In this document: positions 1 to 64,000 of the stretch, one piece after another
How the letters are laid out: every line of letters starts with the position of its first letter
Position numbering within the stretch: position 1 is the stretch's first letter
Program-made: the position numbers and the translations under genes
Assembly: GCA_047602425.1 (NCBI GenBank)
Contig: JASGHG010000001.1
Coordinates: forward strand, 4,448,001 to 4,512,000
DNA from: Nibricoccus sp.
GTDB taxonomy: Bacteria; Verrucomicrobiota; Verrucomicrobiia; Opitutales; Opitutaceae
Direction of reading: 5' to 3'
Length of the DNA stretch: 64,000 nt
The notes under the pieces: generated by a model
Database searches by the model: none
What the model saw: only the letters and a program-made list of their open reading frames with translations
What the model was told of the DNA's origin: nothing

Positions 1-546
1 ATCGATGAGGCCAACGAAGTCCTCTTCCGAGCCAATCGGTAGATACAACGGCGCGGCATTGGCGCGAAGACGCTGGTGGATTTCGCTGACGACGCGCGAA
101 AAGTTGGCGCCGACCTGATCCATCTTGTTGATGAAAATCACGCGCGGCACGCGGTACTTGGTGGCTTGGCGCCAGACGGTTTCGGATTGCGGCTGCACCC
201 CGGCGACGGCCGAAAAAACAATGACGGCGCCATCGAGCACGCGCATGGAGCGTTCGACCTCGGCGACGAAGTCGATGTGTCCGGGCGTATCGATGATGTT
301 GATCAAATGGGGCTGCTGAGCGCGTGCGCCCTGATGCGTCGACCAAGTGCTGGAGATGGCGGCGGCGGTGATCGTGATGCCGCGCTGCCGCTCCAGTTCC
401 ATGTGGTCGGTGACAGTGTTACCGTCGTGCACGTCGCCCATTTTATGGATCGCGCCCGAGTAATAGAGCATGCGTTCAGTGGTGGTCGTCTTGCCTGCGT
501 CGATATGAGCGGCAATGCCGATGTTGCGGATAAGATGTGTGTTCAT
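1..546 (-). CDS. fusA: Elongation factor G paralogue, N-terminal part (runs off the window start)
   Basis: Own translation from ATG at 546: [27 protein letters not shown]...RGITI...DTPGHIDF...NKMD, the translational GTPase motifs of EF-G. Absent from the ORF track because it is truncated. No rpsG upstream. Confidence 0.9.
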
Positions 547-994
547 AGCGATCTCCTTTGGGAGCGGATGCGCTGAAGGTGCAGCAAAGCTGCGTGGGAA
601 ATGCCCGTGAAAGGGCATGAAAAAACCGCCGGGCGAATAAGTGGCACCGGCGGCTACGGCGGGAGATCGGGAATTGCTTAGCGCGAGGCAATGCCAAACC
701 AACCGCGGTCACCAGCGGTGCCGCACAGGCTGAAGTTTGACAATAAAAGACGGGCTAGCATGCGATAACAGGTACTCAGGAAGCGCAACCTGTCAAGTGG
801 CGCTGGTTCTGTGTCAATGGATCGGTAAGGCGAAGCCCGGACGGCTGAGAGCTACTTACACCCAATGATTGTGCCTTGGCGTTGTACGCGGCTGTAAAAT
901 GAGCGTGGCGGTCAATCGCTAACCGACCGAGTTCTCGAATGGACCCTCACGTAGAGCGTTCGGACTCCGATCTTCCCGCCGACTCGAATCCAAG

Positions 995-1013
995 ATGGTG
1001 GAGCAGACCGGGA
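995..1013 (-). repeat. att core (displaced copy of the tRNA-Ala 3' end)
   Basis: ATGGTGGAGCAGACCGGGA, identical to 16034-16052. Confidence 0.95.
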
Positions 1014-1036
1014 CAGCGATCTGCTCTTATCCGACA

Positions 1037-1063
1037 GAAAAGTTGCCGAAAAGTTGTCGAAAA
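1037..1063. repeat. 11-bp tandem repeat, candidate integrase arm-type site (left arm)
   Basis: GAAAAGTTGCC GAAAAGTTGTC GAAAA, 23 bp inside the att core; GTTGYC core shared with 15916-15956. Confidence 0.55.
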
Positions 1064-1687
1064 TTAAGCGGCTGCCGGGCAAGTGTGCGAGTGAGCGTAG
1101 CTTTCTAGCTCGGGTAATGAAGAGTATCCTTCGACTACTTCAGAACGCGCAATTTTTCGGCTCAACCACATTAATGCACGCGCTAAAATATTCACAGACT
1201 TCGTAATTGACCTGATCGAGTCGCGGAGAATGAGCGCCAAGATAGTGGCGGGAAAAAGTGACAAGAACAGAAGTGAAGCGAAAACAGATGAGAAAATGAC
1301 ATAGGAGAGGACGGTGTAGTACGCCTCTTTTCGAGCTTTTTGAATGAACTCTGCGATCTCTTTGTTTTCAGTCGCGAATTTCTCGGTTAACATTTCATTG
1401 ATGCACTGCCGGAGCTCCGAGTTGGTTTTGATCTGGCGATCAATTAAGCTTAGTCGATAAATCGAAACCGTATCGAGAAAACGAATTTGGTTGTTCACTA
1501 GGACGCGCAAATTAATGTATGTCTTATCGGCTAATCCGTGCTCTCGTGACGCGTAGAAGGAACGAACTTTTTCTCGGAGATCAAAGAGCTTATCGCGGTG
1601 ATGATCTAAAACTGTTCGACGGATCATTTTGTTCCAAACGAATAGGAACAGGAGAATACCGAATCCGAATAGTAGTTGTTCATTCAT
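1064..1687 (-). CDS. Prophage cargo membrane protein, unknown function (207 aa)
   Basis: N-terminal hydrophobic helix plus a second hydrophobic segment; AT-rich; start overlaps the stop of 1680-2093. Confidence 0.7.
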   Translation of the reverse strand: MNEQLLFGFGILLFLFVWNKMIRRTVLDHHRDKLFDLREKVRSFYASREHGLADKTYINLRVLVNNQIRFLDTVSIYRLSLIDRQIKTNSELRQCINEMLTEKFATENKEIAEFIQKARKEAYYTVLSYVIFSSVFASLLFLSLFPATILALILRDSIRSITKSVNILARALMWLSRKIARSEVVEGYSSLPELESYAHSHTCPAAA

Positions 1688-2093
1688 TGTCTTTGGGTGT
1701 TTGACCTGTCGATGTTAGACCGCTGCTGGGTCGGTCGGGATCGTTTTTTTCTGCGATTTTTTGGTAGTGTGCTTTTTCCTGAATGGCCCGTTTTTTCCCT
1801 TTTCTCTCGTACCAATAACCTGCACCACACAGTCCAGCAAGTGCATATCCGAAGATAGTTCCGAGCTTAAATTTTTCTACAAAATTGGAAAGTGCATTAA
1901 TCGATGAGGGATTCTTATCAGACATCGACACACAGCCGTTCATAATGAAATATATCGCCAAAACCGCTGCGGCGCAAATAGCAACGGTCTGGAACAGCTT
2001 AACTACGGATTCGGTTATCCGAGCTATAAGTGATAACTTGCCTATTTCATAGTCCCGCTTATCCATCCCACTGCTTTTTCGTTGGTTAGCCAC
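1680..2093 (-). CDS. Prophage cargo two-TM membrane protein (137 aa)
   Basis: Two hydrophobic segments, basic C-terminus, AT-rich, coupled to the downstream ORF. Confidence 0.7.
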   Translation of the reverse strand: MANQRKSSGMDKRDYEIGKLSLIARITESVVKLFQTVAICAAAVLAIYFIMNGCVSMSDKNPSSINALSNFVEKFKLGTIFGYALAGLCGAGYWYERKGKKRAIQEKAHYQKIAEKNDPDRPSSGLTSTGQTPKDNE

Positions 2094-2108
2094 GAGATCG
2101 CCGTTAGA

Positions 2109-2288
2109 TTATCTTCCGGCTGGCGCTTCAGCAACGAGGCAACCGCTTTCAAAGGGAACAAGAGCGACAAGCTCCGACCCATTGAAAACTGACGTATGGC
2201 CTACTTCCTTGCCTCCAAAGGAGATATGGGAACCTTGTACTGAGGTGACGAGTGTTCCAGTTGAAGTAAATATGTCGTAGGTTTTCAT
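2109..2288 (-). CDS. Small hypothetical protein (59 aa, not in ORF track)
   Basis: Own translation MKTYDIFTSTGTLVTSVQGSHISFGGKEVGHTSVFNGSELVALVPFESGCLVAEAPAGR*; fills the gap between co-oriented cargo genes. Confidence 0.5.
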   Translation of the reverse strand: MKTYDIFTSTGTLVTSVQGSHISFGGKEVGHTSVFNGSELVALVPFESGCLVAEAPAGR

Positions 2289-2320
2289 CGTGTTTTTATA
2301 AGGACTCAGGGCTAAGACTG

Positions 2321-2833
2321 TTACAATTTTAGGTCGCTGAATCCTTTTTGAATCTGTTTGTCAGCGTCCTTTATCATTTCTTCCGCTTTTCGCTGTTCTT
2401 CATTCATTTTTATTACCTTCTGTATCAGACTGTTGCGGAGATTGGCATATTTGCCGTTTGTTCGCTGAATACACTCTTTGACAAACTGATACTTAGTTTC
2501 GAGGTTTACCGGTGAACAGGTAAGAACGAGCACATTCCCTTGGGGATCTACCAAAAGGTCCTTCCTATTCATTCCTGAAGGGACATTATCTAGTTCCTGT
2601 TTTAAGAGTTCACGCCATTGTGGATCAGTAGTTCCATTGAGTTGAAACGAGTAACTCGCGAGATTAGCTTCGGCTCGTTGAGTAGCTTGATTTTTTGCAA
2701 TGATCTTTATCTCTGGGGTATCTAAATACCGATATCTTGGCTGGGCGGGGCGATCTGCAAAAAGGTCGCCATTCTCAATTCTCAAGTACTCTAAGGGGTG
2801 GGCGGGTAGTTGCATGATAATTTTCCTCTCCAT
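2321..2833 (-). CDS. Prophage cargo hypothetical protein (170 aa, coiled-coil-like C-terminus)
   Basis: Long AT-rich ORF with a charged helical C-terminus (MNEEQRKAEEMIKDADKQIQKG). Confidence 0.7.
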   Translation of the reverse strand: MERKIIMQLPAHPLEYLRIENGDLFADRPAQPRYRYLDTPEIKIIAKNQATQRAEANLASYSFQLNGTTDPQWRELLKQELDNVPSGMNRKDLLVDPQGNVLVLTCSPVNLETKYQFVKECIQRTNGKYANLRNSLIQKVIKMNEEQRKAEEMIKDADKQIQKGFSDLKL

Positions 2834-2947
2834 TAGGGGTTATCTGAAACTGTATGTATCAGATAGTTAAGGAAACGCTCACATTGCAAGGGTAAATTAT
2901 TTGCTAAAACGGGCTGCGGGTTACATAACGAAATGGGATAATCTGGG

Positions 2948-3244
2948 CTATCCAGCCTTTTTGCCCGTAGCCTTACGGCGCGTTTCTTCGGCAACCAAAC
3001 GGGCGCGGTCTTCGCCTGTTTCGGCGGTGTTGATAACCGCCGAGACGAATTCCTTTTCCGGCAGAAGGCGGATCGGGAACGTGAAATAGCCTTTTTCGCG
3101 GTAAAAGGCGACGGCTGATTCGCCGAGACGGCGGAGTATTTCGGCGGGCTCAAGGCCATGAGTCTTTTTGATGTCAGTCAGTCCCTCTAACAGAGCCTTG
3201 GGCATTTTCAGCGTCATTTGGGCGTCAAAGATTTTTTCAGCCAT
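2948..3244 (-). CDS. Ribbon-helix-helix (CopG/Arc-like) DNA-binding protein, candidate prophage repressor
   Basis: QMTLKMP-KALLEGLTDIKKTHG-EPAEILRRLGESAV fits the beta-alpha-alpha RHH pattern; divergent from the early operon; start set at MAEK (ATG 3244). Confidence 0.55.
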   Translation of the reverse strand: MAEKIFDAQMTLKMPKALLEGLTDIKKTHGLEPAEILRRLGESAVAFYREKGYFTFPIRLLPEKEFVSAVINTAETGEDRARLVAEETRRKATGKKAG

Positions 3245-3381
3245 AGTTAAAGAATTCATAGACTTGTGAGACATGCGAGAATTTTACTTGTCTCATAAGT
3301 ATTCTAAGTATTCTGATAATACTGTCGCTCGGTTCGGGAGTAGTTATTTCGCCATAAATACCCCGGACCGATGCGGCCTTT
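3245..3381. promoter_or_regulatory. Divergent AT-rich control region (candidate lysis/lysogeny switch)
   Basis: Inverted repeat ACTTGTGAGACA (3262-3273) / TGTCTCATAAGT (3289-3300), 11/12 match; direct repeat TAAGTATTC x2 (3296-3313). Confidence 0.55.
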
Positions 3382-3612
3382 ATGGCCGAAATCAAAAAGA
3401 ACTCTGCTGCCGGTCTATCCGGTGTGCTGAAACTCACAGCGCATAGCTTCGCAAGCATCGCCCGTCCGGGTGATGTTTTTTCGTTTGGTGGCAAGCGGTA
3501 CACCGTCGAGTCAGTCAGCCTGTTGCCGGTCATTCTCCGCACAACCTCGCGTGAGACGCTTAGGCCGAATGCAGACGCGGACATTCTGTGGGAAAGGGTG
3601 GGTGACTCATGA
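3382..3612 (+). CDS. Phage hypothetical protein (76 aa)
   Basis: First ORF of the rightward operon; ATGA overlap with the next ORF. Confidence 0.6.
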   Translation: MAEIKKNSAAGLSGVLKLTAHSFASIARPGDVFSFGGKRYTVESVSLLPVILRTTSRETLRPNADADILWERVGDS

Positions 3613-3719
3613 GCGGCTGGGAAATCGCTTTTTGGATTTTGCTTGGTTGGAACCTTAGCGGAGCGCTCTTCGTTGTATCTGCGCTCTGTCTCGGTAAGCG
3701 GAAGGGGAGGGCGTCATGA
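3609..3719 (+). CDS. Small single-TM phage protein (36 aa, not in ORF track)
   Basis: MSGWEIAFWILLGWNLSGALFVVSALCLGKRKGRAS*; ATGA overlaps at both ends. Confidence 0.6.
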   Translation: MSGWEIAFWILLGWNLSGALFVVSALCLGKRKGRAS

Positions 3720-4171
3720 GCGTATGTTGCCTTTTTACCTCGATTTCGGCGTCCGTCTCGATGGCGAAGAAACGCCACGGACTTTGTTGCGAGCGCGGTT
3801 GTTCGAATCCGCGCAAACCCGACCGCCGCCGTTGCCATCGCTGCAATCAACAGCGCTGGCGTGAAGCCCACCCAATCGAAAGCGCTTATGCTAACCTTCG
3901 GATGCACGCTAAAGAGCGCGGCAAGCCGTTTACCCTCACAATCGAACAGTTCCGCGCTTTCTGCGAAAAGACTGGCTATCACAAGCGGGTAGGGGTCTCT
4001 CCGCGCGCATTGACCGTTGACCGCATCGACCCGCGCGATGGATACGAGGCGGGCAATATCCGGCCACTGACGCACCAGAGAAATTCAACCCGCCGAGACA
4101 CGTTCACAGAGGCGGAAATTGCGGCCGCTCGCGAGAGTTGGGCGGCATCTACTGGCCCGGTGGAATTTTGA
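3716..4171 (+). CDS. Cys-rich zinc-binding, HNH-like endonuclease-domain protein
   Basis: CCERGC...RCHRC zinc motif, then TVDRIDPRDGYEAGNIRPLTHQRN (DRID-x4-GY-x2-GN-x-R-x6-N pattern of phage HNH-like nucleases). Confidence 0.65.
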   Translation: MSVCCLFTSISASVSMAKKRHGLCCERGCSNPRKPDRRRCHRCNQQRWREAHPIESAYANLRMHAKERGKPFTLTIEQFRAFCEKTGYHKRVGVSPRALTVDRIDPRDGYEAGNIRPLTHQRNSTRRDTFTEAEIAAARESWAASTGPVEF

Positions 4172-4174
4172 GCC

Positions 4175-4438
4175 ATGAGCGAAGAGGAAACAGCACGCCT
4201 CGACCGGATAGAAACGCTTTTGCGTGCCGTGCTCTCGAAGCTGGAAGACAGTAGCGCGCTGAATAAAGCGGCCTTCACTCCCGCCGAGTTCGGCGCGCTC
4301 GTGGGGCGTTCCGCGCGTTGGGTGCAAGGCAAGGTATCCATCGGGCTGATACCTCGCGTTAAAGCGGCCGGAACGCGCAACGTGCTGATTCCGGCCTCTG
4401 CGCTCGAATCGTTTCAACAGGGGAGGGCAAAGCTTTGA
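4175..4438 (+). CDS. Excisionase-like HTH DNA-binding protein
   Basis: FTPAEFGALVGRSARWVQGKVSIGLIP, HTH_17/Xis pattern. Confidence 0.65.
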   Translation: MSEEETARLDRIETLLRAVLSKLEDSSALNKAAFTPAEFGALVGRSARWVQGKVSIGLIPRVKAAGTRNVLIPASALESFQQGRAKL

Positions 4439-6228
4439 CACGAGCCGAACAGATTCGCGAGCAAATCGCCAAAAGCGCCGCATGGTGGCGCGATCATGGC
4501 GCGGCAGTTCGTGAATCGAGCGCGCAACGCGAGCGCGAGCACAACGGCCGGATGATTTATGATTTCGATTATCGCGAGCGGGAGAAAACCGCTTCACGCA
4601 TGGCATATGCCTACGCCAGCCGTGCGGGCCTCAATCGGCCGCAACCGAACCGTTCCCATCCTCCGCGCTTTGTAGGTGGTGAATTGGTTCACACGGCGGA
4701 TAAGGTTTCCCTCCTTGGTGATGCTGACGATTCAGCTTTTGAGGAGTACCGTTCGCCGGTCGTTTCGCAGATTCGCCAACACGAGCGCGAAGAGGCGGAA
4801 AAAGACTTTCTTGAGTTCGCCCAGGCGGAAACCGGCATGGAGCTTTCAGACGAAGAGTACCGGAAATTGCGCAAGAAATACCGGCAGACGATGGAACAGA
4901 GCCGCGCGATTGCGGAACGCCTAAAAGGCGTCGGGATTGATCCGTATCGGCATGATGAATACGGGCTTTATATTTGGTGGTTGCACTCGAAAACCTTGGA
5001 GGCACTTCCGAAGTATCGGCGCATTTGTTTACTGCCGTATATCGCCGCCATGACTCGCGCGCCAAAGCTGGCGGCGCTTGAATACTTTATCCAGAGGCAT
5101 CCCTATTCGCGCTTCTGGACTTTCACGACGGGCCGCCGTTGCACCGTCAATGAAATCCCTGAGCGGCTGGATTGGCTGTTCTACAAGCTCCGCGAGTTGA
5201 ACAAAGAGCTGTCTTACCGTTGGGGCTTGCAGATCGTTTTCCGCACAACCGAATTCGGTACGCTGGAAGGCGATGAGCAGGGCAACCGATTTGAGGGCGT
5301 ACAGATCAAAATGGAGTCGGTCGCATGTGGTACGGTTGAGCGTGAGGAGCCGGGCTCGATTGAGCGCAACGAAAAGGGCGAGGCTCTTTATCATCCGCAC
5401 GCGCATTGCGTGATTCACTGCGCTGGCGGTTACATCAAGCCCGACACTTGGCAGCGGGTCATAAAGTTCGTGCATTCCTACTGGCACCGTGACGGCGAGA
5501 AAATTGTTTGGCTCGCAGACGGTGTGATTCGCGACGCGCGCGAGTGCTGCAAGTACGTCACGAAACCGGGCGACATCGTGAAGCTCAGCGATTCCGAGTT
5601 GAGCGCTTTCTACGCGGTTACGGCAAACCGTCGCCTTGTCCGCCCGATGGGTATCCTTGCCGATGAAATCCGCGCGCGGAAAGAGAGCGGTAGAATTTTA
5701 CGCCGTCAGCGGTTGGGGAGCCGTATGCAATGGGCTGAGCGGTTAAACCACAACCGCCTTGATATGCAGACGCCGGGCGAAAAAGAAGCGCTCGAAAACC
5801 TGCAAGACGCCTACGCGCTTACCGAAGAGTGCAAGCGGTTAGCCAACCTAGAGCCCGACATCGGCGGGCGGTTGTTGAGCGGTTCTTTTGCGGTTAATTG
5901 CCGTTCCGTGGAGGTAACGAAGGTTATGGCGCGTATCGGCCCGGCAGCGGGTCCGACGCCTTTTAAAGAACCGCGCGTTATCGTCATGACGAACCGTGCG
6001 ACGCCTGACATGAGCGCCGTTACCGGGCATCCCCTCGTGTTCCGCCTGTGGGCGCAGACCGTCGCAGAGTGGGAGGCCGGGCGGTCGGCCTCTGCCTTAA
6101 TCAAGGTCCACACGGGCACACTAACTGGGGAAGAATTCCAAGGTGACTTGCTCGGGATCGACCCGCCGCCCGATTACGAAAAGCGCTTTGCGCCGTTTCT
6201 CGAAACCGCTCCCGCAATCCTCAACTGA
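4435..6228 (+). CDS. Rolling-circle replication initiator (HUH endonuclease, 597 aa)
   Basis: Motif I FWTFT, motif II YHPHAHCVIH (HUH) and motif III KYVTKP in canonical order; TTG start overlapping the upstream stop. Confidence 0.8.
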   Translation: MTRAEQIREQIAKSAAWWRDHGAAVRESSAQREREHNGRMIYDFDYREREKTASRMAYAYASRAGLNRPQPNRSHPPRFVGGELVHTADKVSLLGDADDSAFEEYRSPVVSQIRQHEREEAEKDFLEFAQAETGMELSDEEYRKLRKKYRQTMEQSRAIAERLKGVGIDPYRHDEYGLYIWWLHSKTLEALPKYRRICLLPYIAAMTRAPKLAALEYFIQRHPYSRFWTFTTGRRCTVNEIPERLDWLFYKLRELNKELSYRWGLQIVFRTTEFGTLEGDEQGNRFEGVQIKMESVACGTVEREEPGSIERNEKGEALYHPHAHCVIHCAGGYIKPDTWQRVIKFVHSYWHRDGEKIVWLADGVIRDARECCKYVTKPGDIVKLSDSELSAFYAVTANRRLVRPMGILADEIRARKESGRILRRQRLGSRMQWAERLNHNRLDMQTPGEKEALENLQDAYALTEECKRLANLEPDIGGRLLSGSFAVNCRSVEVTKVMARIGPAAGPTPFKEPRVIVMTNRATPDMSAVTGHPLVFRLWAQTVAEWEAGRSASALIKVHTGTLTGEEFQGDLLGIDPPPDYEKRFAPFLETAPAILN

Positions 6229-6230
6229 GC

Positions 6231-6515
6231 ATGAAAACGCCCTTTCCCGCCTTCCGTGTGCAGTGTTGGAGCCAGTCATCGGCCGCCATCTACGCCGTGA
6301 CGGTGTTGGAGGTCGATGAGGTTTCGGAAACCGCTCTTTGCCGTGAATCCATCGGCACAACCGCTCGTGAATTCCGAATCGGTTTTGACCAACTCGCCAC
6401 GACGCCGGAACGGCTCGCGGAGCGGTTAAGCCATTTACTTTCTGCCCTACCTGTACGAGCGCCGAAAACCGCTTTGGCTGTGAAGACTACAGGGAAGGGC
6501 GGTTCTAAAACATGA
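6231..6515 (+). CDS. Phage hypothetical protein (94 aa)
   Basis: Tightly packed, co-oriented ORF; ATGA overlap with the next ORF. Confidence 0.65.
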   Translation: MKTPFPAFRVQCWSQSSAAIYAVTVLEVDEVSETALCRESIGTTAREFRIGFDQLATTPERLAERLSHLLSALPVRAPKTALAVKTTGKGGSKT

Positions 6516-6709
6516 AACTGCCAGCATCACCTGAACCGCTCGCGCCGAAAGATTTGGCGCTACTGATAAACCGCTCTGAGCGCTGGGTCCGTCGTCAATG
6601 CCATGCCGGGAAAATCAAAGTTCTCCCGGTTGGCGTTCCGTACCGGATACCGCGCACGGAAGCGGAGCGCTTTCTTCAACCCTCTGAAACCGCTCGCAAA
6701 AAACCATGA
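6512..6709 (+). CDS. Excisionase-like HTH protein (65 aa)
   Basis: LAPKDLALLINRSERWVRRQCHAGKI...YRIPRTEAERFL, typical Xis/HTH_17. Confidence 0.75.
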   Translation: MKLPASPEPLAPKDLALLINRSERWVRRQCHAGKIKVLPVGVPYRIPRTEAERFLQPSETARKKP

Positions 6710-7551
6710 GTGAAACCCTGTCTCCCGATAACGTAACGGCCGCCGTGTTGGCCGTTGCTCCGCGCGTTGGAACGGCTGTGCCGACTCCAAGCGCTCAACC
6801 GCCCGCCGCCGAACCGCAAACGGCGCAGGCCGAAACAACCGCTAAAGAACCGCTCAAGGATCGGGCCGGGCGCGAATTCGACGCCAAGCGGTTCCGAACC
6901 AATCCAGACGGCTCGCCTTACCTCAACGGGAAAGGGCTTTTCATGCCGCGCGGCGGCCGGAAGCCGAAAGGCGCGACTTTGCCGGGCTCTGCTCCGATTG
7001 CTTCGCCGGCCGTTTCGCCTGCCGCCGATCCGTGGAGCGCATCGGATCGTGCTGCCGCCGCCACGCCGCCGCCTGTAGCTCAACCGGGCGAGCCTGAGGC
7101 ATCCGCCCAACCGCAAGGCGCGCCGCCGCCTGTTGGTTCGAGTACCGATGCTGCCGAGGTCGGATGCCGTGTCGCTTATACGTTGACCGGTTTGGCGCTG
7201 GGTGTACCGGAAGAATCGACGCCGCCCGCTGCTGAGCACAAAAACTACGTCGAGACGGTTGCAAAGTATTTCGATTATCGAGGCTGGCGGTTTGTCGGTG
7301 GAGTCGCGCTTTGCTTTTTGGCGGCCGCCTATGTTTTAAGGCTAATTTCAAAGCCAAAAGTAGAGAAGCGGCTAAGGGATCTTTTTGGTGGTTCGTCTGA
7401 GCCTGAGCTAAAAAACGTCACGCCTGCGCCTGAGATTTCGGCTGAACCTGAAAAGAGCAAAGTGCCGCCGCCCGCCGCCGTTCCGCCAATCATCCCGCCA
7501 GCTAACGAACCTGTCCAATTCACCAAACCCTTTGTCCCGCCAATGCCATGA
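6706..7551 (+). CDS. Pro/Ala-rich phage membrane protein (281 aa)
   Basis: Low-complexity flanks, a small DRAGREFD...DGSPYLNGKG...RGGRKPK module and one TM (FVGGVALCFLAAAYVL). Confidence 0.7.
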   Translation: MSETLSPDNVTAAVLAVAPRVGTAVPTPSAQPPAAEPQTAQAETTAKEPLKDRAGREFDAKRFRTNPDGSPYLNGKGLFMPRGGRKPKGATLPGSAPIASPAVSPAADPWSASDRAAAATPPPVAQPGEPEASAQPQGAPPPVGSSTDAAEVGCRVAYTLTGLALGVPEESTPPAAEHKNYVETVAKYFDYRGWRFVGGVALCFLAAAYVLRLISKPKVEKRLRDLFGGSSEPELKNVTPAPEISAEPEKSKVPPPAAVPPIIPPANEPVQFTKPFVPPMP

Positions 7552-7721
7552 ATCCATTTATCAAATACTCTCTCGCGAGTCTCTACCGCTTGGCAGTTCT
7601 TGCTGGGCTTATTTACGTCGTTCGCCTCGTGTTGCTCATTGGCGCAGGTGGTTGGCTATTCCTGATTCTTCCCGCCGTGCTCGTGTTTCTCGCCGTCGCT
7701 CCTAGCTCGAAAGTTGAATGA
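7548..7721 (+). CDS. Small two-TM phage membrane protein (57 aa, not in ORF track)
   Basis: MNPFIKYSLASLYRLAVLAGLIYVVRLVLLIGAGGWLFLILPAVLVFLAVAPSSKVE*; ATGA overlaps at both ends. Confidence 0.65.
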   Translation: MNPFIKYSLASLYRLAVLAGLIYVVRLVLLIGAGGWLFLILPAVLVFLAVAPSSKVE

Positions 7722-7861
7722 TGTACCTTCACGTTCACTTGATAATGTTTCAGGCGATTGGTTCCGTGCATGCCGTTCCGTTTGAATTTCTCGATGCGGC
7801 TGGTGTATGGCGGTTGTTATATATCGACCCTGAAACCTGTGCTCCGGTTATACTGCCATGA
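7718..7861 (+). CDS. Small phage protein (47 aa, not in ORF track)
   Basis: MMYLHVHLIMFQAIGSVHAVPFEFLDAAGVWRLLYIDPETCAPVILP*; ATGA overlap with the ATPase start. Confidence 0.5.
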   Translation: MMYLHVHLIMFQAIGSVHAVPFEFLDAAGVWRLLYIDPETCAPVILP

Positions 7862-8388
7862 GTATCCATGTCGGCATTTTTGGGCCGTCGCTTTGCGGAA
7901 AGAGCTACGTCGGGAAAGCTCTTTCGCGTTATGCTTACGGGCATGGTCGCGCGAGTCTCGTTTGTGACCCGAATCTCGATGAGTGGGGGCCTCAAGCGTT
8001 AGTGTTTCGTAGTCTGAGCGCTCAGTTTAAAAAAGTATTTTGGACACGGAAAAACCTCGTCGTTTTTATCGATGAAGCAACGCTAACCATAGACAGAGAC
8101 AACGAACTCATTGACCTGTTTACGCGCGGCCGTCACCAAGGCCACCAGCTTTATGTCTTAGGCCATCGCGCGGTTAATTTGCTGCCGATCATGCGCGATC
8201 AATTTGGGACATTGTTCCTTTTTCGCTGTTCGCCATCGGATGCGAAACTTTGGTCTGAGGATTGGAGTGAGCCGCGAATAATGGAGGCAACGGGACTGCC
8301 GCGCTTTGAGTTTATTTTAGCGCGCAAATTCGCGGCCAAAGACGGCCAGCATCTCGTCACGCGCGGCCGATTCCCGGCCGTCCTCTGA
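7858..8388 (+). CDS. Genome-packaging ATPase, FtsK/HerA (PM2 P9/A32-like) type
   Basis: Walker A GPSLCGKS at the extreme N-terminus, Walker B VVFIDEA, RGRHQG arginine motif; 176 aa with no TM; shortly upstream of the MCP. Confidence 0.85.
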   Translation: MSIHVGIFGPSLCGKSYVGKALSRYAYGHGRASLVCDPNLDEWGPQALVFRSLSAQFKKVFWTRKNLVVFIDEATLTIDRDNELIDLFTRGRHQGHQLYVLGHRAVNLLPIMRDQFGTLFLFRCSPSDAKLWSEDWSEPRIMEATGLPRFEFILARKFAAKDGQHLVTRGRFPAVL

Positions 8389-8398
8389 GTTTTCTCCC

Positions 8399-8650
8399 AT
8401 GAAAAAGCCAAAGAAAAATAGAAAGCTTACGCGCCGCGAAGCGGCGCTTGTTCACAATGCCAGACGTTCCGCCGTCGCGGAATTTCGCCGAAACCATATC
8501 GTAGAGGTAAGGTGTCGGCATATTGGGCAACCAGTTGAAATGTCACGATTGGTTTTGTCTGCCTCCATCGAAACAGCTTCCAATCAAGCGAAGCTCGGCG
8601 GAACGGAGCCGGACCCAAAAAAGACCGTGATTTATTGGCTGGCAGGTTGA
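8399..8650 (+). CDS. Basic phage hypothetical protein (83 aa)
   Basis: ORF after the ATPase with a Lys/Arg-rich N-terminus. Confidence 0.55.
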   Translation: MKKPKKNRKLTRREAALVHNARRSAVAEFRRNHIVEVRCRHIGQPVEMSRLVLSASIETASNQAKLGGTEPDPKKTVIYWLAG

Positions 8651-8872
8651 CCGATAGGGTAGGGCGCGCTCGCATCCGTTTCGCCGGGCGGGCGCTTTTT
8701 TGTGCGGTTTTCGGCCGTTTCTGAGCGGTTTTAAATCGCGTGGGTGTGCCGTTGCAGGCCGTTCCGGTACGCAAGCGCATATCGAGGTATATCGTAGGGT
8801 TCGATCCGGGGAGGGAAACCGCATGAGCGTGGGGCTTCGAAGAAAATTTCTTCAAACGCAACCACTCAAAAC

Positions 8873-9031
8873 ATGCAAAAAATCAAAGCAGTCGTCACAA
8901 GCAAGCTCTTCCTGATCGGCCTCGCCATCGGAATTGTCGTTGCTCTCGCCTTCGGCCGTTTCCTTCGCCCCGTCAAGAAAGTCGCGGACATGATTCCCGG
9001 CTCGGACGCCAAGAAGGGCGCTGCCGCCTAA
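8873..9031 (+). CDS. Small single-TM virion membrane protein preceding the MCP (52 aa, not in ORF track)
   Basis: MQKIKAVVTSKLFLIGLAIGIVVALAFGRFLRPVKKVADMIPGSDAKKGAAA*; same position as the small membrane gene before the MCP in PM2. Confidence 0.7.
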   Translation: MQKIKAVVTSKLFLIGLAIGIVVALAFGRFLRPVKKVADMIPGSDAKKGAAA

Positions 9032-9078
9032 GCGCAGGCTAACCAATCAACGGAACCTTAAAAAAGGAAACCCAAGCC

Positions 9079-9912
9079 ATGCGCATCAACGAAAAAATCG
9101 CCGGTATCAACGGCTCTCTTCTGCCCGGTTCGACCGCAACTCTCAAGTTGCCGGTGAATCGGCGCTATCACTGGCTGAAGTTTTTCCTTACGGCCAACAC
9201 TACGGCGGTCGGTCACGCCGCTCTCACCAACGCAAAGGACATCGTCGAGTCGATCCAGCTTTATGTTGGCGGCCGTTTGATCCGCGACGTTACGCCGCTG
9301 TTTCTTCAGATGCTCTGCAAGCTGAATGCCATCACCGGCATTTCTGCTCTTGAATTGCCGATCTTCTTTTCGGAGCCATGGCGCGCGTCCGTGATGGATG
9401 AGCAGGCAACCGCTTGGGACGTGAACGAGGTCACTGATTTCTCGGTGCGTATCAAGTTTCTGAGTACAGCACAGGACATCGGCCTTACTGGCCTCGCCTG
9501 TTACGACGGCGGCCGCGCTCGTCTCGCGAACAACCAAGTTGTGCTCAACATCGTCAAGCATCTGCCCTTCTCGGGTTATGCCGTCGCCGGTTTCCGCGAT
9601 TTCACGGAGTTCCCGGTCAACCTGCCGATTCAGCGCATCTACTTCACCGGCGCCGATGCGAACCAAATCACGAAAGCCGAAGTCATCGCGGACAGTTTCA
9701 AGATTCACGAGGCGGAAGAGGCGGAAAACGCCGCTATCCTCGCGGACTATCGACTCGACGCCAGCGCCTTCGATTACCCGCTCTGTTTCGATCCGCATCA
9801 ACAGCTCTTTGATACGCTCATGGTTCAGCGCGATCTCACGGTTCGCGTGTTCACTGCCAGCGCTGGCGACGTGCGAGCGATCCTCGAACAGCGCGCGGGT
9901 GCCTACATCTGA
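9079..9912 (+). CDS. Double-jelly-roll major capsid protein (PM2 P2-like, 277 aa)
   Basis: N-terminal PGSTATLKLPVNRRYH, IESIQLYVGGRLIR-like and LPIFFSEPW blocks recall the PM2 P2 pattern (from memory); size, beta-rich composition, AAGGA RBS, and position between ATPase and membrane proteins all fit. Confidence 0.82.
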   Translation: MRINEKIAGINGSLLPGSTATLKLPVNRRYHWLKFFLTANTTAVGHAALTNAKDIVESIQLYVGGRLIRDVTPLFLQMLCKLNAITGISALELPIFFSEPWRASVMDEQATAWDVNEVTDFSVRIKFLSTAQDIGLTGLACYDGGRARLANNQVVLNIVKHLPFSGYAVAGFRDFTEFPVNLPIQRIYFTGADANQITKAEVIADSFKIHEAEEAENAAILADYRLDASAFDYPLCFDPHQQLFDTLMVQRDLTVRVFTASAGDVRAILEQRAGAYI

Positions 9913-9949
9913 GCTCGGGCTTTTCGTTTCACTACCTCGATAATTCGAT

Positions 9950-9982
9950 GCCCTCGCCGCCGCAATCGGCGGGGGCTTTTTT
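9950..9982 (+). terminator. Intrinsic terminator/attenuator after the MCP gene
   Basis: GCCCTCGCCG-loop-CGGCGGGGGC followed by TTTTTT. Confidence 0.7.
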
Positions 9983-9985
9983 CAA

Positions 9986-10327
9986 ATGCAAGAAACCGAA
10001 CAAATCGCTACACGCACGGACGGGCCTGCCAATAACGGCGGCATCATGAATCTTTTCACGACGGCCGTACAGACGGCCGGGCAAGTGTATGGTGCAATCT
10101 CGACGCAAAACAATGCGAACAAGGTTGCTTCCGCCCAGGCGGACGCTACACGCGCCGCCGCTCAGACTCCCGTCATTTCGCCGACTCCGGTTGCCGCTCA
10201 GGCATCCACCGTCGTTGCTGGGGCTCCGGCCTCCACGTGGATCAAGGGTGTGAGTAACACCGTCGTCATTGTTGGCGGCGTGGTTCTCGTCGTTGTTCTC
10301 GGCCTGTTTTTCTTCCGTCGCAAATGA
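9986..10327 (+). CDS. Virion membrane protein with C-terminal TM anchor (113 aa)
   Basis: A/T/Q-rich body, TM VVIVGGVVLVVVLGLFFF, then RRK. Confidence 0.75.
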   Translation: MQETEQIATRTDGPANNGGIMNLFTTAVQTAGQVYGAISTQNNANKVASAQADATRAAAQTPVISPTPVAAQASTVVAGAPASTWIKGVSNTVVIVGGVVLVVVLGLFFFRRK

Positions 10328-10749
10328 TCGACCTCGCCTCACTTCTCAGCAGTTCCGGTGGTTCATCGGGCGGCGGTGCGGCTGGCGGCGTTGGTGCGGC
10401 GGCGGGCATCGCCGGTTCTCTCATGTCCGCCACGCCCTACGGCGCGGCTTTGGGCGCGGCCTCAAGCGTTCTGTCGAATGCTACGGCTGACACGCCTACA
10501 AGCGTCACTAGCGGCTCTGGATCGTATCAGGGCGGCTCTTTGACGGTCGGCAACAAACAGGTTGGCGGCCGTGGTAATTCGGCCGGCGCTACGAGCGCAA
10601 CGGCCTCGCAAACACCCGGAGACAATTCGAGCGCCTCGCCTTCGAGCGTGTCTGCAACAGCGAAATCCCAAACCACTCTTTACGTCATAATCGCGGCCGC
10701 CGTTGTGTTGATCCTCGGTGGAATGTTCGCATTCGCGCGCCGCAAATAA
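10324..10749 (+). CDS. Gly/Ser-rich virion membrane protein with C-terminal TM (141 aa)
   Basis: Low-complexity G/S/A body, TM, then ARRK; ATGA overlap. Confidence 0.75.
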   Translation: MIDLASLLSSSGGSSGGGAAGGVGAAAGIAGSLMSATPYGAALGAASSVLSNATADTPTSVTSGSGSYQGGSLTVGNKQVGGRGNSAGATSATASQTPGDNSSASPSSVSATAKSQTTLYVIIAAAVVLILGGMFAFARRK

Positions 10750-10761
10750 CCGGAAACTCCC

Positions 10762-11274
10762 ATGGGTTGGTTCAGCGCATTTTCAAAAGAGAATAATTCG
10801 GCGACGACAAATCAGACGACGACGAACTATACCGATTCCAGCGCGAACGCTGGCGGTGACAATTCGTTAGCGATTGCTCAAGGCGGTCAATATGCTGGCG
10901 CTGGCGGTATTTCGGCTGGCGCGGGTGCAAACGTGTCAATAACGACCTCCGATCCTGCAACGGTTGCGGCCGCGCTTCATACTGTCGAAGCGAACAATCT
11001 GCTTTCGGCGACTCAATATCAGGCGTCTTTGAACACGCTCGCCGGGGTTCATTCTGTTGCGGCGAACTCGAACAAGGCGACGCAGGATGCCGCAAATCTG
11101 GCGATTCAGAGCACGCAATCTCTCGCCTCTCAGCTTTCGGGAAAAGGGGCTCTCGAAACGCCACAGACAAACGCCTCTATCGTTCAAACCGTCAGCAAAT
11201 ACGCCAGTATCGCGGCCGTCGCAATCGCGGCCGTCGTGGCGCTCGCATTGTTCATGCGGAAAGGGAAGAAATGA
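10762..11274 (+). CDS. Virion membrane/DNA-delivery candidate with C-terminal TM (170 aa)
   Basis: MGWFS start, T/N/A-rich body, TM, then RKGKK. Confidence 0.75.
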   Translation: MGWFSAFSKENNSATTNQTTTNYTDSSANAGGDNSLAIAQGGQYAGAGGISAGAGANVSITTSDPATVAAALHTVEANNLLSATQYQASLNTLAGVHSVAANSNKATQDAANLAIQSTQSLASQLSGKGALETPQTNASIVQTVSKYASIAAVAIAAVVALALFMRKGKK

Positions 11275-11855
11275 CTCCTACAGCGGCACAATTTCACGAG
11301 ATTGAAATCCCGCCCGGTGCGGTCCGTACCGCGTGGGGCGAAGGCGATTCATTCCTTGTCGTTCAATCCAACGTCAAGCTTGAGATTCTGCGCGATGGCG
11401 CGCCGTTCCTTCCTTACGAACAAGGTGACCGCGAGGATTTGCCGCCGGGCATTTCGTTCAAGCGGTTGGAAGTCAAAAACCCGAACCTCGCGACCGCCTA
11501 CGTTAAAATCTATTCGGGCTACGGCCGCCGCAATCAGAACCGCCCGACTGTCATCGAGCCTCCAACCATCATCAAGGGGCAAGCGTTTACTTCCCTAGCG
11601 GCATCGCCTGCGGCGGGGTCCAGCGTTACACTGAGCGGCATTCCCGCGGCGGGTCAGCTTCGCCGTAAGGCGGTCATTATCTCGAATCAGGACGCCGCGA
11701 ATCCGGTCTATATTAAAGACGCGGATGGGAACTTTTGCGAAGCCGTCGAGTTTAAGAGCACGGCTATTATTCACGTTTCCGGGGCAATAACCATCGTCAA
11801 CACGACGGCCGCGCCGATTCCTGTATGCGTGTCCGAAGTGTGGTACACGCCGTAA
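11271..11855 (+). CDS. Penton/vertex protein candidate (beta-rich, 194 aa)
   Basis: Alternating beta-strand pattern (RRKAVIISNQDAANPVYI), no TM, position after the membrane proteins; function inferred. Confidence 0.55.
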   Translation: MTPTAAQFHEIEIPPGAVRTAWGEGDSFLVVQSNVKLEILRDGAPFLPYEQGDREDLPPGISFKRLEVKNPNLATAYVKIYSGYGRRNQNRPTVIEPPTIIKGQAFTSLAASPAAGSSVTLSGIPAAGQLRRKAVIISNQDAANPVYIKDADGNFCEAVEFKSTAIIHVSGAITIVNTTAAPIPVCVSEVWYTP

Positions 11856-11859
11856 GAAA

Positions 11860-12291
11860 ATGTTTTCGTGGGTAAATATCCAAAAGCGCCCAACGCCGAC
11901 AATGTACGAGCGGCGCGCGAAAAAGGCTTTGCTCTTCGTTGAGCGTCTCGCGGCTTCTCCGTCGTTTGTTGGCGCATTGCTGAGGTTGGCGGTCGTCGCC
12001 TTTTCAAAGTCGATACCGCCTGTTGCTGAAGGTGTTTCATTTGTATCAGGACGTTTGTTCGTTCCGATTGTGAACGTCTACGCTTTGAATGAAAGCGCGG
12101 GCTACGCGTCCGCGTTTGTTTCGGCGCTTCTCAAAAGTGTCATTATTGGATGCGGAACTTACACTGATCGTTTTTCATCGAATACCGCTTTCGCGTCCTC
12201 GGCTCTTCGCGTCGTGGTGGTGCCTACCTCCACGAATAACTTTTTTCCAGTCAATCAATCTACCGGGTTTGTCTCCGCTTCGCTCGTATGA
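11860..12291 (+). CDS. Phage structural/adaptor candidate (143 aa)
   Basis: Co-oriented; ATGA overlap with the spike candidate. Confidence 0.55.
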   Translation: MFSWVNIQKRPTPTMYERRAKKALLFVERLAASPSFVGALLRLAVVAFSKSIPPVAEGVSFVSGRLFVPIVNVYALNESAGYASAFVSALLKSVIIGCGTYTDRFSSNTAFASSALRVVVVPTSTNNFFPVNQSTGFVSASLV

Positions 12292-13451
12292 AACTTTTGG
12301 TTGTTAACAATAACCTTTCGTTCGGCTATAAAATCGAATTCCTCCGAAAAGGAAAGGTCATCGCAAAAACGCCCTTCCGTCGTCACATGTTGACGGACTC
12401 GTTTTTGAACAATTGCGCGGCGTTTCCGTTTCTTGACTGCCTTGGGATGCCTGTTTTGGGGGAGTCGGTTTCGCCAACGCCTGTGCGCCGTGATTCCGGT
12501 TCAATTACGTTCACGCAGGCGGCAAACCGAATTACAGCCAGCTCTGGATTTTTTCAGATTGGGGACGTTGGCCGTCTCTTTAAGTGGGGTGTGGGTTCTG
12601 GTGGCCTAGAAGTCTATATTACAAATTTCGTTTCGAGCACGCAGGTAGATGTAACCGCGTCGCCTGATGTTGCCGTTGCCGCTGTCGGTACGGTTTGGTA
12701 TGTCAACACGGATGCGCTTTTGAATCCAATTGCGGGCCTCACATGGGGTTGTTTGAACAATGCGAGCGAAAATAACACAACCTACAACACGGTGGGCAAT
12801 GTCTGCATCATCACGCACAATCGTGTTTTTTATTCTTCCCCCTTCACCGTTGCAAAAACGATTTCGGAAATCGGCTTCACGCATCCTACCGCTTTCGTGA
12901 GTCTATCTGATCGGGACGTGGTTACTCCCGGCGTCGCGTTGGGCGTTGGTGATCAAGCTAAGGTCACGACTCAGTTTATCATGAACGTGACGCCTTGCAC
13001 GTCGCAGGCTATCGCGAACTTTGCGACTGGTTTTGACTCGTCGGGCAACGCGAAGTTTGAGGCGTTCAACAACGACTGTTTCCGCACGATTAACGCAGGC
13101 GGCGGCATACAAGGGACAGCTAACATGGAACCAGACCAACCGCCCACTATTGGCGTTATGCTGGAGGATTTCACGCTACAGGCGTTCGATCCGAATGGGA
13201 ATGTGATTGCCGGGACAAATTTTTTGAAGGCGGCATCTCAAATCGCCTACGGTGCCGGTTCATACTACCGCGATGCAAAGGCAGTGTACGCGATCAGTGA
13301 GGGGAACGGGACAATTTACGGCTTCTACCTTTCCCCATGGTACAACCGCCGCCAGTACACGCTCAAGCTGACTACGCCTGTCGTAAAAAACTCAACGCAA
13401 GTGCTCGAAATAACCGCCCGGAAGTCGTGGAGCAGGGTTTTAACAAATTAA
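12288..13451 (+). CDS. Spike / receptor-binding protein candidate (387 aa)
   Basis: Largest structural ORF, T/N/G/V-rich beta composition, C-terminal YGAGSYYRD...KNSTQVLEITARKSWSR. Confidence 0.6.
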   Translation: MKLLVVNNNLSFGYKIEFLRKGKVIAKTPFRRHMLTDSFLNNCAAFPFLDCLGMPVLGESVSPTPVRRDSGSITFTQAANRITASSGFFQIGDVGRLFKWGVGSGGLEVYITNFVSSTQVDVTASPDVAVAAVGTVWYVNTDALLNPIAGLTWGCLNNASENNTTYNTVGNVCIITHNRVFYSSPFTVAKTISEIGFTHPTAFVSLSDRDVVTPGVALGVGDQAKVTTQFIMNVTPCTSQAIANFATGFDSSGNAKFEAFNNDCFRTINAGGGIQGTANMEPDQPPTIGVMLEDFTLQAFDPNGNVIAGTNFLKAASQIAYGAGSYYRDAKAVYAISEGNGTIYGFYLSPWYNRRQYTLKLTTPVVKNSTQVLEITARKSWSRVLTN

Positions 13452-13463
13452 CATATCCAAAAA

Positions 13464-13865
13464 ATGGATACGATTACAAAGACGCGAATTCTGGTTGGGA
13501 AACAGTTCGGAATTTCAGAGGCGGACGCCATCACTCCCGCGAATCTTTCGCCTGAGGATCGCACGCGTTTGTTTGATTATACCTTCGCTTATGTCGCGCA
13601 GCATCCTGAGCAGTACGAACCACGACAAGTTGAGATCGCCAAGCGTCATGTTGCCGCGTGGGGCACGAATACGCCGCTTTTAGATACGTCATTTGATTGG
13701 GGTCTACTCGCCCGCGAGGTGGGCGAAAACGTACTGAAGGCAGGCGAGGCTGTCGCGAGCGTGGGGCAGGGCGTGCTTAATACTTTCAAGCTCGGTTCGT
13801 GGCTTATTCCAGTCGCGGCCGTCGTTCTTGTCGGAATTTATCTTTGGAAGGCATTCAAAAAATGA
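13464..13865 (+). CDS. Virion membrane protein with C-terminal TM (133 aa)
   Basis: C-terminal WLIPVAAVVLVGIYLW, then KAFKK. Confidence 0.7.
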   Translation: MDTITKTRILVGKQFGISEADAITPANLSPEDRTRLFDYTFAYVAQHPEQYEPRQVEIAKRHVAAWGTNTPLLDTSFDWGLLAREVGENVLKAGEAVASVGQGVLNTFKLGSWLIPVAAVVLVGIYLWKAFKK

Positions 13866-14047
13866 CGCGTCAATCTTTCATCGCTGCCGCTGGCGGCGTG
13901 GCCGGTTGGGCCGCAACCTTTTCCCTGCCTGAATTCGCTGCCTCCTTCGCTGCGCTGGCTACTGGCGTTTGGATGATTACGCAGACCGTGTTGGCGATCC
14001 GTCGCCAGCGCTGCACGGATTACACCTGTAAGCATCGCAAGCCATGA
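13862..14047 (+). CDS. Holin-like small membrane protein (61 aa)
   Basis: MTRQSFIAAAGGVAGWAATFSLPEFAASFAALATGVWMITQTVLAIRRQRC...; hydrophobic with a basic tail; ATGA overlap (start 13862 preferred to 13799). Confidence 0.55.
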   Translation: MTRQSFIAAAGGVAGWAATFSLPEFAASFAALATGVWMITQTVLAIRRQRCTDYTCKHRKP

Positions 14048-14181
14048 ACGAACTAGACGACATGATAGAAACGCGGACGGTTAAAGCGCCAGTGGTGGCG
14101 GCTTCGCGGTCTGCCTATATCGGGCTGGTTGTTGTCATCGCGGTAGCGGTTGCGCTGCTTTGGTCCAAGGCGCGCCGATGA
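14044..14181 (+). CDS. Small single-TM protein (45 aa, not in ORF track)
   Basis: MNELDDMIETRTVKAPVVAASRSAYIGLVVVIAVAVALLWSKARR*; ATGA overlaps at both ends. Confidence 0.6.
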   Translation: MNELDDMIETRTVKAPVVAASRSAYIGLVVVIAVAVALLWSKARR

Positions 14182-14813
14182 AACCCGCTATTTTTATCCT
14201 CATTGTCTCATGCCTCGCGGGCTGCGTGTTTGAGGCTCAAACCGCCTCGCGTGTGGATCGAAACGGAAAGCCGAAAGTGACGCAGAACGGCCCGGCCGAA
14301 AATCCCGGCCGCGCGAGTGTGGAAAAAACCGTCGTGACTGTCCCGATTCCGGCTGGCTCGAAAATTTCTCAAACTCCCGCGCCGTCCGTTCCCGCTGCCA
14401 CTGGCAAGCCGGACATGGCGGCCGGGATCACTATTCAAACTTCCGCGCCCACGGAAATGCGTATTGAAACGACGCGGGAATCTGTTGAAGGCGCAACCAC
14501 TCCGAAACCGTCGCCACCACCAAGCCCGGTAGAAGTTGCGCGCGGGAAGGGCGTGCGGCTGTTTTATTGGATCGCTGGCGGGTTCGCCATCGCGTCCGTT
14601 GTCTCAGCGGTGCGGAAATATCTTTGGGCGGCCGTCTGCTTTGGCGCGGCCGCGCTCGTGACGGTGTTAGGCGTCAACGTTGTTTCTGAGGAGTGGGTGA
14701 TTCGCGCGGCCGGTGTGCTGGCGGTCGCTGGCGTCGTGTTCGTTGCCGCTTGGAAGATCATCGCCGCGCGTCACGGGCTGGCGGGAAACCAAGCCGGGAC
14801 AGTGGCGAAATAA
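14178..14813 (+). CDS. Lipoprotein with C-terminal TM helices (unimolecular-spanin-like)
   Basis: MKPAIFILIVSCLAG-C lipobox, P/T-rich soluble linker, about three C-terminal hydrophobic helices; last gene of the late operon. Confidence 0.6.
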   Translation: MKPAIFILIVSCLAGCVFEAQTASRVDRNGKPKVTQNGPAENPGRASVEKTVVTVPIPAGSKISQTPAPSVPAATGKPDMAAGITIQTSAPTEMRIETTRESVEGATTPKPSPPPSPVEVARGKGVRLFYWIAGGFAIASVVSAVRKYLWAAVCFGAAALVTVLGVNVVSEEWVIRAAGVLAVAGVVFVAAWKIIAARHGLAGNQAGTVAK

Positions 14814-15958
14814 CGGGCGGCCGCCTCTGCGGTCGCGAGTCCCTTGTAATGCTGGTAAAGCGTCCGGGGCGAGGTGTGGCACAGGATGACGGCGGTTGCG
14901 GCCGCGTCCCGGTGTAAGGCGACATGATACGAGCAAAACGAATGCCGGGCGACGTTGCCGGGATTCTCGACGCCAGCCAGCCGGAAGACATCGCTTTTGG
15001 CGCGCTCGTAGTCCTTGCCGCAAAGTGTCCATGCGGCATCGGGAGCCGTTGCCAGCCAGATCCAAAGATTTCCGGGCAAGCCTTCGATGTACTGCGGCCG
15101 CTTCGTTTTGATCTTCGCGGCCGGAATGCGCATGCCGCGCGCGTCAAAGTCGATTTCGCTTCGGTTGAGCTTGGCGGCCGTCGAATGACGTAGGCCGGTG
15201 AAAAACTCCAACGCGAGCCGGGCGCATGCTTCCGGCCGTTGGGCTTGAGCCGTGGCGAAGATCGCGGCGGTTTGCTCTGGCGTGAGGATTTCCACCTCGT
15301 CTGTCGTCAGGGGCGGTTTCTCGACGTTGCGGAACGGGTTTTGACCGTCAAAGACGCCTTCACGGATTGCCCAATTGAAAAGAGCCGCGCCGTGCTTGTG
15401 GTGGTTACGTTTGGTGGTTGGGGCGAAGGGTAGGGCGCGCAACCAAGCGCGCAGTTGGTCGGCTGTGATTTCACCGGCCGATTTCGTTCCGAACGTCTCA
15501 GCGAAGCGGGCTAAATCGCCCTTCGTGTGGGAAAGTGACGCCTTGCCGGTGCCTTCGGTTGAGCGCGCCGCTAGGTAGCGGTTTATTAGCTCGGAAAGGC
15601 GGATGTTTGACGTTGCGGCGTTCGGGCCGCCCTTAGATAGCCAGAAACGCGCTACGTCCAAAGGATCGGCTTGCCCGATGAGTTCGCGGAATTGCGTCCA
15701 AAGGTGCCAGTCGGACGGGTTGAAATCCATCACGGCGCGGCCGTTGAGTTCCGTTTTTGTGACGAGCGCTTTTGCCGCTTTCTCTCGTTTCGGCTTTGTG
15801 TCGTAGGCTACGCACTTGCGCGCGCCGTCCGTTGCTCGCCAATGTAGGAGGTACGGCCGGGGCAGTCCGGGGCGCTCGGAATAGCGGATACCACGCGGCG
15901 GTTTCCAGTCGCCTTTGTTGCCCTTTTGTTGCCGTTCCTGTTGCTGTTTTGTTGCCAT
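14771..15958 (-). CDS. int: Tyrosine recombinase/integrase
   Basis: TGLRHS (R), KIKT (K), NVARHSF (H/N-x-x-R), LCHTS (H), YQHY (Y); adjacent to the tRNA att site. Confidence 0.92.
   Translation of the reverse strand: MATKQQQERQQKGNKGDWKPPRGIRYSERPGLPRPYLLHWRATDGARKCVAYDTKPKREKAAKALVTKTELNGRAVMDFNPSDWHLWTQFRELIGQADPLDVARFWLSKGGPNAATSNIRLSELINRYLAARSTEGTGKASLSHTKGDLARFAETFGTKSAGEITADQLRAWLRALPFAPTTKRNHHKHGAALFNWAIREGVFDGQNPFRNVEKPPLTTDEVEILTPEQTAAIFATAQAQRPEACARLALEFFTGLRHSTAAKLNRSEIDFDARGMRIPAAKIKTKRPQYIEGLPGNLWIWLATAPDAAWTLCGKDYERAKSDVFRLAGVENPGNVARHSFCSYHVALHRDAAATAVILCHTSPRTLYQHYKGLATAEAAARYFATVPAWFPASP
15916..15956. repeat. Four TGTTGC direct repeats with 11-12 bp period, candidate arm-type sites inside the int 5' end
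   Basis: TGTTGC at 15916, 15927, 15939 and 15950. Confidence 0.55.
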
Positions 15959-16034
15959 AAAAAAAGCAAAACTAAGACGAAAAGTGCAAAAGTTTCGCGG
16001 GGCTTACCTCTGGGGCTGGGATTACGAGGGTAAA

Positions 16035-16110
16035 TGGTGGAGCAGACCGGGATCAAACCGGCGACCTCGTCGTTGCGAACGACGCGCTCTATCAACTGAG
16101 CTACTGCCCC
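16035..16110 (-). tRNA. tRNA-Ala (anticodon CGC), prophage integration site
   Basis: GGGGCAGTAGCTCAGTTGATAGAGCGCGTCGTTCGCAACGACGAGGTCGCCGGTTTGATCCCGGTCTGCTCCACCA; cloverleaf, G3.U70 identity pair, encoded CCA. Confidence 0.95.
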
Positions 16111-16319
16111 ACGTGGAGCGGGTGGTTTTGAGCAAAGTCGGGCGGCGAGTAAACACCAATTTTTACCGCAAATGACTGATAGCGCATATTACGATTGGGA
16201 AAATTTAGCGCTTAACCCGTGTTGGTCCCTAATTTGCTATTGCTTGAGTCGAGCCTTGTTTCGAAAATGCACGCGTTGATCAAACAACAATAAAATAGTC
16301 CGAGGAGGTTCATATACCT

Positions 16320-16754
16320 ATGAAAAAAACAACGAAAGCCACCACGACTACCCTAGCGACGCCGGCGCCCTCACCGGCAAAGAAGACCGCCACCACCGCT
16401 CCCAAGACACCGAAGACCACCGCGAAAAAAGTCGCCGCTCCGGTTGCCACAGCTCCGGTTGTTGCCGCTCCGGCCGTGAAAGCGGCGCCTTCGCCCAAGG
16501 TCGCAACCAAGATTGTGGCCAACATCGACGTCGGCTTCGGCAACACGCTTTACATCCGCGGCGAAGGTCCAGGCCTGAATTGGGAAAAAGGCATCCCGCT
16601 CGATTGCGTGGCGGACGATCAATGGTCGCTCACACTGTCGGAGACTGCACGCCCGGTGGTGTTCAAATTCCTCATCAACGATCTCACTTGGTCGATCGGC
16701 GACGATTATCTCGTCCAGCCCGGCAGCACCGCCGAATTAACACCGGTATTCTAA
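16320..16754 (+). CDS. K/A/T/P-rich N-terminus plus CBM20-like carbohydrate-binding domain
   Basis: Histone-like low-complexity N-terminus, then DVGFGNTLYIRGEGPGLNWEKGIPL...W...FKFLIND..W. Confidence 0.65.
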   Translation: MKKTTKATTTTLATPAPSPAKKTATTAPKTPKTTAKKVAAPVATAPVVAAPAVKAAPSPKVATKIVANIDVGFGNTLYIRGEGPGLNWEKGIPLDCVADDQWSLTLSETARPVVFKFLINDLTWSIGDDYLVQPGSTAELTPVF

Positions 16755-16805
16755 AGCACGCGGCTTCGTTTGGCCGGCTCCTCTCGTGACTTCGAGAGGC
16801 CGCAA

Positions 16806-17501
16806 TTATTTTTTATCGGGGTTTATCGCCGCAAGGCGTTCGCCCAGTCGTTTCGCGCTGTCGTCGCGATCGGCCAGTTCATCGGTTGAAACGACTTCAC
16901 ATTGCAGGCGGATGCGGGAAAAGGGCAGGGGAATATAAAAGCCGTCCCAGCTTCCGAGTTGTTTTGCGCGGCCAAATTCTGCTCCGATCAGCAACATCGG
17001 TGCGTGGGCGCGGCGGGCGACGATGACGCCGCCGGCCTTGAATTCGTAGCGGGGGCCCCGGGGGCCGTCCGCGGTGATCGCGATGTCGTGACCGTCTTTC
17101 ATCACCGTGACGAGGGAAGTCACTGCTTCGCGACCGAGTTTGCTGCTCGAACCTCGCACGCTTCGCATGCCGACGAGGGAAAAATACGCGTCGATCCAGG
17201 CGCCATCCTTGCTGGCGCTGATCAAACAATAAACCGGCCGGCCCTGGCGATAACGGCGAAAGATTTCAGAGCCGAGAAACAGGCGATTGTGCCAAACCAT
17301 CATGGCGACTGGCACGTCGACTTTGCGCAGATTCGCGACGGTTTCCGGCGTGGCTTCAAAACGAAGTGACGCATTCCACAGTCGCACCAGCCAGGCGAGC
17401 GGCGTTAACAAGGTCCGCCGCCAACCCCGGATGGCGTGGATGTGAACTTTGGCGGGGATGGCGGGGTTGGGGGTGACGGCAGGGAGGCTGGGATCTGACA
17501 T
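16806..17501 (-). CDS. DUF374 / lysophospholipid acyltransferase-family protein
   Basis: WHNR, ISASKDG, VRGSSS, ITADGPRGP and SWDGFYIPLPF motifs; start trimmed to MSDPS. Confidence 0.8.
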   Translation of the reverse strand: MSDPSLPAVTPNPAIPAKVHIHAIRGWRRTLLTPLAWLVRLWNASLRFEATPETVANLRKVDVPVAMMVWHNRLFLGSEIFRRYRQGRPVYCLISASKDGAWIDAYFSLVGMRSVRGSSSKLGREAVTSLVTVMKDGHDIAITADGPRGPRYEFKAGGVIVARRAHAPMLLIGAEFGRAKQLGSWDGFYIPLPFSRIRLQCEVVSTDELADRDDSAKRLGERLAAINPDKK

Positions 17502-17712
17502 GGGCAACGAGGTTGTTTTCACGGATATTCCCACGGTCGCCAAGCCAAGAGATCGCCTTCGCAAAGATTCGTACTGGAAGACGATTCGTCTGGATTGCGG
17601 TTGATACCGTGTAGGCGATATTTCGTCACACGTGGCTTGTCTTTGTCGCGTGGATTCGCCTTGCGAATTTCCTGCGCAGCCAAGTCGTTCCAAACCCCGA
17701 TTCCTCCCTATC

Positions 17713-19155
17713 ATGCTGCGTCATTTTCTTGTTTTGCTCGCCTGTTCGTTTCTGACCGCCTCGATGCAGGCGCAAGCGACGGCTTCCGCTCCCAGCGCTT
17801 CGGCGACCCAAGCCGCTGATGCAGGCGCGCGCGAACCCGGCCAGCGATCACCGGGCAATCAACCTGGGCGCCTGCAGCCCGCTTATCCGGTGCCTTATGC
17901 GCCGGCGAAGGTTGAGGAGATCAAAGCCGTGCTCGATCGCGTGCTGGCTTATCTGGAAACCGCCAGCGCAGTCAAAGTCATCAATCGCGACACCCGCGAG
18001 CCGGTGACGGATCTCGCGCATTTGCCCGCCAACGCCGCTCTCGACCGCACCGATTTTTTGCTCACGAGTTATGAGTGGGGCGTCACTTACGCGGGCATGC
18101 TGCACGTCGCGGCTGAAACTCGCGATGCGCGTTATCGGGATTACGTTGCGGTGCGGCTTAACGCCATCGCGACGCTCGCCGCCCATCTTCGCCAACAACC
18201 CGCTCCCGCCAAAGAAGAGCAACCCGGGCCGCAACGCATGCTGGCGTTGCGCTCGGTTTTAAAGCCGCAGTCGCTCGACGACAGCGGCTCCATGTGTGCG
18301 GCGTTGATCAAAGCCAGCCGGGCCGGCGTGAATCCCGAAGCGCTCCGGCCGTGGATCGACAACTACATGGCCTGGGTGTTTTCCGGGCAGTTTCGTTTTC
18401 CCGACGGCACGCTGGCGCGAAACCGTCCGATGAACAACACGCTTTGGCTCGACGACCTGTACATGAGTGTGCCCGCGCTGGCGCAGATGGGTGTGCTGAC
18501 CGGCGACGGAAAATATTTCGACGACGCGGTGAAACAGATCCTGCAATTTTCCTCGCGCATGTTTGTGGCCGAAAAGGGCCTTTACCGACATGGGTGGGTT
18601 CAGGACATGGAGCCGCACCCGGCGTTTCATTGGGCGAGGGCGAATGGTTGGGCCATTGTTGCAATGACGGAGTTGCTGGAGGTGCTGCCGGAGAATCATC
18701 CGGGACGCGCGGCGGTGTTGAAGCAGTTCCGCGCGCATGTCGCCGGGCTGGCGCCGTTTCAGGACAGCACGGGGCTTTGGCATCAACTGATCGACCGATC
18801 CGACTCCTATCTGGAAACCTCCGCCTCGGCCATGTATGTTTATTCGATCGCGCGCGGCATCAACCGCGGCTGGCTCGACGGCAAGGCCTACGGCCCGATG
18901 GTTTCGCTGGGCTGGAATGCGGTCGCGCAAAAGGTGAACGCCACCGGTCAAGTCGAAGCCACGTGCGTGGGCACGGGCATGGGCTTTGATCCAGCGTTTT
19001 ATTACCACCGGCCGGTGAGTGTGTATGCGGCCCACGGATACGGGCCGGTGCTATTGGCCGGCGCCGAAATGATCGCGCTGCGCAAGACCGAAGGCTCCAA
19101 GCAAGCCATCAGCGACGGTGGCTTGCACTTTGCGCCATCGCCTTCGCGCAATTAA
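17713..19155 (+). CDS. Unsaturated rhamnogalacturonyl hydrolase (GH105, YteR/YesR-like), secreted
   Basis: Signal peptide; YEWGV, LDD, WLDDLYM, HWARANGW, GLWHQ and YLETSASAM. Confidence 0.88.
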   Translation: MLRHFLVLLACSFLTASMQAQATASAPSASATQAADAGAREPGQRSPGNQPGRLQPAYPVPYAPAKVEEIKAVLDRVLAYLETASAVKVINRDTREPVTDLAHLPANAALDRTDFLLTSYEWGVTYAGMLHVAAETRDARYRDYVAVRLNAIATLAAHLRQQPAPAKEEQPGPQRMLALRSVLKPQSLDDSGSMCAALIKASRAGVNPEALRPWIDNYMAWVFSGQFRFPDGTLARNRPMNNTLWLDDLYMSVPALAQMGVLTGDGKYFDDAVKQILQFSSRMFVAEKGLYRHGWVQDMEPHPAFHWARANGWAIVAMTELLEVLPENHPGRAAVLKQFRAHVAGLAPFQDSTGLWHQLIDRSDSYLETSASAMYVYSIARGINRGWLDGKAYGPMVSLGWNAVAQKVNATGQVEATCVGTGMGFDPAFYYHRPVSVYAAHGYGPVLLAGAEMIALRKTEGSKQAISDGGLHFAPSPSRN

Positions 19156-19164
19156 TCGAACCTC

Positions 19165-21210
19165 ATGAGAATCTCCTGCTTTCTCGCACTTTTGATTTGT
19201 TGCATCGTTACCGGTGCCAGCCTCCGCGCGGCCCGTGTGATGGAACCGCTCGGGCGGGGCGTGATCGCCGTGCAACAGCCCGATGGCAAAGTTTTCGTGA
19301 GCTGGCGTTTGCTCGCGACCGATCCTGCCGGCACGGCTTTCAATGTTTATCGCGTCACCGCGGCGGCGCCACGCGACGCCAGACGCTTTGGACCACGCCC
19401 TGACGGAGCTGCCCCCGGTCCCAACGGAGGTCCACGGAACGATCGACCGCAGAATCCCAATCGTCGACCTTTCACCCCACCGCCCGATTTCGCGGCGGGC
19501 ACGGTCAAGTTGAACGAACAACCCCTGACCGGCCCGACTTGGTGGCTCGACGCGATGCCGCACCTTGATCGAGAGACAAAGTATTTCGTTCGCGCGGTCC
19601 TCGACGGCAAGGAAGGCGAACCCAGCGCGGCTTTTGTTTTTCCGGCGAACGCCGCTCCGTTGCCTTACGTTTCCGTGCCACTGCAAACACCCGAGGGATA
19701 TACGCCGGGCGACGCCTCGATTGGCGACCTGGATGGCGACGGCGAATACGAAATCATTCTGAAACAGGAACAGCGGCCGCGCGACAACGGCGCGGGAGGC
19801 GTCACGGGCGAAACGCTCCTTCAAGCCTACAAAGTTGACGGCAAACTTCTGTGGACGATCCGGCTCGGGAAAAATATCCGCGAAGGCGCCCATTACACAC
19901 AGTTTTTGGTTTATGACTTCGACAGCGACGGTCGCGCCGAAATTGCCTGCAAAACCGCCGACGGCACCATCGATGGCACGGGCAAGGTGATTGGCGATGC
20001 TGCCGCCGACCACCGAACCGAAGCGGGCCATATCGCCAAGGGTCCCGAGTTCCTCACGGTATTCGATGGACTCACCGGAGCGGCGCTGACTACAGTCCCG
20101 TATGTTCCGGGCCGCCATCCGACCAAAGAGGATCCGACGCCTGAGGAATTGAAGGAAATTTGGGGCGACGATCATTACAACCGCGGCGAACGCTATCTTG
20201 CCTGCGTCGCTTATCTCGACGGCGAAAGGCCCAGCCTCGTCATGTGCCGCGGTTATTATACACGCACGGTTCTGGCGGCTTGGGACTTCCGCGACGGCAA
20301 GCTCACTCAGCGCTGGGTCTTCGACAGCGACGACGGCACTCCCGGCAACGAGAAATATCGCGGGCAAGGGAACCATAATCTATCGGTAGCCGACGTCGAT
20401 GGCGACGGACGCGACGAAATCGTTTACGGTGCTTGCGTGACCGACGACAACGGCAAAGGGCTGTATTCAACCGGCTGGGGCCACGGCGACGCGTTGCACG
20501 TCGGCGATTTGGTGCCCTCGAATCCGGGGCTGGAGGTTTGCGACATCCAGGAACGTTTCGACAAGGAAGGCTTGAGCATGCGCGACGCGCGCACCGGGCG
20601 ACTGCTTTTTGCCGTGCCTTCGGTGAAGGCCGACGAAGAAGGCGGCGACAAAGGCGAGGGCCCGGGCCGTGGCAATGCGTTTAATATCGATCCTCGTTTT
20701 CCTGGTTCCGAGTGTTGGGCGCGGGGCGCGGGCATCGATGGGCTTTACGATGCGACGGGGAAACAGATTGTAGCGACGGGACCTCAGGGATTGCCATGCA
20801 ACTTCGGCATCTACTGGGACGGAGATTTGCTCTCTGAACTTCTCGATCAGCATCGCATCGTGAAATGGAATTGGGAAAAGGAGCAGGTGGAACCTCTTCT
20901 TATCGCTCACGCATGTACCTCGAACAACGGCACCAAGGCCACTCCCGCGCTCAGCTGCGATTTTTGGGGCGACTGGCGCGAAGAAGTTATTTGGCGGACG
21001 CGCGACAACAAGGAGCTGCGTATTTATACCAGCACGATCCCGACAAAACACCGGATTTTCACCCTGATGCACGATTCGCAATATCGACTCTCCATCGCCT
21101 GGCAAAATGCAGGCTACAACCAACCGCCACATCCCAGTTTCCACCTCGACGAAAAGGCACCCTTGCCCTCTGCTCCTGTTATTCAACTTCCCGTAAAGTC
21201 GGCTAAATAG
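19165..21210 (+). CDS. Rhamnogalacturonan endolyase (PL11, YesW/YesX-like)
   Basis: MEPLGRGVIA, VSWRLL, GDLDGDGEYE, NIREGAHY, RGYYTR, GQGNH, HGDALH, NNGTK, AWQNAGYNQPPH. Confidence 0.92.
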   Translation: MRISCFLALLICCIVTGASLRAARVMEPLGRGVIAVQQPDGKVFVSWRLLATDPAGTAFNVYRVTAAAPRDARRFGPRPDGAAPGPNGGPRNDRPQNPNRRPFTPPPDFAAGTVKLNEQPLTGPTWWLDAMPHLDRETKYFVRAVLDGKEGEPSAAFVFPANAAPLPYVSVPLQTPEGYTPGDASIGDLDGDGEYEIILKQEQRPRDNGAGGVTGETLLQAYKVDGKLLWTIRLGKNIREGAHYTQFLVYDFDSDGRAEIACKTADGTIDGTGKVIGDAAADHRTEAGHIAKGPEFLTVFDGLTGAALTTVPYVPGRHPTKEDPTPEELKEIWGDDHYNRGERYLACVAYLDGERPSLVMCRGYYTRTVLAAWDFRDGKLTQRWVFDSDDGTPGNEKYRGQGNHNLSVADVDGDGRDEIVYGACVTDDNGKGLYSTGWGHGDALHVGDLVPSNPGLEVCDIQERFDKEGLSMRDARTGRLLFAVPSVKADEEGGDKGEGPGRGNAFNIDPRFPGSECWARGAGIDGLYDATGKQIVATGPQGLPCNFGIYWDGDLLSELLDQHRIVKWNWEKEQVEPLLIAHACTSNNGTKATPALSCDFWGDWREEVIWRTRDNKELRIYTSTIPTKHRIFTLMHDSQYRLSIAWQNAGYNQPPHPSFHLDEKAPLPSAPVIQLPVKSAK

Positions 21211-21227
21211 AAATCCCCTCCATCCCC

Positions 21228-22937
21228 ATGTTCAGTCGTTTTCTTCGGTCGCTCCTCTCAATTTTGCCGGCCTGTGCCGCGCTGGCGCAAACGCCCGCCC
21301 CGACTCCTCCGGCCGCGATCAACACGGATCCTGGCACCAGGCCGATCATTTTGCCAGAACCAGCCAATCCCAAGCTCCCGACCCTGTTTCTGATCGGCGA
21401 TTCGACCGTGCGCAACGGCCGCGATGACGGACAAGGAAAAGGCGCTGATGGTCAGTGGGGCTGGGGTAATCCGCTCGCCGCGTTTTTTGACCAGACGAAT
21501 ATCAACGTCGTGAATCGGGCGGTCGGTGGCCTCAGCAGTCGGACCTATTTGACCAGCGGGCACTGGGAGCGCGCGCTGGCCTTTGTGAAGCCCGGCGACT
21601 TCGTGATCATGCAATTCGGCCACAACGACGAGGCGCCGATCAATGACGACAAACGTGCCCGGGGCACGATCAAAGGCGTGGGTGACGAATCACAGGAAAT
21701 CGACAATCTTCTCACGAAGAAGCACGAAACCGTGCATAGTTACGGTTGGTATCTCCGCAAATTTGTCGCCGATACCCGCGCGAAAGGAGCCACGCCGATC
21801 ATCTGCTCGCTGATCCCGCGCAAGAGTTGGGACGAGGAGGGGAAAATTGTCCGCCACAAAAAAAGCTACGCCGGCTGGGCTGCCGAAGTCGCCGCGCAGG
21901 AAAAAGTCGCATTCATCGATCTGAATGAAGAGGTGGCGCGCCAATACGATGAACTCGGGCGCGAGGCTGTGATGAAGTTTTTCCCGACGACCGTACCCGA
22001 CGAACATACTCATACCAACTGGGCCGGCGCGGTTCTGAATGCCCGTACGGTCGTCAATGCATTGCAGGCTCTGCCGAACCATCAGCTTTCCTCTTTTATT
22101 CTCGCTCAAGAACCCACGCTCACCCCGCCTGCGGCAACGATCAAATCGGCCGAAGACGAGCGTCCCGTGGTTGACGCGTCGAAGGTTCGTGAGGAAAAAC
22201 CGATCAACCCCAAGCTGCCGACCTTTTTCATTGTGGGAGATTCCACGGTTAAAAGTGGCGGCAACAAAGGCATGTTCGGCTGGGGTGAGGTCATCGCGCC
22301 TTATTTCGATCCAGCTAAAATCAATGTCGTCAATCACGCCATTGGCGGACGCAGCAGCCGCACTTTTTTCACCGAAGGCCGTTGGGCAAAAGTCGTCGAG
22401 CAGATGAAGGCAGGCGACTTTGTTATTATTCAATTCGGACACAACGATGGCGGCCGCATTGGCGATCCCGCCAACAAGAATCGCGCTTCCGTTCGCGGTC
22501 TCGGCGACGAAACGGTCGAGGACACCAAACCCGACGGAACCAAAGAACAGGTACACAGCTTCGGCTGGTACATGTCGCGCTACATCGCCGACGCAAAAGC
22601 GAAAGGTGTGACGGTGATTCTTTGCTCGCCGATTCCACACAAGGATAAGTGGGAAAATGGACGCGATTTCGCGGAATTTGCGGAGTGGGATGCCGAACTC
22701 GCGAAGCGGAATGATGTGTTCTATTTCGATCTCACTTTGTTGGTCAGCGATGGTTATAAAAAACTCGGCATGGAAAAAGTAGCCGGCTTCTTTGCCGATC
22801 CGCGCACGCACACGACCGCCGCCGGAGCCCAATTCAACGCGGCCTGTGTCATCGCCGGCCTGAAAGGGTTGAAAAATAATCCGCTCGGCGCCTATTTCTC
22901 GGACAAGGCGAAGGCAACGGAGCTTGTTTCCCCCTAA
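21228..22937 (+). CDS. Rhamnogalacturonan acetylesterase (CE12), two tandem SGNH domains
   Basis: GDSTV...GWG...GGxSSR...QFGHND...DxxxH occurs twice. Confidence 0.88.
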   Translation: MFSRFLRSLLSILPACAALAQTPAPTPPAAINTDPGTRPIILPEPANPKLPTLFLIGDSTVRNGRDDGQGKGADGQWGWGNPLAAFFDQTNINVVNRAVGGLSSRTYLTSGHWERALAFVKPGDFVIMQFGHNDEAPINDDKRARGTIKGVGDESQEIDNLLTKKHETVHSYGWYLRKFVADTRAKGATPIICSLIPRKSWDEEGKIVRHKKSYAGWAAEVAAQEKVAFIDLNEEVARQYDELGREAVMKFFPTTVPDEHTHTNWAGAVLNARTVVNALQALPNHQLSSFILAQEPTLTPPAATIKSAEDERPVVDASKVREEKPINPKLPTFFIVGDSTVKSGGNKGMFGWGEVIAPYFDPAKINVVNHAIGGRSSRTFFTEGRWAKVVEQMKAGDFVIIQFGHNDGGRIGDPANKNRASVRGLGDETVEDTKPDGTKEQVHSFGWYMSRYIADAKAKGVTVILCSPIPHKDKWENGRDFAEFAEWDAELAKRNDVFYFDLTLLVSDGYKKLGMEKVAGFFADPRTHTTAAGAQFNAACVIAGLKGLKNNPLGAYFSDKAKATELVSP

Positions 22938-22966
22938 GCCGGGCGAGTTTCTCAATTCGAATATCC

Positions 22967-24106
22967 ATGCACCATCGGCATTTCATTGCGTTTGCTGCCT
23001 GGATCTTGGGCATGGTTTTTCTGCCCAGCCTGGTCTTCGCATTGGAAAAACCAGAAGTCACCTACAAGATTTTCCAGTTCCCTGCGGACAAAATTCCTCG
23101 CATTGACGGAAACGCTGACGACTGGGCACTGGTGCCCGACGCGTATGCGATTGGAATCGACCAGCTGCACGAGGACTCGAAAAACCATCTGAAGCCCGAT
23201 CAGAAAAACCTCGATGTACGTGTGCGTGTTGGCTGGGTGAAAGGGCTGAATCGCCTCTATTTTCTCTACGAAGCGTCGGACGATTATTGGGACTTCGCGC
23301 AGCCGGGATTGCACAACGATACATTCGAGATCGTGGTCGACGGCGACGCGTCGGGCGGGCCACTGATTGCCAAAGGGCACAAGGAATTTTGGACACCCGA
23401 GCGAGTGGGGGAGCCGGCGGCTGCCGCTGATGATCGCATATCAGTCAATGAGGCCAAGTGGGCCATCCATGGCGTGCACGCGCAGAATTATCACATCTTC
23501 ACGCCGGCGGTGAACAAGGACTGGTGCATGGCCTGGGGTTCGCCCACCTGGATCAAGGAACTGCCGTGGTCCAACGCCGCGTATTCCTTCAATTTCAAAC
23601 CGGGCGAACCGGGCAAACTTGTATTGGAATTCTGGATAACACCTTTCGATTACGCGGGTCCGGAAGGGCCGCAGCGCGCGGTGGAATCCGTGTTGAACGA
23701 AAACAAGATCATCGGACTTTCCTGGGCGGTGATCGACTACGACGACGTGAAGGCGCCGGGAAACAATGGCTTTTGGAATCTCTCGCCCAAGCACACGATG
23801 TACGGCCACGCTTCGGAACTTTGCGCCTTCAAGCTCATGCCGCTCGAACCAGCGCTTCAATCCAAGCTTGCTGCGCAATGGACTTGGAAAGTCGTCGATA
23901 TGGATCGACGTCTAGTCGCTTTCAAGGATTTGTCGGTGGGGACTATCTCGTCGTGGAGGTGGGATTTCGGCGATGGCGCGACCTCGACAGATCAACATCC
24001 GGAGCACGCTTACAACAAACCCGGCAACTACGTCGTGATTCTTGACGTGACGGGCCCCGACGGCACGTCTCGCCGTTCCAAGGTTTGGGACGTGCAACTC
24101 AAATAA
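22967..24106 (+). CDS. Secreted PKD-domain protein with CBM9/DOMON-like N-terminus
   Basis: PRIDGNADDW start; C-terminal WRWDFGDGATSTDQHPEHAYNKPGNY PKD motif. Confidence 0.75.
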   Translation: MHHRHFIAFAAWILGMVFLPSLVFALEKPEVTYKIFQFPADKIPRIDGNADDWALVPDAYAIGIDQLHEDSKNHLKPDQKNLDVRVRVGWVKGLNRLYFLYEASDDYWDFAQPGLHNDTFEIVVDGDASGGPLIAKGHKEFWTPERVGEPAAAADDRISVNEAKWAIHGVHAQNYHIFTPAVNKDWCMAWGSPTWIKELPWSNAAYSFNFKPGEPGKLVLEFWITPFDYAGPEGPQRAVESVLNENKIIGLSWAVIDYDDVKAPGNNGFWNLSPKHTMYGHASELCAFKLMPLEPALQSKLAAQWTWKVVDMDRRLVAFKDLSVGTISSWRWDFGDGATSTDQHPEHAYNKPGNYVVILDVTGPDGTSRRSKVWDVQLK

Positions 24107-24124
24107 CCGCAATTTTCCACTTCT

Positions 24125-26842
24125 ATGAACCGTTTTTTTTCAGTTTTGCTACTGGCTCTTGGTTGGCTGCTGGCCGCGCAGCATGCTTTTGCCGACGAAC
24201 GGACCGACGGGGTGACGATCAACTGGCTGGGCGGCGTGGCGCCGGTGGTGGACGCAAACGTCACTTGGGGCACGCCTTGGCCAAAAGGAAAAATTCAGCC
24301 CGGCACGCAGCTGAATCTTGTGTCGCCAACTGGACAACACGTGGCGATGCAAAGCTGGCCGCTTGCTTATTGGCCGGATGGTTCGGTGAAATGGTCTGGA
24401 CACGCCGTAGCGGTGAAGGCTGGTTCGTCGGGCCCTTACAAACTGGTGCCGGCTGGTGACGGTCTTGTTAAGAAAGAGGTCGCGCCGATCAAGTGCAACG
24501 AGGAGACGACCGGTATTTCCATCGACACGGGATCATTGCAGATGCGCATCGCGCGTGAAGGCACTGCGATTTTCGAAACCCTGTCGATCGGTGATCGCGT
24601 TGTGGCGCAGAATGGACGGTTGATCGCCGTGCGTGAAGATCGTTCGGAATATTCGACAAAACATATTTTGCGCGAAGAGGAGTTCACGAGTCGGGTGCGG
24701 CGAGTTTCCTTGGAACAGTCCGGCCCGGTGCGCGCGGTGGTGAAGATCGAGGGCATGCACCGCGCGACGGAGGGAGCGCGCGAATGGCTGCCTTTTGTCG
24801 TGCGTTTGTATTTTTATGCTGGTTCGACTGAGGTACGGCTGGTGCATTCCTTCGTTTTCGATGGGGATGATCGAAACGATTTTATCAAAGGTCTCGGTTT
24901 GGCGTTCACGGTCCCGTTTCGGGAGGCGCTGCACAATCGACACGTTCGGTTTGCGGGTGAAGGCAGCGGTGTATGGGAACAGCCGATACAAATGGTTCCT
25001 GGCTATCGTTTGCGCGGAGTTCCCGAGGCGAGCGACTTCTATCAAGATCATCTGGCCGGCGAACGCGTCCCGGAAAACGACGCGCTGCCGCGGCCGGTTA
25101 AGATGGCTTTGGATACGATGCCGGTTTGGGGCGACGCAAAGCTTACACAGCTCGGCTCGGAAGGTTTCACGATCAGCAAACGTACGACGGAGGCGAGTTC
25201 CTGGTTGCGAGTGACCGAAGGCCGCCGCGCGTTGGGTCTGGCCTTGTTGGGCGACGTCTCAGGCGGACTGGCGGTGGGCGTGAAAGATTTTTGGCAGAAA
25301 TATCCTGCGTCACTGGAAATAACCGGCGCGGCCAGGCAGTCGGGTGAGTTGAAAATTTGGCTCTGGTCGCCGGATGGTCCGCCGATGGATTTGCGGCACT
25401 ACGATACGATGCCGCATGGACTGATGGCGAATTACGAAGACTGGAAACCGGGCTGGTCCACGGCGCTGGGAGTCGCGAATACGCACGAGCTGAGACTCTG
25501 GGCGCTTGATTCCATTCCAGAATCGAGCCGCTTGGTGGCGATGGCGCAGGAAACAGCGACACCGCCAATGCTCGTGGCCACGCCCGAGTATTATCATGCA
25601 TTGCAGGTTTTCGGTCATTGGAGTCTGCCGGATCGATCGACGCCGACCTTGAGTTGGATCGAAGATCAGGTGGAGGGACTCGTGGATTTCTATCGGACAC
25701 AAGTCGACCAACGCGCTTGGTACAGCTTTTGGGATTTTGGCGACATTATGCACAACTACGACGTAGGCCGTCATGAGTGGCGCTACGATGTCGGTGGTTG
25801 GGCGTGGGCGAACACCGAGCTGATGCCCGACATGTTGCTGTGGGTTTCTTTTTTGCGCACGGGGCGGGCGGATCTGTTCCGTTTTGCCGAGGCGATGACG
25901 CGTCATACGAGCGAAGTGGACGTGCATCACATCGGACCCTTTGCGCCATTGGGATCGCGCCACAACATCAACCACTGGGGTGATGGGGCTAAGCAACCGC
26001 GCATCAGCCATGCAGGATTGAAGCGTTATTATTATTTTCTTTCCGGCGGCGATGAACGCACGGGGGATCTTTTGCGCGAACAAATCGACGCGGACCTTAC
26101 CTTTACCTACCTCCAACAATTCAACGGCTCGCACTACCTGCCGATGCCGGACGGCGGTTACAAGCTCGATTTCCGGGCTGACAAGGAAGCGCCGCGACCA
26201 GAAGATTTTGCGCCGCGTTTGACCGCGGCCGATCGCAAGCCCGAGGCGCGTTTCAGCCTGGAATGGATGTGTTATGCACTCAATTGGACCACCGAATGGG
26301 AGCGAGGCGGCGACCAAAGCTGGCGCGCTCGCGTCACAACGGACATGAAAGCGATGGCCGCCCAGGCGGATAAAGACGGCGGCCTCGGTGGCCGGTACTT
26401 CGACATGTTGTTCGGCGGGCCGGAAAACATGTCGGCGCTGGAACCGATGTACGACGTTCCTGAATTTTGGACCGCCTATGCGAAAACCTGCGCGACGATT
26501 GGCCAGCAGGCCGAGGGCGGACAGATGACTGCACCGCGTTTGCTGTCTTACGCGGCGAACAGGCTGCAAGATCCAAAGCTGGGTCTCGAAGCGTGGAAAA
26601 AACTCGTGGGAGACATTCAGGAACCTTTGGCCGCGCCGCGAACCGTTTCGAATCCCGGCGTAATTAAACCCGTGACCGATCCGGCCTTTCTGGGCCGCTC
26701 GGTTGGCTGGCAATTGCACGGTGTCGCCAGCGTGCACTGGGCATTGAATGCAATCGAGACGATGGAGCTGGCCCGGCCCTGGCTGGCAGACTGGGAGGCG
26801 GAACATCTGAAAAACAAAACCACACCCAAGACGCAAAAATGA
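24125..26842 (+). CDS. Exo-rhamnogalacturonan lyase family (PL26 / YetA-like)
   Basis: TWGTPWPKG, WPLAYWPDGSVKWSGHA, GDIMH.YD..RH.WRYDVGGWAWANTEL, GSRHN..HWG. Confidence 0.8.
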   Translation: MNRFFSVLLLALGWLLAAQHAFADERTDGVTINWLGGVAPVVDANVTWGTPWPKGKIQPGTQLNLVSPTGQHVAMQSWPLAYWPDGSVKWSGHAVAVKAGSSGPYKLVPAGDGLVKKEVAPIKCNEETTGISIDTGSLQMRIAREGTAIFETLSIGDRVVAQNGRLIAVREDRSEYSTKHILREEEFTSRVRRVSLEQSGPVRAVVKIEGMHRATEGAREWLPFVVRLYFYAGSTEVRLVHSFVFDGDDRNDFIKGLGLAFTVPFREALHNRHVRFAGEGSGVWEQPIQMVPGYRLRGVPEASDFYQDHLAGERVPENDALPRPVKMALDTMPVWGDAKLTQLGSEGFTISKRTTEASSWLRVTEGRRALGLALLGDVSGGLAVGVKDFWQKYPASLEITGAARQSGELKIWLWSPDGPPMDLRHYDTMPHGLMANYEDWKPGWSTALGVANTHELRLWALDSIPESSRLVAMAQETATPPMLVATPEYYHALQVFGHWSLPDRSTPTLSWIEDQVEGLVDFYRTQVDQRAWYSFWDFGDIMHNYDVGRHEWRYDVGGWAWANTELMPDMLLWVSFLRTGRADLFRFAEAMTRHTSEVDVHHIGPFAPLGSRHNINHWGDGAKQPRISHAGLKRYYYFLSGGDERTGDLLREQIDADLTFTYLQQFNGSHYLPMPDGGYKLDFRADKEAPRPEDFAPRLTAADRKPEARFSLEWMCYALNWTTEWERGGDQSWRARVTTDMKAMAAQADKDGGLGGRYFDMLFGGPENMSALEPMYDVPEFWTAYAKTCATIGQQAEGGQMTAPRLLSYAANRLQDPKLGLEAWKKLVGDIQEPLAAPRTVSNPGVIKPVTDPAFLGRSVGWQLHGVASVHWALNAIETMELARPWLADWEAEHLKNKTTPKTQK

Positions 26843-28602
26843 TCCGGCTTGTTCTTTTACTGGCTGCCACCGCCATCGGCCTGTCTGCGGCGGTTGAATT
26901 TAATGTTCGCGACTTTGGCGCGGCGGGAGATGGCATGAAACTCGATTCTCCCGCGATCAATGCCGCGATTGACGCCGCTGTCGCCGCGGGCGGCGGCACA
27001 GTAAGACTGCCGGCTGGGCGGTATTTGAGTTTATCGATCCGGCTGAAAAGCAACATCACGCTGTATCTTGACGCCGGTTGTGTCTTGGTCGCGGCGAAAC
27101 CAGCTCCGGGCTTGGGCGCGTACGATGCGGCCGAGCCAAACGAAGCGGACGCGTATCAGGATTTTGGACACAGCCATTGGCAGAACAGCCTGATTTGGGG
27201 CATTGGCTTGGAAAACGTTTCGATCGTCGGGCCGGGACGGATCGACGGAGCGGGCTTGGTGAGATACGGGCCACCGGCAAAAAGCGAACGTCAGAACGCA
27301 GCGAAAGCCGATGCGGAGGTCGCATCAGGAAAAAGCATCACGGTCGAAAACGGTGAAGAGGCCCTGGCCGCCGCGGATGCGAAAAAAGAAAACCAAGCCG
27401 AGCAGCCAGGACGGCGCCGCGACATGACGGGGCAGGGCAACAAGTCCATCGCGCTCAAGCTCTGCCGCAATGTCATCTTGCGCGATTTCTCGATTCTCAA
27501 TGGCGGACACATGGTCCTGCTCGCGACCGGCGTGGATAATCTCACGATCGACAACCTGAAGGTTGATACAAATCGCGATGGCTTCGATGTCGACGCCTGC
27601 CGCAACGTCCGCATTTCCAACTGCAGCGTCAATTCCCCGCACGACGACGCGATCTGCCTTAAGAGCTCGTACGGTCTCGGCGAAGCACGCGCCTGTGAAA
27701 ACGTGACCATAACCAACTGTCAGGTGACGGGCTACGACGTGGGCACGTTTCTCGATGGAACGTTTAAACGCACGATGGAGCGTGCGCCCGATCGCGATGG
27801 CCCGACCGGGCGCATCAAGTTTGGCACGGAGTCCAACGGAGGCTTTAAAAACATCACGATTTCAAATTGCGTCTTCGACCGCTCGCGTGGACTCGCACTG
27901 GAGACAGTTGACGGCGGCGTGATTGAGGACATTGCGATCTCGAACATCACGATGCGCGAGGTTTCGAATTCGCCGCTGTTCCTGCGCCTCGGCAGCCGTA
28001 TGCGTGGACCGGCGAACACGCCTGTCGGTGTGATCCGTCGTGTGACGATCAGCAACGTGGTCGTGTCGGATGCGGATTCGCGTTACGCCTCGATCATCGC
28101 CGGCGTGCCCGGCCATCCGATCGAGGATGTGCGCCTGAGCAATATCCGCATTCACTACCGCGGCGGACTCACAATGCAGCACGTCGCCGACCAGCCGACG
28201 ACGTTGACGAACCATTTCTTCCAACGCAAACCCGGCCAACGCATGTCGCCCGCGGAACAGCGACCGGAAAAGGAACCGCGCGAACCGTTCGACGTGCCTG
28301 AGCGTGAGGTCGGTTATCCCGAGCCGAGTATGTTCGGTTTATTGCCTGCGTACGGATTTTTCATTCGCCACGCGAACGACATCACTGTGGATAACGTCGA
28401 AGTAGGCTTCGCCAAGGAAGACACGCGCCCTGCGGTGGTGCTGATGGACGTGGCAGGAATCACGTTCGATCGTTTCAAAGCCCAACGTGCAGGCGGCACA
28501 GCGCTGTTCGAGCTACGCGACGTCAGCGATTTCACCATGCGGAATTGCCCCTCCATTTCAGACACCTACAAAAAGACAGTTAAGCTGAAGAGTCTGAAGT
28601 GA
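26839..28602 (+). CDS. GH28 pectin/rhamnogalacturonan hydrolase
   Basis: NVRDFGAAGDG, QDFGHSHW, TNRDGFD, DDAICLKS, RIKFGTES beta-helix motifs. Confidence 0.88.
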   Translation: MIRLVLLLAATAIGLSAAVEFNVRDFGAAGDGMKLDSPAINAAIDAAVAAGGGTVRLPAGRYLSLSIRLKSNITLYLDAGCVLVAAKPAPGLGAYDAAEPNEADAYQDFGHSHWQNSLIWGIGLENVSIVGPGRIDGAGLVRYGPPAKSERQNAAKADAEVASGKSITVENGEEALAAADAKKENQAEQPGRRRDMTGQGNKSIALKLCRNVILRDFSILNGGHMVLLATGVDNLTIDNLKVDTNRDGFDVDACRNVRISNCSVNSPHDDAICLKSSYGLGEARACENVTITNCQVTGYDVGTFLDGTFKRTMERAPDRDGPTGRIKFGTESNGGFKNITISNCVFDRSRGLALETVDGGVIEDIAISNITMREVSNSPLFLRLGSRMRGPANTPVGVIRRVTISNVVVSDADSRYASIIAGVPGHPIEDVRLSNIRIHYRGGLTMQHVADQPTTLTNHFFQRKPGQRMSPAEQRPEKEPREPFDVPEREVGYPEPSMFGLLPAYGFFIRHANDITVDNVEVGFAKEDTRPAVVLMDVAGITFDRFKAQRAGGTALFELRDVSDFTMRNCPSISDTYKKTVKLKSLK

Positions 28603-28631
28603 TCCGGACGAAGACCGAAGCAGAGTGTTCA

Positions 28632-28721
28632 AAGGTAGGGACGACCCGCCGGGTCGTCCGTCAACGTTGCTAAAGAATCGCTCACGCACAACCGGACGGC
28701 CCGGTGGTCCGTCCCTACCTT
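28632..28721. repeat. REP doublet (REPIN-like, GTAG family)
   Basis: AAGGTAGGGACGACCCGCCGGGTCGTCCG and its inverted partner CGGACGGCCCGGTGGTCCGTCCCTACCTT. Confidence 0.7.
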
Positions 28722-29042
28722 CAACCTGCCCGGACATTCGTTCGGAACAGATCGGCCCGCATTTTGGGGGTAGCGACGAGTATTTAAGAGGCACCGACAA
28801 CCGTTCAGGAAACATCGGCGCGCGTGCGCATGATTCTGACCACGGTTCAGAACCCATCGACCGTTGCGCCCATTCTTTCGACCGTGCTGCAAAACGCATT
28901 AACGCGCCTGCGGATTCTCCCGACAACCGTTCAACACCCATCGACATTCGTTCAAAGGCCGGCGCGTTTCCTTCGGAAGACTGCTTCCTCTGGTGCGACA
29001 GCGATCAGAGCTATTTTAGCGACGTTCCAAATGCCGGCGGGC

Positions 29043-30392
29043 TCAGTGGCCGCCGGTTTTGATGCCGCTGGTGAGTGATTCGGCTTTGCTGAACTTCGAC
29101 CAGTTGTAGCCGTAGAAGGCGATGAAGATGAAGCAGGCGAGCGGAACGATGAAGGCTTTTGACATACCGTAATGATCGCCCACAGCACCCATCAACTTTG
29201 GCACGATAGCGCCGCCCATGATTGCCATTACGATGTAGGCTGAGGCGCGTTTGGCCCGTGCACCCAAGCCGTGGATGCCAAGTGCGAAGATCGTCGGAAA
29301 CATGATCGACATGAAAAAGTAGCTTAGGAAAACCGCAGCGACTGACAGCCAGCCGAGTTTCAAGAAAACCAGACCGCAAACGATCACGTTGAGCAGACCA
29401 TAGAGTCCGAGAACTTTGTGAGCGGAGAATTTTTTCAAGATCGCGGCCCCGCTGAAACGTCCGGCGAGGAAACAGAAGAAACCGACCGAGGCCAGCTTAG
29501 CGGCGCCTGCATCGCTGATATGGATAAGCCCGTCTTTGCCGGTTTCGGTAATCGACTTGAGCCACGACCATTCCCAGGAAGTCGGAATGGCGGGAACCTG
29601 AGAAGTCATGTAGTTAATGAAGAAACTAAAAATGCCGGATTGGGCGGCGACGTAGAGAAACTGTGCGACCACGGCCAAGACGAAGTGGGGATGGGACCAG
29701 ATTGAATGCGAGGCGCCAGGAGTTTTGTCATCCAGATGATATTCGTCCTCGGTTTTGATGTCGGGCATCGGAGCGAAATAGAACACAACCGAAAGCAGCA
29801 ACACAAAGGCGCCGACGGCGGCGTAGGGAATCCAGAGAGTTTCCGATCCTGTTTTCTGTCCCGCGGCGTTGGTTGAGTAAAAAAACATACTGCCAGCGAT
29901 GGGGCCGAAAATCCAACCAATGCCATTGCAGGACTGGGCAAGATTGATGCGGGTGGCGGCGAATTGTTTCGGACCGAGAACGGTTGTGTAAGGATTGGCG
30001 ATGGTTTCGAGGAAAGTGAGGCCCGAAGCGATCAAGCAGACACCGACAAGAAACGCCCAGAACTGCGCAATGTGCGTGGCAGGGATGAACCAGAAGCCAC
30101 CGACAGCGACCATGAGCAGGCCGGCAATGATGCCACCTTTGTAGCCGAGTTTGGTGGCGAGCCAACCGGCGGGCAGCGCCATGAGAAAATAACCGAGGTA
30201 ATGGGCGAATTGCACCCACGCGGACTGGGCGAGCGAGAGGTGGAGTTCGTCCTGAAAATGTTTGTCCATCACGTCGATCATCCCGTTGCAGAATCCCCAG
30301 AGGAGGAAAAGGGAACTGACGAGGGTGAAGGTGACGACGAGGCTTTTGCCTTCGGCGCTGGTGAACATGCCGGGTTTTTGATCAGAGCTCAT
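29043..30392 (-). CDS. FucP-like sugar:H+ symporter (MFS)
   Basis: SLFLLWG, LGYKGGI, FLETIANPY, RINLAQS, AQFLYVAAQ, SIMFPTIF, MAIMGGA; start trimmed to MSSDQK. Confidence 0.88.
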   Translation of the reverse strand: MSSDQKPGMFTSAEGKSLVVTFTLVSSLFLLWGFCNGMIDVMDKHFQDELHLSLAQSAWVQFAHYLGYFLMALPAGWLATKLGYKGGIIAGLLMVAVGGFWFIPATHIAQFWAFLVGVCLIASGLTFLETIANPYTTVLGPKQFAATRINLAQSCNGIGWIFGPIAGSMFFYSTNAAGQKTGSETLWIPYAAVGAFVLLLSVVFYFAPMPDIKTEDEYHLDDKTPGASHSIWSHPHFVLAVVAQFLYVAAQSGIFSFFINYMTSQVPAIPTSWEWSWLKSITETGKDGLIHISDAGAAKLASVGFFCFLAGRFSGAAILKKFSAHKVLGLYGLLNVIVCGLVFLKLGWLSVAAVFLSYFFMSIMFPTIFALGIHGLGARAKRASAYIVMAIMGGAIVPKLMGAVGDHYGMSKAFIVPLACFIFIAFYGYNWSKFSKAESLTSGIKTGGH

Positions 30393-30561
30393 GGGGATGC
30401 TGGGTGAAGCAGGGTGGTTGTGTGATGCGAGCACTGCCGGGAGCGGAAGGGCAGTGACTAAGAAAAGCGGGGTGAGAGTGGGAAGGGAGCGGGGGTGAGG
30501 CAACTGAAATGGTCCGTTGGCAGGGGCGCGACGGACCAGAATTTTAAATACGAATCTCGCA

Positions 30562-30689
30562 GAGGAACACGAATGAGAAATGCCTTCTAACCACTTATGG
30601 ACACTGAGAGACACTGATGCCGGAGATGTTTTTCCGGATAAGTGCTCATCAGTGAAAATAAGTGGTTAAGAATTCCATTCGTGTTGCTC
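30562..30689. repeat. Long imperfect inverted repeat in an intergenic region
   Basis: GAGGAACACGAATG...AACCACTTAT...CACTGA / TCAGTG...ATAAGTGGTT...CATTCGTGTTGCTC. Confidence 0.6.
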
Positions 30690-30718
30690 GTTATAATCCG
30701 TGGTTGTTGTTCGGATTC

Positions 30719-32341
30719 TTAGAACGGCTTTCCGTCGGCTTTGGTGCCGCAGAGCGAAACGTCGAGGCCGAGGTCGCGGGCGAGCGCGGCTTTCGCGTAG
30801 AGTGCGAGGTCGGCGTCTTTGGCGGAGTTCGCGTAGACGACTTGGATGTGGTTGGCCTTGTGACGGGCCATCATCTGGTCGCGCGAAACGCCGTAAGTGA
30901 CCGCATGCATGATCGGCCATTCGACGGTGGTTTCCTTCCAGCGGCGTTCGGTTTCCTCCTTGGGCAAGGTTATGACCTTGGCGCGGCCGAGGTCCATCTT
31001 GAGCTTGCCCTTGTCGACGAAGACGCGGCTCCAGACGATTTCGCCGGGTTTGGCGATGCCGCGGAGCGTGCCGCCGCCGAGGCGGAAATACATGCCGGGC
31101 TGACGGAGCGAGTCGCTTCCGGCCCAACCATCGATGTGGTGCGCGGCCGGAGCCGAACCAGAGATAAGGAACACCCAGACGTATTCGTCGGTGGTACCGC
31201 TCTTGTCGTCATCACCCCAGCGCAGATCGTGCAGTGTGTTTTCGACGGGCTGGCCGAGGGCCTTGTGCACGCGGTAGGTAAGCAGGCCGTCGAGGCCGGC
31301 GCATTCGTCGACTTCGTTGAAGTGCGGGATCGGTTCGCCGTGACGGATGATCGTGCCGTCGGTGCGTTTGACCGGCGGCCGGTCGGAATTGTTGAGCGTG
31401 CCCTCGACGAGGTCGGAGGCGGGGATGAGGTCCTTGAGACCCTGCTGGTATTGGATGCCGATGGTGTCGCAACCGAACTCGTCGGCGATGCGAACGGCGG
31501 CGATGTACATTTTGCACTGCCAGATGACCTGGTTCGGCGTGAGCTCGGTGGCTTCATTGGTGCCGAAATGAAACTTTAGGCCTTTGGACTGGTACCAGTT
31601 GAAGACTTCGGTCGCATCTTCCTCGGAAACCTGAGTCGCTCCATAGTAGAGGGCGGATTGCGACAGGCGTTCCTTGTACACTCCGGTGGAGAAAAGCATT
31701 TCGTCGGGGATGATTGCGTTGTACATGCCCATGCAGCCCTCGTCGAAGACGCCCATGATGGCCTTGCGGCGCTTGAGATCGGCGGCGATTTTTTTGGCGG
31801 TGGCGGACGCTTTGGTTGGCACGGCGCACTTGGCGAGCGGCTTGACGTGGGCGGTCTTGTGTTTGACCTCGCCGGTCTTGAGCCAGGAGGCCAGCCCGTT
31901 GAGGAAGAGCTCGTCGTCGAAATTGATGCTCCAGAGCGTCGAATATTTCACGCCGGCCTTGGTCAGGCCGCCGTTGAGATTGAGCATGCCGACGAGGCCG
32001 GGCCAGGTGCCGGACCAATTGGCGACGGTGAGGATCGGACCTTTGTGCGAAATGAGGCCGTGGAGCAAATGGTGCGAGTATTGCCAGACCGACTCGGCAA
32101 CGATGAGTGGCGTTTCGGGATTGATGTTGGCGAAGACCTCCATGCCTTCTTTCTGCGAGGCGATGAAGCCGTGATTGAGCTCGGGCTTGTAAGGATGCGC
32201 GCGCACCAGTTTGGCGCCGAGGGAAGCGACGACCTCGGTGAGGCGAGCTTCCATGGCGGCCTGGGCGGGCCAGCATTTTTCGTTGGCGGATTGACGCAGA
32301 TCGCCATTGGCGACCAGCAGAACAGTCTTTGATTTCTTCAT
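30719..32341 (-). CDS. L-fucose/L-arabinose isomerase-family protein
   Basis: [36 protein letters not shown]; upstream of the FucP-like permease. Confidence 0.75.
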
Positions 32342-32501
32342 GATGACGATCGTGAGAGGTTGATCGAACTAGATATTCTTGGCGTAGAATTTGCCAGAGG
32401 CGGGGAAAAAGCGCCGCGATTATTACAGCAAGGGCGGTCGATTGGGAATAGCAGAAACTGGCACTAAGATGGATATTATTGGCGATAAATACAGAGATCA
32501 G

Positions 32502-32674
32502 ATTTTGCCACAGAGGGCACGGAGCTCGGACACAGAGATCACGGAGGGAATGCAGGTAAGCATGGGAGTGAGCTGTCTTCGATGCCGATAGCGTCGTTAG
32601 CGGAAATATTTCAGCAGGCTTTTGATACTCCCGCCGTCTCTGTGTCCGCGCTCTGTGTCCTCTGTGGCAAAAAT
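32502..32674. repeat. Long inverted repeat built from (C)ACAGAG/CACGGAG units (MITE-like)
   Basis: TTTTGCCACAGAGGGCACGGAGCTCGGACACAGAGA... versus ...TCTCTGTGTCCGCGCTCTGTGTCCTCTGTGGCAAAA. Confidence 0.7.
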
Positions 32675-32748
32675 TCCAAGTTCGGTCGTTCGTGAATTTT
32701 GGCTTTCGTTATTGGCGCTGATGCGTGTTCATTGGCGGGACCAATCCC

Positions 32749-33204
32749 ATGTTTCCTCCCGTCACCGATCTCATTCCGCACCGTCCGCCTTTTCTTTTTG
32801 TCGACGAAATTGTTTCGGAGTCGGCCGACGGATTGGTGGCGCGCCGCAAGTGGCGGGCCGACGAATTTTTCTATCAGGGACATTATCCAGGCTCGCCGAT
32901 TACGCCCGGCGTGTTGCTCTGCGAATCGGTTTTCCAAACAGGCGCGCTCTATATGGCGCGACAGGCGATGGCGGCAGGCGCAAAACCCGGCGAAGGCGTG
33001 CCGTTGATGGCGAAGATCGGTGAAGTGCGTTTCCGCAATCCGATTTATCCTGGAGACGAGACGCTTATCGAAGTGAAGAAAAAAGATTTTGCGGCCGGTT
33101 TCACCATCATGAGCGGTGCGATCAAAAAGCCCGATGGCACGCGTGTGCTCTCGGTGGATTTCACGGTGGCATGGAAAACGCCGGAGAAACCGGCGCAAAG
33201 CTAA
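32749..33204 (+). CDS. fabZ: 3-hydroxyacyl-ACP dehydratase (FabZ-like)
   Basis: IPHRPPFLFVD, FYQGHYPGSPITPGVLLCE, FRNPIYPGD. Confidence 0.8.
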   Translation: MFPPVTDLIPHRPPFLFVDEIVSESADGLVARRKWRADEFFYQGHYPGSPITPGVLLCESVFQTGALYMARQAMAAGAKPGEGVPLMAKIGEVRFRNPIYPGDETLIEVKKKDFAAGFTIMSGAIKKPDGTRVLSVDFTVAWKTPEKPAQS

Positions 33205-33210
33205 GAAGCC

Positions 33211-34068
33211 ATGGCTGATTTCCTCCAACTTTCCGGAAAAAACTTTCTCGTCTTTGGCGTTGCCAACAAGAAAAGCGTCGCGTGGCACATCGCAAAGACG
33301 CTCGAAGATCAAGGCGCGCGAGTCATCTACAGCGTGCGTTCCGAGGCGCGAAAGAAGTCATTGGAGACGTTGCTGGCGGGAAAACCGGTTTTCATCTGCG
33401 ACGTGGAGCACGAAGGCGCGGTCGACAAACTCGCGGGCGAAGTAGCCGCGGCCGGCCTCGCGCCTCTTCATGGGCTGGTGCATTCGATTGCGTTCGCCAA
33501 TTACGCGGAAGGCTTCAAAGCGTTTCAAGAAACGAAGCGCGCCGACTTTTTGCAGGCTACCGCAATTTCCGCCTTTTCGTTGGTTGAGATGGCGAACGCG
33601 TTTAAACTGCACCTCGCGAAAAACGCCTCCGTGGTCACCATTGGCATTTCGTCGCTGCTGGTGACGCCCGACAACTACGGCTACATGGGGCCGATCAAGG
33701 CGGCGCTGGAGTCGGCTTCGCGGTTCCTCGCCAAGTCGTTTGGCACAAACGGCGAGGTGCGTTTCAACGTCGTCGGCGCCGGGCCGCTGAAAACGAGCGC
33801 CTCGGCCGGGATCCCCGGCTATCTTGAAAGCTACCTTTACGCCGAGAAAATGACGTTCCGCAAACGAAACCTCAGCACGCAGGAAGTGGCGAACGCCGCG
33901 GTGTTTCTGCTCAGCGAGGCGAGTAGTGGAATCAATGGTTCGACCCTGACGGTGGATGCAGGTCTCGGTTCAAATTATTTTGATCAGGAAATTATCCGCC
34001 TCGCGATGAGGCCAGCGGCGGTGCCGCCGCTGGAAAATGCAAATCCCAAAGTTCCAAACTCCAAATGA
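33211..34068 (+). CDS. fabI: Enoyl-ACP reductase (FabI-like)
   Basis: GVANKKSVAW, LVHSIAFA, YGYMGPIKAALE, AGPLKT. Confidence 0.82.
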   Translation: MADFLQLSGKNFLVFGVANKKSVAWHIAKTLEDQGARVIYSVRSEARKKSLETLLAGKPVFICDVEHEGAVDKLAGEVAAAGLAPLHGLVHSIAFANYAEGFKAFQETKRADFLQATAISAFSLVEMANAFKLHLAKNASVVTIGISSLLVTPDNYGYMGPIKAALESASRFLAKSFGTNGEVRFNVVGAGPLKTSASAGIPGYLESYLYAEKMTFRKRNLSTQEVANAAVFLLSEASSGINGSTLTVDAGLGSNYFDQEIIRLAMRPAAVPPLENANPKVPNSK

Positions 34069-34129
34069 GTGTGTGTGCTGACAATTTGGAATTTCTTTGG
34101 GATTTGGCCCTTTGGCATTTGGGATTTGC
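34039..34129. repeat. Inverted cluster of 7-nt units (AAATCCC/TTGGGAT type)
   Basis: Perfect 12-bp IR GCAAATCCCAAA / TTTGGGATTTGC with degenerate heptamers between; overlaps the fabI 3' end. Confidence 0.6.
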
Positions 34130-34132
34130 CTC

Positions 34133-35167
34133 ATGAAATTTGAGAACGTTTGCCTCGAATCCATCGCCGTTGCGTTGCCGGACGAAATTTGGTCTTCGGC
34201 TTCGATCGAAGAGCGCCTGCGTCCGCTTTACGAACGGCTGAAGTTGCCTTTCGGCCGATTGGAGCTGATGACGGGCATTCGCGAGCGGCGTCATTGGCCG
34301 GTGAATACACTTCCATCCGATGCGAGTGCCGCGGCGGGTAAGGCCGTACTCGCGAAATCCTCACTGCGTCCCGAACAGCTCGAAGTGTTTGTTCACGCAG
34401 CCGTTTGTCGCGACATGTTGGAACCGGCGACGGCGTCATTTGCTCATCGCAAAATCGGTCTCTCTCCGCGTTCGCAGGTTTTCGATGTTTCGAATGCCTG
34501 CCTCGGTTTTTTGAACAGCATGGTGTTGCTCGCCGGGTTGATTGAGTCCGGCCAAGTGCTGGCCGGCATGATCGTTTCCGGCGAAAATGGGCGGCCGCTA
34601 ATCGAACAAACGCTAAAGCATCTCCTGACGGCGCCGCTGGACCGGAACGCGATCAAACCCTTCTTCGCGAACCTGACGATTGGTTCGGGCGCAGTTGGTG
34701 CGATTTTATGTCATCGGTCGCTGGTGAAAGGCCGGCAGCATCGCCTGTTGGGCGGTGCGGTGCGAGCGGCGACACAGCACAGCGATCTTTGCAAAGGAGA
34801 CACACATGGAGCCGACGCGCTGGCGATGCAGACTGACTCCGAGGCGATGCTGGTCGCGGGGGTCGCGCTTGCGCGCGAAACCTGGAATGATTTTTCCACG
34901 GCGACTGGCTGGAATGAAGCACTGCCTGATCGGTTTATCTGCCACCAAGTCGGTGCGGCGCATCGACGCAAACTTTACGAAACGCTTGGGCTCGATCTGG
35001 CGAAGGATTTTTCGACCTTCGACACCCTGGGCAACATGGGTTCGGTTTCGTTACCGGCCACGCTTGCGTTGGCGATTGAAAACGGATCGGTCAACGAAGG
35101 CAGTCGAGTTGGACTGCTTGGAATCGGAAGTGGATTGAACTGCCTCATGTTGGGACTCGAATGGTGA
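34133..35167 (+). CDS. oleA: OleA-like acyl-CoA condensing enzyme (FabH/thiolase fold)
   Basis: ERLRPLYERLKLPFGRLELMTGIRERRHW, EPATA, DVSNACLGF, HQVG, GNMGSVSLP, GIGSGLNC; followed by an OleB-like hydrolase. Confidence 0.75.
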   Translation: MKFENVCLESIAVALPDEIWSSASIEERLRPLYERLKLPFGRLELMTGIRERRHWPVNTLPSDASAAAGKAVLAKSSLRPEQLEVFVHAAVCRDMLEPATASFAHRKIGLSPRSQVFDVSNACLGFLNSMVLLAGLIESGQVLAGMIVSGENGRPLIEQTLKHLLTAPLDRNAIKPFFANLTIGSGAVGAILCHRSLVKGRQHRLLGGAVRAATQHSDLCKGDTHGADALAMQTDSEAMLVAGVALARETWNDFSTATGWNEALPDRFICHQVGAAHRRKLYETLGLDLAKDFSTFDTLGNMGSVSLPATLALAIENGSVNEGSRVGLLGIGSGLNCLMLGLEW

Positions 35168-35267
35168 GCACGCGCAATATTTCCCAAACCGGACAATGCG
35201 GAGCATTGTCCCTACCTACAGACGACAAGCCGGCCGGCCCGGCGGTCCGTCCCTACCGCGCCCGCGC

Positions 35268-36164
35268 ATGAAAACATCTTCACCGATTCCCGCGTGGCTG
35301 CGCGCGATCTATCCGTTCGAGCCAAAATCATTTACTACGCCGCGCGGCGCGCGGATGAGCTATCTCGATGAAGGTCCGCGCAGCGACGAGGCGGTGTTGA
35401 TGTTGCACGGAAATCCGACGTGGTCGTTTTTCTATCGTGATGTGGTGAAGAGGCTCTCGCCGACGATCCGTTGCGTGGTGCCGGACCACGTTGGCATGGG
35501 GCTTTCGGAAAAGCCGGAGACTTACGACTACAGTCTCGCGACCCGAATTGCCGACGTGGAGGCACTAGTGGCGTCGCTTGGTTTAAAAAAGATCCACCTG
35601 ATCGTGCACGACTGGGGTGGGGCGATTGGTTGCGGTTTTGCGACGCGGCATCCGGAGTTGATCGGACGCATGGTGATTCTGAACACGGCGGCTTTTTTTT
35701 CGACGCACCTACCGAAGCGGATCGCTTTGTGCCGCGCGGGAATTTTTGGCAAGGTTTTGGTGCGCGGTTTCAACGGTTTTGCCGGGCCAGCCTCGTGGAT
35801 GTCGACAGTGCGACCGCTCGCGCCGGACGTGAAGCGCGGATTTCTTTTTCCCTACGATTCCTGGGAGAATCGTGTAGCTGTGCATCGGTTCGTGCAGGAC
35901 ATCCCAATGTCATCGAACCATTCGACGCGCCCGAGGCTCGATGAAATCGAAGCGAAGCTGCCTTTGCTGGCCAATCGGGAGAAACTGATTCTTTGGGGCG
36001 GCAAAGATTTTTGTTTCAACGACCATTTTCTGGCGCGCTGGCGTGAAATTTTTCCGCACGTGCCGGTGCATCGATACGACGATGCCGGGCACTATGTGCT
36101 GGAGGATGCCGGTACCGATGCAATCGAGCGTATCACCCGTTTTCTTTTACCCAAAACACCATGA
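35268..36164 (+). CDS. oleB: OleB-like alpha/beta hydrolase (haloalkane-dehalogenase subfamily)
   Basis: YLDEG, HGNPTWSFFYR, PDHVGMGLS, HDWGG, WGGKDFCF, AGHYVLED; directly after oleA. Confidence 0.72.
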   Translation: MKTSSPIPAWLRAIYPFEPKSFTTPRGARMSYLDEGPRSDEAVLMLHGNPTWSFFYRDVVKRLSPTIRCVVPDHVGMGLSEKPETYDYSLATRIADVEALVASLGLKKIHLIVHDWGGAIGCGFATRHPELIGRMVILNTAAFFSTHLPKRIALCRAGIFGKVLVRGFNGFAGPASWMSTVRPLAPDVKRGFLFPYDSWENRVAVHRFVQDIPMSSNHSTRPRLDEIEAKLPLLANREKLILWGGKDFCFNDHFLARWREIFPHVPVHRYDDAGHYVLEDAGTDAIERITRFLLPKTP

Positions 36165-36541
36165 AATTCGAACACTTCGCCATCAACGTTCCCGATTGCC
36201 GCGCCCAAGCCCACTGGTGGGTGCAAAACCTCGGCCTCACGGTTGCCCGCAAGCGCGAGGACGCGCCGTACACGCACTTTCTCGCGGATGAAACGGGGCG
36301 GGTTGTCGTTGAAATGTACAGCAACACGACCGCCGCGATGCCCGACTACAAGAAGACGCATCCCTTGGTTTTCCATGTGGCATTTGTTTCGAAAGACTCC
36401 CACGCGGATCGGGCGCGTGTGGAAAAAGCCGGCGCGACTTTCTTCGTGGAAGACAAACTGCCAGATGGGTCGTCGCTCGTTATGATGCAGGATCCTTGGG
36501 GAGTGGCGTTGCAATTTTGCCAGCGCGCAAATCCGTTTTAA
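36161..36541 (+). CDS. VOC/glyoxalase-family protein
   Basis: FEHFAINVPD, HVAF, DPWG..LQF. Confidence 0.8.
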   Translation: MKFEHFAINVPDCRAQAHWWVQNLGLTVARKREDAPYTHFLADETGRVVVEMYSNTTAAMPDYKKTHPLVFHVAFVSKDSHADRARVEKAGATFFVEDKLPDGSSLVMMQDPWGVALQFCQRANPF

Positions 36542-36562
36542 ATCCTGCCGAAAATTTTTATG

Positions 36563-36593
36563 AGACCGGAGCGCAAGCCCCGGTCTTTTTTTT
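36563..36593 (+). terminator. Intrinsic terminator
   Basis: AGACCGG...GCAA...CCGGTCT followed by a T-run. Confidence 0.65.
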
Positions 36594-36601
36594 CGCACCG
36601 A

Positions 36602-37312
36602 TTAATTGCCAAGATTTTTCTGCAGCAGCCGCTGGATACCCTCACGGGAAAGCAGAGTGATTTCACGTCCTTTGACGGAAATCCAGCCGGCTTCGCGGAA
36701 TTTGGCGAAAGTGCGCGAGAGCGTCTCGCTGGTGGTACCCATTTCCGCGGCCAGGACGCGCTTGGTCGTCTGGAGCTTGACGACTTCGGGAATTTTTTCC
36801 CCGGAAGAGCGGTGAAGCAGCCAGTTGGCGAGGCGGGTTTCGACGTCTTTTGACTGCAAGTCTTCCAGCAGGCCGACCAATACGCGGAGATGCGTGCTCA
36901 TCGAAGCGAGCATGCGCAGCGAAAGTTCAGGGCGGCGGCGGAGCAATTCGACGAACTCTTTCTTTGGAACAAGAATAACCGATGAATTTTCGACTGCCCG
37001 CGCGTCGGCCGGGTAACCAGTAGCCATTGCCAGGGCGGCCTCCGCGAAGGTTTCACCGGTGCGGAAGACATGGATGATCTGCTCCTTGCCGGCGGCGCTG
37101 ACGCGATGGACGTTGATGGCGCCAGTCTGCACGACGTAAAAGCCAAGCGCAGCGTCGCCTTCACGAAAGAGATACTCGCCTTTGCCGATACGGACGAGTT
37201 TTGAAAAACCGGCGATGATTTCCAGATCGGTCGGGGGCACTCCGGAAAAAATCTGGCAGCCACGGAGGGATTCCGCGAGGGCGACACGAGAAAGGGTGGA
37301 ATTGGCGGGCAT
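36602..37312 (-). CDS. Crp/Fnr-family transcriptional regulator (DNR/NnrR-like, no N-terminal Cys cluster)
   Basis: LFREGD, GETFAE, YPADARA, HTH GTTSETLSRTF (ExxSR recognition helix). Confidence 0.88.
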   Translation of the reverse strand: MPANSTLSRVALAESLRGCQIFSGVPPTDLEIIAGFSKLVRIGKGEYLFREGDAALGFYVVQTGAINVHRVSAAGKEQIIHVFRTGETFAEAALAMATGYPADARAVENSSVILVPKKEFVELLRRRPELSLRMLASMSTHLRVLVGLLEDLQSKDVETRLANWLLHRSSGEKIPEVVKLQTTKRVLAAEMGTTSETLSRTFAKFREAGWISVKGREITLLSREGIQRLLQKNLGN

Positions 37313-37365
37313 GGCGCCAGAAAGAAACACAGACGGCCGGCTTTGGCCAGCGCGCCGTGTGGATC

Positions 37366-37683
37366 TCAACGGCGATTTTCCAGGAACTCACGTCCTGCCG
37401 GTGTGATCATCTCCGGATTCCAAGGGGGATCAAACGACATCACGATATCGACGGTGGTCACGCCTGGAATGCCAGCAACCATCAACCGGGCGCCCTCGAC
37501 AATCTGATCGTGCATCGGGCAGTTGGGACTGGTTGGCGTAATGACGACGCGGACGAAGCCCGTTTCATCGTGTTCAATGGCGCTTACCATGCCGAGATCG
37601 ACAATGTTGAGCCCGATTTCGGGGTCATCGAGCAGGCGGAGACGGTCGAGGATCGTGGCGTCGTCTGGAATTGGGTTGCTCAT
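37366..37683 (-). CDS. DUF59/SufT-like Fe-S cluster assembly protein
   Basis: DPEIGLNIVDLGMV, TPTSPNCP, PPWNPEMIT. Confidence 0.85.
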   Translation of the reverse strand: MSNPIPDDATILDRLRLLDDPEIGLNIVDLGMVSAIEHDETGFVRVVITPTSPNCPMHDQIVEGARLMVAGIPGVTTVDIVMSFDPPWNPEMITPAGREFLENRR

Positions 37684-38996
37684 GTGGAAAGGGAGGCTGG
37701 GCGTGCGGCGGGTGTGGGTAGTGGTTGGGCGGCGGAACGCCAAAGGTGGGAAAGACTCTTGAATAGGTTGATGACGAAGCCAGCCATGGACGCGCAGAAG
37801 ACGAAAGCACCGATGCGGACAACGAAATCACTTTGAATAGCCGAACCTACGGCTAGCGCTAGAGCTGCGGCCGGAACCGACCAGGCGAGGATATTGAGCA
37901 AGCGCCCATAGACGAGGTCTGCGAGTTTTGGAACGCGAGCGCGGCCCAGAAGGGGGGCATAACGATGTTGCCAGACGAGGAAGGGCACGATTTTGGCGCC
38001 CATGCCCAGAATGGCGCATGCCAATGTGCCAAAAACGGCAAAGGTGAAGAGCGGCGTGTCGAGATTCAAAGCCAAAGCGGGCGCATGGCCTGCGAGTTGA
38101 AGACCACGGAAAATGAAACCGATGGCTACCGGTAAAAGAAAAACAAGGTTGTGGGCGTAGAGTCGCAAGGCTCCATCCAGGCGGCGAGGACTGCGGCGGA
38201 TGAGGGCAAGATTCTCGATCGCGTAGAAACCGAGACCCAATGCGGCGGCGAGCGCGGCAAAAGGCAGAAGTTGCGAAAATGCGAGCTGGCCGGGAATAAA
38301 AAGAGCGATGGCTGCCAGAAAGTATTGGACCGAACCGTAAGCTCGACGTGCGCTGGTCAGCGGCACGAGCAGGAACATCGGCAGGAGCGTATAAGACACG
38401 GCGGCGAGAATGAGCAAAAAGAATCCAGCCAGCATCAGGTAGGTGTGGGCGCCGAGGAGAAGAAGCGGTTCACGTACGGCAACAAAACCGAGTTTCGACG
38501 AAAGAATACAAGCGGCGACGCCGAGGGCGACCGTGAGAGAGCCGAGACAACCGAGCACGCCAATCGAGGTGGGAGTGCGACGTAAAGGACGCACCGCGGT
38601 GCAGGTGATATTCAGCACGTAGAGGACGAGTCCCAAAAGGACGGCGGTTCCGCCGACGGCGAGTGCGGGCATCCGCCAGTGGTAGAAGCCGTAAACCATC
38701 AGGGGCACGCCGGGAAGATGCAGCGCCAGGTGGATTTTTGCCAAGGTGCGACTGAAAAGCGGGTTTTCAAAAGCAACGGGCAGCAACTGATAACTCGAAC
38801 CAGCGACCAGCGACATAAGGAAACCGAGGCCGATAACGTGAGCGAAAGCGATGACATGCGGTTGGTAAAAATGACCGGTCAGCGTAGTCGGATTGCAGGC
38901 AAGCCAGAGCAGCCCTGCGGCGAAATGCAGAAAGCCGAAAAGAAAAAACGGCAATGCAATCCAGATCTGACTTGGAGCGGGGGAGGACTTGCTCAT
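37680..38996 (-). CDS. Multi-TM membrane protein (heme-copper oxidase subunit I/NnrS-like)
   Basis: About 12 hydrophobic segments, His in helices, YQLLPV and KIVPFLVW; in the DUF2249 cluster. Confidence 0.7.
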   Translation of the reverse strand: MSKSSPAPSQIWIALPFFLFGFLHFAAGLLWLACNPTTLTGHFYQPHVIAFAHVIGLGFLMSLVAGSSYQLLPVAFENPLFSRTLAKIHLALHLPGVPLMVYGFYHWRMPALAVGGTAVLLGLVLYVLNITCTAVRPLRRTPTSIGVLGCLGSLTVALGVAACILSSKLGFVAVREPLLLLGAHTYLMLAGFFLLILAAVSYTLLPMFLLVPLTSARRAYGSVQYFLAAIALFIPGQLAFSQLLPFAALAAALGLGFYAIENLALIRRSPRRLDGALRLYAHNLVFLLPVAIGFIFRGLQLAGHAPALALNLDTPLFTFAVFGTLACAILGMGAKIVPFLVWQHRYAPLLGRARVPKLADLVYGRLLNILAWSVPAAALALAVGSAIQSDFVVRIGAFVFCASMAGFVINLFKSLSHLWRSAAQPLPTPAARPASLST

Positions 38997-39250
38997 GTGG
39001 AGGGCGAGCCGGTGGCGCTTGTTTCGGTGATGGGCATTTGGATGGTCCAACTGCCATCCGCTTGTGGCGTGCACGTATGTTGCTGGCCGCGACGCTTGAG
39101 TTCCTCGAGGAGAAACATGGGACGGCGCTCCAAATGGGCTTCGAGAATTATGCCGGGTGGTGTGGTAGCGAGTGCTTCGAGAATTCGCATCATGGGTTCA
39201 GGAGGCTCCAGGCCGCGGAGATCCATTTTGCTGATCAAGGTGGGTGTCAT
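38993..39250 (-). CDS. DUF2249 protein
   Basis: DLRGLEPPEPMMRILEAL...RRPMFLLEEL. Confidence 0.8.
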   Translation of the reverse strand: MTPTLISKMDLRGLEPPEPMMRILEALATTPPGIILEAHLERRPMFLLEELKRRGQQHTCTPQADGSWTIQMPITETSATGSPST

Positions 39251-39270
39251 GGTGAAAGCGCTTTGGAGAT

Positions 39271-39522
39271 TCAGGCTGGTTTTAGACGGCTAACGCGGAC
39301 GGCGAAAGCGTTGGGGTCCTGCTGAATGTTTTCCCACGAGAATTGCCCTGGATGCGCGGAGTCGAGAAGGTAGCGAAGCGGAAGAGGATTATGCCCATTG
39401 ATGAGCACGAAGTAATCGCCGGGCGCCAGGTTGCGGGCGCGAGCGAAAACCTGGGGCTGTTTGACCTCACACGAAAGTGTGCGGGCGTCGTAGATTTTTT
39501 CGGCAGGAATAGTGGAGAGCAT
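39271..39522 (-). CDS. DUF2249 protein
   Basis: DARTL...LAPGDYFVLINGHNPLPLRY. Confidence 0.8.
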   Translation of the reverse strand: MLSTIPAEKIYDARTLSCEVKQPQVFARARNLAPGDYFVLINGHNPLPLRYLLDSAHPGQFSWENIQQDPNAFAVRVSRLKPA

Positions 39523-39556
39523 GCCGCCAGCTTAGCAGTCGGTGCGTAAAACAGCC

Positions 39557-39570
39557 TTGAGGCGGATCAA
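39557..39570 (-). promoter_or_regulatory. FNR-type box (class II position)
   Basis: TTGATCCGCCTCAA on the minus strand, centre 41.5 bp from the ATG at 39522; TAAGCT at -12..-7. Confidence 0.75.
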
Positions 39571-39588
39571 ACTTCAACGATCTCGATG

Positions 39589-40398
39589 CTAACACCGATA
39601 AACTGCTGTTGCGCCAAGCACGTACAATGTGCCCCAGCCAACCTCAATGATGCCGAGTTGTTTGGCGGTGAAGTTGGACTTGTTCGAGAGGAGGAAGAAA
39701 CACGCGCGCAGCGAGAGCACGGCGTTGAGGGCGACAATCGCGGGTGGCACCAGATTTTGTTGGGCGAGACCAGCGAGTACGAGCGGGGCGAAAACCTGGG
39801 CCAGCAAGGCAGGGAGCAGCTGATTGGTTTCGCCACGTGCCCTCCGCAGGCAGGCGCGTACAAAAAGCAGACTCGGCCAGGCGCGGGCCAGACTCACGCA
39901 GCCGAGGGAAAGTGCGGACGCGAGATCCCATTTATCGGCCAAGGCGATCGAAACCAGCGGAAAAGAGCAAAGACCGGTGGCGATAAGTTCGGTGGTGAGC
40001 GCACGAGTTTGGCCTTCTCGTTCGCGCAAAGCAAAAACCAGCAGAGCGGGAAAACATACGATCACGGGGATGAGCACCTGCCAGCGGGAAACGGCGATTG
40101 CACCGACGAGGCAAAATGCGGCCCCGAGAGACAAGGCGAGTAATAGCAGACGCGCGGGAGCGCGCAGAGACAGCGGGCTGGGTGAAGCCGTGGCGAAGGA
40201 AAACTTCGCGGGTTTGCGGGAGATAAAACCAAGAAAAACCGCCAGGCTCAACCAAAGTGCCGCGGGTGAGAAGGCGACGAGCAAGCCGAGGAACAGCGGC
40301 TCCAGGAAAAAAGCCCAACTGCCATGTTCATTGGGTAGAAGCAGGCGCCGCCAGGCAACGGGCCGATTTTTTAAGTCCGGGTGAAGATTGTCTGCCAC
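39589..40398 (-). CDS. YwiC-like membrane protein
   Basis: LPNEHGSWAFFLEP N-terminal motif, KQLGIIE C-terminal motif. Confidence 0.8.
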   Translation of the reverse strand: MADNLHPDLKNRPVAWRRLLLPNEHGSWAFFLEPLFLGLLVAFSPAALWLSLAVFLGFISRKPAKFSFATASPSPLSLRAPARLLLLALSLGAAFCLVGAIAVSRWQVLIPVIVCFPALLVFALREREGQTRALTTELIATGLCSFPLVSIALADKWDLASALSLGCVSLARAWPSLLFVRACLRRARGETNQLLPALLAQVFAPLVLAGLAQQNLVPPAIVALNAVLSLRACFFLLSNKSNFTAKQLGIIEVGWGTLYVLGATAVYRC

Positions 40399-40604
40399 GA
40401 GCCGTCGGACTGAATTTGTGGGCGAGCTCCGAAGCCGGAGCTTTTGAGATGCTCGATGAGCGGCGAAGGAAGAAAAGGCGTGATCAAGATCAATCCTTCT
40501 TCGGGTTTGAGCGAAGCAACTTCGGACGTGATGATGGAGAACGGTTCACCGCCACGTTTCAGCACGGGGCGAACGTCGAGGGTGCGAAATTTTTGCGTGC
40601 TCAT
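40371..40604 (-). CDS. DUF2249 protein
   Basis: LDVRPVLKRGGEPFSII...LITPFLPSPL. Confidence 0.8.
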   Translation of the reverse strand: MSTQKFRTLDVRPVLKRGGEPFSIITSEVASLKPEEGLILITPFLPSPLIEHLKSSGFGARPQIQSDGSWQTIFTRT

Positions 40605-40621
40605 TTGGGCATGATGGGAGG

Positions 40622-40960
40622 TTATGGTTTGGAAAGCGTGAGAAGCATGGAAAACTTTTCCGCGGCACGCACGGCATGCGGAGCGCCCGGCGGCATGTGG
40701 AGAAGATCGCCGGCAGTCAGGTTATGGGTTTTGCCATTCACGTCGAATTCGCAGCTTCCACTGAGCACCTGAACAATGGCGGCGCGGGGCGTGCTATGTT
40801 CCGAAAGCGATTGTCCAGCGGCAAAAGCGAAGAGCACGACGCGCGTGACGGAATTGGCAAAGAGCGTGCGACTGACGACGCCGTTTTCGGCGAAGACCGT
40901 CTCGCTGGTGAGTGAGGTCTGGACAACTTGATCGACGGGAAAAACAGGTTTTTCGGCCAT
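40622..40960 (-). CDS. Cupin-domain protein
   Basis: FAAGQSLSEHSTP, MPPGAPHAVRA. Confidence 0.85.
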   Translation of the reverse strand: MAEKPVFPVDQVVQTSLTSETVFAENGVVSRTLFANSVTRVVLFAFAAGQSLSEHSTPRAAIVQVLSGSCEFDVNGKTHNLTAGDLLHMPPGAPHAVRAAEKFSMLLTLSKP

Positions 40961-40994
40961 GCGGTCAATTTAGCCCTTTGCGGCGCGGGCGTCG

Positions 40995-41008
40995 TTGATG
41001 CCGGTCAA
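40995..41008 (-). promoter_or_regulatory. FNR-type box (class II position)
   Basis: TTGATGCCGGTCAA (plus strand), centre 41.5 bp from the ATG at 40960; TAAATT at -12..-7. Confidence 0.75.
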
Positions 41009-41041
41009 GTTTTCAGGCGGGTGGCTGTTTACCAAACCGAT

Positions 41042-42628
41042 TTATACGTCGTTGGCGGGCGTGATGCGTCCGTACAGTTCGCCCAATTCCCGTAGGTACG
41101 TGCTGCTGTCGAGGTAAAGGCGGCCGAGTTGTTCGGGGCGGAAACGCCATTGCCAGTTGCCGGCGGCAACGCCGGGGCTGTTGAGGCGGCCTTCCGACGC
41201 GAGACAGAAGAAGTCTTGCAGCGCAATAATGGCGAGATTGCACGGCGACGAATAAGCGGCGCGGATAAAATCCCAACCGACCTCGTGACCACTGATGCGG
41301 AAATAACGGCGCACGTGATCGCGGACATTTTCGGGCGCAGAACGATACCAGCCGAGAGTGGTATCGTTGTCGTGAGTTCCCGGATACACGACACTGTTGG
41401 TGTGGTGATTGTGCGGGAGGTAAAGATTGTCGGCTTTGCCACCGTAGGCGAATTGAAGGATGACCATGCCGGGGAGTCCAGTGGCGTCGCGCAGATCGAG
41501 GACAGAAGGCATCAGGTCGCCGAGATCCTCGGCAATGAGACGCGCATCGGGCATGGCCGCCTTTACCGCGGCAAAGAAAGGCAGGCCCGGGCCGGGGAGC
41601 CATTTGCCGGTACGGGCTGTCTCGGCGGAGGCGGGAATGGACCAGTACGTGTCGAAGGCGCGGAAGTGGTCGATGCGAAGGACGTCGCAGAGTTCGAAAT
41701 TGGCACGAAGGCGACTGAGCCACCATTTGTAACCATCGGCAGCATGCGCGGCCCAGTCGTAAAGCGGGTTGCCCCAGAGCTGTCCATCGGCCGAAAAATA
41801 ATCGGGAGGAACGCCGGCGACGGCCAGCGGGCATCCGGTGGTTTGGTCGATTTGGAAAAGTTGGGGATTGGCCCAGACGTCGGCGCTGTCGAGAGCGACG
41901 AAGATCGGCGCGTCGCCGATGATTTCGATGCCGCGTTTGCGGGCGTTGGCCCGAACCTCCTGCCATTGCCCAAAGAAAAGATACTGACAGAAGGCGTAGG
42001 CCTCGGCCTTGGCGGACACGCCTTCGGGCAGGGTGGCGCCTTGTGCGAGTTTAAAGAAGCGGAATTCGGCCGGCCAGTCCCACCAGGGCTGCCCTTTGTG
42101 GCAATCCTTGAGCGCCATAAAAAGCGTGTACGGCGCGAGCCAGTCACGATGCTTTTTCTGAAAATCGGCGAAGTCGCCATAGGGCTGGGCGGGGGCGCCG
42201 GGCGCGTTTTTTAAATTTTGAAACGCCCTGAACAGAACCGGCCACTTCGTGACGTACAACCAACCGAAATCGACATGATCCTGCGGCAGGGCGCGGAGTG
42301 GGCTGAGATCGGCGTCCGTCAGCAATCCGTGGTTTTTGAGCGCCTCAAGATCGATCAGGTACGGATTGCCGGCGAACGAGGAAAAGCATTGATAAGGCGA
42401 ATCACCGTAGCCGGTCGGTCCGAGCGGGCAGACCTGCCAGTAGCGGAAACCAGCGGATTGGAGGAAGGCCAGCCACGCATCGACCGCGCCGTCGAGCGAG
42501 CCCACGCCATAGGAACCGGGAAGGCAGGTCGGATGCAGCAGCACGCCAGCAGCACGTTCAGTCAGCCAGTCGAACAACGGAGCAACAACGGATCTTTTTC
42601 GCGGCTCAAGTTTGGTGGTGTCGCTCAT
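41042..42628 (-). CDS. malQ: 4-alpha-glucanotransferase (GH77)
   Basis: GVLLHPT, WQVCPLGPTGYGDSPY, GVPPDYFS..GQLWGNP, RIDHFR, IAEDLG, GTHDNDT. Confidence 0.95.
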   Translation of the reverse strand: MSDTTKLEPRKRSVVAPLFDWLTERAAGVLLHPTCLPGSYGVGSLDGAVDAWLAFLQSAGFRYWQVCPLGPTGYGDSPYQCFSSFAGNPYLIDLEALKNHGLLTDADLSPLRALPQDHVDFGWLYVTKWPVLFRAFQNLKNAPGAPAQPYGDFADFQKKHRDWLAPYTLFMALKDCHKGQPWWDWPAEFRFFKLAQGATLPEGVSAKAEAYAFCQYLFFGQWQEVRANARKRGIEIIGDAPIFVALDSADVWANPQLFQIDQTTGCPLAVAGVPPDYFSADGQLWGNPLYDWAAHAADGYKWWLSRLRANFELCDVLRIDHFRAFDTYWSIPASAETARTGKWLPGPGLPFFAAVKAAMPDARLIAEDLGDLMPSVLDLRDATGLPGMVILQFAYGGKADNLYLPHNHHTNSVVYPGTHDNDTTLGWYRSAPENVRDHVRRYFRISGHEVGWDFIRAAYSSPCNLAIIALQDFFCLASEGRLNSPGVAAGNWQWRFRPEQLGRLYLDSSTYLRELGELYGRITPANDV

Positions 42629-42783
42629 GGTTTGTTGGTAGGATCGCGTAGCTAGGATTTGCAGAAAGCAAATAACAGACTGGGATTAACCGCAAGCTGG
42701 CAGACGGCGGTGTATGGTCGTACTTTGTGCCGTAATTTCGAGGTGGAATTTGGCCAGATTTGCGGTCGAATATCCCGCATATT

Positions 42784-43248
42784 ATGAAGGCAGTTATTTT
42801 TCTGGGCCTATGGGTTTCCTTGGTCGGTAGTACTGGTTGTGCAGTAGCAAAGGACGAGATCGCTGTCGTTTTACCTCCTTCTCCCACATCTGAAGAGCGT
42901 ATATTTGCAGACACAATTCTAACTGCATTCAAGCGGAAGGATCCAGCGCTGCTCACAGAGATTTCCCACTGGAAATCGTCGGAAGGCAAGCCGACCTTTT
43001 TTGCGGAGTTTTATGGCGAGTTGCTTAAACGAGGCTGCAAAAAGCTCACCATCGAGCGGGTCGATCCCAAACTCGCCACGGAGCGAATTGAAAACAACGA
43101 ACGAATCCGAGAAAGTCTGCCAGTAAGCTGGGTTCTTGTGGTCTATCATTCCACAACGGCCAGTATTTCTACTGATATGAACGCCGGGCTTGATGAGGGG
43201 ATCATCAAGTTGACAACTTCCTCCGTCGTTAAAGAGAGCGAGAAATAG
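42784..43248 (+). CDS. Hypothetical secreted/lipoprotein, AT-richer than its neighbours
   Basis: Signal-peptide-like MKAVIFLGLWVSLVGSTGC. Confidence 0.55.
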   Translation: MKAVIFLGLWVSLVGSTGCAVAKDEIAVVLPPSPTSEERIFADTILTAFKRKDPALLTEISHWKSSEGKPTFFAEFYGELLKRGCKKLTIERVDPKLATERIENNERIRESLPVSWVLVVYHSTTASISTDMNAGLDEGIIKLTTSSVVKESEK

Positions 43249-43256
43249 CGTACGCG

Positions 43257-45212
43257 TTATACCCCCGCTTCGACCTGGGCGTGGTGGAGATTGCGCCAGC
43301 GGGCGAGGATGCGGCGGTACATTTCGTCCGGCGCGAGGCCGTTGGCGGCGCGCAGGGTCGCGACGTCGGAACCGTGTTCGATGAACTTGTCGGGCCAGCC
43401 GATGCGTTCGACGGCGGTCGTGCATTCGCCTTCTTGCAGCGCTTCGAGCACGCCGCTGCCAAAACCGCCAGCGAGGACGTTGTCCTCAAGTGTGACGAGC
43501 AGTGGAACGACGGCGGCCTGGCTAAGCAGGAGTTCGCGGTCGAGTGGTTTGGCAAAGCGGGCATTGACGACGCCGACGGACAGATGCTCCTCGGCCTCGA
43601 GGCGCGCGGCGAGCTTGAGGGCTTCAGCGACCATGGGTCCGAGCGCCCAAAGGATGATATTGGATCCTTGCTTCAACACTTCGGCCTGGCCGATGGTTAG
43701 GGTTGCGGGCTGGGCTTTGATCGGCGCGCCGGTGCCGGCGCCGCGTGGGTAGCGGATGAACGCGGGCGAGTCCTGCCGGAGGGAAGTGTGGAGCATGTCG
43801 ACCAGTTCGGCTTCGTCCTTCGGCTGCATGACGATGGTGTTGGGTACGCAGCGGAGGTAGGAAAGATCGAAGAGGCCGTGGTGGGTCGGGCCGTCGTTGG
43901 GTGAAAGGCCGGCGCGGTCCATGCAAAACGTCACGGGGAGATTTTGCAGACAGACATCGTGAATGATTTGATCGAAGCCGCGCTGGAGGAATGTCGAATA
44001 GATCGCGACGACCGGGCGAATGCCCTTGGTGGCGAGGCCGGCGGCGAAAAGCACGGCGTGTTCCTCGGCGATGCCGACATCGAAAAATTGCTTCGGGCAG
44101 GCGGCGGCGAGGTGGTGCAGGCCGGTGCCGCTGGGCATGGCACCGGTGATGCCGACGATGCGGGCGTCTTCCTTGGCGAAACGGGCGAGTGATTGGCCGA
44201 ACACGTCCTGGTAATTGGGAGGCGTTCCGGGCGCGGAGGCTTTGCTCTCGCCGGTTTCGGGATTGTAGGGGCTGGCGCCGTGAAATTTTTCCGGGTGCTC
44301 GATGGCGGCGGGCAGACCGCGGCCTTTTTTCGTGAGCACGTGAAGAACGACCGGAACGTCGGAGCTTTTGGCAAATTCCAGATTCTTGGTCAGCTCTTCG
44401 AGATTGTGGCCATCAACCGGTCCGAGGTAACGCAGGCCAAATTTTTCGAAGAGACTGGAGCTCACAAAAAAGTCTTTCGTCTCGCGTTTCCATTTCACCC
44501 ACATGCGGTGCATGTCATGGCCGTGGGGAAGGCTGGTGAAAAACTTTTCGAGGTCGTGGTGGACCTTGTTGTAAGTCGGATTGGTGGAAAGTTTGTTGAG
44601 GTATTTGGCGATGGCGCCGACATTCTTGGCGATCGACCACTCATTGTCGTTGAGGACGAGGATGAGACGCTTGGTCGACGCGACGACGTTGTTGAGCGCT
44701 TCGAGGGTAATGCCGCAAGTGAACGCAGCGTCGCCGCAAACCGCGACGACGTGTTCGTGGGTGCCGCGGAGATCGCGCGCGGTCGCCATGCCGAGGGCGG
44801 CGCTGAGGGCGGTGCCGGCGTGTCCGGCACCGAAACTGTCGTGGGCGCTTTCGTTGCGGTAGCTGAAGCCGCTGATGCCTCCGGTTTGGCGTAGCTTTTT
44901 GAAACCATCGCCATTGCGGCCCGTGAGAAGCTTGTGAACGTAGCTTTGATGGCTGACGTCGAAAACGAACTGGTCGTCGGGTGTGGAGAAAACGCGATGG
45001 AGCGCGAGCGTGAGTTCGACGACGCCGAGATTTGGGCCGACGTGCCCGCCATTTTTCGCGGTGACCGCAATAATGACGTCGCGGATTTCCTGGGCGAGGC
45101 GGGTCAGTTGGTCGGGCGTGAGGCGCTTTACGTCAGCCGGTCCCTGAATCGTATCGAGAAGGCGCGAAGGAGCTGGCATGGCGTTGGCGGAGGCGGAAGA
45201 CGAAGAATTCAT
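43257..45212 (-). CDS. dxs: 1-deoxy-D-xylulose-5-phosphate synthase
   Basis: GGHVGPNLGVVEL, DVSHQSYVHKLLTGR, DVGIAEEHA, IYSTFLQR, DGPTHHG, IRYPRG. Confidence 0.96.
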   Translation of the reverse strand: MNSSSSASANAMPAPSRLLDTIQGPADVKRLTPDQLTRLAQEIRDVIIAVTAKNGGHVGPNLGVVELTLALHRVFSTPDDQFVFDVSHQSYVHKLLTGRNGDGFKKLRQTGGISGFSYRNESAHDSFGAGHAGTALSAALGMATARDLRGTHEHVVAVCGDAAFTCGITLEALNNVVASTKRLILVLNDNEWSIAKNVGAIAKYLNKLSTNPTYNKVHHDLEKFFTSLPHGHDMHRMWVKWKRETKDFFVSSSLFEKFGLRYLGPVDGHNLEELTKNLEFAKSSDVPVVLHVLTKKGRGLPAAIEHPEKFHGASPYNPETGESKASAPGTPPNYQDVFGQSLARFAKEDARIVGITGAMPSGTGLHHLAAACPKQFFDVGIAEEHAVLFAAGLATKGIRPVVAIYSTFLQRGFDQIIHDVCLQNLPVTFCMDRAGLSPNDGPTHHGLFDLSYLRCVPNTIVMQPKDEAELVDMLHTSLRQDSPAFIRYPRGAGTGAPIKAQPATLTIGQAEVLKQGSNIILWALGPMVAEALKLAARLEAEEHLSVGVVNARFAKPLDRELLLSQAAVVPLLVTLEDNVLAGGFGSGVLEALQEGECTTAVERIGWPDKFIEHGSDVATLRAANGLAPDEMYRRILARWRNLHHAQVEAGV

Positions 45213-45254
45213 CGAGCGGTGAGCTGCGTGATAGTAGACGGTGGCGCGGGTGGC

Positions 45255-45503
45255 TCAGCGGTCGCGTTCGGCGGTCGGAAAAGTGGTGAAGGCGATGCCG
45301 TCTTTTTGTTTTTTGAGCAGCTCAATTTTCATTTCGGCATCTTTGAGACGTGTTTCGCAAATTTTCAGAAGTTTATTGCCCTCTTCGTACTTAGCGAGCA
45401 AGTCGGCCAGCGGCACGTCGCCGGATTCCATGGTGTCGACGATGGTTTCGAGCTGGGCGAGGGCGTCTTCGAAGGAAAGTGATTTGTCGGGCTTGGCTTC
45501 CAC
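45255..45503 (-). CDS. xseB: Exodeoxyribonuclease VII small subunit
   Basis: SFEDALAQLETIV..MESGDVPL...YEEG; typical xseB-dxs linkage. Confidence 0.9.
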   Translation of the reverse strand: MEAKPDKSLSFEDALAQLETIVDTMESGDVPLADLLAKYEEGNKLLKICETRLKDAEMKIELLKKQKDGIAFTTFPTAERDR

Positions 45504-45634
45504 GCGCCCAATCTGTGCGGAGAGTGCGGCTTTTCAACAAAACTTTGGAAAAGGCATGAGGCGAATCACGGGAGTGAGATGGTGGACAAAGTTTTGCGTT
45601 GGCCCGGATCGGGAAGTCGCTGCACAGTTGGGGC

Positions 45635-46873
45635 ATGGTTTTAACGATTGTTGTCGCCCTGATAGTGCTGCGTCTCGCGGCCGAAATAGTTCTGAGCTTG
45701 CTGAATTGCGCCGAGGCGCGCAAAAACGCGGCCAAGCCGCCGGCGGCGGTGGCGGCCATCACAGATGAAGCGAGCTATGCAAAATCCGTCGAATACACGC
45801 TGGCCAAGGGGCGCTTTGGCCGGATCGAACTCGTGTGGGATTCCCTCGTGCTCGTAGTCGTGCTGAGCTGCGGCCTGCTGCCTTGGTTGTATGCGAAGTT
45901 TGCTCCGATTTCGCCGACGGGTGTTTGGGACGACGCCTTGTTTTTGATCGCAACAGGGCTGCTGCTCGGCCTGCCGTCGCTACCGCTCGATTGGTGGGGA
46001 CAATTTAAACTGGAGGAGAAATTTGGATTCAACAAAAGCACTCTGGGCTTGTGGATCAGCGATAAGATCAAAGGCATGGTGCTGGGCCTGGCGATTGGTT
46101 TTCCGCTGCTTTGGGCTCTGCTGTCACTTGTGCGGCTGGCCGGTAGCACCTGGTGGATTTGGGGCTTTGCGTTGGTTTTTGTTTTTCAACTGTTGATGCT
46201 GGTACTCTACCCGAAACTGATTTTGCCACTCTTCAACAAACTCACGCCGCTGCCGGAGGGCGATTTGCGCAAGCGGCTGTTGGAACTGTCGGAGCGGACC
46301 GGGTTTCGCGCGTCGACGATTCAAGTGATGGACGGCAGCAAACGCTCCGGACATTCGAACGCGTTTTTCACGGGCTTCGGAAAATTCCGTCGTATTGTGC
46401 TTTTCGATACATTGATCGAACAGCTCAAGCCGGAGGAACTCGAAGCCGTGCTGGCGCACGAAGTCGGCCACTATAAACGCGGGCATATCCCGAAAACGAT
46501 TGCAGTGAGCGCGGTGATGATGCTGGGCGCGTTTGCCGCCATCGCGTGGCTGGCGCAGGCGCCCTGGTTCAATACGGCGTTCGGTCTACCTGCGGGGGAA
46601 ATCGCGCCAGCATTTTTGCTCTTTGGCCTGCTGAGCGGTTTGGCGACATTCTGGTTCACACCGGTCGGGAATTATTTCTCGCGAAAGCATGAATACGAAG
46701 CCGACGCTTTTGCACGCGAAGCGGTGGGCGGCGCGGGACCGATGATCGGCGCGCTCCATGTGCTGGCGAAAAAAAACCTGAGCAATCTCACGCCGCATCG
46801 CTGGTTCAGCGGGTTTTACTATTCGCATCCGACGGTGGTGGAACGCGAGGAGGCTCTACTCGCGGCGAAATGA
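45635..46873 (+). CDS. M48 (Ste24/CAAX-type) membrane metallopeptidase
   Basis: FGFNKST, DGSKRSGHSNAFFTGFG, AHEVGH, EYEAD, YSHP. Confidence 0.9.
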   Translation: MVLTIVVALIVLRLAAEIVLSLLNCAEARKNAAKPPAAVAAITDEASYAKSVEYTLAKGRFGRIELVWDSLVLVVVLSCGLLPWLYAKFAPISPTGVWDDALFLIATGLLLGLPSLPLDWWGQFKLEEKFGFNKSTLGLWISDKIKGMVLGLAIGFPLLWALLSLVRLAGSTWWIWGFALVFVFQLLMLVLYPKLILPLFNKLTPLPEGDLRKRLLELSERTGFRASTIQVMDGSKRSGHSNAFFTGFGKFRRIVLFDTLIEQLKPEELEAVLAHEVGHYKRGHIPKTIAVSAVMMLGAFAAIAWLAQAPWFNTAFGLPAGEIAPAFLLFGLLSGLATFWFTPVGNYFSRKHEYEADAFAREAVGGAGPMIGALHVLAKKNLSNLTPHRWFSGFYYSHPTVVEREEALLAAK

Positions 46874-47820
46874 AATTCGGAATGGCCACAAAAAGCACAA
46901 AAGGCACAAAACACTTCAGCGGGCGGGCTTGGCCGGGGATTGGCTATGTGTGGTTGTTGTTGTTTGTTTGGACGGCTTTAAAGGCCGAAACTATCACCAT
47001 CGCTACGTATAACGTGCAAAACTATGGCCTTGCCGATCGCATGGTCGAAGGGACGTTCAGACAGGCGTATCCGAAACCGGAGACAGAGAAAAAGGCGCTG
47101 CGCGCGGTGATTCGCACCCTCGATGCCGACGTGATCGCATTGCAGGAAATCGGCCCAAAGTCGTTTTTGGAGGAATTGCAACGGGACCTTGCGGCCGACG
47201 GCGTAAAGTACCCCTACGCGGAATTGTTGGAAGCTGCCGATGAGGAACGGCACGTGGCGATTTTGTCGCGGCGGCCCTTTGCTTCCGTGGGACGGCACAC
47301 GGACCTGACATTTTCATATTTTAAGACGAAGGAGCCGGTGAAACGAGGTCTGCTCGAAGTGCGTTTCAAAATGGAAAGTGGCGAGCTCACGCTGTTCGTC
47401 GTGCACCTGAAAAGTCGTTTCACCGATCGGGACGACGATCCGCTTTCGGCGCAACGTCGGCTCGGCGAAGCGGTGGCAGTGCGCGATCGTGTGCTGAAAC
47501 TTTTCCCAGAACCAACGAAAGCGCGGTTTATCTTGATGGGCGATTGCAACGACAGCGGTGCCAGCCGGCCATTGCGCTCCCTCATGAAACGCGGCGAGGC
47601 GGAGATTTTTCAGCGCGTGCCCGCGACGGACAGCCGGGGCGAAGTCTGGACGCATTTTTATCGAAAGGAGCAGACCTACAGCGCTGTCGATCACGTGTTG
47701 ATTTCGCCGGCGCTGAAAACGGCGGTGGTCACCGGAACGGCCACAATTTGCGATTCGTCTGAGGTATTGGAGGCGAGCGATCACCGGCCGGTGGTGGTGA
47801 AACTCAAGTGGGAAAAATAG
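46870..47820 (+). CDS. Endonuclease/exonuclease/phosphatase-family protein
   Basis: IATYNVQN, DVIALQE, HLKS, GDCND, DHVL, SDHRP; true start may lie slightly downstream. Confidence 0.85.
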   Translation: MKFGMATKSTKGTKHFSGRAWPGIGYVWLLLFVWTALKAETITIATYNVQNYGLADRMVEGTFRQAYPKPETEKKALRAVIRTLDADVIALQEIGPKSFLEELQRDLAADGVKYPYAELLEAADEERHVAILSRRPFASVGRHTDLTFSYFKTKEPVKRGLLEVRFKMESGELTLFVVHLKSRFTDRDDDPLSAQRRLGEAVAVRDRVLKLFPEPTKARFILMGDCNDSGASRPLRSLMKRGEAEIFQRVPATDSRGEVWTHFYRKEQTYSAVDHVLISPALKTAVVTGTATICDSSEVLEASDHRPVVVKLKWEK

Positions 47821-47966
47821 AGGGCGCTGTAGCGCGGCGCGCCACTGGGATTCGGTATTTTGCCGGATGACGAGTTTGTTACGTAATACGTGACAAACAT
47901 CGCGAGCCTAGAGCACATACGATAAAACTATAGTCGTAAATCGGTATTACAAACCGAGCTGTCTTC

Positions 47967-48036
47967 GTAGGGCGCAGTCTTGCTACGCCCTTTCTGTGGC
48001 AAAGCCAAACCGGGCGCAGCAAGACTGCGCCCCTAC
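47967..48036. repeat. REP doublet (GTAGGGGCG family)
   Basis: GTAGGGCGCAGTCTTGCTACGCCC / GGGCGCAGCAAGACTGCGCCCCTAC inverted pair. Confidence 0.75.
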
Positions 48037-48125
48037 ACCCGGAGTAGTGCGGTGATGACATTTTTAAAAATGCTCTAGAAGGCCGGAGATAAGAGCGGTT
48101 TGTCGGATTCGTTTGATTTGGGCGC

Positions 48126-48156
48126 AAAAAAACCGGCTCCTTGCGAGAGCCGGTTT
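48126..48156 (-). terminator. Intrinsic terminator
   Basis: Minus strand AAACCGGCTC-TCGCAAG-GAGCCGGTTTTTTT after the 48178-49143 gene. Confidence 0.75.
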
Positions 48157-48177
48157 CGGGAATTATTTTGTCGATGT

Positions 48178-49143
48178 TTAGTTGACCGTGATCGGGACGT
48201 GCAGCTCTTTCACGCCGGGGCCCTTAATGAAGAGGGTGCCTTTGCCGGGACGGCCGCCTTCAATGGTAATGGTGGTCGTGTTGTTGCCCTGCGGGATGAT
48301 GACCTCGGGCATGATCACGCTCTCGGGAACGTCGGTGGTGACGTCAATGAGCAGACCGCCAGCGGTTGCGGCGACAGGAGAGGTAAAGGTGAGCGGAGCT
48401 TTTTCGCCGCGGCGCAACGTGATCGCGGTGGGCGAGACGAGCAGGCCGCCCGCGTTAGGAGCCGAGAAGCCGGTGCTGGACAGGTCGCTGCCGACCGGAC
48501 CATCGATGCGGAAAGTGCCGACGGGCGTCTGGCTGGTGCCGCTGCCGATGGACACGCGGTAGTTGCGATTGGCGTCAAGACCGGGAACGTAGAACCCGAT
48601 GGAGCCGGCCGATTCGAAGACGGTGCGGACGGGAGTTTCGTCGAAGTTGATGATGTCGTTGGGCGTGAAACCGCGACCGCTGATGCGAACGAGCGCGCCG
48701 ACGGGGCCGCGATTGGCTTCGATCGAGACGATGTAGCGGCTCAGGATCTGCGAGCGTTGCAGCGGCGTGTAATCCTCGCGGGAGGAAGTCAGGCCATTGG
48801 AACGTTGGATCTGGTAGTTAGTTTGGATATAGTAAACGAGTTCGTTGCGGCCGGCGGGAACTTGATAATCGACTTCCCAAATGTCCTGGCCGAGCGGGCT
48901 CTTCTTGAGCGCGATACTTTGGCCATCGATGACGAGCATGGGAACGACGGTGCCCGGCACGTAATCGGCATCACGGGGGTTGACGCGCGCGGAAATCGTA
49001 TAGATTTGCGACGGATTTTCCGGGAAGGTCGACGGCGTCAGATTGGTGATCGAGGCTGTGTAGCAGCCCGTCAGCATGAGGGAGAGGGCGGCGCCCAACC
49101 CGAGGAAGATTCGTCTCGCGTGAGAGAAGCGGTTGTTTTGCAT
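48178..49143 (-). CDS. Cell-surface lipoprotein with IPT/TIG-like domain
   Basis: Lipobox LTGC; RGPVGALVRISGRGF IPT/TIG pattern. Confidence 0.75.
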   Translation of the reverse strand: MQNNRFSHARRIFLGLGAALSLMLTGCYTASITNLTPSTFPENPSQIYTISARVNPRDADYVPGTVVPMLVIDGQSIALKKSPLGQDIWEVDYQVPAGRNELVYYIQTNYQIQRSNGLTSSREDYTPLQRSQILSRYIVSIEANRGPVGALVRISGRGFTPNDIINFDETPVRTVFESAGSIGFYVPGLDANRNYRVSIGSGTSQTPVGTFRIDGPVGSDLSSTGFSAPNAGGLLVSPTAITLRRGEKAPLTFTSPVAATAGGLLIDVTTDVPESVIMPEVIIPQGNNTTTITIEGGRPGKGTLFIKGPGVKELHVPITVN

Positions 49144-49219
49144 TGGGATTTTCCGATTAAAAAATCACTGTGAAGGCAATATAAACTTATGCGGCTTGGC
49201 AATGAGCGAAATTAAAAAC

Positions 49220-50386
49220 ATGCAGACCCTAGCGCCAGTCAGAAATGCACTGGGGTTGTACGTGCATGTGCCTTTTTGTGCAAGGACGTGCGATTATTGC
49301 GCCTTTTATCAGGTTGCGCCCACGGCGGCGATGGTTCGCGAGTACCTCGAGGGCGTCGCCCGGGAGGCGGAATTGGTTAGGTGGATCCAGCCGGTGGATA
49401 CGATTTTCTGGGGCGGCGGCACGCCGGGATTGCTGGCGCCAGCGGACTTGCGACGTTTGGGCGAGACGGTGAAGACGCGTTTTGGCGGTGTGCCGTCGGA
49501 ATGGTCGGTGGAACTGGCGCCGGGTTCGGTCACCGAGGCGCGGCTGGCGGTTTTGCGGGAATTAGGTGTCACACGTGTTTCGATGGGCGCGCAAAGTTTT
49601 CAGCCAAGTTTGTTGGAGGCATTGGGCCGGCCGCACACGCGGGAACAAATTTTGCGGGCTTACGAACGGATACGCGCGGCGGGTTTCATCAACGTGAATA
49701 TCGATCTCATGTTTGCCGTGCCCGGGCAGGACGAAGCCTCGTGGCTGGAGGATGTGCGCATGGCGGTCGATCTCGCGCCGGAGCATCTCTCCACCTATTG
49801 CCTAACCTTTGAAGAGGATACAGCGCTTTGGGTGAAACTGTCGCAGGGCAAAGTGAAGCTCGATTCCGAGCGCGAGGCGCGGCTCTACGAAAAAACATGG
49901 GAGCAACTCGACGCTGCGGGTTACGCGCAGTACGAAATTTCCAATTTCGCCCGGCGAGGTTATTCGTGCCTCCACAATTTGAATACATGGCGCATGCACG
50001 AGTGGGTTGGTCTTGGGCCGGCGGCTTCGTCGCAATATTCGGGTTGGCGGGGCACCAATATCGACGACCTGGCAAAGTGGAACGAGCGGCTCGCCCGCGG
50101 CGAACGAGCCACGGAAGATCGTGCGGAAATTACACCGGCATTGCTGGCTGAAGACGCAATCGTGTTTGGCCTGCGCATGAACGAAGGCGTGGACCTGACG
50201 GCGTTGCGTGCGCGTTTTCCGCAGGCGCCATGGAACGCCATGGACGAATTTGCGGCGCGGTTAACCGCGGAAGGATTGGCCAAGTTGACCAACGGTCAAC
50301 TTGCACTGACCTTGCGCGGCCGGCTCATAGCTGATGCGATCGGCGCCGAAGTAATGACTACAATGGATCGCGAGACTTCCGTATGA
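49220..50386 (+). CDS. hemW: Radical-SAM heme chaperone HemW (HemN-like)
   Basis: LYVHVPFCARTCDYCAF, WGGGTP, YEISNFA, HNLNTW. Confidence 0.85.
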   Translation: MQTLAPVRNALGLYVHVPFCARTCDYCAFYQVAPTAAMVREYLEGVAREAELVRWIQPVDTIFWGGGTPGLLAPADLRRLGETVKTRFGGVPSEWSVELAPGSVTEARLAVLRELGVTRVSMGAQSFQPSLLEALGRPHTREQILRAYERIRAAGFINVNIDLMFAVPGQDEASWLEDVRMAVDLAPEHLSTYCLTFEEDTALWVKLSQGKVKLDSEREARLYEKTWEQLDAAGYAQYEISNFARRGYSCLHNLNTWRMHEWVGLGPAASSQYSGWRGTNIDDLAKWNERLARGERATEDRAEITPALLAEDAIVFGLRMNEGVDLTALRARFPQAPWNAMDEFAARLTAEGLAKLTNGQLALTLRGRLIADAIGAEVMTTMDRETSV

Positions 50387-51402
50387 CGAAACTATTCCTA
50401 TCGGCCATGATGTTGGTAGCGCTCGCGACGATGGCGCAGGCGCAGCGCGTCGAAATCGTCTGGCCCACGCCGAACACCGCTTATCTGGAGGGCAAGCCGC
50501 TCTCGGAATTCATTCAGCCGACGGCCGCGGGCGAACCCGAGTCGGGACTCTTTGGCTGTCGACGCAGCAGCGGCCGGCAGTTTCACGAGGCGCTCGATTT
50601 AAAACCGTTGCGACGCGATCGGCGTGGCGAGCCCACCGATCCAGTTTTCGCCGCCATGAGCGGCGTGGTCCACTACGTCAGCCGCAGCCCGGGCAACAGC
50701 AATTATGGGCGCTACGTCGTGTTGGAGCATCCCGATGCCGAGCCGGCGATTTACACGCTCTACGCGCATTTGGCGGAGATCGCACCAGAAATTGCAGTCG
50801 GAGGCGTGGTGACGCGCGGCCAGGTTCTTGGCGTAATGGGCCGCAGTTCGAGCGAACAGGCGATTCCGCGCGAACGGGCTCACTTGCATTTCGAAATGGG
50901 CGTGATGCTCTCGCGCGATTTCCAGAGCTGGTACGACTGGAAAAAATTCGGCAACCGCAACCCGCACGGACTTTACAATGGCATGAACCTGCTCGGCTTC
51001 GATCCGTTGGAATTTTTCGACGCCTACCGGTCGCGGCGCGTCGATACGTTTCGCGGGTATTTCGCGCAAATGAAGACGGCGGTGCGCCTGCGCATCGCCA
51101 CGCAACGCGTTCCGGATTACGTGCAACGCTATCCATCGCTCATCTCCAAGCCGCTTCCACCGGATCAACTGGTCGGAGGTTGGGAGGTCCGTGTCAACGA
51201 AATGGGCCTGCCATTCTCCTTCACGCCGCTCTCGCCGATGGAGATGATGAGCGTTGGTTCGGGAACGGTGCAGATATTGGAGGCCAACGAAGCGATTTTA
51301 AAACAACACCGCTGCAAATCCCTCGTCTTTGAAAAGCGCGGCTCCTGGGCCATCGGCCGCGATTTGCAAGAAGTGCTGCAGCTGGTGTTTGGGTTGAGGT
51401 GA
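50383..51402 (+). CDS. M23-family metallopeptidase
   Basis: HEALD, YGRYVVLEH, TLYAHL, HLHFE. Confidence 0.88.
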   Translation: MTKLFLSAMMLVALATMAQAQRVEIVWPTPNTAYLEGKPLSEFIQPTAAGEPESGLFGCRRSSGRQFHEALDLKPLRRDRRGEPTDPVFAAMSGVVHYVSRSPGNSNYGRYVVLEHPDAEPAIYTLYAHLAEIAPEIAVGGVVTRGQVLGVMGRSSSEQAIPRERAHLHFEMGVMLSRDFQSWYDWKKFGNRNPHGLYNGMNLLGFDPLEFFDAYRSRRVDTFRGYFAQMKTAVRLRIATQRVPDYVQRYPSLISKPLPPDQLVGGWEVRVNEMGLPFSFTPLSPMEMMSVGSGTVQILEANEAILKQHRCKSLVFEKRGSWAIGRDLQEVLQLVFGLR

Positions 51403-51437
51403 GCCAGCTTCGGGCATAGGCCAACTGAACAAGCAGT

Positions 51438-51935
51438 TCACTCAAGCTTAAGTGATTTCAAGAATGTGGCAGACTCCGAGCCTGTCAGCTTGGATTTTTC
51501 CTTTGCGATGATCGTAATTCCGTAAGTGATCTGTTCGATCTGTATCATCCAATTCGAATAAAATAACTCTCCGTTTTCTGACTTCAGAGAAGTCACTAAC
51601 TCGGCGGCGTCGTGATCAGCCAGTTTCTTAATTTGGAATGAAATCTTTTGGGTAAAATTTTCTGATAATCCCCGTGCCCACTCCTCAGCATTCTCTCGAA
51701 AGGTAGGTTTAGCCTCGGGCATAGGGGCGTCGATGACTGTGAAAATGTATACTAAAGCGACGGATTGATTTTCTGCTGACCAAATTCGTACCGCGGGATT
51801 CCCTTCGTGGAGAACTGGGGCCGTCCATCCTGCTTCATCAGGAAATGAAATCTTGAACTTGGGTTTTTCGCTAGAAACGTCTTTTGCCTGAAGGCCGATT
51901 GTAAACGCTAGTAAAACACAAATAATATATTTCAT
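51438..51935 (-). CDS. Hypothetical secreted protein, AT-rich
   Basis: Signal peptide MKYIICVLLAFTIGLQA; the track's longer ORF overlaps nadA. Confidence 0.65.
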   Translation of the reverse strand: MKYIICVLLAFTIGLQAKDVSSEKPKFKISFPDEAGWTAPVLHEGNPAVRIWSAENQSVALVYIFTVIDAPMPEAKPTFRENAEEWARGLSENFTQKISFQIKKLADHDAAELVTSLKSENGELFYSNWMIQIEQITYGITIIAKEKSKLTGSESATFLKSLKLE

Positions 51936-51967
51936 GTAGTTAGGCGTAAGGACTTGTTCGCTAAAGC

Positions 51968-52951
51968 TTATCGCTTGCTCCAATCCAGCATGCGCTGGAT
52001 GGGGGCGAGGGCGGCGGTGCGGGTTGGCTCGGGGACGTCGATGGCAGGGCTGAGGGTTTTCAAGGCGTCGCGAACTTTTTCGATCGTGTTCATTTTCATG
52101 AAACGGCAGTCGTTGCAGGCGCAGGTGTCGGTCGGGCCGGCGATGAAGGTCTTGTCGGGAACCTCGCGTTGCAGGCGGTGGAGCATGCCGCTTTCGGTGA
52201 CGACAATGATGCGTTTCGCGGGCGTCTCCTTCGCAAATTTCACCATGAGTTCGGTGCTGCACACTTCGTCGGCGAGGTCGCGGACGGCTTGCACGCATTC
52301 GGGGTGCGCAACGATGGGCGCATCAGGAAACTGAATACGGGCCTTTTCCAAGGCCTGCACGGTGAAGAGCACGTGCGCGTAACAGCTGCCGGGCCAGAGT
52401 TGCATCTTGCGCTTGGTTTTCTGCGCAACCCATTGGCCGAGGTTTTGGTCGGGGACAAAAAGAATTTCGCGGTCGGCAGGAACCTGATTGACGATTTTGA
52501 CGGCATTGCCGCTGGTGCAGATGACGTCACTCAACGCCTTCACGCCGGCCGAGCAATTGATGTAGGCGACGACGTAGACGTTGGGATTTTTCGCTTTGTA
52601 GGCGGCGAGTTGTTCGGCCGGGCATGAGTCGGAGAGCGAGCAGCCGGCGGCGAGATCGGGGATGAGGACGGTGCGGCCGGGATTCACGATCTTGGCCGTT
52701 TCGGCCATGAAGTGGACGCCGCAGAAGAGGATGACGTCCGCCTTGGCCTGCTGAGCCTGGTAGGAGAGGCCAAGCGAATCGCCCACGAAATCGGCGATGC
52801 GCTGGATCGGCTCGATTTGATAATTGTGCGCGAGAATGACGGCGTTGCGCTCCTTTTTCAGGCGGAGAATTTCCTCCTGAATGACGGAAAGTGGCGCGGG
52901 TTCGCGGCGCGGTGCGGCGATGACGGGTTCGTAGTTAAGGACGGCAGGCAT
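51968..52951 (-). CDS. nadA: Quinolinate synthase
   Basis: ILAHNYQ, GDSL, FCGVHFMAETAK, AGCSL, YINCSA, CTSGNA, AHPEC, C..MK. Confidence 0.96.
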   Translation of the reverse strand: MPAVLNYEPVIAAPRREPAPLSVIQEEILRLKKERNAVILAHNYQIEPIQRIADFVGDSLGLSYQAQQAKADVILFCGVHFMAETAKIVNPGRTVLIPDLAAGCSLSDSCPAEQLAAYKAKNPNVYVVAYINCSAGVKALSDVICTSGNAVKIVNQVPADREILFVPDQNLGQWVAQKTKRKMQLWPGSCYAHVLFTVQALEKARIQFPDAPIVAHPECVQAVRDLADEVCSTELMVKFAKETPAKRIIVVTESGMLHRLQREVPDKTFIAGPTDTCACNDCRFMKMNTIEKVRDALKTLSPAIDVPEPTRTAALAPIQRMLDWSKR

Positions 52952-53021
52952 GTCGATTGAGTCACAAATTTCACGCAAAAGAGCGTGAATGCAAAGAAGA
53001 AGATTTTTTGTGCAGCTGCCG

Positions 53022-53945
53022 CTAGACCGCGACGTCGGCGCTGGGGAATTTCTGGCGAACGCGTTCGCGATAGAGCAGGTACAAGCCGGAACCGATGACG
53101 ATGAGGCCGCCGACGATCGTCCAGCGATCCGGGCTTTCGCCGAAAACCGTCAGGCTGAATGCGGTTGCACCGATGATTTGCGAATAGAAAAACGGTGCGA
53201 GCACGGAGGCCGGTGCGTGTCGGTGGGCGAGAATGAGCAGCCAGTGGCCGAACGCACCGAGCAGACCCAAACCAATCATCAGAAGCCATACGAGCGCGCT
53301 GTCGGGTGTTTTCCAATAGAAGAAGAGCAGGGGCGAAACGAGCACCGCGCCGAAAACGCTGGTGTAGAACATCGTGGTTTCGGAGGAGTCGGTTTTCGCG
53401 AGCTGGCGGGTGATGATGAGATAGAACGAATTCGAAACGGCGGCGGCCAGCGAGAGCAGCACGGCGGGTTGCAGTGCTTGGCCAAACGGGCGTGTTACGA
53501 TAAGCACACCAGCGAAACCGACCAACACAGCGATCAGACGGCGCGGTCCGATTTTTTCGCCGAGCATTGGCCCGGCGAGCAACGCGGTCATGAGCGGCGC
53601 AGAAAAGTTGATGGCGGTGACTTGGGTGAGCGGCAAATAGCGCAGGGCGATCCAGCAGCCTATGGTCATGCCGATCAAAGTCAGCGCACGTACGATTTGC
53701 AGCACGGGTTTTTGCGTCCGAAGGATCCCGGGCTTGGTTTTGGGGTTAAGAAAAAAGCCCACCACGACGAGGGTGACGAGGTAGCGCATGCCCGAGGTTT
53801 GCAGGGGATTAATGTGACGCGCCAACCACTTGGCAGACGCATCCATGCAACAGAAGCAAACGATCGCACCCATCAATATAAGAATGCCCGTCAAGGGACG
53901 GGAGGCTTGCGTGGTGGCGATCGTGGCAGCTGGCTTGGCGAACAT
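53022..53945 (-). CDS. DMT/EamA-family transporter
   Basis: About 10 TM segments, FSAPL...LGEKIG, LAPFFY. Confidence 0.85.
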   Translation of the reverse strand: MFAKPAATIATTQASRPLTGILILMGAIVCFCCMDASAKWLARHINPLQTSGMRYLVTLVVVGFFLNPKTKPGILRTQKPVLQIVRALTLIGMTIGCWIALRYLPLTQVTAINFSAPLMTALLAGPMLGEKIGPRRLIAVLVGFAGVLIVTRPFGQALQPAVLLSLAAAVSNSFYLIITRQLAKTDSSETTMFYTSVFGAVLVSPLLFFYWKTPDSALVWLLMIGLGLLGAFGHWLLILAHRHAPASVLAPFFYSQIIGATAFSLTVFGESPDRWTIVGGLIVIGSGLYLLYRERVRQKFPSADVAV

Positions 53946-54148
53946 GGGCGAACACGATGGGGAGCCGGCGTTTTTTATCCAATCAAATGCTAGTTTTCGT
54001 CAGCTAGCAGTTGATGGAATGAGTGTTGTGGTCACGAGAGCCGCACGAGAGGGCGGCGTTTCGGCGTGGCCGAGATTCGAGGCAAATTCGGCCGACGTGG
54101 AAGTCGGCTTTCCCTTTGTCGATCAAATCGCTCGTTTGATTTCGCGGC

Positions 54149-54466
54149 TTAGGAAAGGCTCGCGAGCAAGGCGCGGATTTCTCGTTCGGGTTCCTCGTGC
54201 TGTTGTTCAACGGCGAGGCGCAGGGCATCCTGGAGTTGCAGGCGCGCTTCGGGATTGCGGCCGAGTTCGAGCAGGATTTTGGCGAGAAGGATCCGCGGCA
54301 TCATCCAATCGGCTTTTTTGCGGACGCAGAATTTATATTGCTCAACCGCATCGAGGTACCGGTGTTCGGTGACGAGAGCTTGCGCGAGGCTGAAGCGGAA
54401 AAGCTCATTGTCCGGCTGTTGTGCAACGAGGCGGGCGAACGTGTCGGAGCGTTTTTCTTCGCCCAT
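54149..54466 (-). CDS. TPR-repeat protein
   Basis: PDNELFRFSLAQAL and LAKILLELGRNPEA TPR-like helices. Confidence 0.75.
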   Translation of the reverse strand: MGEEKRSDTFARLVAQQPDNELFRFSLAQALVTEHRYLDAVEQYKFCVRKKADWMMPRILLAKILLELGRNPEARLQLQDALRLAVEQQHEEPEREIRALLASLS

Positions 54467-54477
54467 ATGGCAATTGG

Positions 54478-55191
54478 TTAAACTTGGTCGACGACCACGA
54501 GCACGGCGGTGGCGTTGTCGAGTCCACCGCGCACGTTGGTGAGTTCAATCATGTCGTGGAGGATATCGGCCGGAGGATCGTTGCGAGCAAGATGTTCGGC
54601 GAGTTCTTCTTCGCGAAGGAGGCGGGTGATGCCATCGCTGCAAAAAAGGTAACGGTCCTTCGGCATCACGGTGCGGGTGGCGACGTCGACTTCAAGCGGT
54701 GTGGACTGGCCGATGCAGCGCGTCAGTGCATTGCGATGCTGTTCGTTGACCCAGATGAGTTCGCCTTTGGCGCGACGGGCTTTGGCTTCGTTTTCGACCG
54801 AATGATCGAGCGTGAGGCATTCGATGTCGCGTCCGCGCAGGAGATAACAACGGGAATCGCCGACGTGGGCGAGGCGGAGTTTGCCGTCGCGAAAAACGCC
54901 GTAAGTCAGGGTCGAACCAATTCCAAAATGGGGACTAAGACGAAAGCCGAGCTGGGCGACAGCGTGATTCGTTTCGAGGGTGATAAGTTCGAGGTCCGGT
55001 GGATTGCTGGAATTGCGGATGAGTTTTTTAATCAGATCCACCGCGCATTGAGCAGCTTCGGCACCGCCGGGCAAACCGCCCACACCATCGGCTACCCCGA
55101 AAAGGCACAACGACTCCTCGCAAAGGAGGCGGTCTTCATTCTGGCGGCGGATTCGGCCGATGTCGGTAAGGGCGGCGCTGCGAAGTTGCAT
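54478..55191 (-). CDS. PP2C-family Ser/Thr phosphatase
   Basis: GRIRRQNED, VADGVGG, HVGDSRCY, LFCSDG, GGLDNAT. Confidence 0.92.
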   Translation of the reverse strand: MQLRSAALTDIGRIRRQNEDRLLCEESLCLFGVADGVGGLPGGAEAAQCAVDLIKKLIRNSSNPPDLELITLETNHAVAQLGFRLSPHFGIGSTLTYGVFRDGKLRLAHVGDSRCYLLRGRDIECLTLDHSVENEAKARRAKGELIWVNEQHRNALTRCIGQSTPLEVDVATRTVMPKDRYLFCSDGITRLLREEELAEHLARNDPPADILHDMIELTNVRGGLDNATAVLVVVDQV

Positions 55192-55229
55192 GAATTGGTA
55201 TTAAGGGAGGACGCTAAGGGGCTATCGGC

Positions 55230-57296
55230 TCAACCGAAAGGCTTAAATAGCTCTTCGCGCGTTTCCCGTGTGATTTTTTCGAAGTTTTCCTTGGGCAGGC
55301 AGTTGAGAAAAAACCGTCCGTAGGGTTTGGCGAGCACGCGGGAATCGAGAACCGTCACGACGCCCCGGTCGGTTTTGGTGCGAATGAGCCGGCCAATGCC
55401 CTGGCGAAACTTAATCAAGGCGTCGGGCAAAGTGAGTTCGTTGAAAGGGTTGCCGCCTTGGTCGCGAATCCACTCGGTGCGCGCTTCCAAAACCGGATGC
55501 GAGGGCACTTCGAAGGGCAGGCGGGTCACAATCACCTGCGAAAGGGCGTCGCCCGGCACGTCGATTCCTGTCCAAAAACTGTCGGTGCCAAAAAGAACGG
55601 CGTTGCCGACCGCGCGCATTTTGCGGGCGAGCTCGGTGCGGGAGAAATCTCCGCCTTGCATCAGAAAAGGGCGGCGGGCTTTGGCAAAATCGACTTCGAG
55701 CGCATCGGCTACCTGCCGCATGTCGCTATAACTGGTGAATAGCACCAAGGAACCGCCCTTGTTGCGCAACGTGCAAAACCGCACGTAGTCGATCAGCACA
55801 TCGAGCGCGAGGCGGGCGTCGCGCGGCGAAGGCAACGGCACGTCACCGGCGACGTAGATGCGCATCACGCGTTCGAAATCGAACGGAGATTGTACCACGG
55901 ACGAGCGCACGTCTTCCGCTCCCACGCGGTGTTGAAACGGCTCGATTCGTCCGCCCATCGCGAGGGTTGCGCTCGTGAAAAGGACGGAAGTCTGACGTTG
56001 CAGCAGCTCTTCGCGCAAATAGGGCGCGACATCGATCGGCGCGCTGCGCAACGTGACAATCGTCTGGCGTTTGCCGGAGCGTTCGAGCCAGTAAACGTGT
56101 TTGTCGTCGGCGACGTGAAGAAATTGTCGCAGATTGGTTTGGTAGGTTTTGATTTTACCCGCCTGTTCGAGCAATTCGTCGCGTTCGCGACCATCGTCGA
56201 ATTTGTCGGCGATGGTGCGCACCGATTTGATGAGTTTGACCAGCGGACCATCGAGCCACGGCTCGGCAAAACCCTCTTCGCGCACGCGGACGAGCGGCTG
56301 CTTGTCGAGGAGTTTCTCGGCGAGAAAAGTGTAGAATTGTTCGGAGGCATCGAGCGCATCGACCACGAGCTGGCGATCCGCAGGGGAACCAAATTTTTGG
56401 AGTAAACCGCGTTTTGTTTTTGGGTTGAAAAGATGTTTCAACATCCGGTCGGTGCCGTAGCTGCTCACGCGGAGTCCAAAGTGATCCGTGGCGACTTCGG
56501 GCACCGTCTGGGCCTCGTCCAGCACGACGAAATCGTCGGGAAACAACACGCCGCGCGCGCTGCCTTTTTCGGCGGCGCCGCCGGCGTTGATGTGCGCGAA
56601 AAGAAGCGAATGGTTGACGATGATGACGTTGGCCTGCCGCAGGCGCCCCCGGGCTCGCTGGTAGAAACATTTTTCGCAGTCGCAGTATTTGCGCGAGCAG
56701 CTGGATGAATCGGCATTGATGAGATCCCACACATCCTGCGAAACGGCGGGCACGAGTTCGTGGCGCAAGCCAGTGGTTGTGGTTTCGGCCCAGGCGGCGA
56801 CGCGCTGAAGATCGTCGTGCTCGGGTGTGGCGAAGAGTTCCTGTTTGTCGCGCAGCGCGTGGGCGAGGCGCGTGGTGCAAAGGTAGTTCGATTTGCCGAC
56901 GAGGACGGCGCTCTTGAAATCCTTGTAGCGGGCGAGTTCGGGCGCTGTGGCGAAGACGCGACGGCACAACGGAAGGTCTTTTGTTTCGAGCTGTTCCTGC
57001 AAGGCGATGGTGTGGGTCGAAACGATGAGCTGACGGCTTTGGTCGATGGCGTGGACAAGTCCGGGCAGAAGATAGGCGAGGGATTTGCCGACGCCCGTGC
57101 CGGCCTCGAAGAGCAACGGCTCGTCAGCTTTCATCGCGGCGGCGGTGGCGAGCGCCATTTGCTCCTGTTGCGGGCGATGCTCGAGGCTCAGACCATCCTG
57201 AAGCCAGCCACCTTCGGCGAAAATGCGCGCAGTCAGCTCCGGCGCACGCGAGGGCGGCGCAGGCGGAGGAGTTGGGCCATCATTAAAACCGATCAT
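55230..57296 (-). CDS. DinG/YoaA-family ATP-dependent helicase
   Basis: EAGTGVGKS, Fe-S Cys residues, DEAQ, TSATL, LVLFTSY, FWTGID, QGIGRLIR. Confidence 0.92.
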   Translation of the reverse strand: MIGFNDGPTPPPAPPSRAPELTARIFAEGGWLQDGLSLEHRPQQEQMALATAAAMKADEPLLFEAGTGVGKSLAYLLPGLVHAIDQSRQLIVSTHTIALQEQLETKDLPLCRRVFATAPELARYKDFKSAVLVGKSNYLCTTRLAHALRDKQELFATPEHDDLQRVAAWAETTTTGLRHELVPAVSQDVWDLINADSSSCSRKYCDCEKCFYQRARGRLRQANVIIVNHSLLFAHINAGGAAEKGSARGVLFPDDFVVLDEAQTVPEVATDHFGLRVSSYGTDRMLKHLFNPKTKRGLLQKFGSPADRQLVVDALDASEQFYTFLAEKLLDKQPLVRVREEGFAEPWLDGPLVKLIKSVRTIADKFDDGRERDELLEQAGKIKTYQTNLRQFLHVADDKHVYWLERSGKRQTIVTLRSAPIDVAPYLREELLQRQTSVLFTSATLAMGGRIEPFQHRVGAEDVRSSVVQSPFDFERVMRIYVAGDVPLPSPRDARLALDVLIDYVRFCTLRNKGGSLVLFTSYSDMRQVADALEVDFAKARRPFLMQGGDFSRTELARKMRAVGNAVLFGTDSFWTGIDVPGDALSQVIVTRLPFEVPSHPVLEARTEWIRDQGGNPFNELTLPDALIKFRQGIGRLIRTKTDRGVVTVLDSRVLAKPYGRFFLNCLPKENFEKITRETREELFKPFG

Positions 57297-57385
57297 GACT
57301 GAGATTGAGTCTGATAACCATCGGTTTCATGCGAAGGAGCGCAATTGATATTTGCGCGGCATCGCGACTGCTCCATTTTGCGAGG

Positions 57386-59620
57386 ATGTCTACGAAGTCA
57401 GATCCGAACGTCAACTGGGCTGAAACTCTCGCGCAATTTCTGAGCGAACAACCCGGCATTGAGGCCGTGCGCATTGACGCCGGCACCCGAAAAATCGCCG
57501 TGGCGACCCTCGGCGAAGTGGACTACGTGCAATTGCAGGCGCGACTGGCGGAAACGATCAAGGCCATCGAGGACAAGCTCGCCAGCGCGGCGGAAGTGCC
57601 CGCAGGTTTTGCGGTGCGACAGGAAGGCAAGCTCACGGAAATGGCCGGCCTGACCTGCTCGACCGCGGCCGCGATGTGGAAATGGCGCGAATACGAATGG
57701 CCGCCGATCAACGCGGAGATCGAGGAAATCGAGGAGCCGGAATGGCGGGAACTCGCAGCTTTCGCGGCGGTGTGCGGCGTATTTGGCATTGCGGGTTTTG
57801 TGGTGGAAAAAATGGGCGTCGGTCCGGCATGGTTGGCGCATGCGCTGTACGGCGTGGCGTTGATTGCCGGCGGCTGGGACGCCACGGTCGACACTTGGGA
57901 GAACATCAAGCAGAAGAAACTCGACATTCATTTTCTCATGTTGGCGGTGGCGGTTGGTGCGGTTTGCATCGGCGCCTGGGGCGAGGCGGTGTTGCTGCTG
58001 TTTCTCTTTTCGTCGTCCGGCGCAATGGAGGACTACGCGATGGACCGCACGCAGCGCGAAGTCGGCTCCCTGCTGAAAACCGCGCCCAAGCAGGCTACGG
58101 TGGTGCGCAACGACGGACGCGAGCAACTGGTGAAGATTGAAGAAATCGGCATCGGCGATCGCGTGCGGGTGAAGCCCGGCGAGGCGTTTGCGGCCGACGG
58201 CGTTGTTTCGAAAGGCAAAAGCGCGGCCGACGAATCCGCGATCACAGGCGAAGCGCGGCCCGTTGAAAAAGCGGTCGGCGATCAAGTGTTCAGTGGCACA
58301 ATCAATCTCTGGGGCGCGGTCGATTTCGACGTGGCGCGTTTGCCGTCGGAAAGTACGCTGCAAAAGATCATCCGTCTGATTCAGACGGCGCAAAAACTTC
58401 GCGCGCCGAGCGAACGTTTCACCGACCGGTTTGGCGGCGGCTATACGTTCGTGGTCTTGGGCGTGTGCGCCGTGATGTTTTTCATCTGGTGGCTGGGCTT
58501 CCATGTTTCGCCGTTCACCAGTGTCGAAGGCTCGCGCTCGGCTTTCTACCGCGCAATGACGCTCCTCGTCGTCATGAGCCCGTGCGCGCTCGTGTTGTCG
58601 ATTCCATCGGCCATTCTCGCGGCGATTGCGTGGGGCGCGAAGCACGGCGTGCTTTTCCGCGGCGGAGCGGCGATCGAAAAACTCGCCGAGATCAAAGTCG
58701 TGGCGCTCGACAAAACCGGCACGCTTACGACCGGCGAACTCGATGTGGTCGGTCACGAAAGTTATCCTCCTGGTCGCGAACATCAGGTGTTGGAACTGGC
58801 GTATGCGCTCGAAGTGAAATCGCAGCATCCGCTGGCTCGCGCCATCGTGCGCCATGCGAAGGCGAACGGTGTCAAAGAACTGGATACCGACGATTTTCAA
58901 TCGCTCACCGGTCAGGGCGTGCGCGGCACGATCGATGGCGCGCAATGCTTGCTCGGCCGCCGTGAGTTGCTCGAAAGCGGTCCGCTGGCCGAATGGGCCA
59001 AGGCCTTGCCGCCCGCGCCGCCCGAAATGAGCGAGGTCTGGGTCATCGGCCGGGATTTGGTCGGTCGCATTCTCTTGCGCGACCAGATACGCGCGGAATC
59101 AAAAGAGGTTTTGACCAAACTGAAAGCCGCTGGGATTCGTTCGGTGATGTTGACGGGCGACCGTCGTCACGCGGCCGAAAGCGTGGCCAAGGAACTCGGT
59201 CTCGACGAAGTGCGCGCGGGTTTGACACCCGAAGGCAAAGTCGAGGCGATCCAGTCCTTCCGCGCTGGCGGCAAAAAAGTCGCCATGGTGGGCGACGGTG
59301 TGAATGACGCGCCGAGTTTGGCGGCGTCGGATGTTTCGGTGGCAATGGGCGCGCGCGGCAGCGATGCGGCTTTGGAGCAGGCCGAAGTCATCCTGATGCA
59401 CGATCGAATCGAGAACTTTCTCGCGGCGTTGCGGCTGAGTCTGCGCGCCCGGACAATCATCAGGCAAAATCTCGCGATCTCGCTCGGTGTGGTGGTGCTG
59501 ATGGCGATCGCGTCGATCTTTGGCATCGTACCGCTCGGCGTCGGTGTCGCCGCACATGAAGGCAGCACGGTCGTGGTTTGCCTGAATTCGTTGCGATTGC
59601 TCTTCGGTAAAAATCGCTGA
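57386..59620 (+). CDS. Heavy-metal P1B-type ATPase (P1B-4 signature)
   Basis: TGE, SPC, DKTGT, HP, GDGVND, HEGST. Confidence 0.9.
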   Translation: MSTKSDPNVNWAETLAQFLSEQPGIEAVRIDAGTRKIAVATLGEVDYVQLQARLAETIKAIEDKLASAAEVPAGFAVRQEGKLTEMAGLTCSTAAAMWKWREYEWPPINAEIEEIEEPEWRELAAFAAVCGVFGIAGFVVEKMGVGPAWLAHALYGVALIAGGWDATVDTWENIKQKKLDIHFLMLAVAVGAVCIGAWGEAVLLLFLFSSSGAMEDYAMDRTQREVGSLLKTAPKQATVVRNDGREQLVKIEEIGIGDRVRVKPGEAFAADGVVSKGKSAADESAITGEARPVEKAVGDQVFSGTINLWGAVDFDVARLPSESTLQKIIRLIQTAQKLRAPSERFTDRFGGGYTFVVLGVCAVMFFIWWLGFHVSPFTSVEGSRSAFYRAMTLLVVMSPCALVLSIPSAILAAIAWGAKHGVLFRGGAAIEKLAEIKVVALDKTGTLTTGELDVVGHESYPPGREHQVLELAYALEVKSQHPLARAIVRHAKANGVKELDTDDFQSLTGQGVRGTIDGAQCLLGRRELLESGPLAEWAKALPPAPPEMSEVWVIGRDLVGRILLRDQIRAESKEVLTKLKAAGIRSVMLTGDRRHAAESVAKELGLDEVRAGLTPEGKVEAIQSFRAGGKKVAMVGDGVNDAPSLAASDVSVAMGARGSDAALEQAEVILMHDRIENFLAALRLSLRARTIIRQNLAISLGVVVLMAIASIFGIVPLGVGVAAHEGSTVVVCLNSLRLLFGKNR

Positions 59621-59686
59621 CGGTTCTGCTCGGAGGCGGATGCTTTGTCCAAAGCGATTTCGCGTCTGTTCTAGCGGCGCGCTTTT

Positions 59687-59887
59687 TCAGGCCTTGGCGT
59701 TGAGTTTCTGGCCAACTTTTTGCGCGCGTTCAGTGGCTGACGCTTGCTCTGCGGAATCGGCTTTGGCGAGCGGATCGATGGACGGTTGGTAAGCCACCTT
59801 GGTCGCAGCTTTGCTTTTGGCCTGCTCGGCGGCGCCGAAATTTGCGGTGTAACTCGGAGAATATGATGCGGTGCTGTTAACTTGCAT
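59687..59887 (-). CDS. Small hypothetical protein (66 aa)
   Basis: MQVNSTASY...KVGQKLNAKA; co-oriented downstream of the kinase. Confidence 0.45.
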   Translation of the reverse strand: MQVNSTASYSPSYTANFGAAEQAKSKAATKVAYQPSIDPLAKADSAEQASATERAQKVGQKLNAKA

Positions 59888-59968
59888 GCGGGAAAAGTGC
59901 GAAGGTGTGCGCACATTTCCAATTTTTTCCACTGAGGTTGATTCCTCAGATTTGATAACAGGCGGCGT

Positions 59969-61777
59969 CTACGCCAAAGGCAGCGTGAGGCGCATCGTCG
60001 TGCCGGCGGGGCCGGTTTCTTGGAGCGCGATGTCGCCGTGGTGGCTGAGCAAAATGCGCTTCGCAATCGCGAGGCCGAGGCCGGTGCCGTCGGGGCGGCC
60101 GGAGAGGAACGAGTCGAAGATTTTTTCCCGCAGCGTTTCGGGCACGCCCCGACCGGTATCACGAATGTCAATACACACCACGCGTCCATTGGGCGCATCA
60201 CCGGTATGGCACGAAACCGCGATTTCACCGCCGTCGGGCATGGCTTGGGTGGAGTTGATGAGAAGGTTGAGCAGGACCTGCTGGATCTGTCCTTTGTGAA
60301 CGTCGACGACGAGCGGTTGCGAGGGATGATCGAAGCGAAGCGCGATTTTGCTCTGGGCGAGTTTCAGGCGGATCAGGATGAGCGTATCGTCGATGATATC
60401 GGTGATGGGCCAGCGTGAATGCAGACTCGACGGTGCTTTGGCAAAACTGAGCACGCGCGACACGATGGCTTCGAGTTGGTCGATTTTTTCGCTGATCACA
60501 CGGACGTCGGTCTTGCGTGGATCGCCTTCGTCGAAATCCAAGCCGAGGTTGAAATAGAGAAGCTTGATGACGGTGAGCGGGTTTCGGATCTCGTGTGCGA
60601 TTTCGGCGGCGAGCAGGCCCAAGGTGGTGAGCTGTTCGTTTTTGCGGAGGGATTCTTCGCTTTGGAAAACGCGGGTGTAGAGACGCGAGTTTTGCAGGGT
60701 GACGGCACCGAGGCTGGCGAGCGCGGCGATGAGGCGGCGTTCGTCGTTGTTGAAACGATGAATGTGATCGGTGAAAACGACGAGCACGCCGAGGACTTCC
60801 GACTCAAACGTGACAGGCGTCGCGAGCAGCGTGCGCAGGGCGGGATCGCGCGGAAGATCGAGGAGGTCGCGAAACTCCGGGCCTTGAATATTGGGAAATT
60901 CGAGCTGCTTGCGGGTGTGGATGACACCGGAAACGAAGCAGGAATCGGAAGGCAGATCCTGGCCGAGCACCTCGGAATTCGTGTTGGTGACGGAGGCTAG
61001 GCGGACAGATTGGTTCGGTTCGTTGTAAAGATAGAGGGCGCAGGCGCGGCACTGCATGATCTGGCGGGTGTCGCGGGTAAGAGCGTCGAAAAGTTCCTGC
61101 GGGCCGACCTTGGTGACGAGCGATTGGCCGATGGCAAGGAGGGATTCGAACTGGCGGGCTTTGTCACGCAAGTGACGCAGCTGCCAAAGGCGGGACATGA
61201 CAGCGGTGGCCTCCTGCGAGCAAAGAATGAGGAGCTGGAGGTCGGCTTCGTTGAAGGCGCCGACAGTGTCCTGGTCGACGTTGATGACGCCAATGGTCTG
61301 GCCATTGTCTTCCATTGGCACCGCCATTTCGGAACGGACCTCGGTGCGAATGGCGATATAACGTGGATCGGCTTTGACGTCGGCGATGAGCAAGGGCTTG
61401 CCGTGGAAGGCAACCCAGCCGGTGATGCCTTGCCCGAGGCGCAGACCCACTTCATCCGTTTCAGGAGGGAGACCTTGCTGGACCTCGATTTCGAGTTTCC
61501 CTGTGTCGGGATTAAGCAGGGCAATGGAACCCGAGGCTGCGTGGAGCGTGGCGATGATTTCGGCAAGGATCGAGCGGAGGGCGACGCGGGGATCCTCCGT
61601 GCGGCCGACAAGCGAGCTGATGCGATACAGGACAGGAAGGGTGCGCGGATCAAAAGAGCCGGGCAACGGTGCGGCGGGCAAGGGCGGGACGGAATTGCCG
61701 GTCGGAGAATTTTCCACACCGGCGATATGAACGGAAAGCGCGGGCGAGACGAGGATTTCCTGCTGGTTGTCCGCCAC
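59969..61777 (-). CDS. Two-GAF-domain sensor histidine kinase
   Basis: Two GAF domains, AHEIRNPL H-box, NLLINS, DTGRG, GTGLGL. Confidence 0.92.
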   Translation of the reverse strand: MADNQQEILVSPALSVHIAGVENSPTGNSVPPLPAAPLPGSFDPRTLPVLYRISSLVGRTEDPRVALRSILAEIIATLHAASGSIALLNPDTGKLEIEVQQGLPPETDEVGLRLGQGITGWVAFHGKPLLIADVKADPRYIAIRTEVRSEMAVPMEDNGQTIGVINVDQDTVGAFNEADLQLLILCSQEATAVMSRLWQLRHLRDKARQFESLLAIGQSLVTKVGPQELFDALTRDTRQIMQCRACALYLYNEPNQSVRLASVTNTNSEVLGQDLPSDSCFVSGVIHTRKQLEFPNIQGPEFRDLLDLPRDPALRTLLATPVTFESEVLGVLVVFTDHIHRFNNDERRLIAALASLGAVTLQNSRLYTRVFQSEESLRKNEQLTTLGLLAAEIAHEIRNPLTVIKLLYFNLGLDFDEGDPRKTDVRVISEKIDQLEAIVSRVLSFAKAPSSLHSRWPITDIIDDTLILIRLKLAQSKIALRFDHPSQPLVVDVHKGQIQQVLLNLLINSTQAMPDGGEIAVSCHTGDAPNGRVVCIDIRDTGRGVPETLREKIFDSFLSGRPDGTGLGLAIAKRILLSHHGDIALQETGPAGTTMRLTLPLA

Positions 61778-61899
61778 CCATGTTCCATCCGATCGTCAAT
61801 GGAGCGAAAACATAAAAACCAGAGTAACCTAATAGGTTACTTTGTCGGGATGAGGTTTCTCTGGTTTAAGAACGACTGTTTGTCGTTTTGCACGCTACT

Positions 61900-63288
61900 T
61901 CAGCGAGCGCCGCGACCGAAGAGGACGACGGGGAGGGTGGCGATCATGATTTTCAGATCGAGCCAGAGCGTCCATTGATCGATGTACGCGAGATCGAGGC
62001 GAACCCATTCGTCGAAGTCAGTGATGTCATTGCGACCGTTGACCTGCCAGAGACACGTAAGTCCGGGACGCACGCTGTGACGACGGCGATGGGCGTCGTC
62101 GCTGAATTTTTTAACCTCTTTCACAGGCAAGGGGCGTGGGCCCACGAGACTCATTTCGCCGCGAAGCACATTCCAAAGTTGTGGAAGTTCGTCGACGCTG
62201 TAGCGCCGGATGAAGCGGCCGATGGGCGTAATGCGCGGGTCTTTGGTGATTTTAAAGACGGGACCGGTCATTTCGTTGAAGGTGGCGAGACTGGCCTGTT
62301 CTTTTTCCGCGCCGGTGCGCATGGAGCGGAATTTGTACATGGTGAATGGTTTTCCATTCAGGCCGGCGCGGGTCTGTTTGAAAACGGCGGGGCCTTTCGA
62401 GGAAAATTTGATCAACGCTGCGATGACGAGAAGCGCGGGCCCGAGGAAAAGAAGCAGGAGGGCGGCGCCCACGATGTCGATGATGCGTTTGAACAACTGA
62501 TGGCTGGGCCGAACCGGCTGCGCGTGATAGTGGATGACCGGTTCGCCGGCGAACCAGTCGACACTCATGCCAAAGGGGCTGCGCGCAAAAACGCCCGGGC
62601 GGACGATAACCGTGACCCCTTCGCGTTCGCAGGTGGAAAGAATCGGAAGCAGCCGGCCGGTATCGAGGCCCGCCAGATTGAAGACCACGGCGTTGATCGA
62701 GTAATCGTGGAGGATGGCGATGAGTTGTTCAATCGACTCGGAACGCGGATCGAATTCGCTGATGCTTTCAATTTGTTCGCGTTCGTCAGCGGAGAGAGCC
62801 TCGCGCAGAAGTCGATTTTCCTCGGGCACGCCGACCCAGAGAATGCGTTGACGGTACTGGCTGCGCGCACGTGAGGTCGCGGCAAAATGGAGGAAGAGTT
62901 CGTGGCGAATGTAGCAGAGAAGTCCGCCGCAGGTGCACGCCAGGATGATAACAGAACGCGCAAAGTCGGCCCTAAAAAGGAACAGGAGCAGCACCATCGC
63001 GATCGTCGCGAAGGTGATGGCGCGCATAACCAGAAAGATATTGCTCCACCGGGAAATCACGCGTTGTTGGTGATAAAATCCCTGCTTCGAAAGCGTCGCG
63101 GGGCCAATGACCGCGATGGAAGGGAGCAACCAAAGGTATTTGCTGAATTCGCGCAGCGGGGCCAATTCGAAGTAGGTAAACGAAAGGGACGCGCGCAAAT
63201 AGTAGGCGCCGACAAGCGCGAGGATGAAGAGCAGTCCGTCGCTGATCTGCAAAAGTCGAATGCGGATCTGTCGAGTGGGTGTCAGCAA
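61900..63288 (-). CDS. Priming undecaprenyl-phosphate glycosyl-1-phosphate transferase (WcaJ-like)
   Basis: KRIIDI, MYKFRSM, DPRITPIG, DELPQLWNV..GEMSLVGPRP, RPGLT. Confidence 0.92.
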   Translation of the reverse strand: MLTPTRQIRIRLLQISDGLLFILALVGAYYLRASLSFTYFELAPLREFSKYLWLLPSIAVIGPATLSKQGFYHQQRVISRWSNIFLVMRAITFATIAMVLLLFLFRADFARSVIILACTCGGLLCYIRHELFLHFAATSRARSQYRQRILWVGVPEENRLLREALSADEREQIESISEFDPRSESIEQLIAILHDYSINAVVFNLAGLDTGRLLPILSTCEREGVTVIVRPGVFARSPFGMSVDWFAGEPVIHYHAQPVRPSHQLFKRIIDIVGAALLLLFLGPALLVIAALIKFSSKGPAVFKQTRAGLNGKPFTMYKFRSMRTGAEKEQASLATFNEMTGPVFKITKDPRITPIGRFIRRYSVDELPQLWNVLRGEMSLVGPRPLPVKEVKKFSDDAHRRRHSVRPGLTCLWQVNGRNDITDFDEWVRLDLAYIDQWTLWLDLKIMIATLPVVLFGRGAR

Positions 63289-63306
63289 GGGCGGGGAAGC
63301 GGATGG

Positions 63307-64000
63307 TTATTGGTAGAGCTTGATGAACTTTTTCCCGCCCGGCTCGGTAAAGGTGATAACGCCCGGTTCGATCTTCACGAGTTTCAATTCGAGGCCGGGG
63401 TCGACCATGTCGCCTACATTGAAGAGACGGTCGTTGAGGATGACTTTGCTGCCCTTGTCGGAGATGCGGACGCTGGTGACGCGAAGACGGTCGATGAAGT
63501 TTTGAATTCGCGTCGCGTTGTTGACCGGAGCCGGCGCGCGCGGAGCGTAGATCGGAGGCAGCGCGGCGGGAGCGGGCTGGGCCGGAGCCGGCGCGGACGC
63601 AGCGGGCGGAGTCGAGTCGGGCGGAAGCGAAACGACGGGCGCCGTGGCGGTGGCAGCTGGTTTGGTGGCCGGGGCGGGCGCGGGAGCCGGCGTGGATTTG
63701 GCAGTGGCGGCGGGTTTTGTCGGGAACGAAATAGTGGGCGGCGGCTCGGCCGCTGCGACGGCGGACGCGGGAGGCTCGGCCTTTTCCGGCTCTGGCGTTG
63801 TGACCGGCGGGATTTCTCGTGTGGGAGCGACTGGAGGAGTCGGAGGCGGCAGGCTGGGCGTGGGAACGGCAACGGCGACTTGGAGCGGTGCGACTTGTTC
63901 GACTTGGGGCTTGGAGGAGACCGAATCGTTGCGTCCCATGGTGACGACGAGTCGCACGACAATGGCCACGGCGGCAATGCAGCCCAGGGCAATCCAGAAG
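63307..64000 (-). CDS. Pro/Ala-rich membrane-anchored protein, possibly with a GspB-like C-terminal domain (5' end outside window)
   Basis: Hydrophobic segment at the window edge, long P/A linker, C-terminal KVILNDRLFNVGD...LVKIEP. Confidence 0.55.
   Translation of the reverse strand, partial: FWIALGCIAAVAIVVRLVVTMGRNDSVSSKPQVEQVAPLQVAVAVPTPSLPPPTPPVAPTREIPPVTTPEPEKAEPPASAVAAAEPPPTISFPTKPAATAKSTPAPAPAPATKPAATATAPVVSLPPDSTPPAASAPAPAQPAPAALPPIYAPRAPAPVNNATRIQNFIDRLRVTSVRISDKGSKVILNDRLFNVGDMVDPGLELKLVKIEPGVITFTEPGGKKFIKLYQ

Follow-up and report, generated by a model that had tools for sequence, protein, structure and literature searches.

The Nibricoccus element described here is probably a PM2-like tailless phage (order Vinavirales), temperate, intact and of the integrase type, from the Verrucomicrobia-associated group described in 2022. 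It lies in a window of 64,000 nucleotides, the whole stretch of DNA that was analysed. Vinavirales prophages of Verrucomicrobia and Opitutae were described and mapped by Yutin et al. in 2022 (PMC9502842), who called the Verrucomicrobia group "extremely divergent, possibly degenerate", reported no known lysin for it and asked whether an unknown lysin is involved or the prophages are dead. With exact ends, an intact gene set, a closed genome and apparently excised relatives, the group becomes a testable object. A sequence-only reading had been right to identify a PM2/corticovirus-like tailless double-jelly-roll prophage, as borne out by capsid fold and the A32/HerA-type ATPase. The novelty which it claimed for this kind of element, in a phylum with very few described viruses, was overstated in view of the 2022 maps; the general kind and both integration routes are already known.

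The element is bounded by a perfect 19-bp direct repeat (995..1013 and 16034..16052, both plus strand) with a spacing of 15,039 bp. Eighteen of the 19 bases belong to the CCA end of an intact host tRNA-Ala(CGC) on the minus strand (16035..16110), which is the integration target and whose 3′ end is duplicated in the distal copy. The repeat, from which the boundaries had been proposed, was found nowhere else in the 5.16-Mb genome. Across the distal copy, GC drops from 0.58 to 0.45. The host 16S is 94% identical to that of Opitutaceae genomes, which refines the presumed Verrucomicrobiota host to Opitutaceae level. The region is not a fixed part of the core genome of related strains, a possibility that the earlier reading had raised against itself: among the matches listed, the element is absent as DNA from 30 relatives except for a 46-bp match. 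An exact empty allele was not seen in the same-genus genome G402 or in G168. DNA after the tRNA in G402 corresponds to sequence 13 kb past the distal repeat in the Nibricoccus genome, and in G168 the two flanks of the element lie far apart from each other.

Called genes, 29 in all, take up 94% of the element and none is visibly broken, in line with the reported lack of frameshifts; integrase, HUH Rep, ATPase and the 277-aa protein were all recovered. Coupling by ATGA overlaps is less general than had been suggested ("nearly all"), as it occurs at 11 of 28 junctions, with TTGA at one more. Within the plus-strand operon, 12 of 22 junctions are 4-nt overlaps, six are gaps of at most 12 nt and four are gaps of 47-222 nt. 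The estimate of about ten small membrane proteins holds, the hydropathy cut-off for a membrane helix being passed by 10 of the 23 plus-strand genes, with the gene at 11860 borderline.

The 277-aa protein (9079..9912, plus strand) is a capsid protein of the PM2-type double-jelly-roll fold, as had been predicted. It matches Pfam P2_C with 33.8 bits (cutoff 25). Its AF2 model (pLDDT 87.9) has PM2 P2 (2vvf) as best Foldseek match (E 2.3e-18, TM 0.80, identity 17%), and 2vvf was also retrieved by profile search (E 2.4e-6). A terminator-like hairpin directly follows the gene (9950..9986, plus strand; top-ranked site, by pattern match only). Upstream of the capsid gene, the 176-aa product of 7858..8388 (plus strand) is an A32/FtsK-HerA-type genome packaging ATPase, again as anticipated. 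Its profile matches STIV B204 over the full length (E 1.1e-4), residues G9, G14, K15 and R92 are invariant in seven homologues, and two of seven family members show a weak Pox_A32 match. The only PHROG match carries the label "terminase large subunit"; with 176 aa and no nuclease domain, the protein is probably not a terminase and this assignment was rejected.

Several further structural proteins can be proposed, those named after P1, P3, P6, P7, P10 and Gp-h on the basis of position and hydropathy. Upstream of the ATPase, a 281-aa Pro-rich membrane protein conserved in relatives (6706..7551, plus strand) occupies the place of cons_a4 in the maps of PMC9502842 and may be the positional equivalent of the PM2 Gp-h / PRD1 P10-like assembly factor. 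A 52-aa membrane protein ahead of the capsid gene (8873..9031, plus strand) has the PM2 P7 position, as in PMC9502842, and three membrane proteins with C-terminal helices (9986..11274, plus strand) take the P3/P8/P10 positions. Pfam and PHROG searches gave no match for the genes at the Gp-h, P7, P3, P8 and P10 positions, which fit in size, place and hydropathy. Compared with the nearest DNA relative (L029), dN is well under dS for the three genes (0.15 and 1.08 for the gene at 9986) and is 0.21, with dS 1.28, for the capsid gene, values which reflect purifying selection on the lineage and not the present state of the Nibricoccus copy. A conserved 133-aa membrane protein (13464..13865, plus strand) is at the PM2 P6 position; a PDB profile search with it gave no match.

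The 194-aa protein encoded by 11271..11855 (plus strand), conserved in 13 of 39 scanned loci, is a probable vertex (penton/P1-like) protein, judged from analogy in size and place with the cons_s "P1 spike" of the PMC9502842 maps. A weak Atlas lead points to PRD1_P5_spike_N (32% of the cluster, rank 16), and a seven-sequence profile search did not match PM2 P1. The next gene (11860..12291, plus strand) encodes a 143-aa protein with about five 24-residue repeats in a 13-sequence alignment, which we propose to be a spike shaft. It adjoins an unannotated gene for a 387-aa all-beta protein (12288..13451, plus strand), for which a tail-fibre fold as in tailed viruses is indicated by modelling. A match to PHROG 4176 ("tail fiber protein") was obtained for this protein at E 7.8e-11, and also for 33 of its 37 homologues. 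Its AF2 model (pLDDT 90.6) matched tailed-phage tail fibres in BFVD with TM up to 0.62 and the HFTV1 tail chain 9h4p_BD with a VIA Z of 12.6 (rmsd 4.5, 244 aligned). The similarity to PHROG 4176 fibres and to 9h4p_BD thus comprises fold and a weak sequence match, but here the gene sits in the operon of a tailless virus. We propose that it encodes a receptor-binding protein. The statement that terminase, portal and tail genes are lacking therefore needs one amendment: tail tube, sheath, tape measure and portal families were unmatched in Pfam and PHROG searches, but 12288-13451 matches a tail-fibre family. Short tail-fibre domains of another family (pfam07484) were recorded in six Vinavirales genomes in the 2022 supplement (PMC9502842).

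At the left end, two coupled low-GC cargo genes for membrane proteins (1680-2093 and 1064-1687, minus strand) belong to families of unknown function (PHROG 27816 and 13156/24550). As 1064-1687 matches the PADLOC profile PDLC02977 "1TM-TIR" (E 4.6e-11), the pair is a possible defence or exclusion module. Two more cargo ORFs of 59 and 170 aa (2109..2833, minus strand) have only matches below cutoff. A putative repressor (2948..3274, minus strand) is divergent from the main operon and 49% identical to the same-position gene in L037; the gene at this position in L008 matches the PHROG 876 repressor, and a ribbon-helix-helix fold is a putative assignment made by eye. The operon (all plus strand) starts with a 76-aa ORF that has no family match (3382..3612), followed by an HNH-type endonuclease (3716..4171; PHROG 3322, E 2.9e-15) and a small, excisionase-like HTH_17 DNA-binding protein (4175..4438; Pfam E 0.0027, under cutoff). 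The HUH rolling-circle replication initiator (4435..6228) is Rep_1-like (Pfam E 0.0019, under cutoff) and has 357 homologue clusters. Its residues H320/H322/H324 and Y374/K377 do not vary among the 70 aligned sequences, and FTxT at 228-231 is nearly invariant. Other small genes encode a conserved 94-aa ORF and a 65-aa HTH_17 protein (6231..6709), ORFs of 57 aa (membrane helices) and 47 aa (7548..7861), and an 83-aa basic ORF with no match (8399..8650). The tyrosine integrase (14771..15958, minus strand; PHROG 1, E 8.5e-26) has the motifs R257, K, R338-H, H361 and Y370 and 90 homologues with identities up to 90%.

A unimolecular spanin combines an N-terminal lipoprotein signal with a C-terminal membrane anchor and adjoins a holin. 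Two small hydrophobic proteins of 61 aa (holin-like) and 45 aa (13862..14181, plus strand) precede a 211-aa predicted lipoprotein of similar layout (14178..14813, plus strand), with two or three C-terminal membrane helices, not one. Hydrophobic genes of 51-95 aa also stand ahead of the lipoprotein gene in L005-L009, L030 and L037, and all eight positional equivalents checked have a lipobox-like motif. The lipoprotein had no Pfam or PHROG family match and its Atlas neighbours are unnamed tailed-phage proteins. We infer a holin role for the 61-aa protein and a spanin-like lysis role for the lipoprotein, so that the lysis cassette reported here would consist of these two types of genes with no detectable wall hydrolase. 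None was found by Pfam and PHROG searches among the 29 genes, where a divergent enzyme could escape, or in 148 further ORFs from the element and its relatives. The host codes for two PBP transpeptidases, and Opitutaceae possess peptidoglycan according to the part of PMC5303756 considered here.

The virus might be active and leave the cell without classical lysis, by slow membrane disruption, in vesicles or passively on host death. The failure to find a wall hydrolase anywhere in the group and the many membrane proteins agree with this, but a holin-like gene and a lipoprotein with inner-membrane helices occupy the place of the PM2 lysis factors P17 and P18, and PM2 lysin P5 was unrecognised before profile and structure work (PMC9502842). 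We regard such a release as distinctly unlikely. It is unlikely that the element is a cryptic prophage of the same origin, which has lost particle making or release and is kept for its cargo, a reading left open for the group by Yutin et al. (PMC9502842). The P5 lysin and the P14/P15/P16 regulators were not detected by Pfam and PHROG searches, and the low-GC cargo has its PADLOC match. However, the repeat is perfect, coding density is high, core genes are unbroken with intact catalytic motifs, and, among the matches listed, the 30 relatives lack the element as DNA apart from the 46-bp match. Moreover, a lysin is equally lacking in every relative tested, among them those that appear excised.

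The relatives differ in their integration route: most of those with visible ends are located at the host dif site and have no integrase, whereas the Nibricoccus element has its own integrase at a tRNA. Ten of 18 long loci contain a dif-like motif (CGCACAATA), always on the same strand (14 sites versus 0.64 expected), as do 6 of 14 loci outside its defining set; it is missing from eight of the 18, in several cases because of contig ends. In L005, L006, L007 and L010, one end has a full dif and the opposite end a half site, and in the three chromosomal genomes tested the dif at the element end is the sole full match. The Nibricoccus element has no such motif, even in the repressor-Rep gap where it is found in relatives. 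In its host, XerD is matched over cutoff and a dif lies at 4,690,6xx, close to which no further exact half site was found. Gene order is conserved in L005-L009. Five relatives with both ends visible have 12,995-14,710 bp, so the element is indeed half as large again as PM2 (15 kb versus about 10 kb) but of ordinary size within its group.

An integrase was found in one of 39 related loci, L038. This locus has the order lysis genes, 45-bp tRNA 3′ half, integrase, repressor, Rep; there is no host DNA, and the layout thus corresponds to an attP junction. L008, a contig of 13,433 bp, carries a terminal repeat of 15 nt where the dif-like site lies. Both are apparently excised relatives, which argues against a degenerate group. 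In the capsid tree, the Nibricoccus element is nested among dif-type members, apart from L038; with midpoint rooting and two labelled integrase rows, the order of gain and loss is not strictly resolvable from this tree.

If a dif-type phage without integrase had come to lie inside an island of integrase and cargo in tRNA-Ala, the 15,039 bp would not be one virus genome. GC contents (cargo 0.44, core 0.56, integrase 0.61), the absence of the integrase from most relatives and the different DNA following the tRNA in each same-genus genome seen would be compatible with such a composite. It is highly improbable, given that no dif-like half site was found inside the element and that the stop end of the integrase gene overlaps the lipoprotein gene, the last lysis gene, by 43 nt. 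In addition, an integrase and a tRNA-type attP occupy the corresponding position on the host-free L038 contig, and three integrase and three 387-aa homologues have equally long longest contigs (15,073; 14,123; 31,704), which suggests shared contigs.

We therefore return to a single intact phage and its classification. An A32/FtsK-HerA-type ATPase upstream of the capsid gene and a small, circular dsDNA genome whose replication gene can be exchanged are both characteristic of Vinavirales and agree with the element, circularity being seen in relatives only. The order is further marked by a P1-like spike or penton gene behind the membrane genes, by Gp-h, P7, P3/P8 and P10 membrane and assembly proteins, and by a tailless icosahedral virion that has a lipid membrane inside. 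The 12-gene core of the order counts an endolysin, which the Verrucomicrobia group lacks (PMC9502842). Compared by layout and host only, the element would fall into clade A, with which it shares phylum and class (Opitutae), absence of a known lysin and, on the maps considered, the order rep_c - cons_a4 - ATPase - MCP - cons_o - cons_r - cons_s (about 190-210 aa). Beyond cons_s, unannotated genes (about 145 aa and about 385 aa) also appear on two of the four opening maps of supplement S3. However, these four maps end at or shortly past the spike region, with no att sites or integrase, and the word integrase is absent from the main text (PMC9502842). PM2 (Corticoviridae), a Pseudoalteromonas phage, is similar in capsid fold, short packaging ATPase, HUH Rep and structural-module order; it differs in capsid sequence and genome size, while the Nibricoccus element is temperate with an integrase and has the extra shaft and tail-fibre-fold genes. 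Corticoviridae proper (clade B) was rejected, as the host is Opitutaceae-level and not gammaproteobacterial, capsid identity to P2 is low and the best tblastn match to a cultured phage has E 0.8. IMEX elements, which integrate at dif and depend on XerCD, were rejected in view of the tRNA att, the own integrase and the lack of dif-like motifs; a dif-like att without own integrase is found in L005-L008 and L010.

Int-type and dif-type double-jelly-roll prophages are known in Vibrio (PMC12715192, PMC11630473). In the parts of these reports and of that on Jorvik (PMC10589892) considered here, the same two parallel routes are described, one by an own integrase and the other by host XerCD acting at dif, and a variable cargo region of 1.7 kb close to the integrase is a further common feature. 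The Vibrio prophages belong to another phylum, target dusA and five other loci, possibly with tRNAs among them, where the target here is a tRNA 3′ end, and carry their cargo between int and lysis genes, not between att and repressor. Jorvik differs in having two lytic enzymes (PMC10589892).

The following life cycle can be proposed. The integrase would recombine the 15,039-bp circle into the tRNA-Ala 3′ end, restoring the tRNA, and the small divergent repressor would silence the single long plus-strand operon. Upon induction, the circle would be excised, copied by the HUH Rep through rolling-circle replication and enclosed by the A32-type ATPase in a membrane-lined double-jelly-roll capsid. 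Its vertex would be the 194-aa P1-like protein, extended by the repeat shaft and the 387-aa receptor-binding protein. Exit would involve the holin-like protein and the one-piece spanin-like lipoprotein, with the wall broken down either by an enzyme of the host or by a phage protein that escaped recognition. Most of the lineage seems to integrate by way of host XerCD at dif; on the Nibricoccus branch, an integrase-attP-cargo block between lysis genes and repressor may have replaced this route.

More tentatively, the tailless prophages of Opitutales may be an active family-level lineage which (i) binds its host through a shaft and receptor-binding module, common to tailed phages, on a double-jelly-roll vertex, (ii) leaves a peptidoglycan-walled host by means of a one-piece spanin and a holin-like protein, with no encoded wall hydrolase, and (iii) can exchange its replication gene, HUH Rep for polymerase B or the reverse, as well as its way of integrating, at dif or by a tRNA integrase. 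If this holds, the complete genome would give the phylum its first culturable tailless phage. Verrucomicrobiota is a phylum with few genetic tools, and an inducible element would be a candidate for a small integrating vector. Induction would also reveal how a virion with no tail employs a protein of tail-fibre type and would answer the question of unknown lysin or dead prophage (PMC9502842).

A family B polymerase replaces the HUH Rep in L039 and L042. A 42%-identical homologue of the 387-aa protein is encoded on a 43.9-kb IMG/VR contig (L028), where no further gene of the element was matched in 16 kb of the contig and where it again adjoins a repeat-rich gene. Near-identical proteins occur in other datasets, with identities of 91% for the capsid protein, 89% and 86% for the 387-aa protein, and 87% and 90% for the integrase.

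The prophage is bounded by a perfect 19-bp direct repeat at positions 995 and 16034, which duplicates the CCA end of a tRNA-Ala(CGC) gene on the minus strand (16035-16110). The two ends share no longer exact repeat, and the genome has no other copy of it. The 15,039-bp unit proposed in the sequence-only reading was recovered. The integrase gene (14771-15958, minus strand) adjoins the tRNA gene and is transcribed away from it, and GC content steps from 0.58 to 0.45 at the distal att copy. The 29 called genes cover 94% of the 15,039 bp. Nearly all had been described as coupled by ATGA overlaps, but only 11 of the 28 junctions are such overlaps, which join roughly half of the main operon. A promoter scan was uninformative (5 sites, 7.3 expected). 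The att pair is not among the 20 largest families of a generic repeat finder, and a search of the 19 kb upstream, allowing up to 3 mismatches, gave no second att copy.

The 13 kb just before the distal att copy (G000:C1:4435800-4448990 in the host genome) encode an EF-G paralogue and a two-component pair, together with an ATPase of low GC content and repeat-rich ORFs. G402, from the same genus, lacks this stretch: there the next shared gene follows tRNA-Ala without it. A further genome, G168, has a copy of the EF-G gene with 89% identity, located far from the tRNA. The stretch may be an island that entered the same tRNA gene earlier, although its far end showed no att copy. No exact empty allele was observed, as G402 lacks the additional 13 kb and the flanks are far apart in G168.

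The 277-aa capsid protein (9079-9912) scores above the Pfam P2_C cutoff. Its model, computed from a 17-sequence alignment (pLDDT 87.9), is the double jelly roll that had been predicted: among PDB structures it matches PM2 P2 best (E 2.3e-18, TM 0.80, 17% identity), with the STIV and PRD1 capsids ranking behind. Searched against PDB sequences, its profile gave two matches only, both double jelly rolls. A scan of IMG/VR with the capsid alignment gave none. A cellular homologue with this fold was considered and rejected because the gene context is viral. The proposed packaging ATPase (176 aa, 7858-8388) was likewise upheld: Walker A and an invariant arginine are kept in 7 homologues, and the profile matches STIV B204 along its length (E 1.1e-4), ranked below a top-scoring HerA domain with partial coverage only. 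A terminase reading, based only on a PHROG label, was rejected, the protein being too short. The 597-aa HUH Rep (4435-6228) has HxHxH and YxxK motifs that do not vary across an alignment of 70 sequences (the query plus all of the 83 best matches that exceed 450 aa), and the integrase matches PHROG 1 and carries the catalytic motifs, as the first assignment of both genes had it. That the integrase is a host XerC/D was rejected, since it falls far below the NCBIfam cutoffs and the true XerD is encoded elsewhere in the genome. A paralogue of the integrase (30% identity) is found at G000:C1:1892080-1892868; the other element proteins have no second copy in the genome.

The element would work like PM2 and carries the two firm Vinavirales markers; it belongs neither to Corticoviridae proper nor to the IMEX. 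Within a catalogued, uncultured group it is a new and well-preserved member. The original identification stood, but its surprise value did not, as the group is already catalogued in the accessible part of Yutin et al. 2022 (PMC9502842). There, Verrucomicrobia-associated prophages are placed in clade A of Vinavirales, are said to lack known lysins and P15/P16, and are termed possibly degenerate. The gene order in the accessible maps is like that of our element, and genes of 145 and 385 aa carry no annotation in them. A literature search, mostly without subscription papers, revealed no induced or cultured tailless phage of Opitutaceae, no report of dif use by the Verrucomicrobia group of Vinavirales, and no paper behind the PADLOC label 1TM-TIR, assigned to a cargo gene (1064-1687). 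What remains worthwhile are the defined ends, the dif-versus-integrase switch, a putative vertex module with a tail-fibre fold, and a putative lysis cassette without a recognised enzyme.

The probable Verrucomicrobiota host was confirmed by its 16S rRNA, which is 94% identical to those of Oleiharenicola sp. Vm1, one Opitutaceae MAG and one Verrucomicrobiae MAG (three of four genomes tested; the fourth gave no match). With the single protein as query, the capsid gene was recovered from 4 of 401 genomes in the phylum, and with the profile from 9 of 401 in the order, both counts including the window genome. For element DNA in 30 relatives, the sole match among those listed, which leave out the 6 weakest, is 46 bp in Rep. 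The element is thus mobile, and the possibility that it is fixed core genome in relatives did not hold. Proteins 86-91% identical to those of the element are present in other datasets; in a comparison with one related locus (L029), three genes show a dN much lower than dS, and a fourth has a saturated dS.

Related loci were taken from genomes (4), metagenomes (32), comparison genomes from which they were cut (2) and IMG/VR (1, found with the 387-aa alignment). The long ones share a common order: Rep, 281-aa protein (6706-7551 in the window), ATPase, capsid, membrane genes, the 194-, 143-, 387- and 133-aa proteins, a small hydrophobic protein and a lipoprotein. The slot between ATPase and capsid is variable (L005:9172-9719, L009:9485-9778, L008:4740-5348) and receives toxin-antitoxin-like pairs, as judged by eye, and a methylase-like ORF; the window element has an 83-aa ORF and a 222-bp gap there. 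Upstream of Rep in L009, ARAGORN predicts a tRNA-Met (L009:4066-4141), with another call in L049.

In four loci (L005, L006, L007, L010) one boundary is a full dif-like site and the other its XerC-side half; the two lie 12,995-14,710 bp apart. The 13,433-bp contig L008 has a 15-nt terminal repeat which is the XerC-side half of such a site. In the three chromosomal genomes tested, no site other than this boundary matches the dif pattern in full. Among the 18 loci of at least 7.6 kb, 10 carry a 9-base dif-like motif on one fixed strand (14 sites where 0.64 would be expected; 1 on the opposite strand and 1 for the reversed control), and 6 of 14 do so when the four defining ones are set aside. The more distant L056 and L058 carry paired dif-like sites of slightly different sequence. 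By analogy with general dif structure and with the consensus in the accessible part of PMC12715192, these ends would be XerCD sites. As far as the accessible texts go, Vibrio tailless prophages are of int and dif type (PMC12715192, PMC11630473), and Jorvik has dif-like att sites (PMC10589892).

The window element has no dif-like motif; its host retains XerD and dif. An integrase homologue was detected in one of 39 related loci, L038, with a 45-bp tRNA 3' half between the lysis genes and the integrase on a contig devoid of host DNA. In the capsid tree (43 rows, those with fewer than 200 matched residues excluded, midpoint root) the window groups with dif-type Opitutaceae members (100/97), apart from L038. 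On the simplest reading of this tree, dif use would be the common state and an integrase would have been gained at least twice. In the host, about 0.5 Mb separates the dif-like site (G000:C1:4690619-4690637) from the maximum of the cumulative GC skew (26,212), so that skew switch and dif do not coincide.

L008 is binned in a Gemmatimonadetes MAG, yet is a complete circle-like contig ending at a dif-like site; it may have been assigned to this host through faulty binning. In L037, a stretch of about 1 kb with several dif-like half sites (L037:11433-12575) suggests a tandem array or satellite at dif. Two members of the same capsid group have the HUH Rep replaced by a family B DNA polymerase (L039:2368-4140, L042:1812-3644); the stretches examined show neither dif motif nor integrase.

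The 194-aa gene (11271-11855) corresponds in size and place to the P1-like spike family cons_s in the accessible maps of PMC9502842; its profile did not match PM2 P1 or any viral PDB entry, and that of the 133-aa protein (13464-13865) gave no viral PDB match either. The 143-aa gene (11860-12291) is a run of repeats of about 24 residues with a conserved N-terminal QxxPxP (13 sequences). The 387-aa protein (12288-13451) belongs to a family in which 33 of 37 homologues match PHROG 4176, a tail fibre. Its model (pLDDT 90.6) matches an unnamed BFVD entry best (TM by query 0.62), and named tail fibres of Stenotrophomonas and Xanthomonas phages at 0.56 and 0.46. VIA matches are dominated by one small domain (residues 64-140), and a Foldseek search of the PDB found nothing at E 0.001. 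Among solved structures, an HFTV1 tail chain matches best (Z 12.6, rmsd 4.5, 244 aligned); the accessible part of the HFTV1 study (bioRxiv 2024.12.09.627619) describes a baseplate hub with a C-terminal carbohydrate-binding domain, which is not necessarily the matched chain. Operon position and modelled fold suggest that the 387-aa protein may be located in the virion and bind the receptor. Complex prediction with the 143-aa repeat protein gave no answer (score 0.00). A 42%-identical homologue lies beside a repeat-rich gene on a 43.9-kb IMG/VR virus contig (L028:3979-6095), with a head-protease-like gene nearby and the other element genes absent within the 16 kb examined.

Following the 133-aa membrane gene are a 61-aa hydrophobic gene (13862-14047) and a 211-aa protein (14178-14813) with a signal peptide, a cysteine lipobox-like motif and membrane helices at its C-terminus. 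All 8 equivalents checked have the motif, and 7 have the helices (L009 differs). One-piece spanins combine a lipoprotein signal with C-terminal membrane helices, and in layout the 211-aa protein would be such a spanin. No wall hydrolase was found among the 29 element genes or 148 further ORFs (every remaining one of 105-339 aa in the element, almost all of those in L005-L007, 11 of the 56 in L008, plus 6 more). Opitutaceae have peptidoglycan, according to the accessible part of PMC5303756, and the host encodes two PBP transpeptidases.
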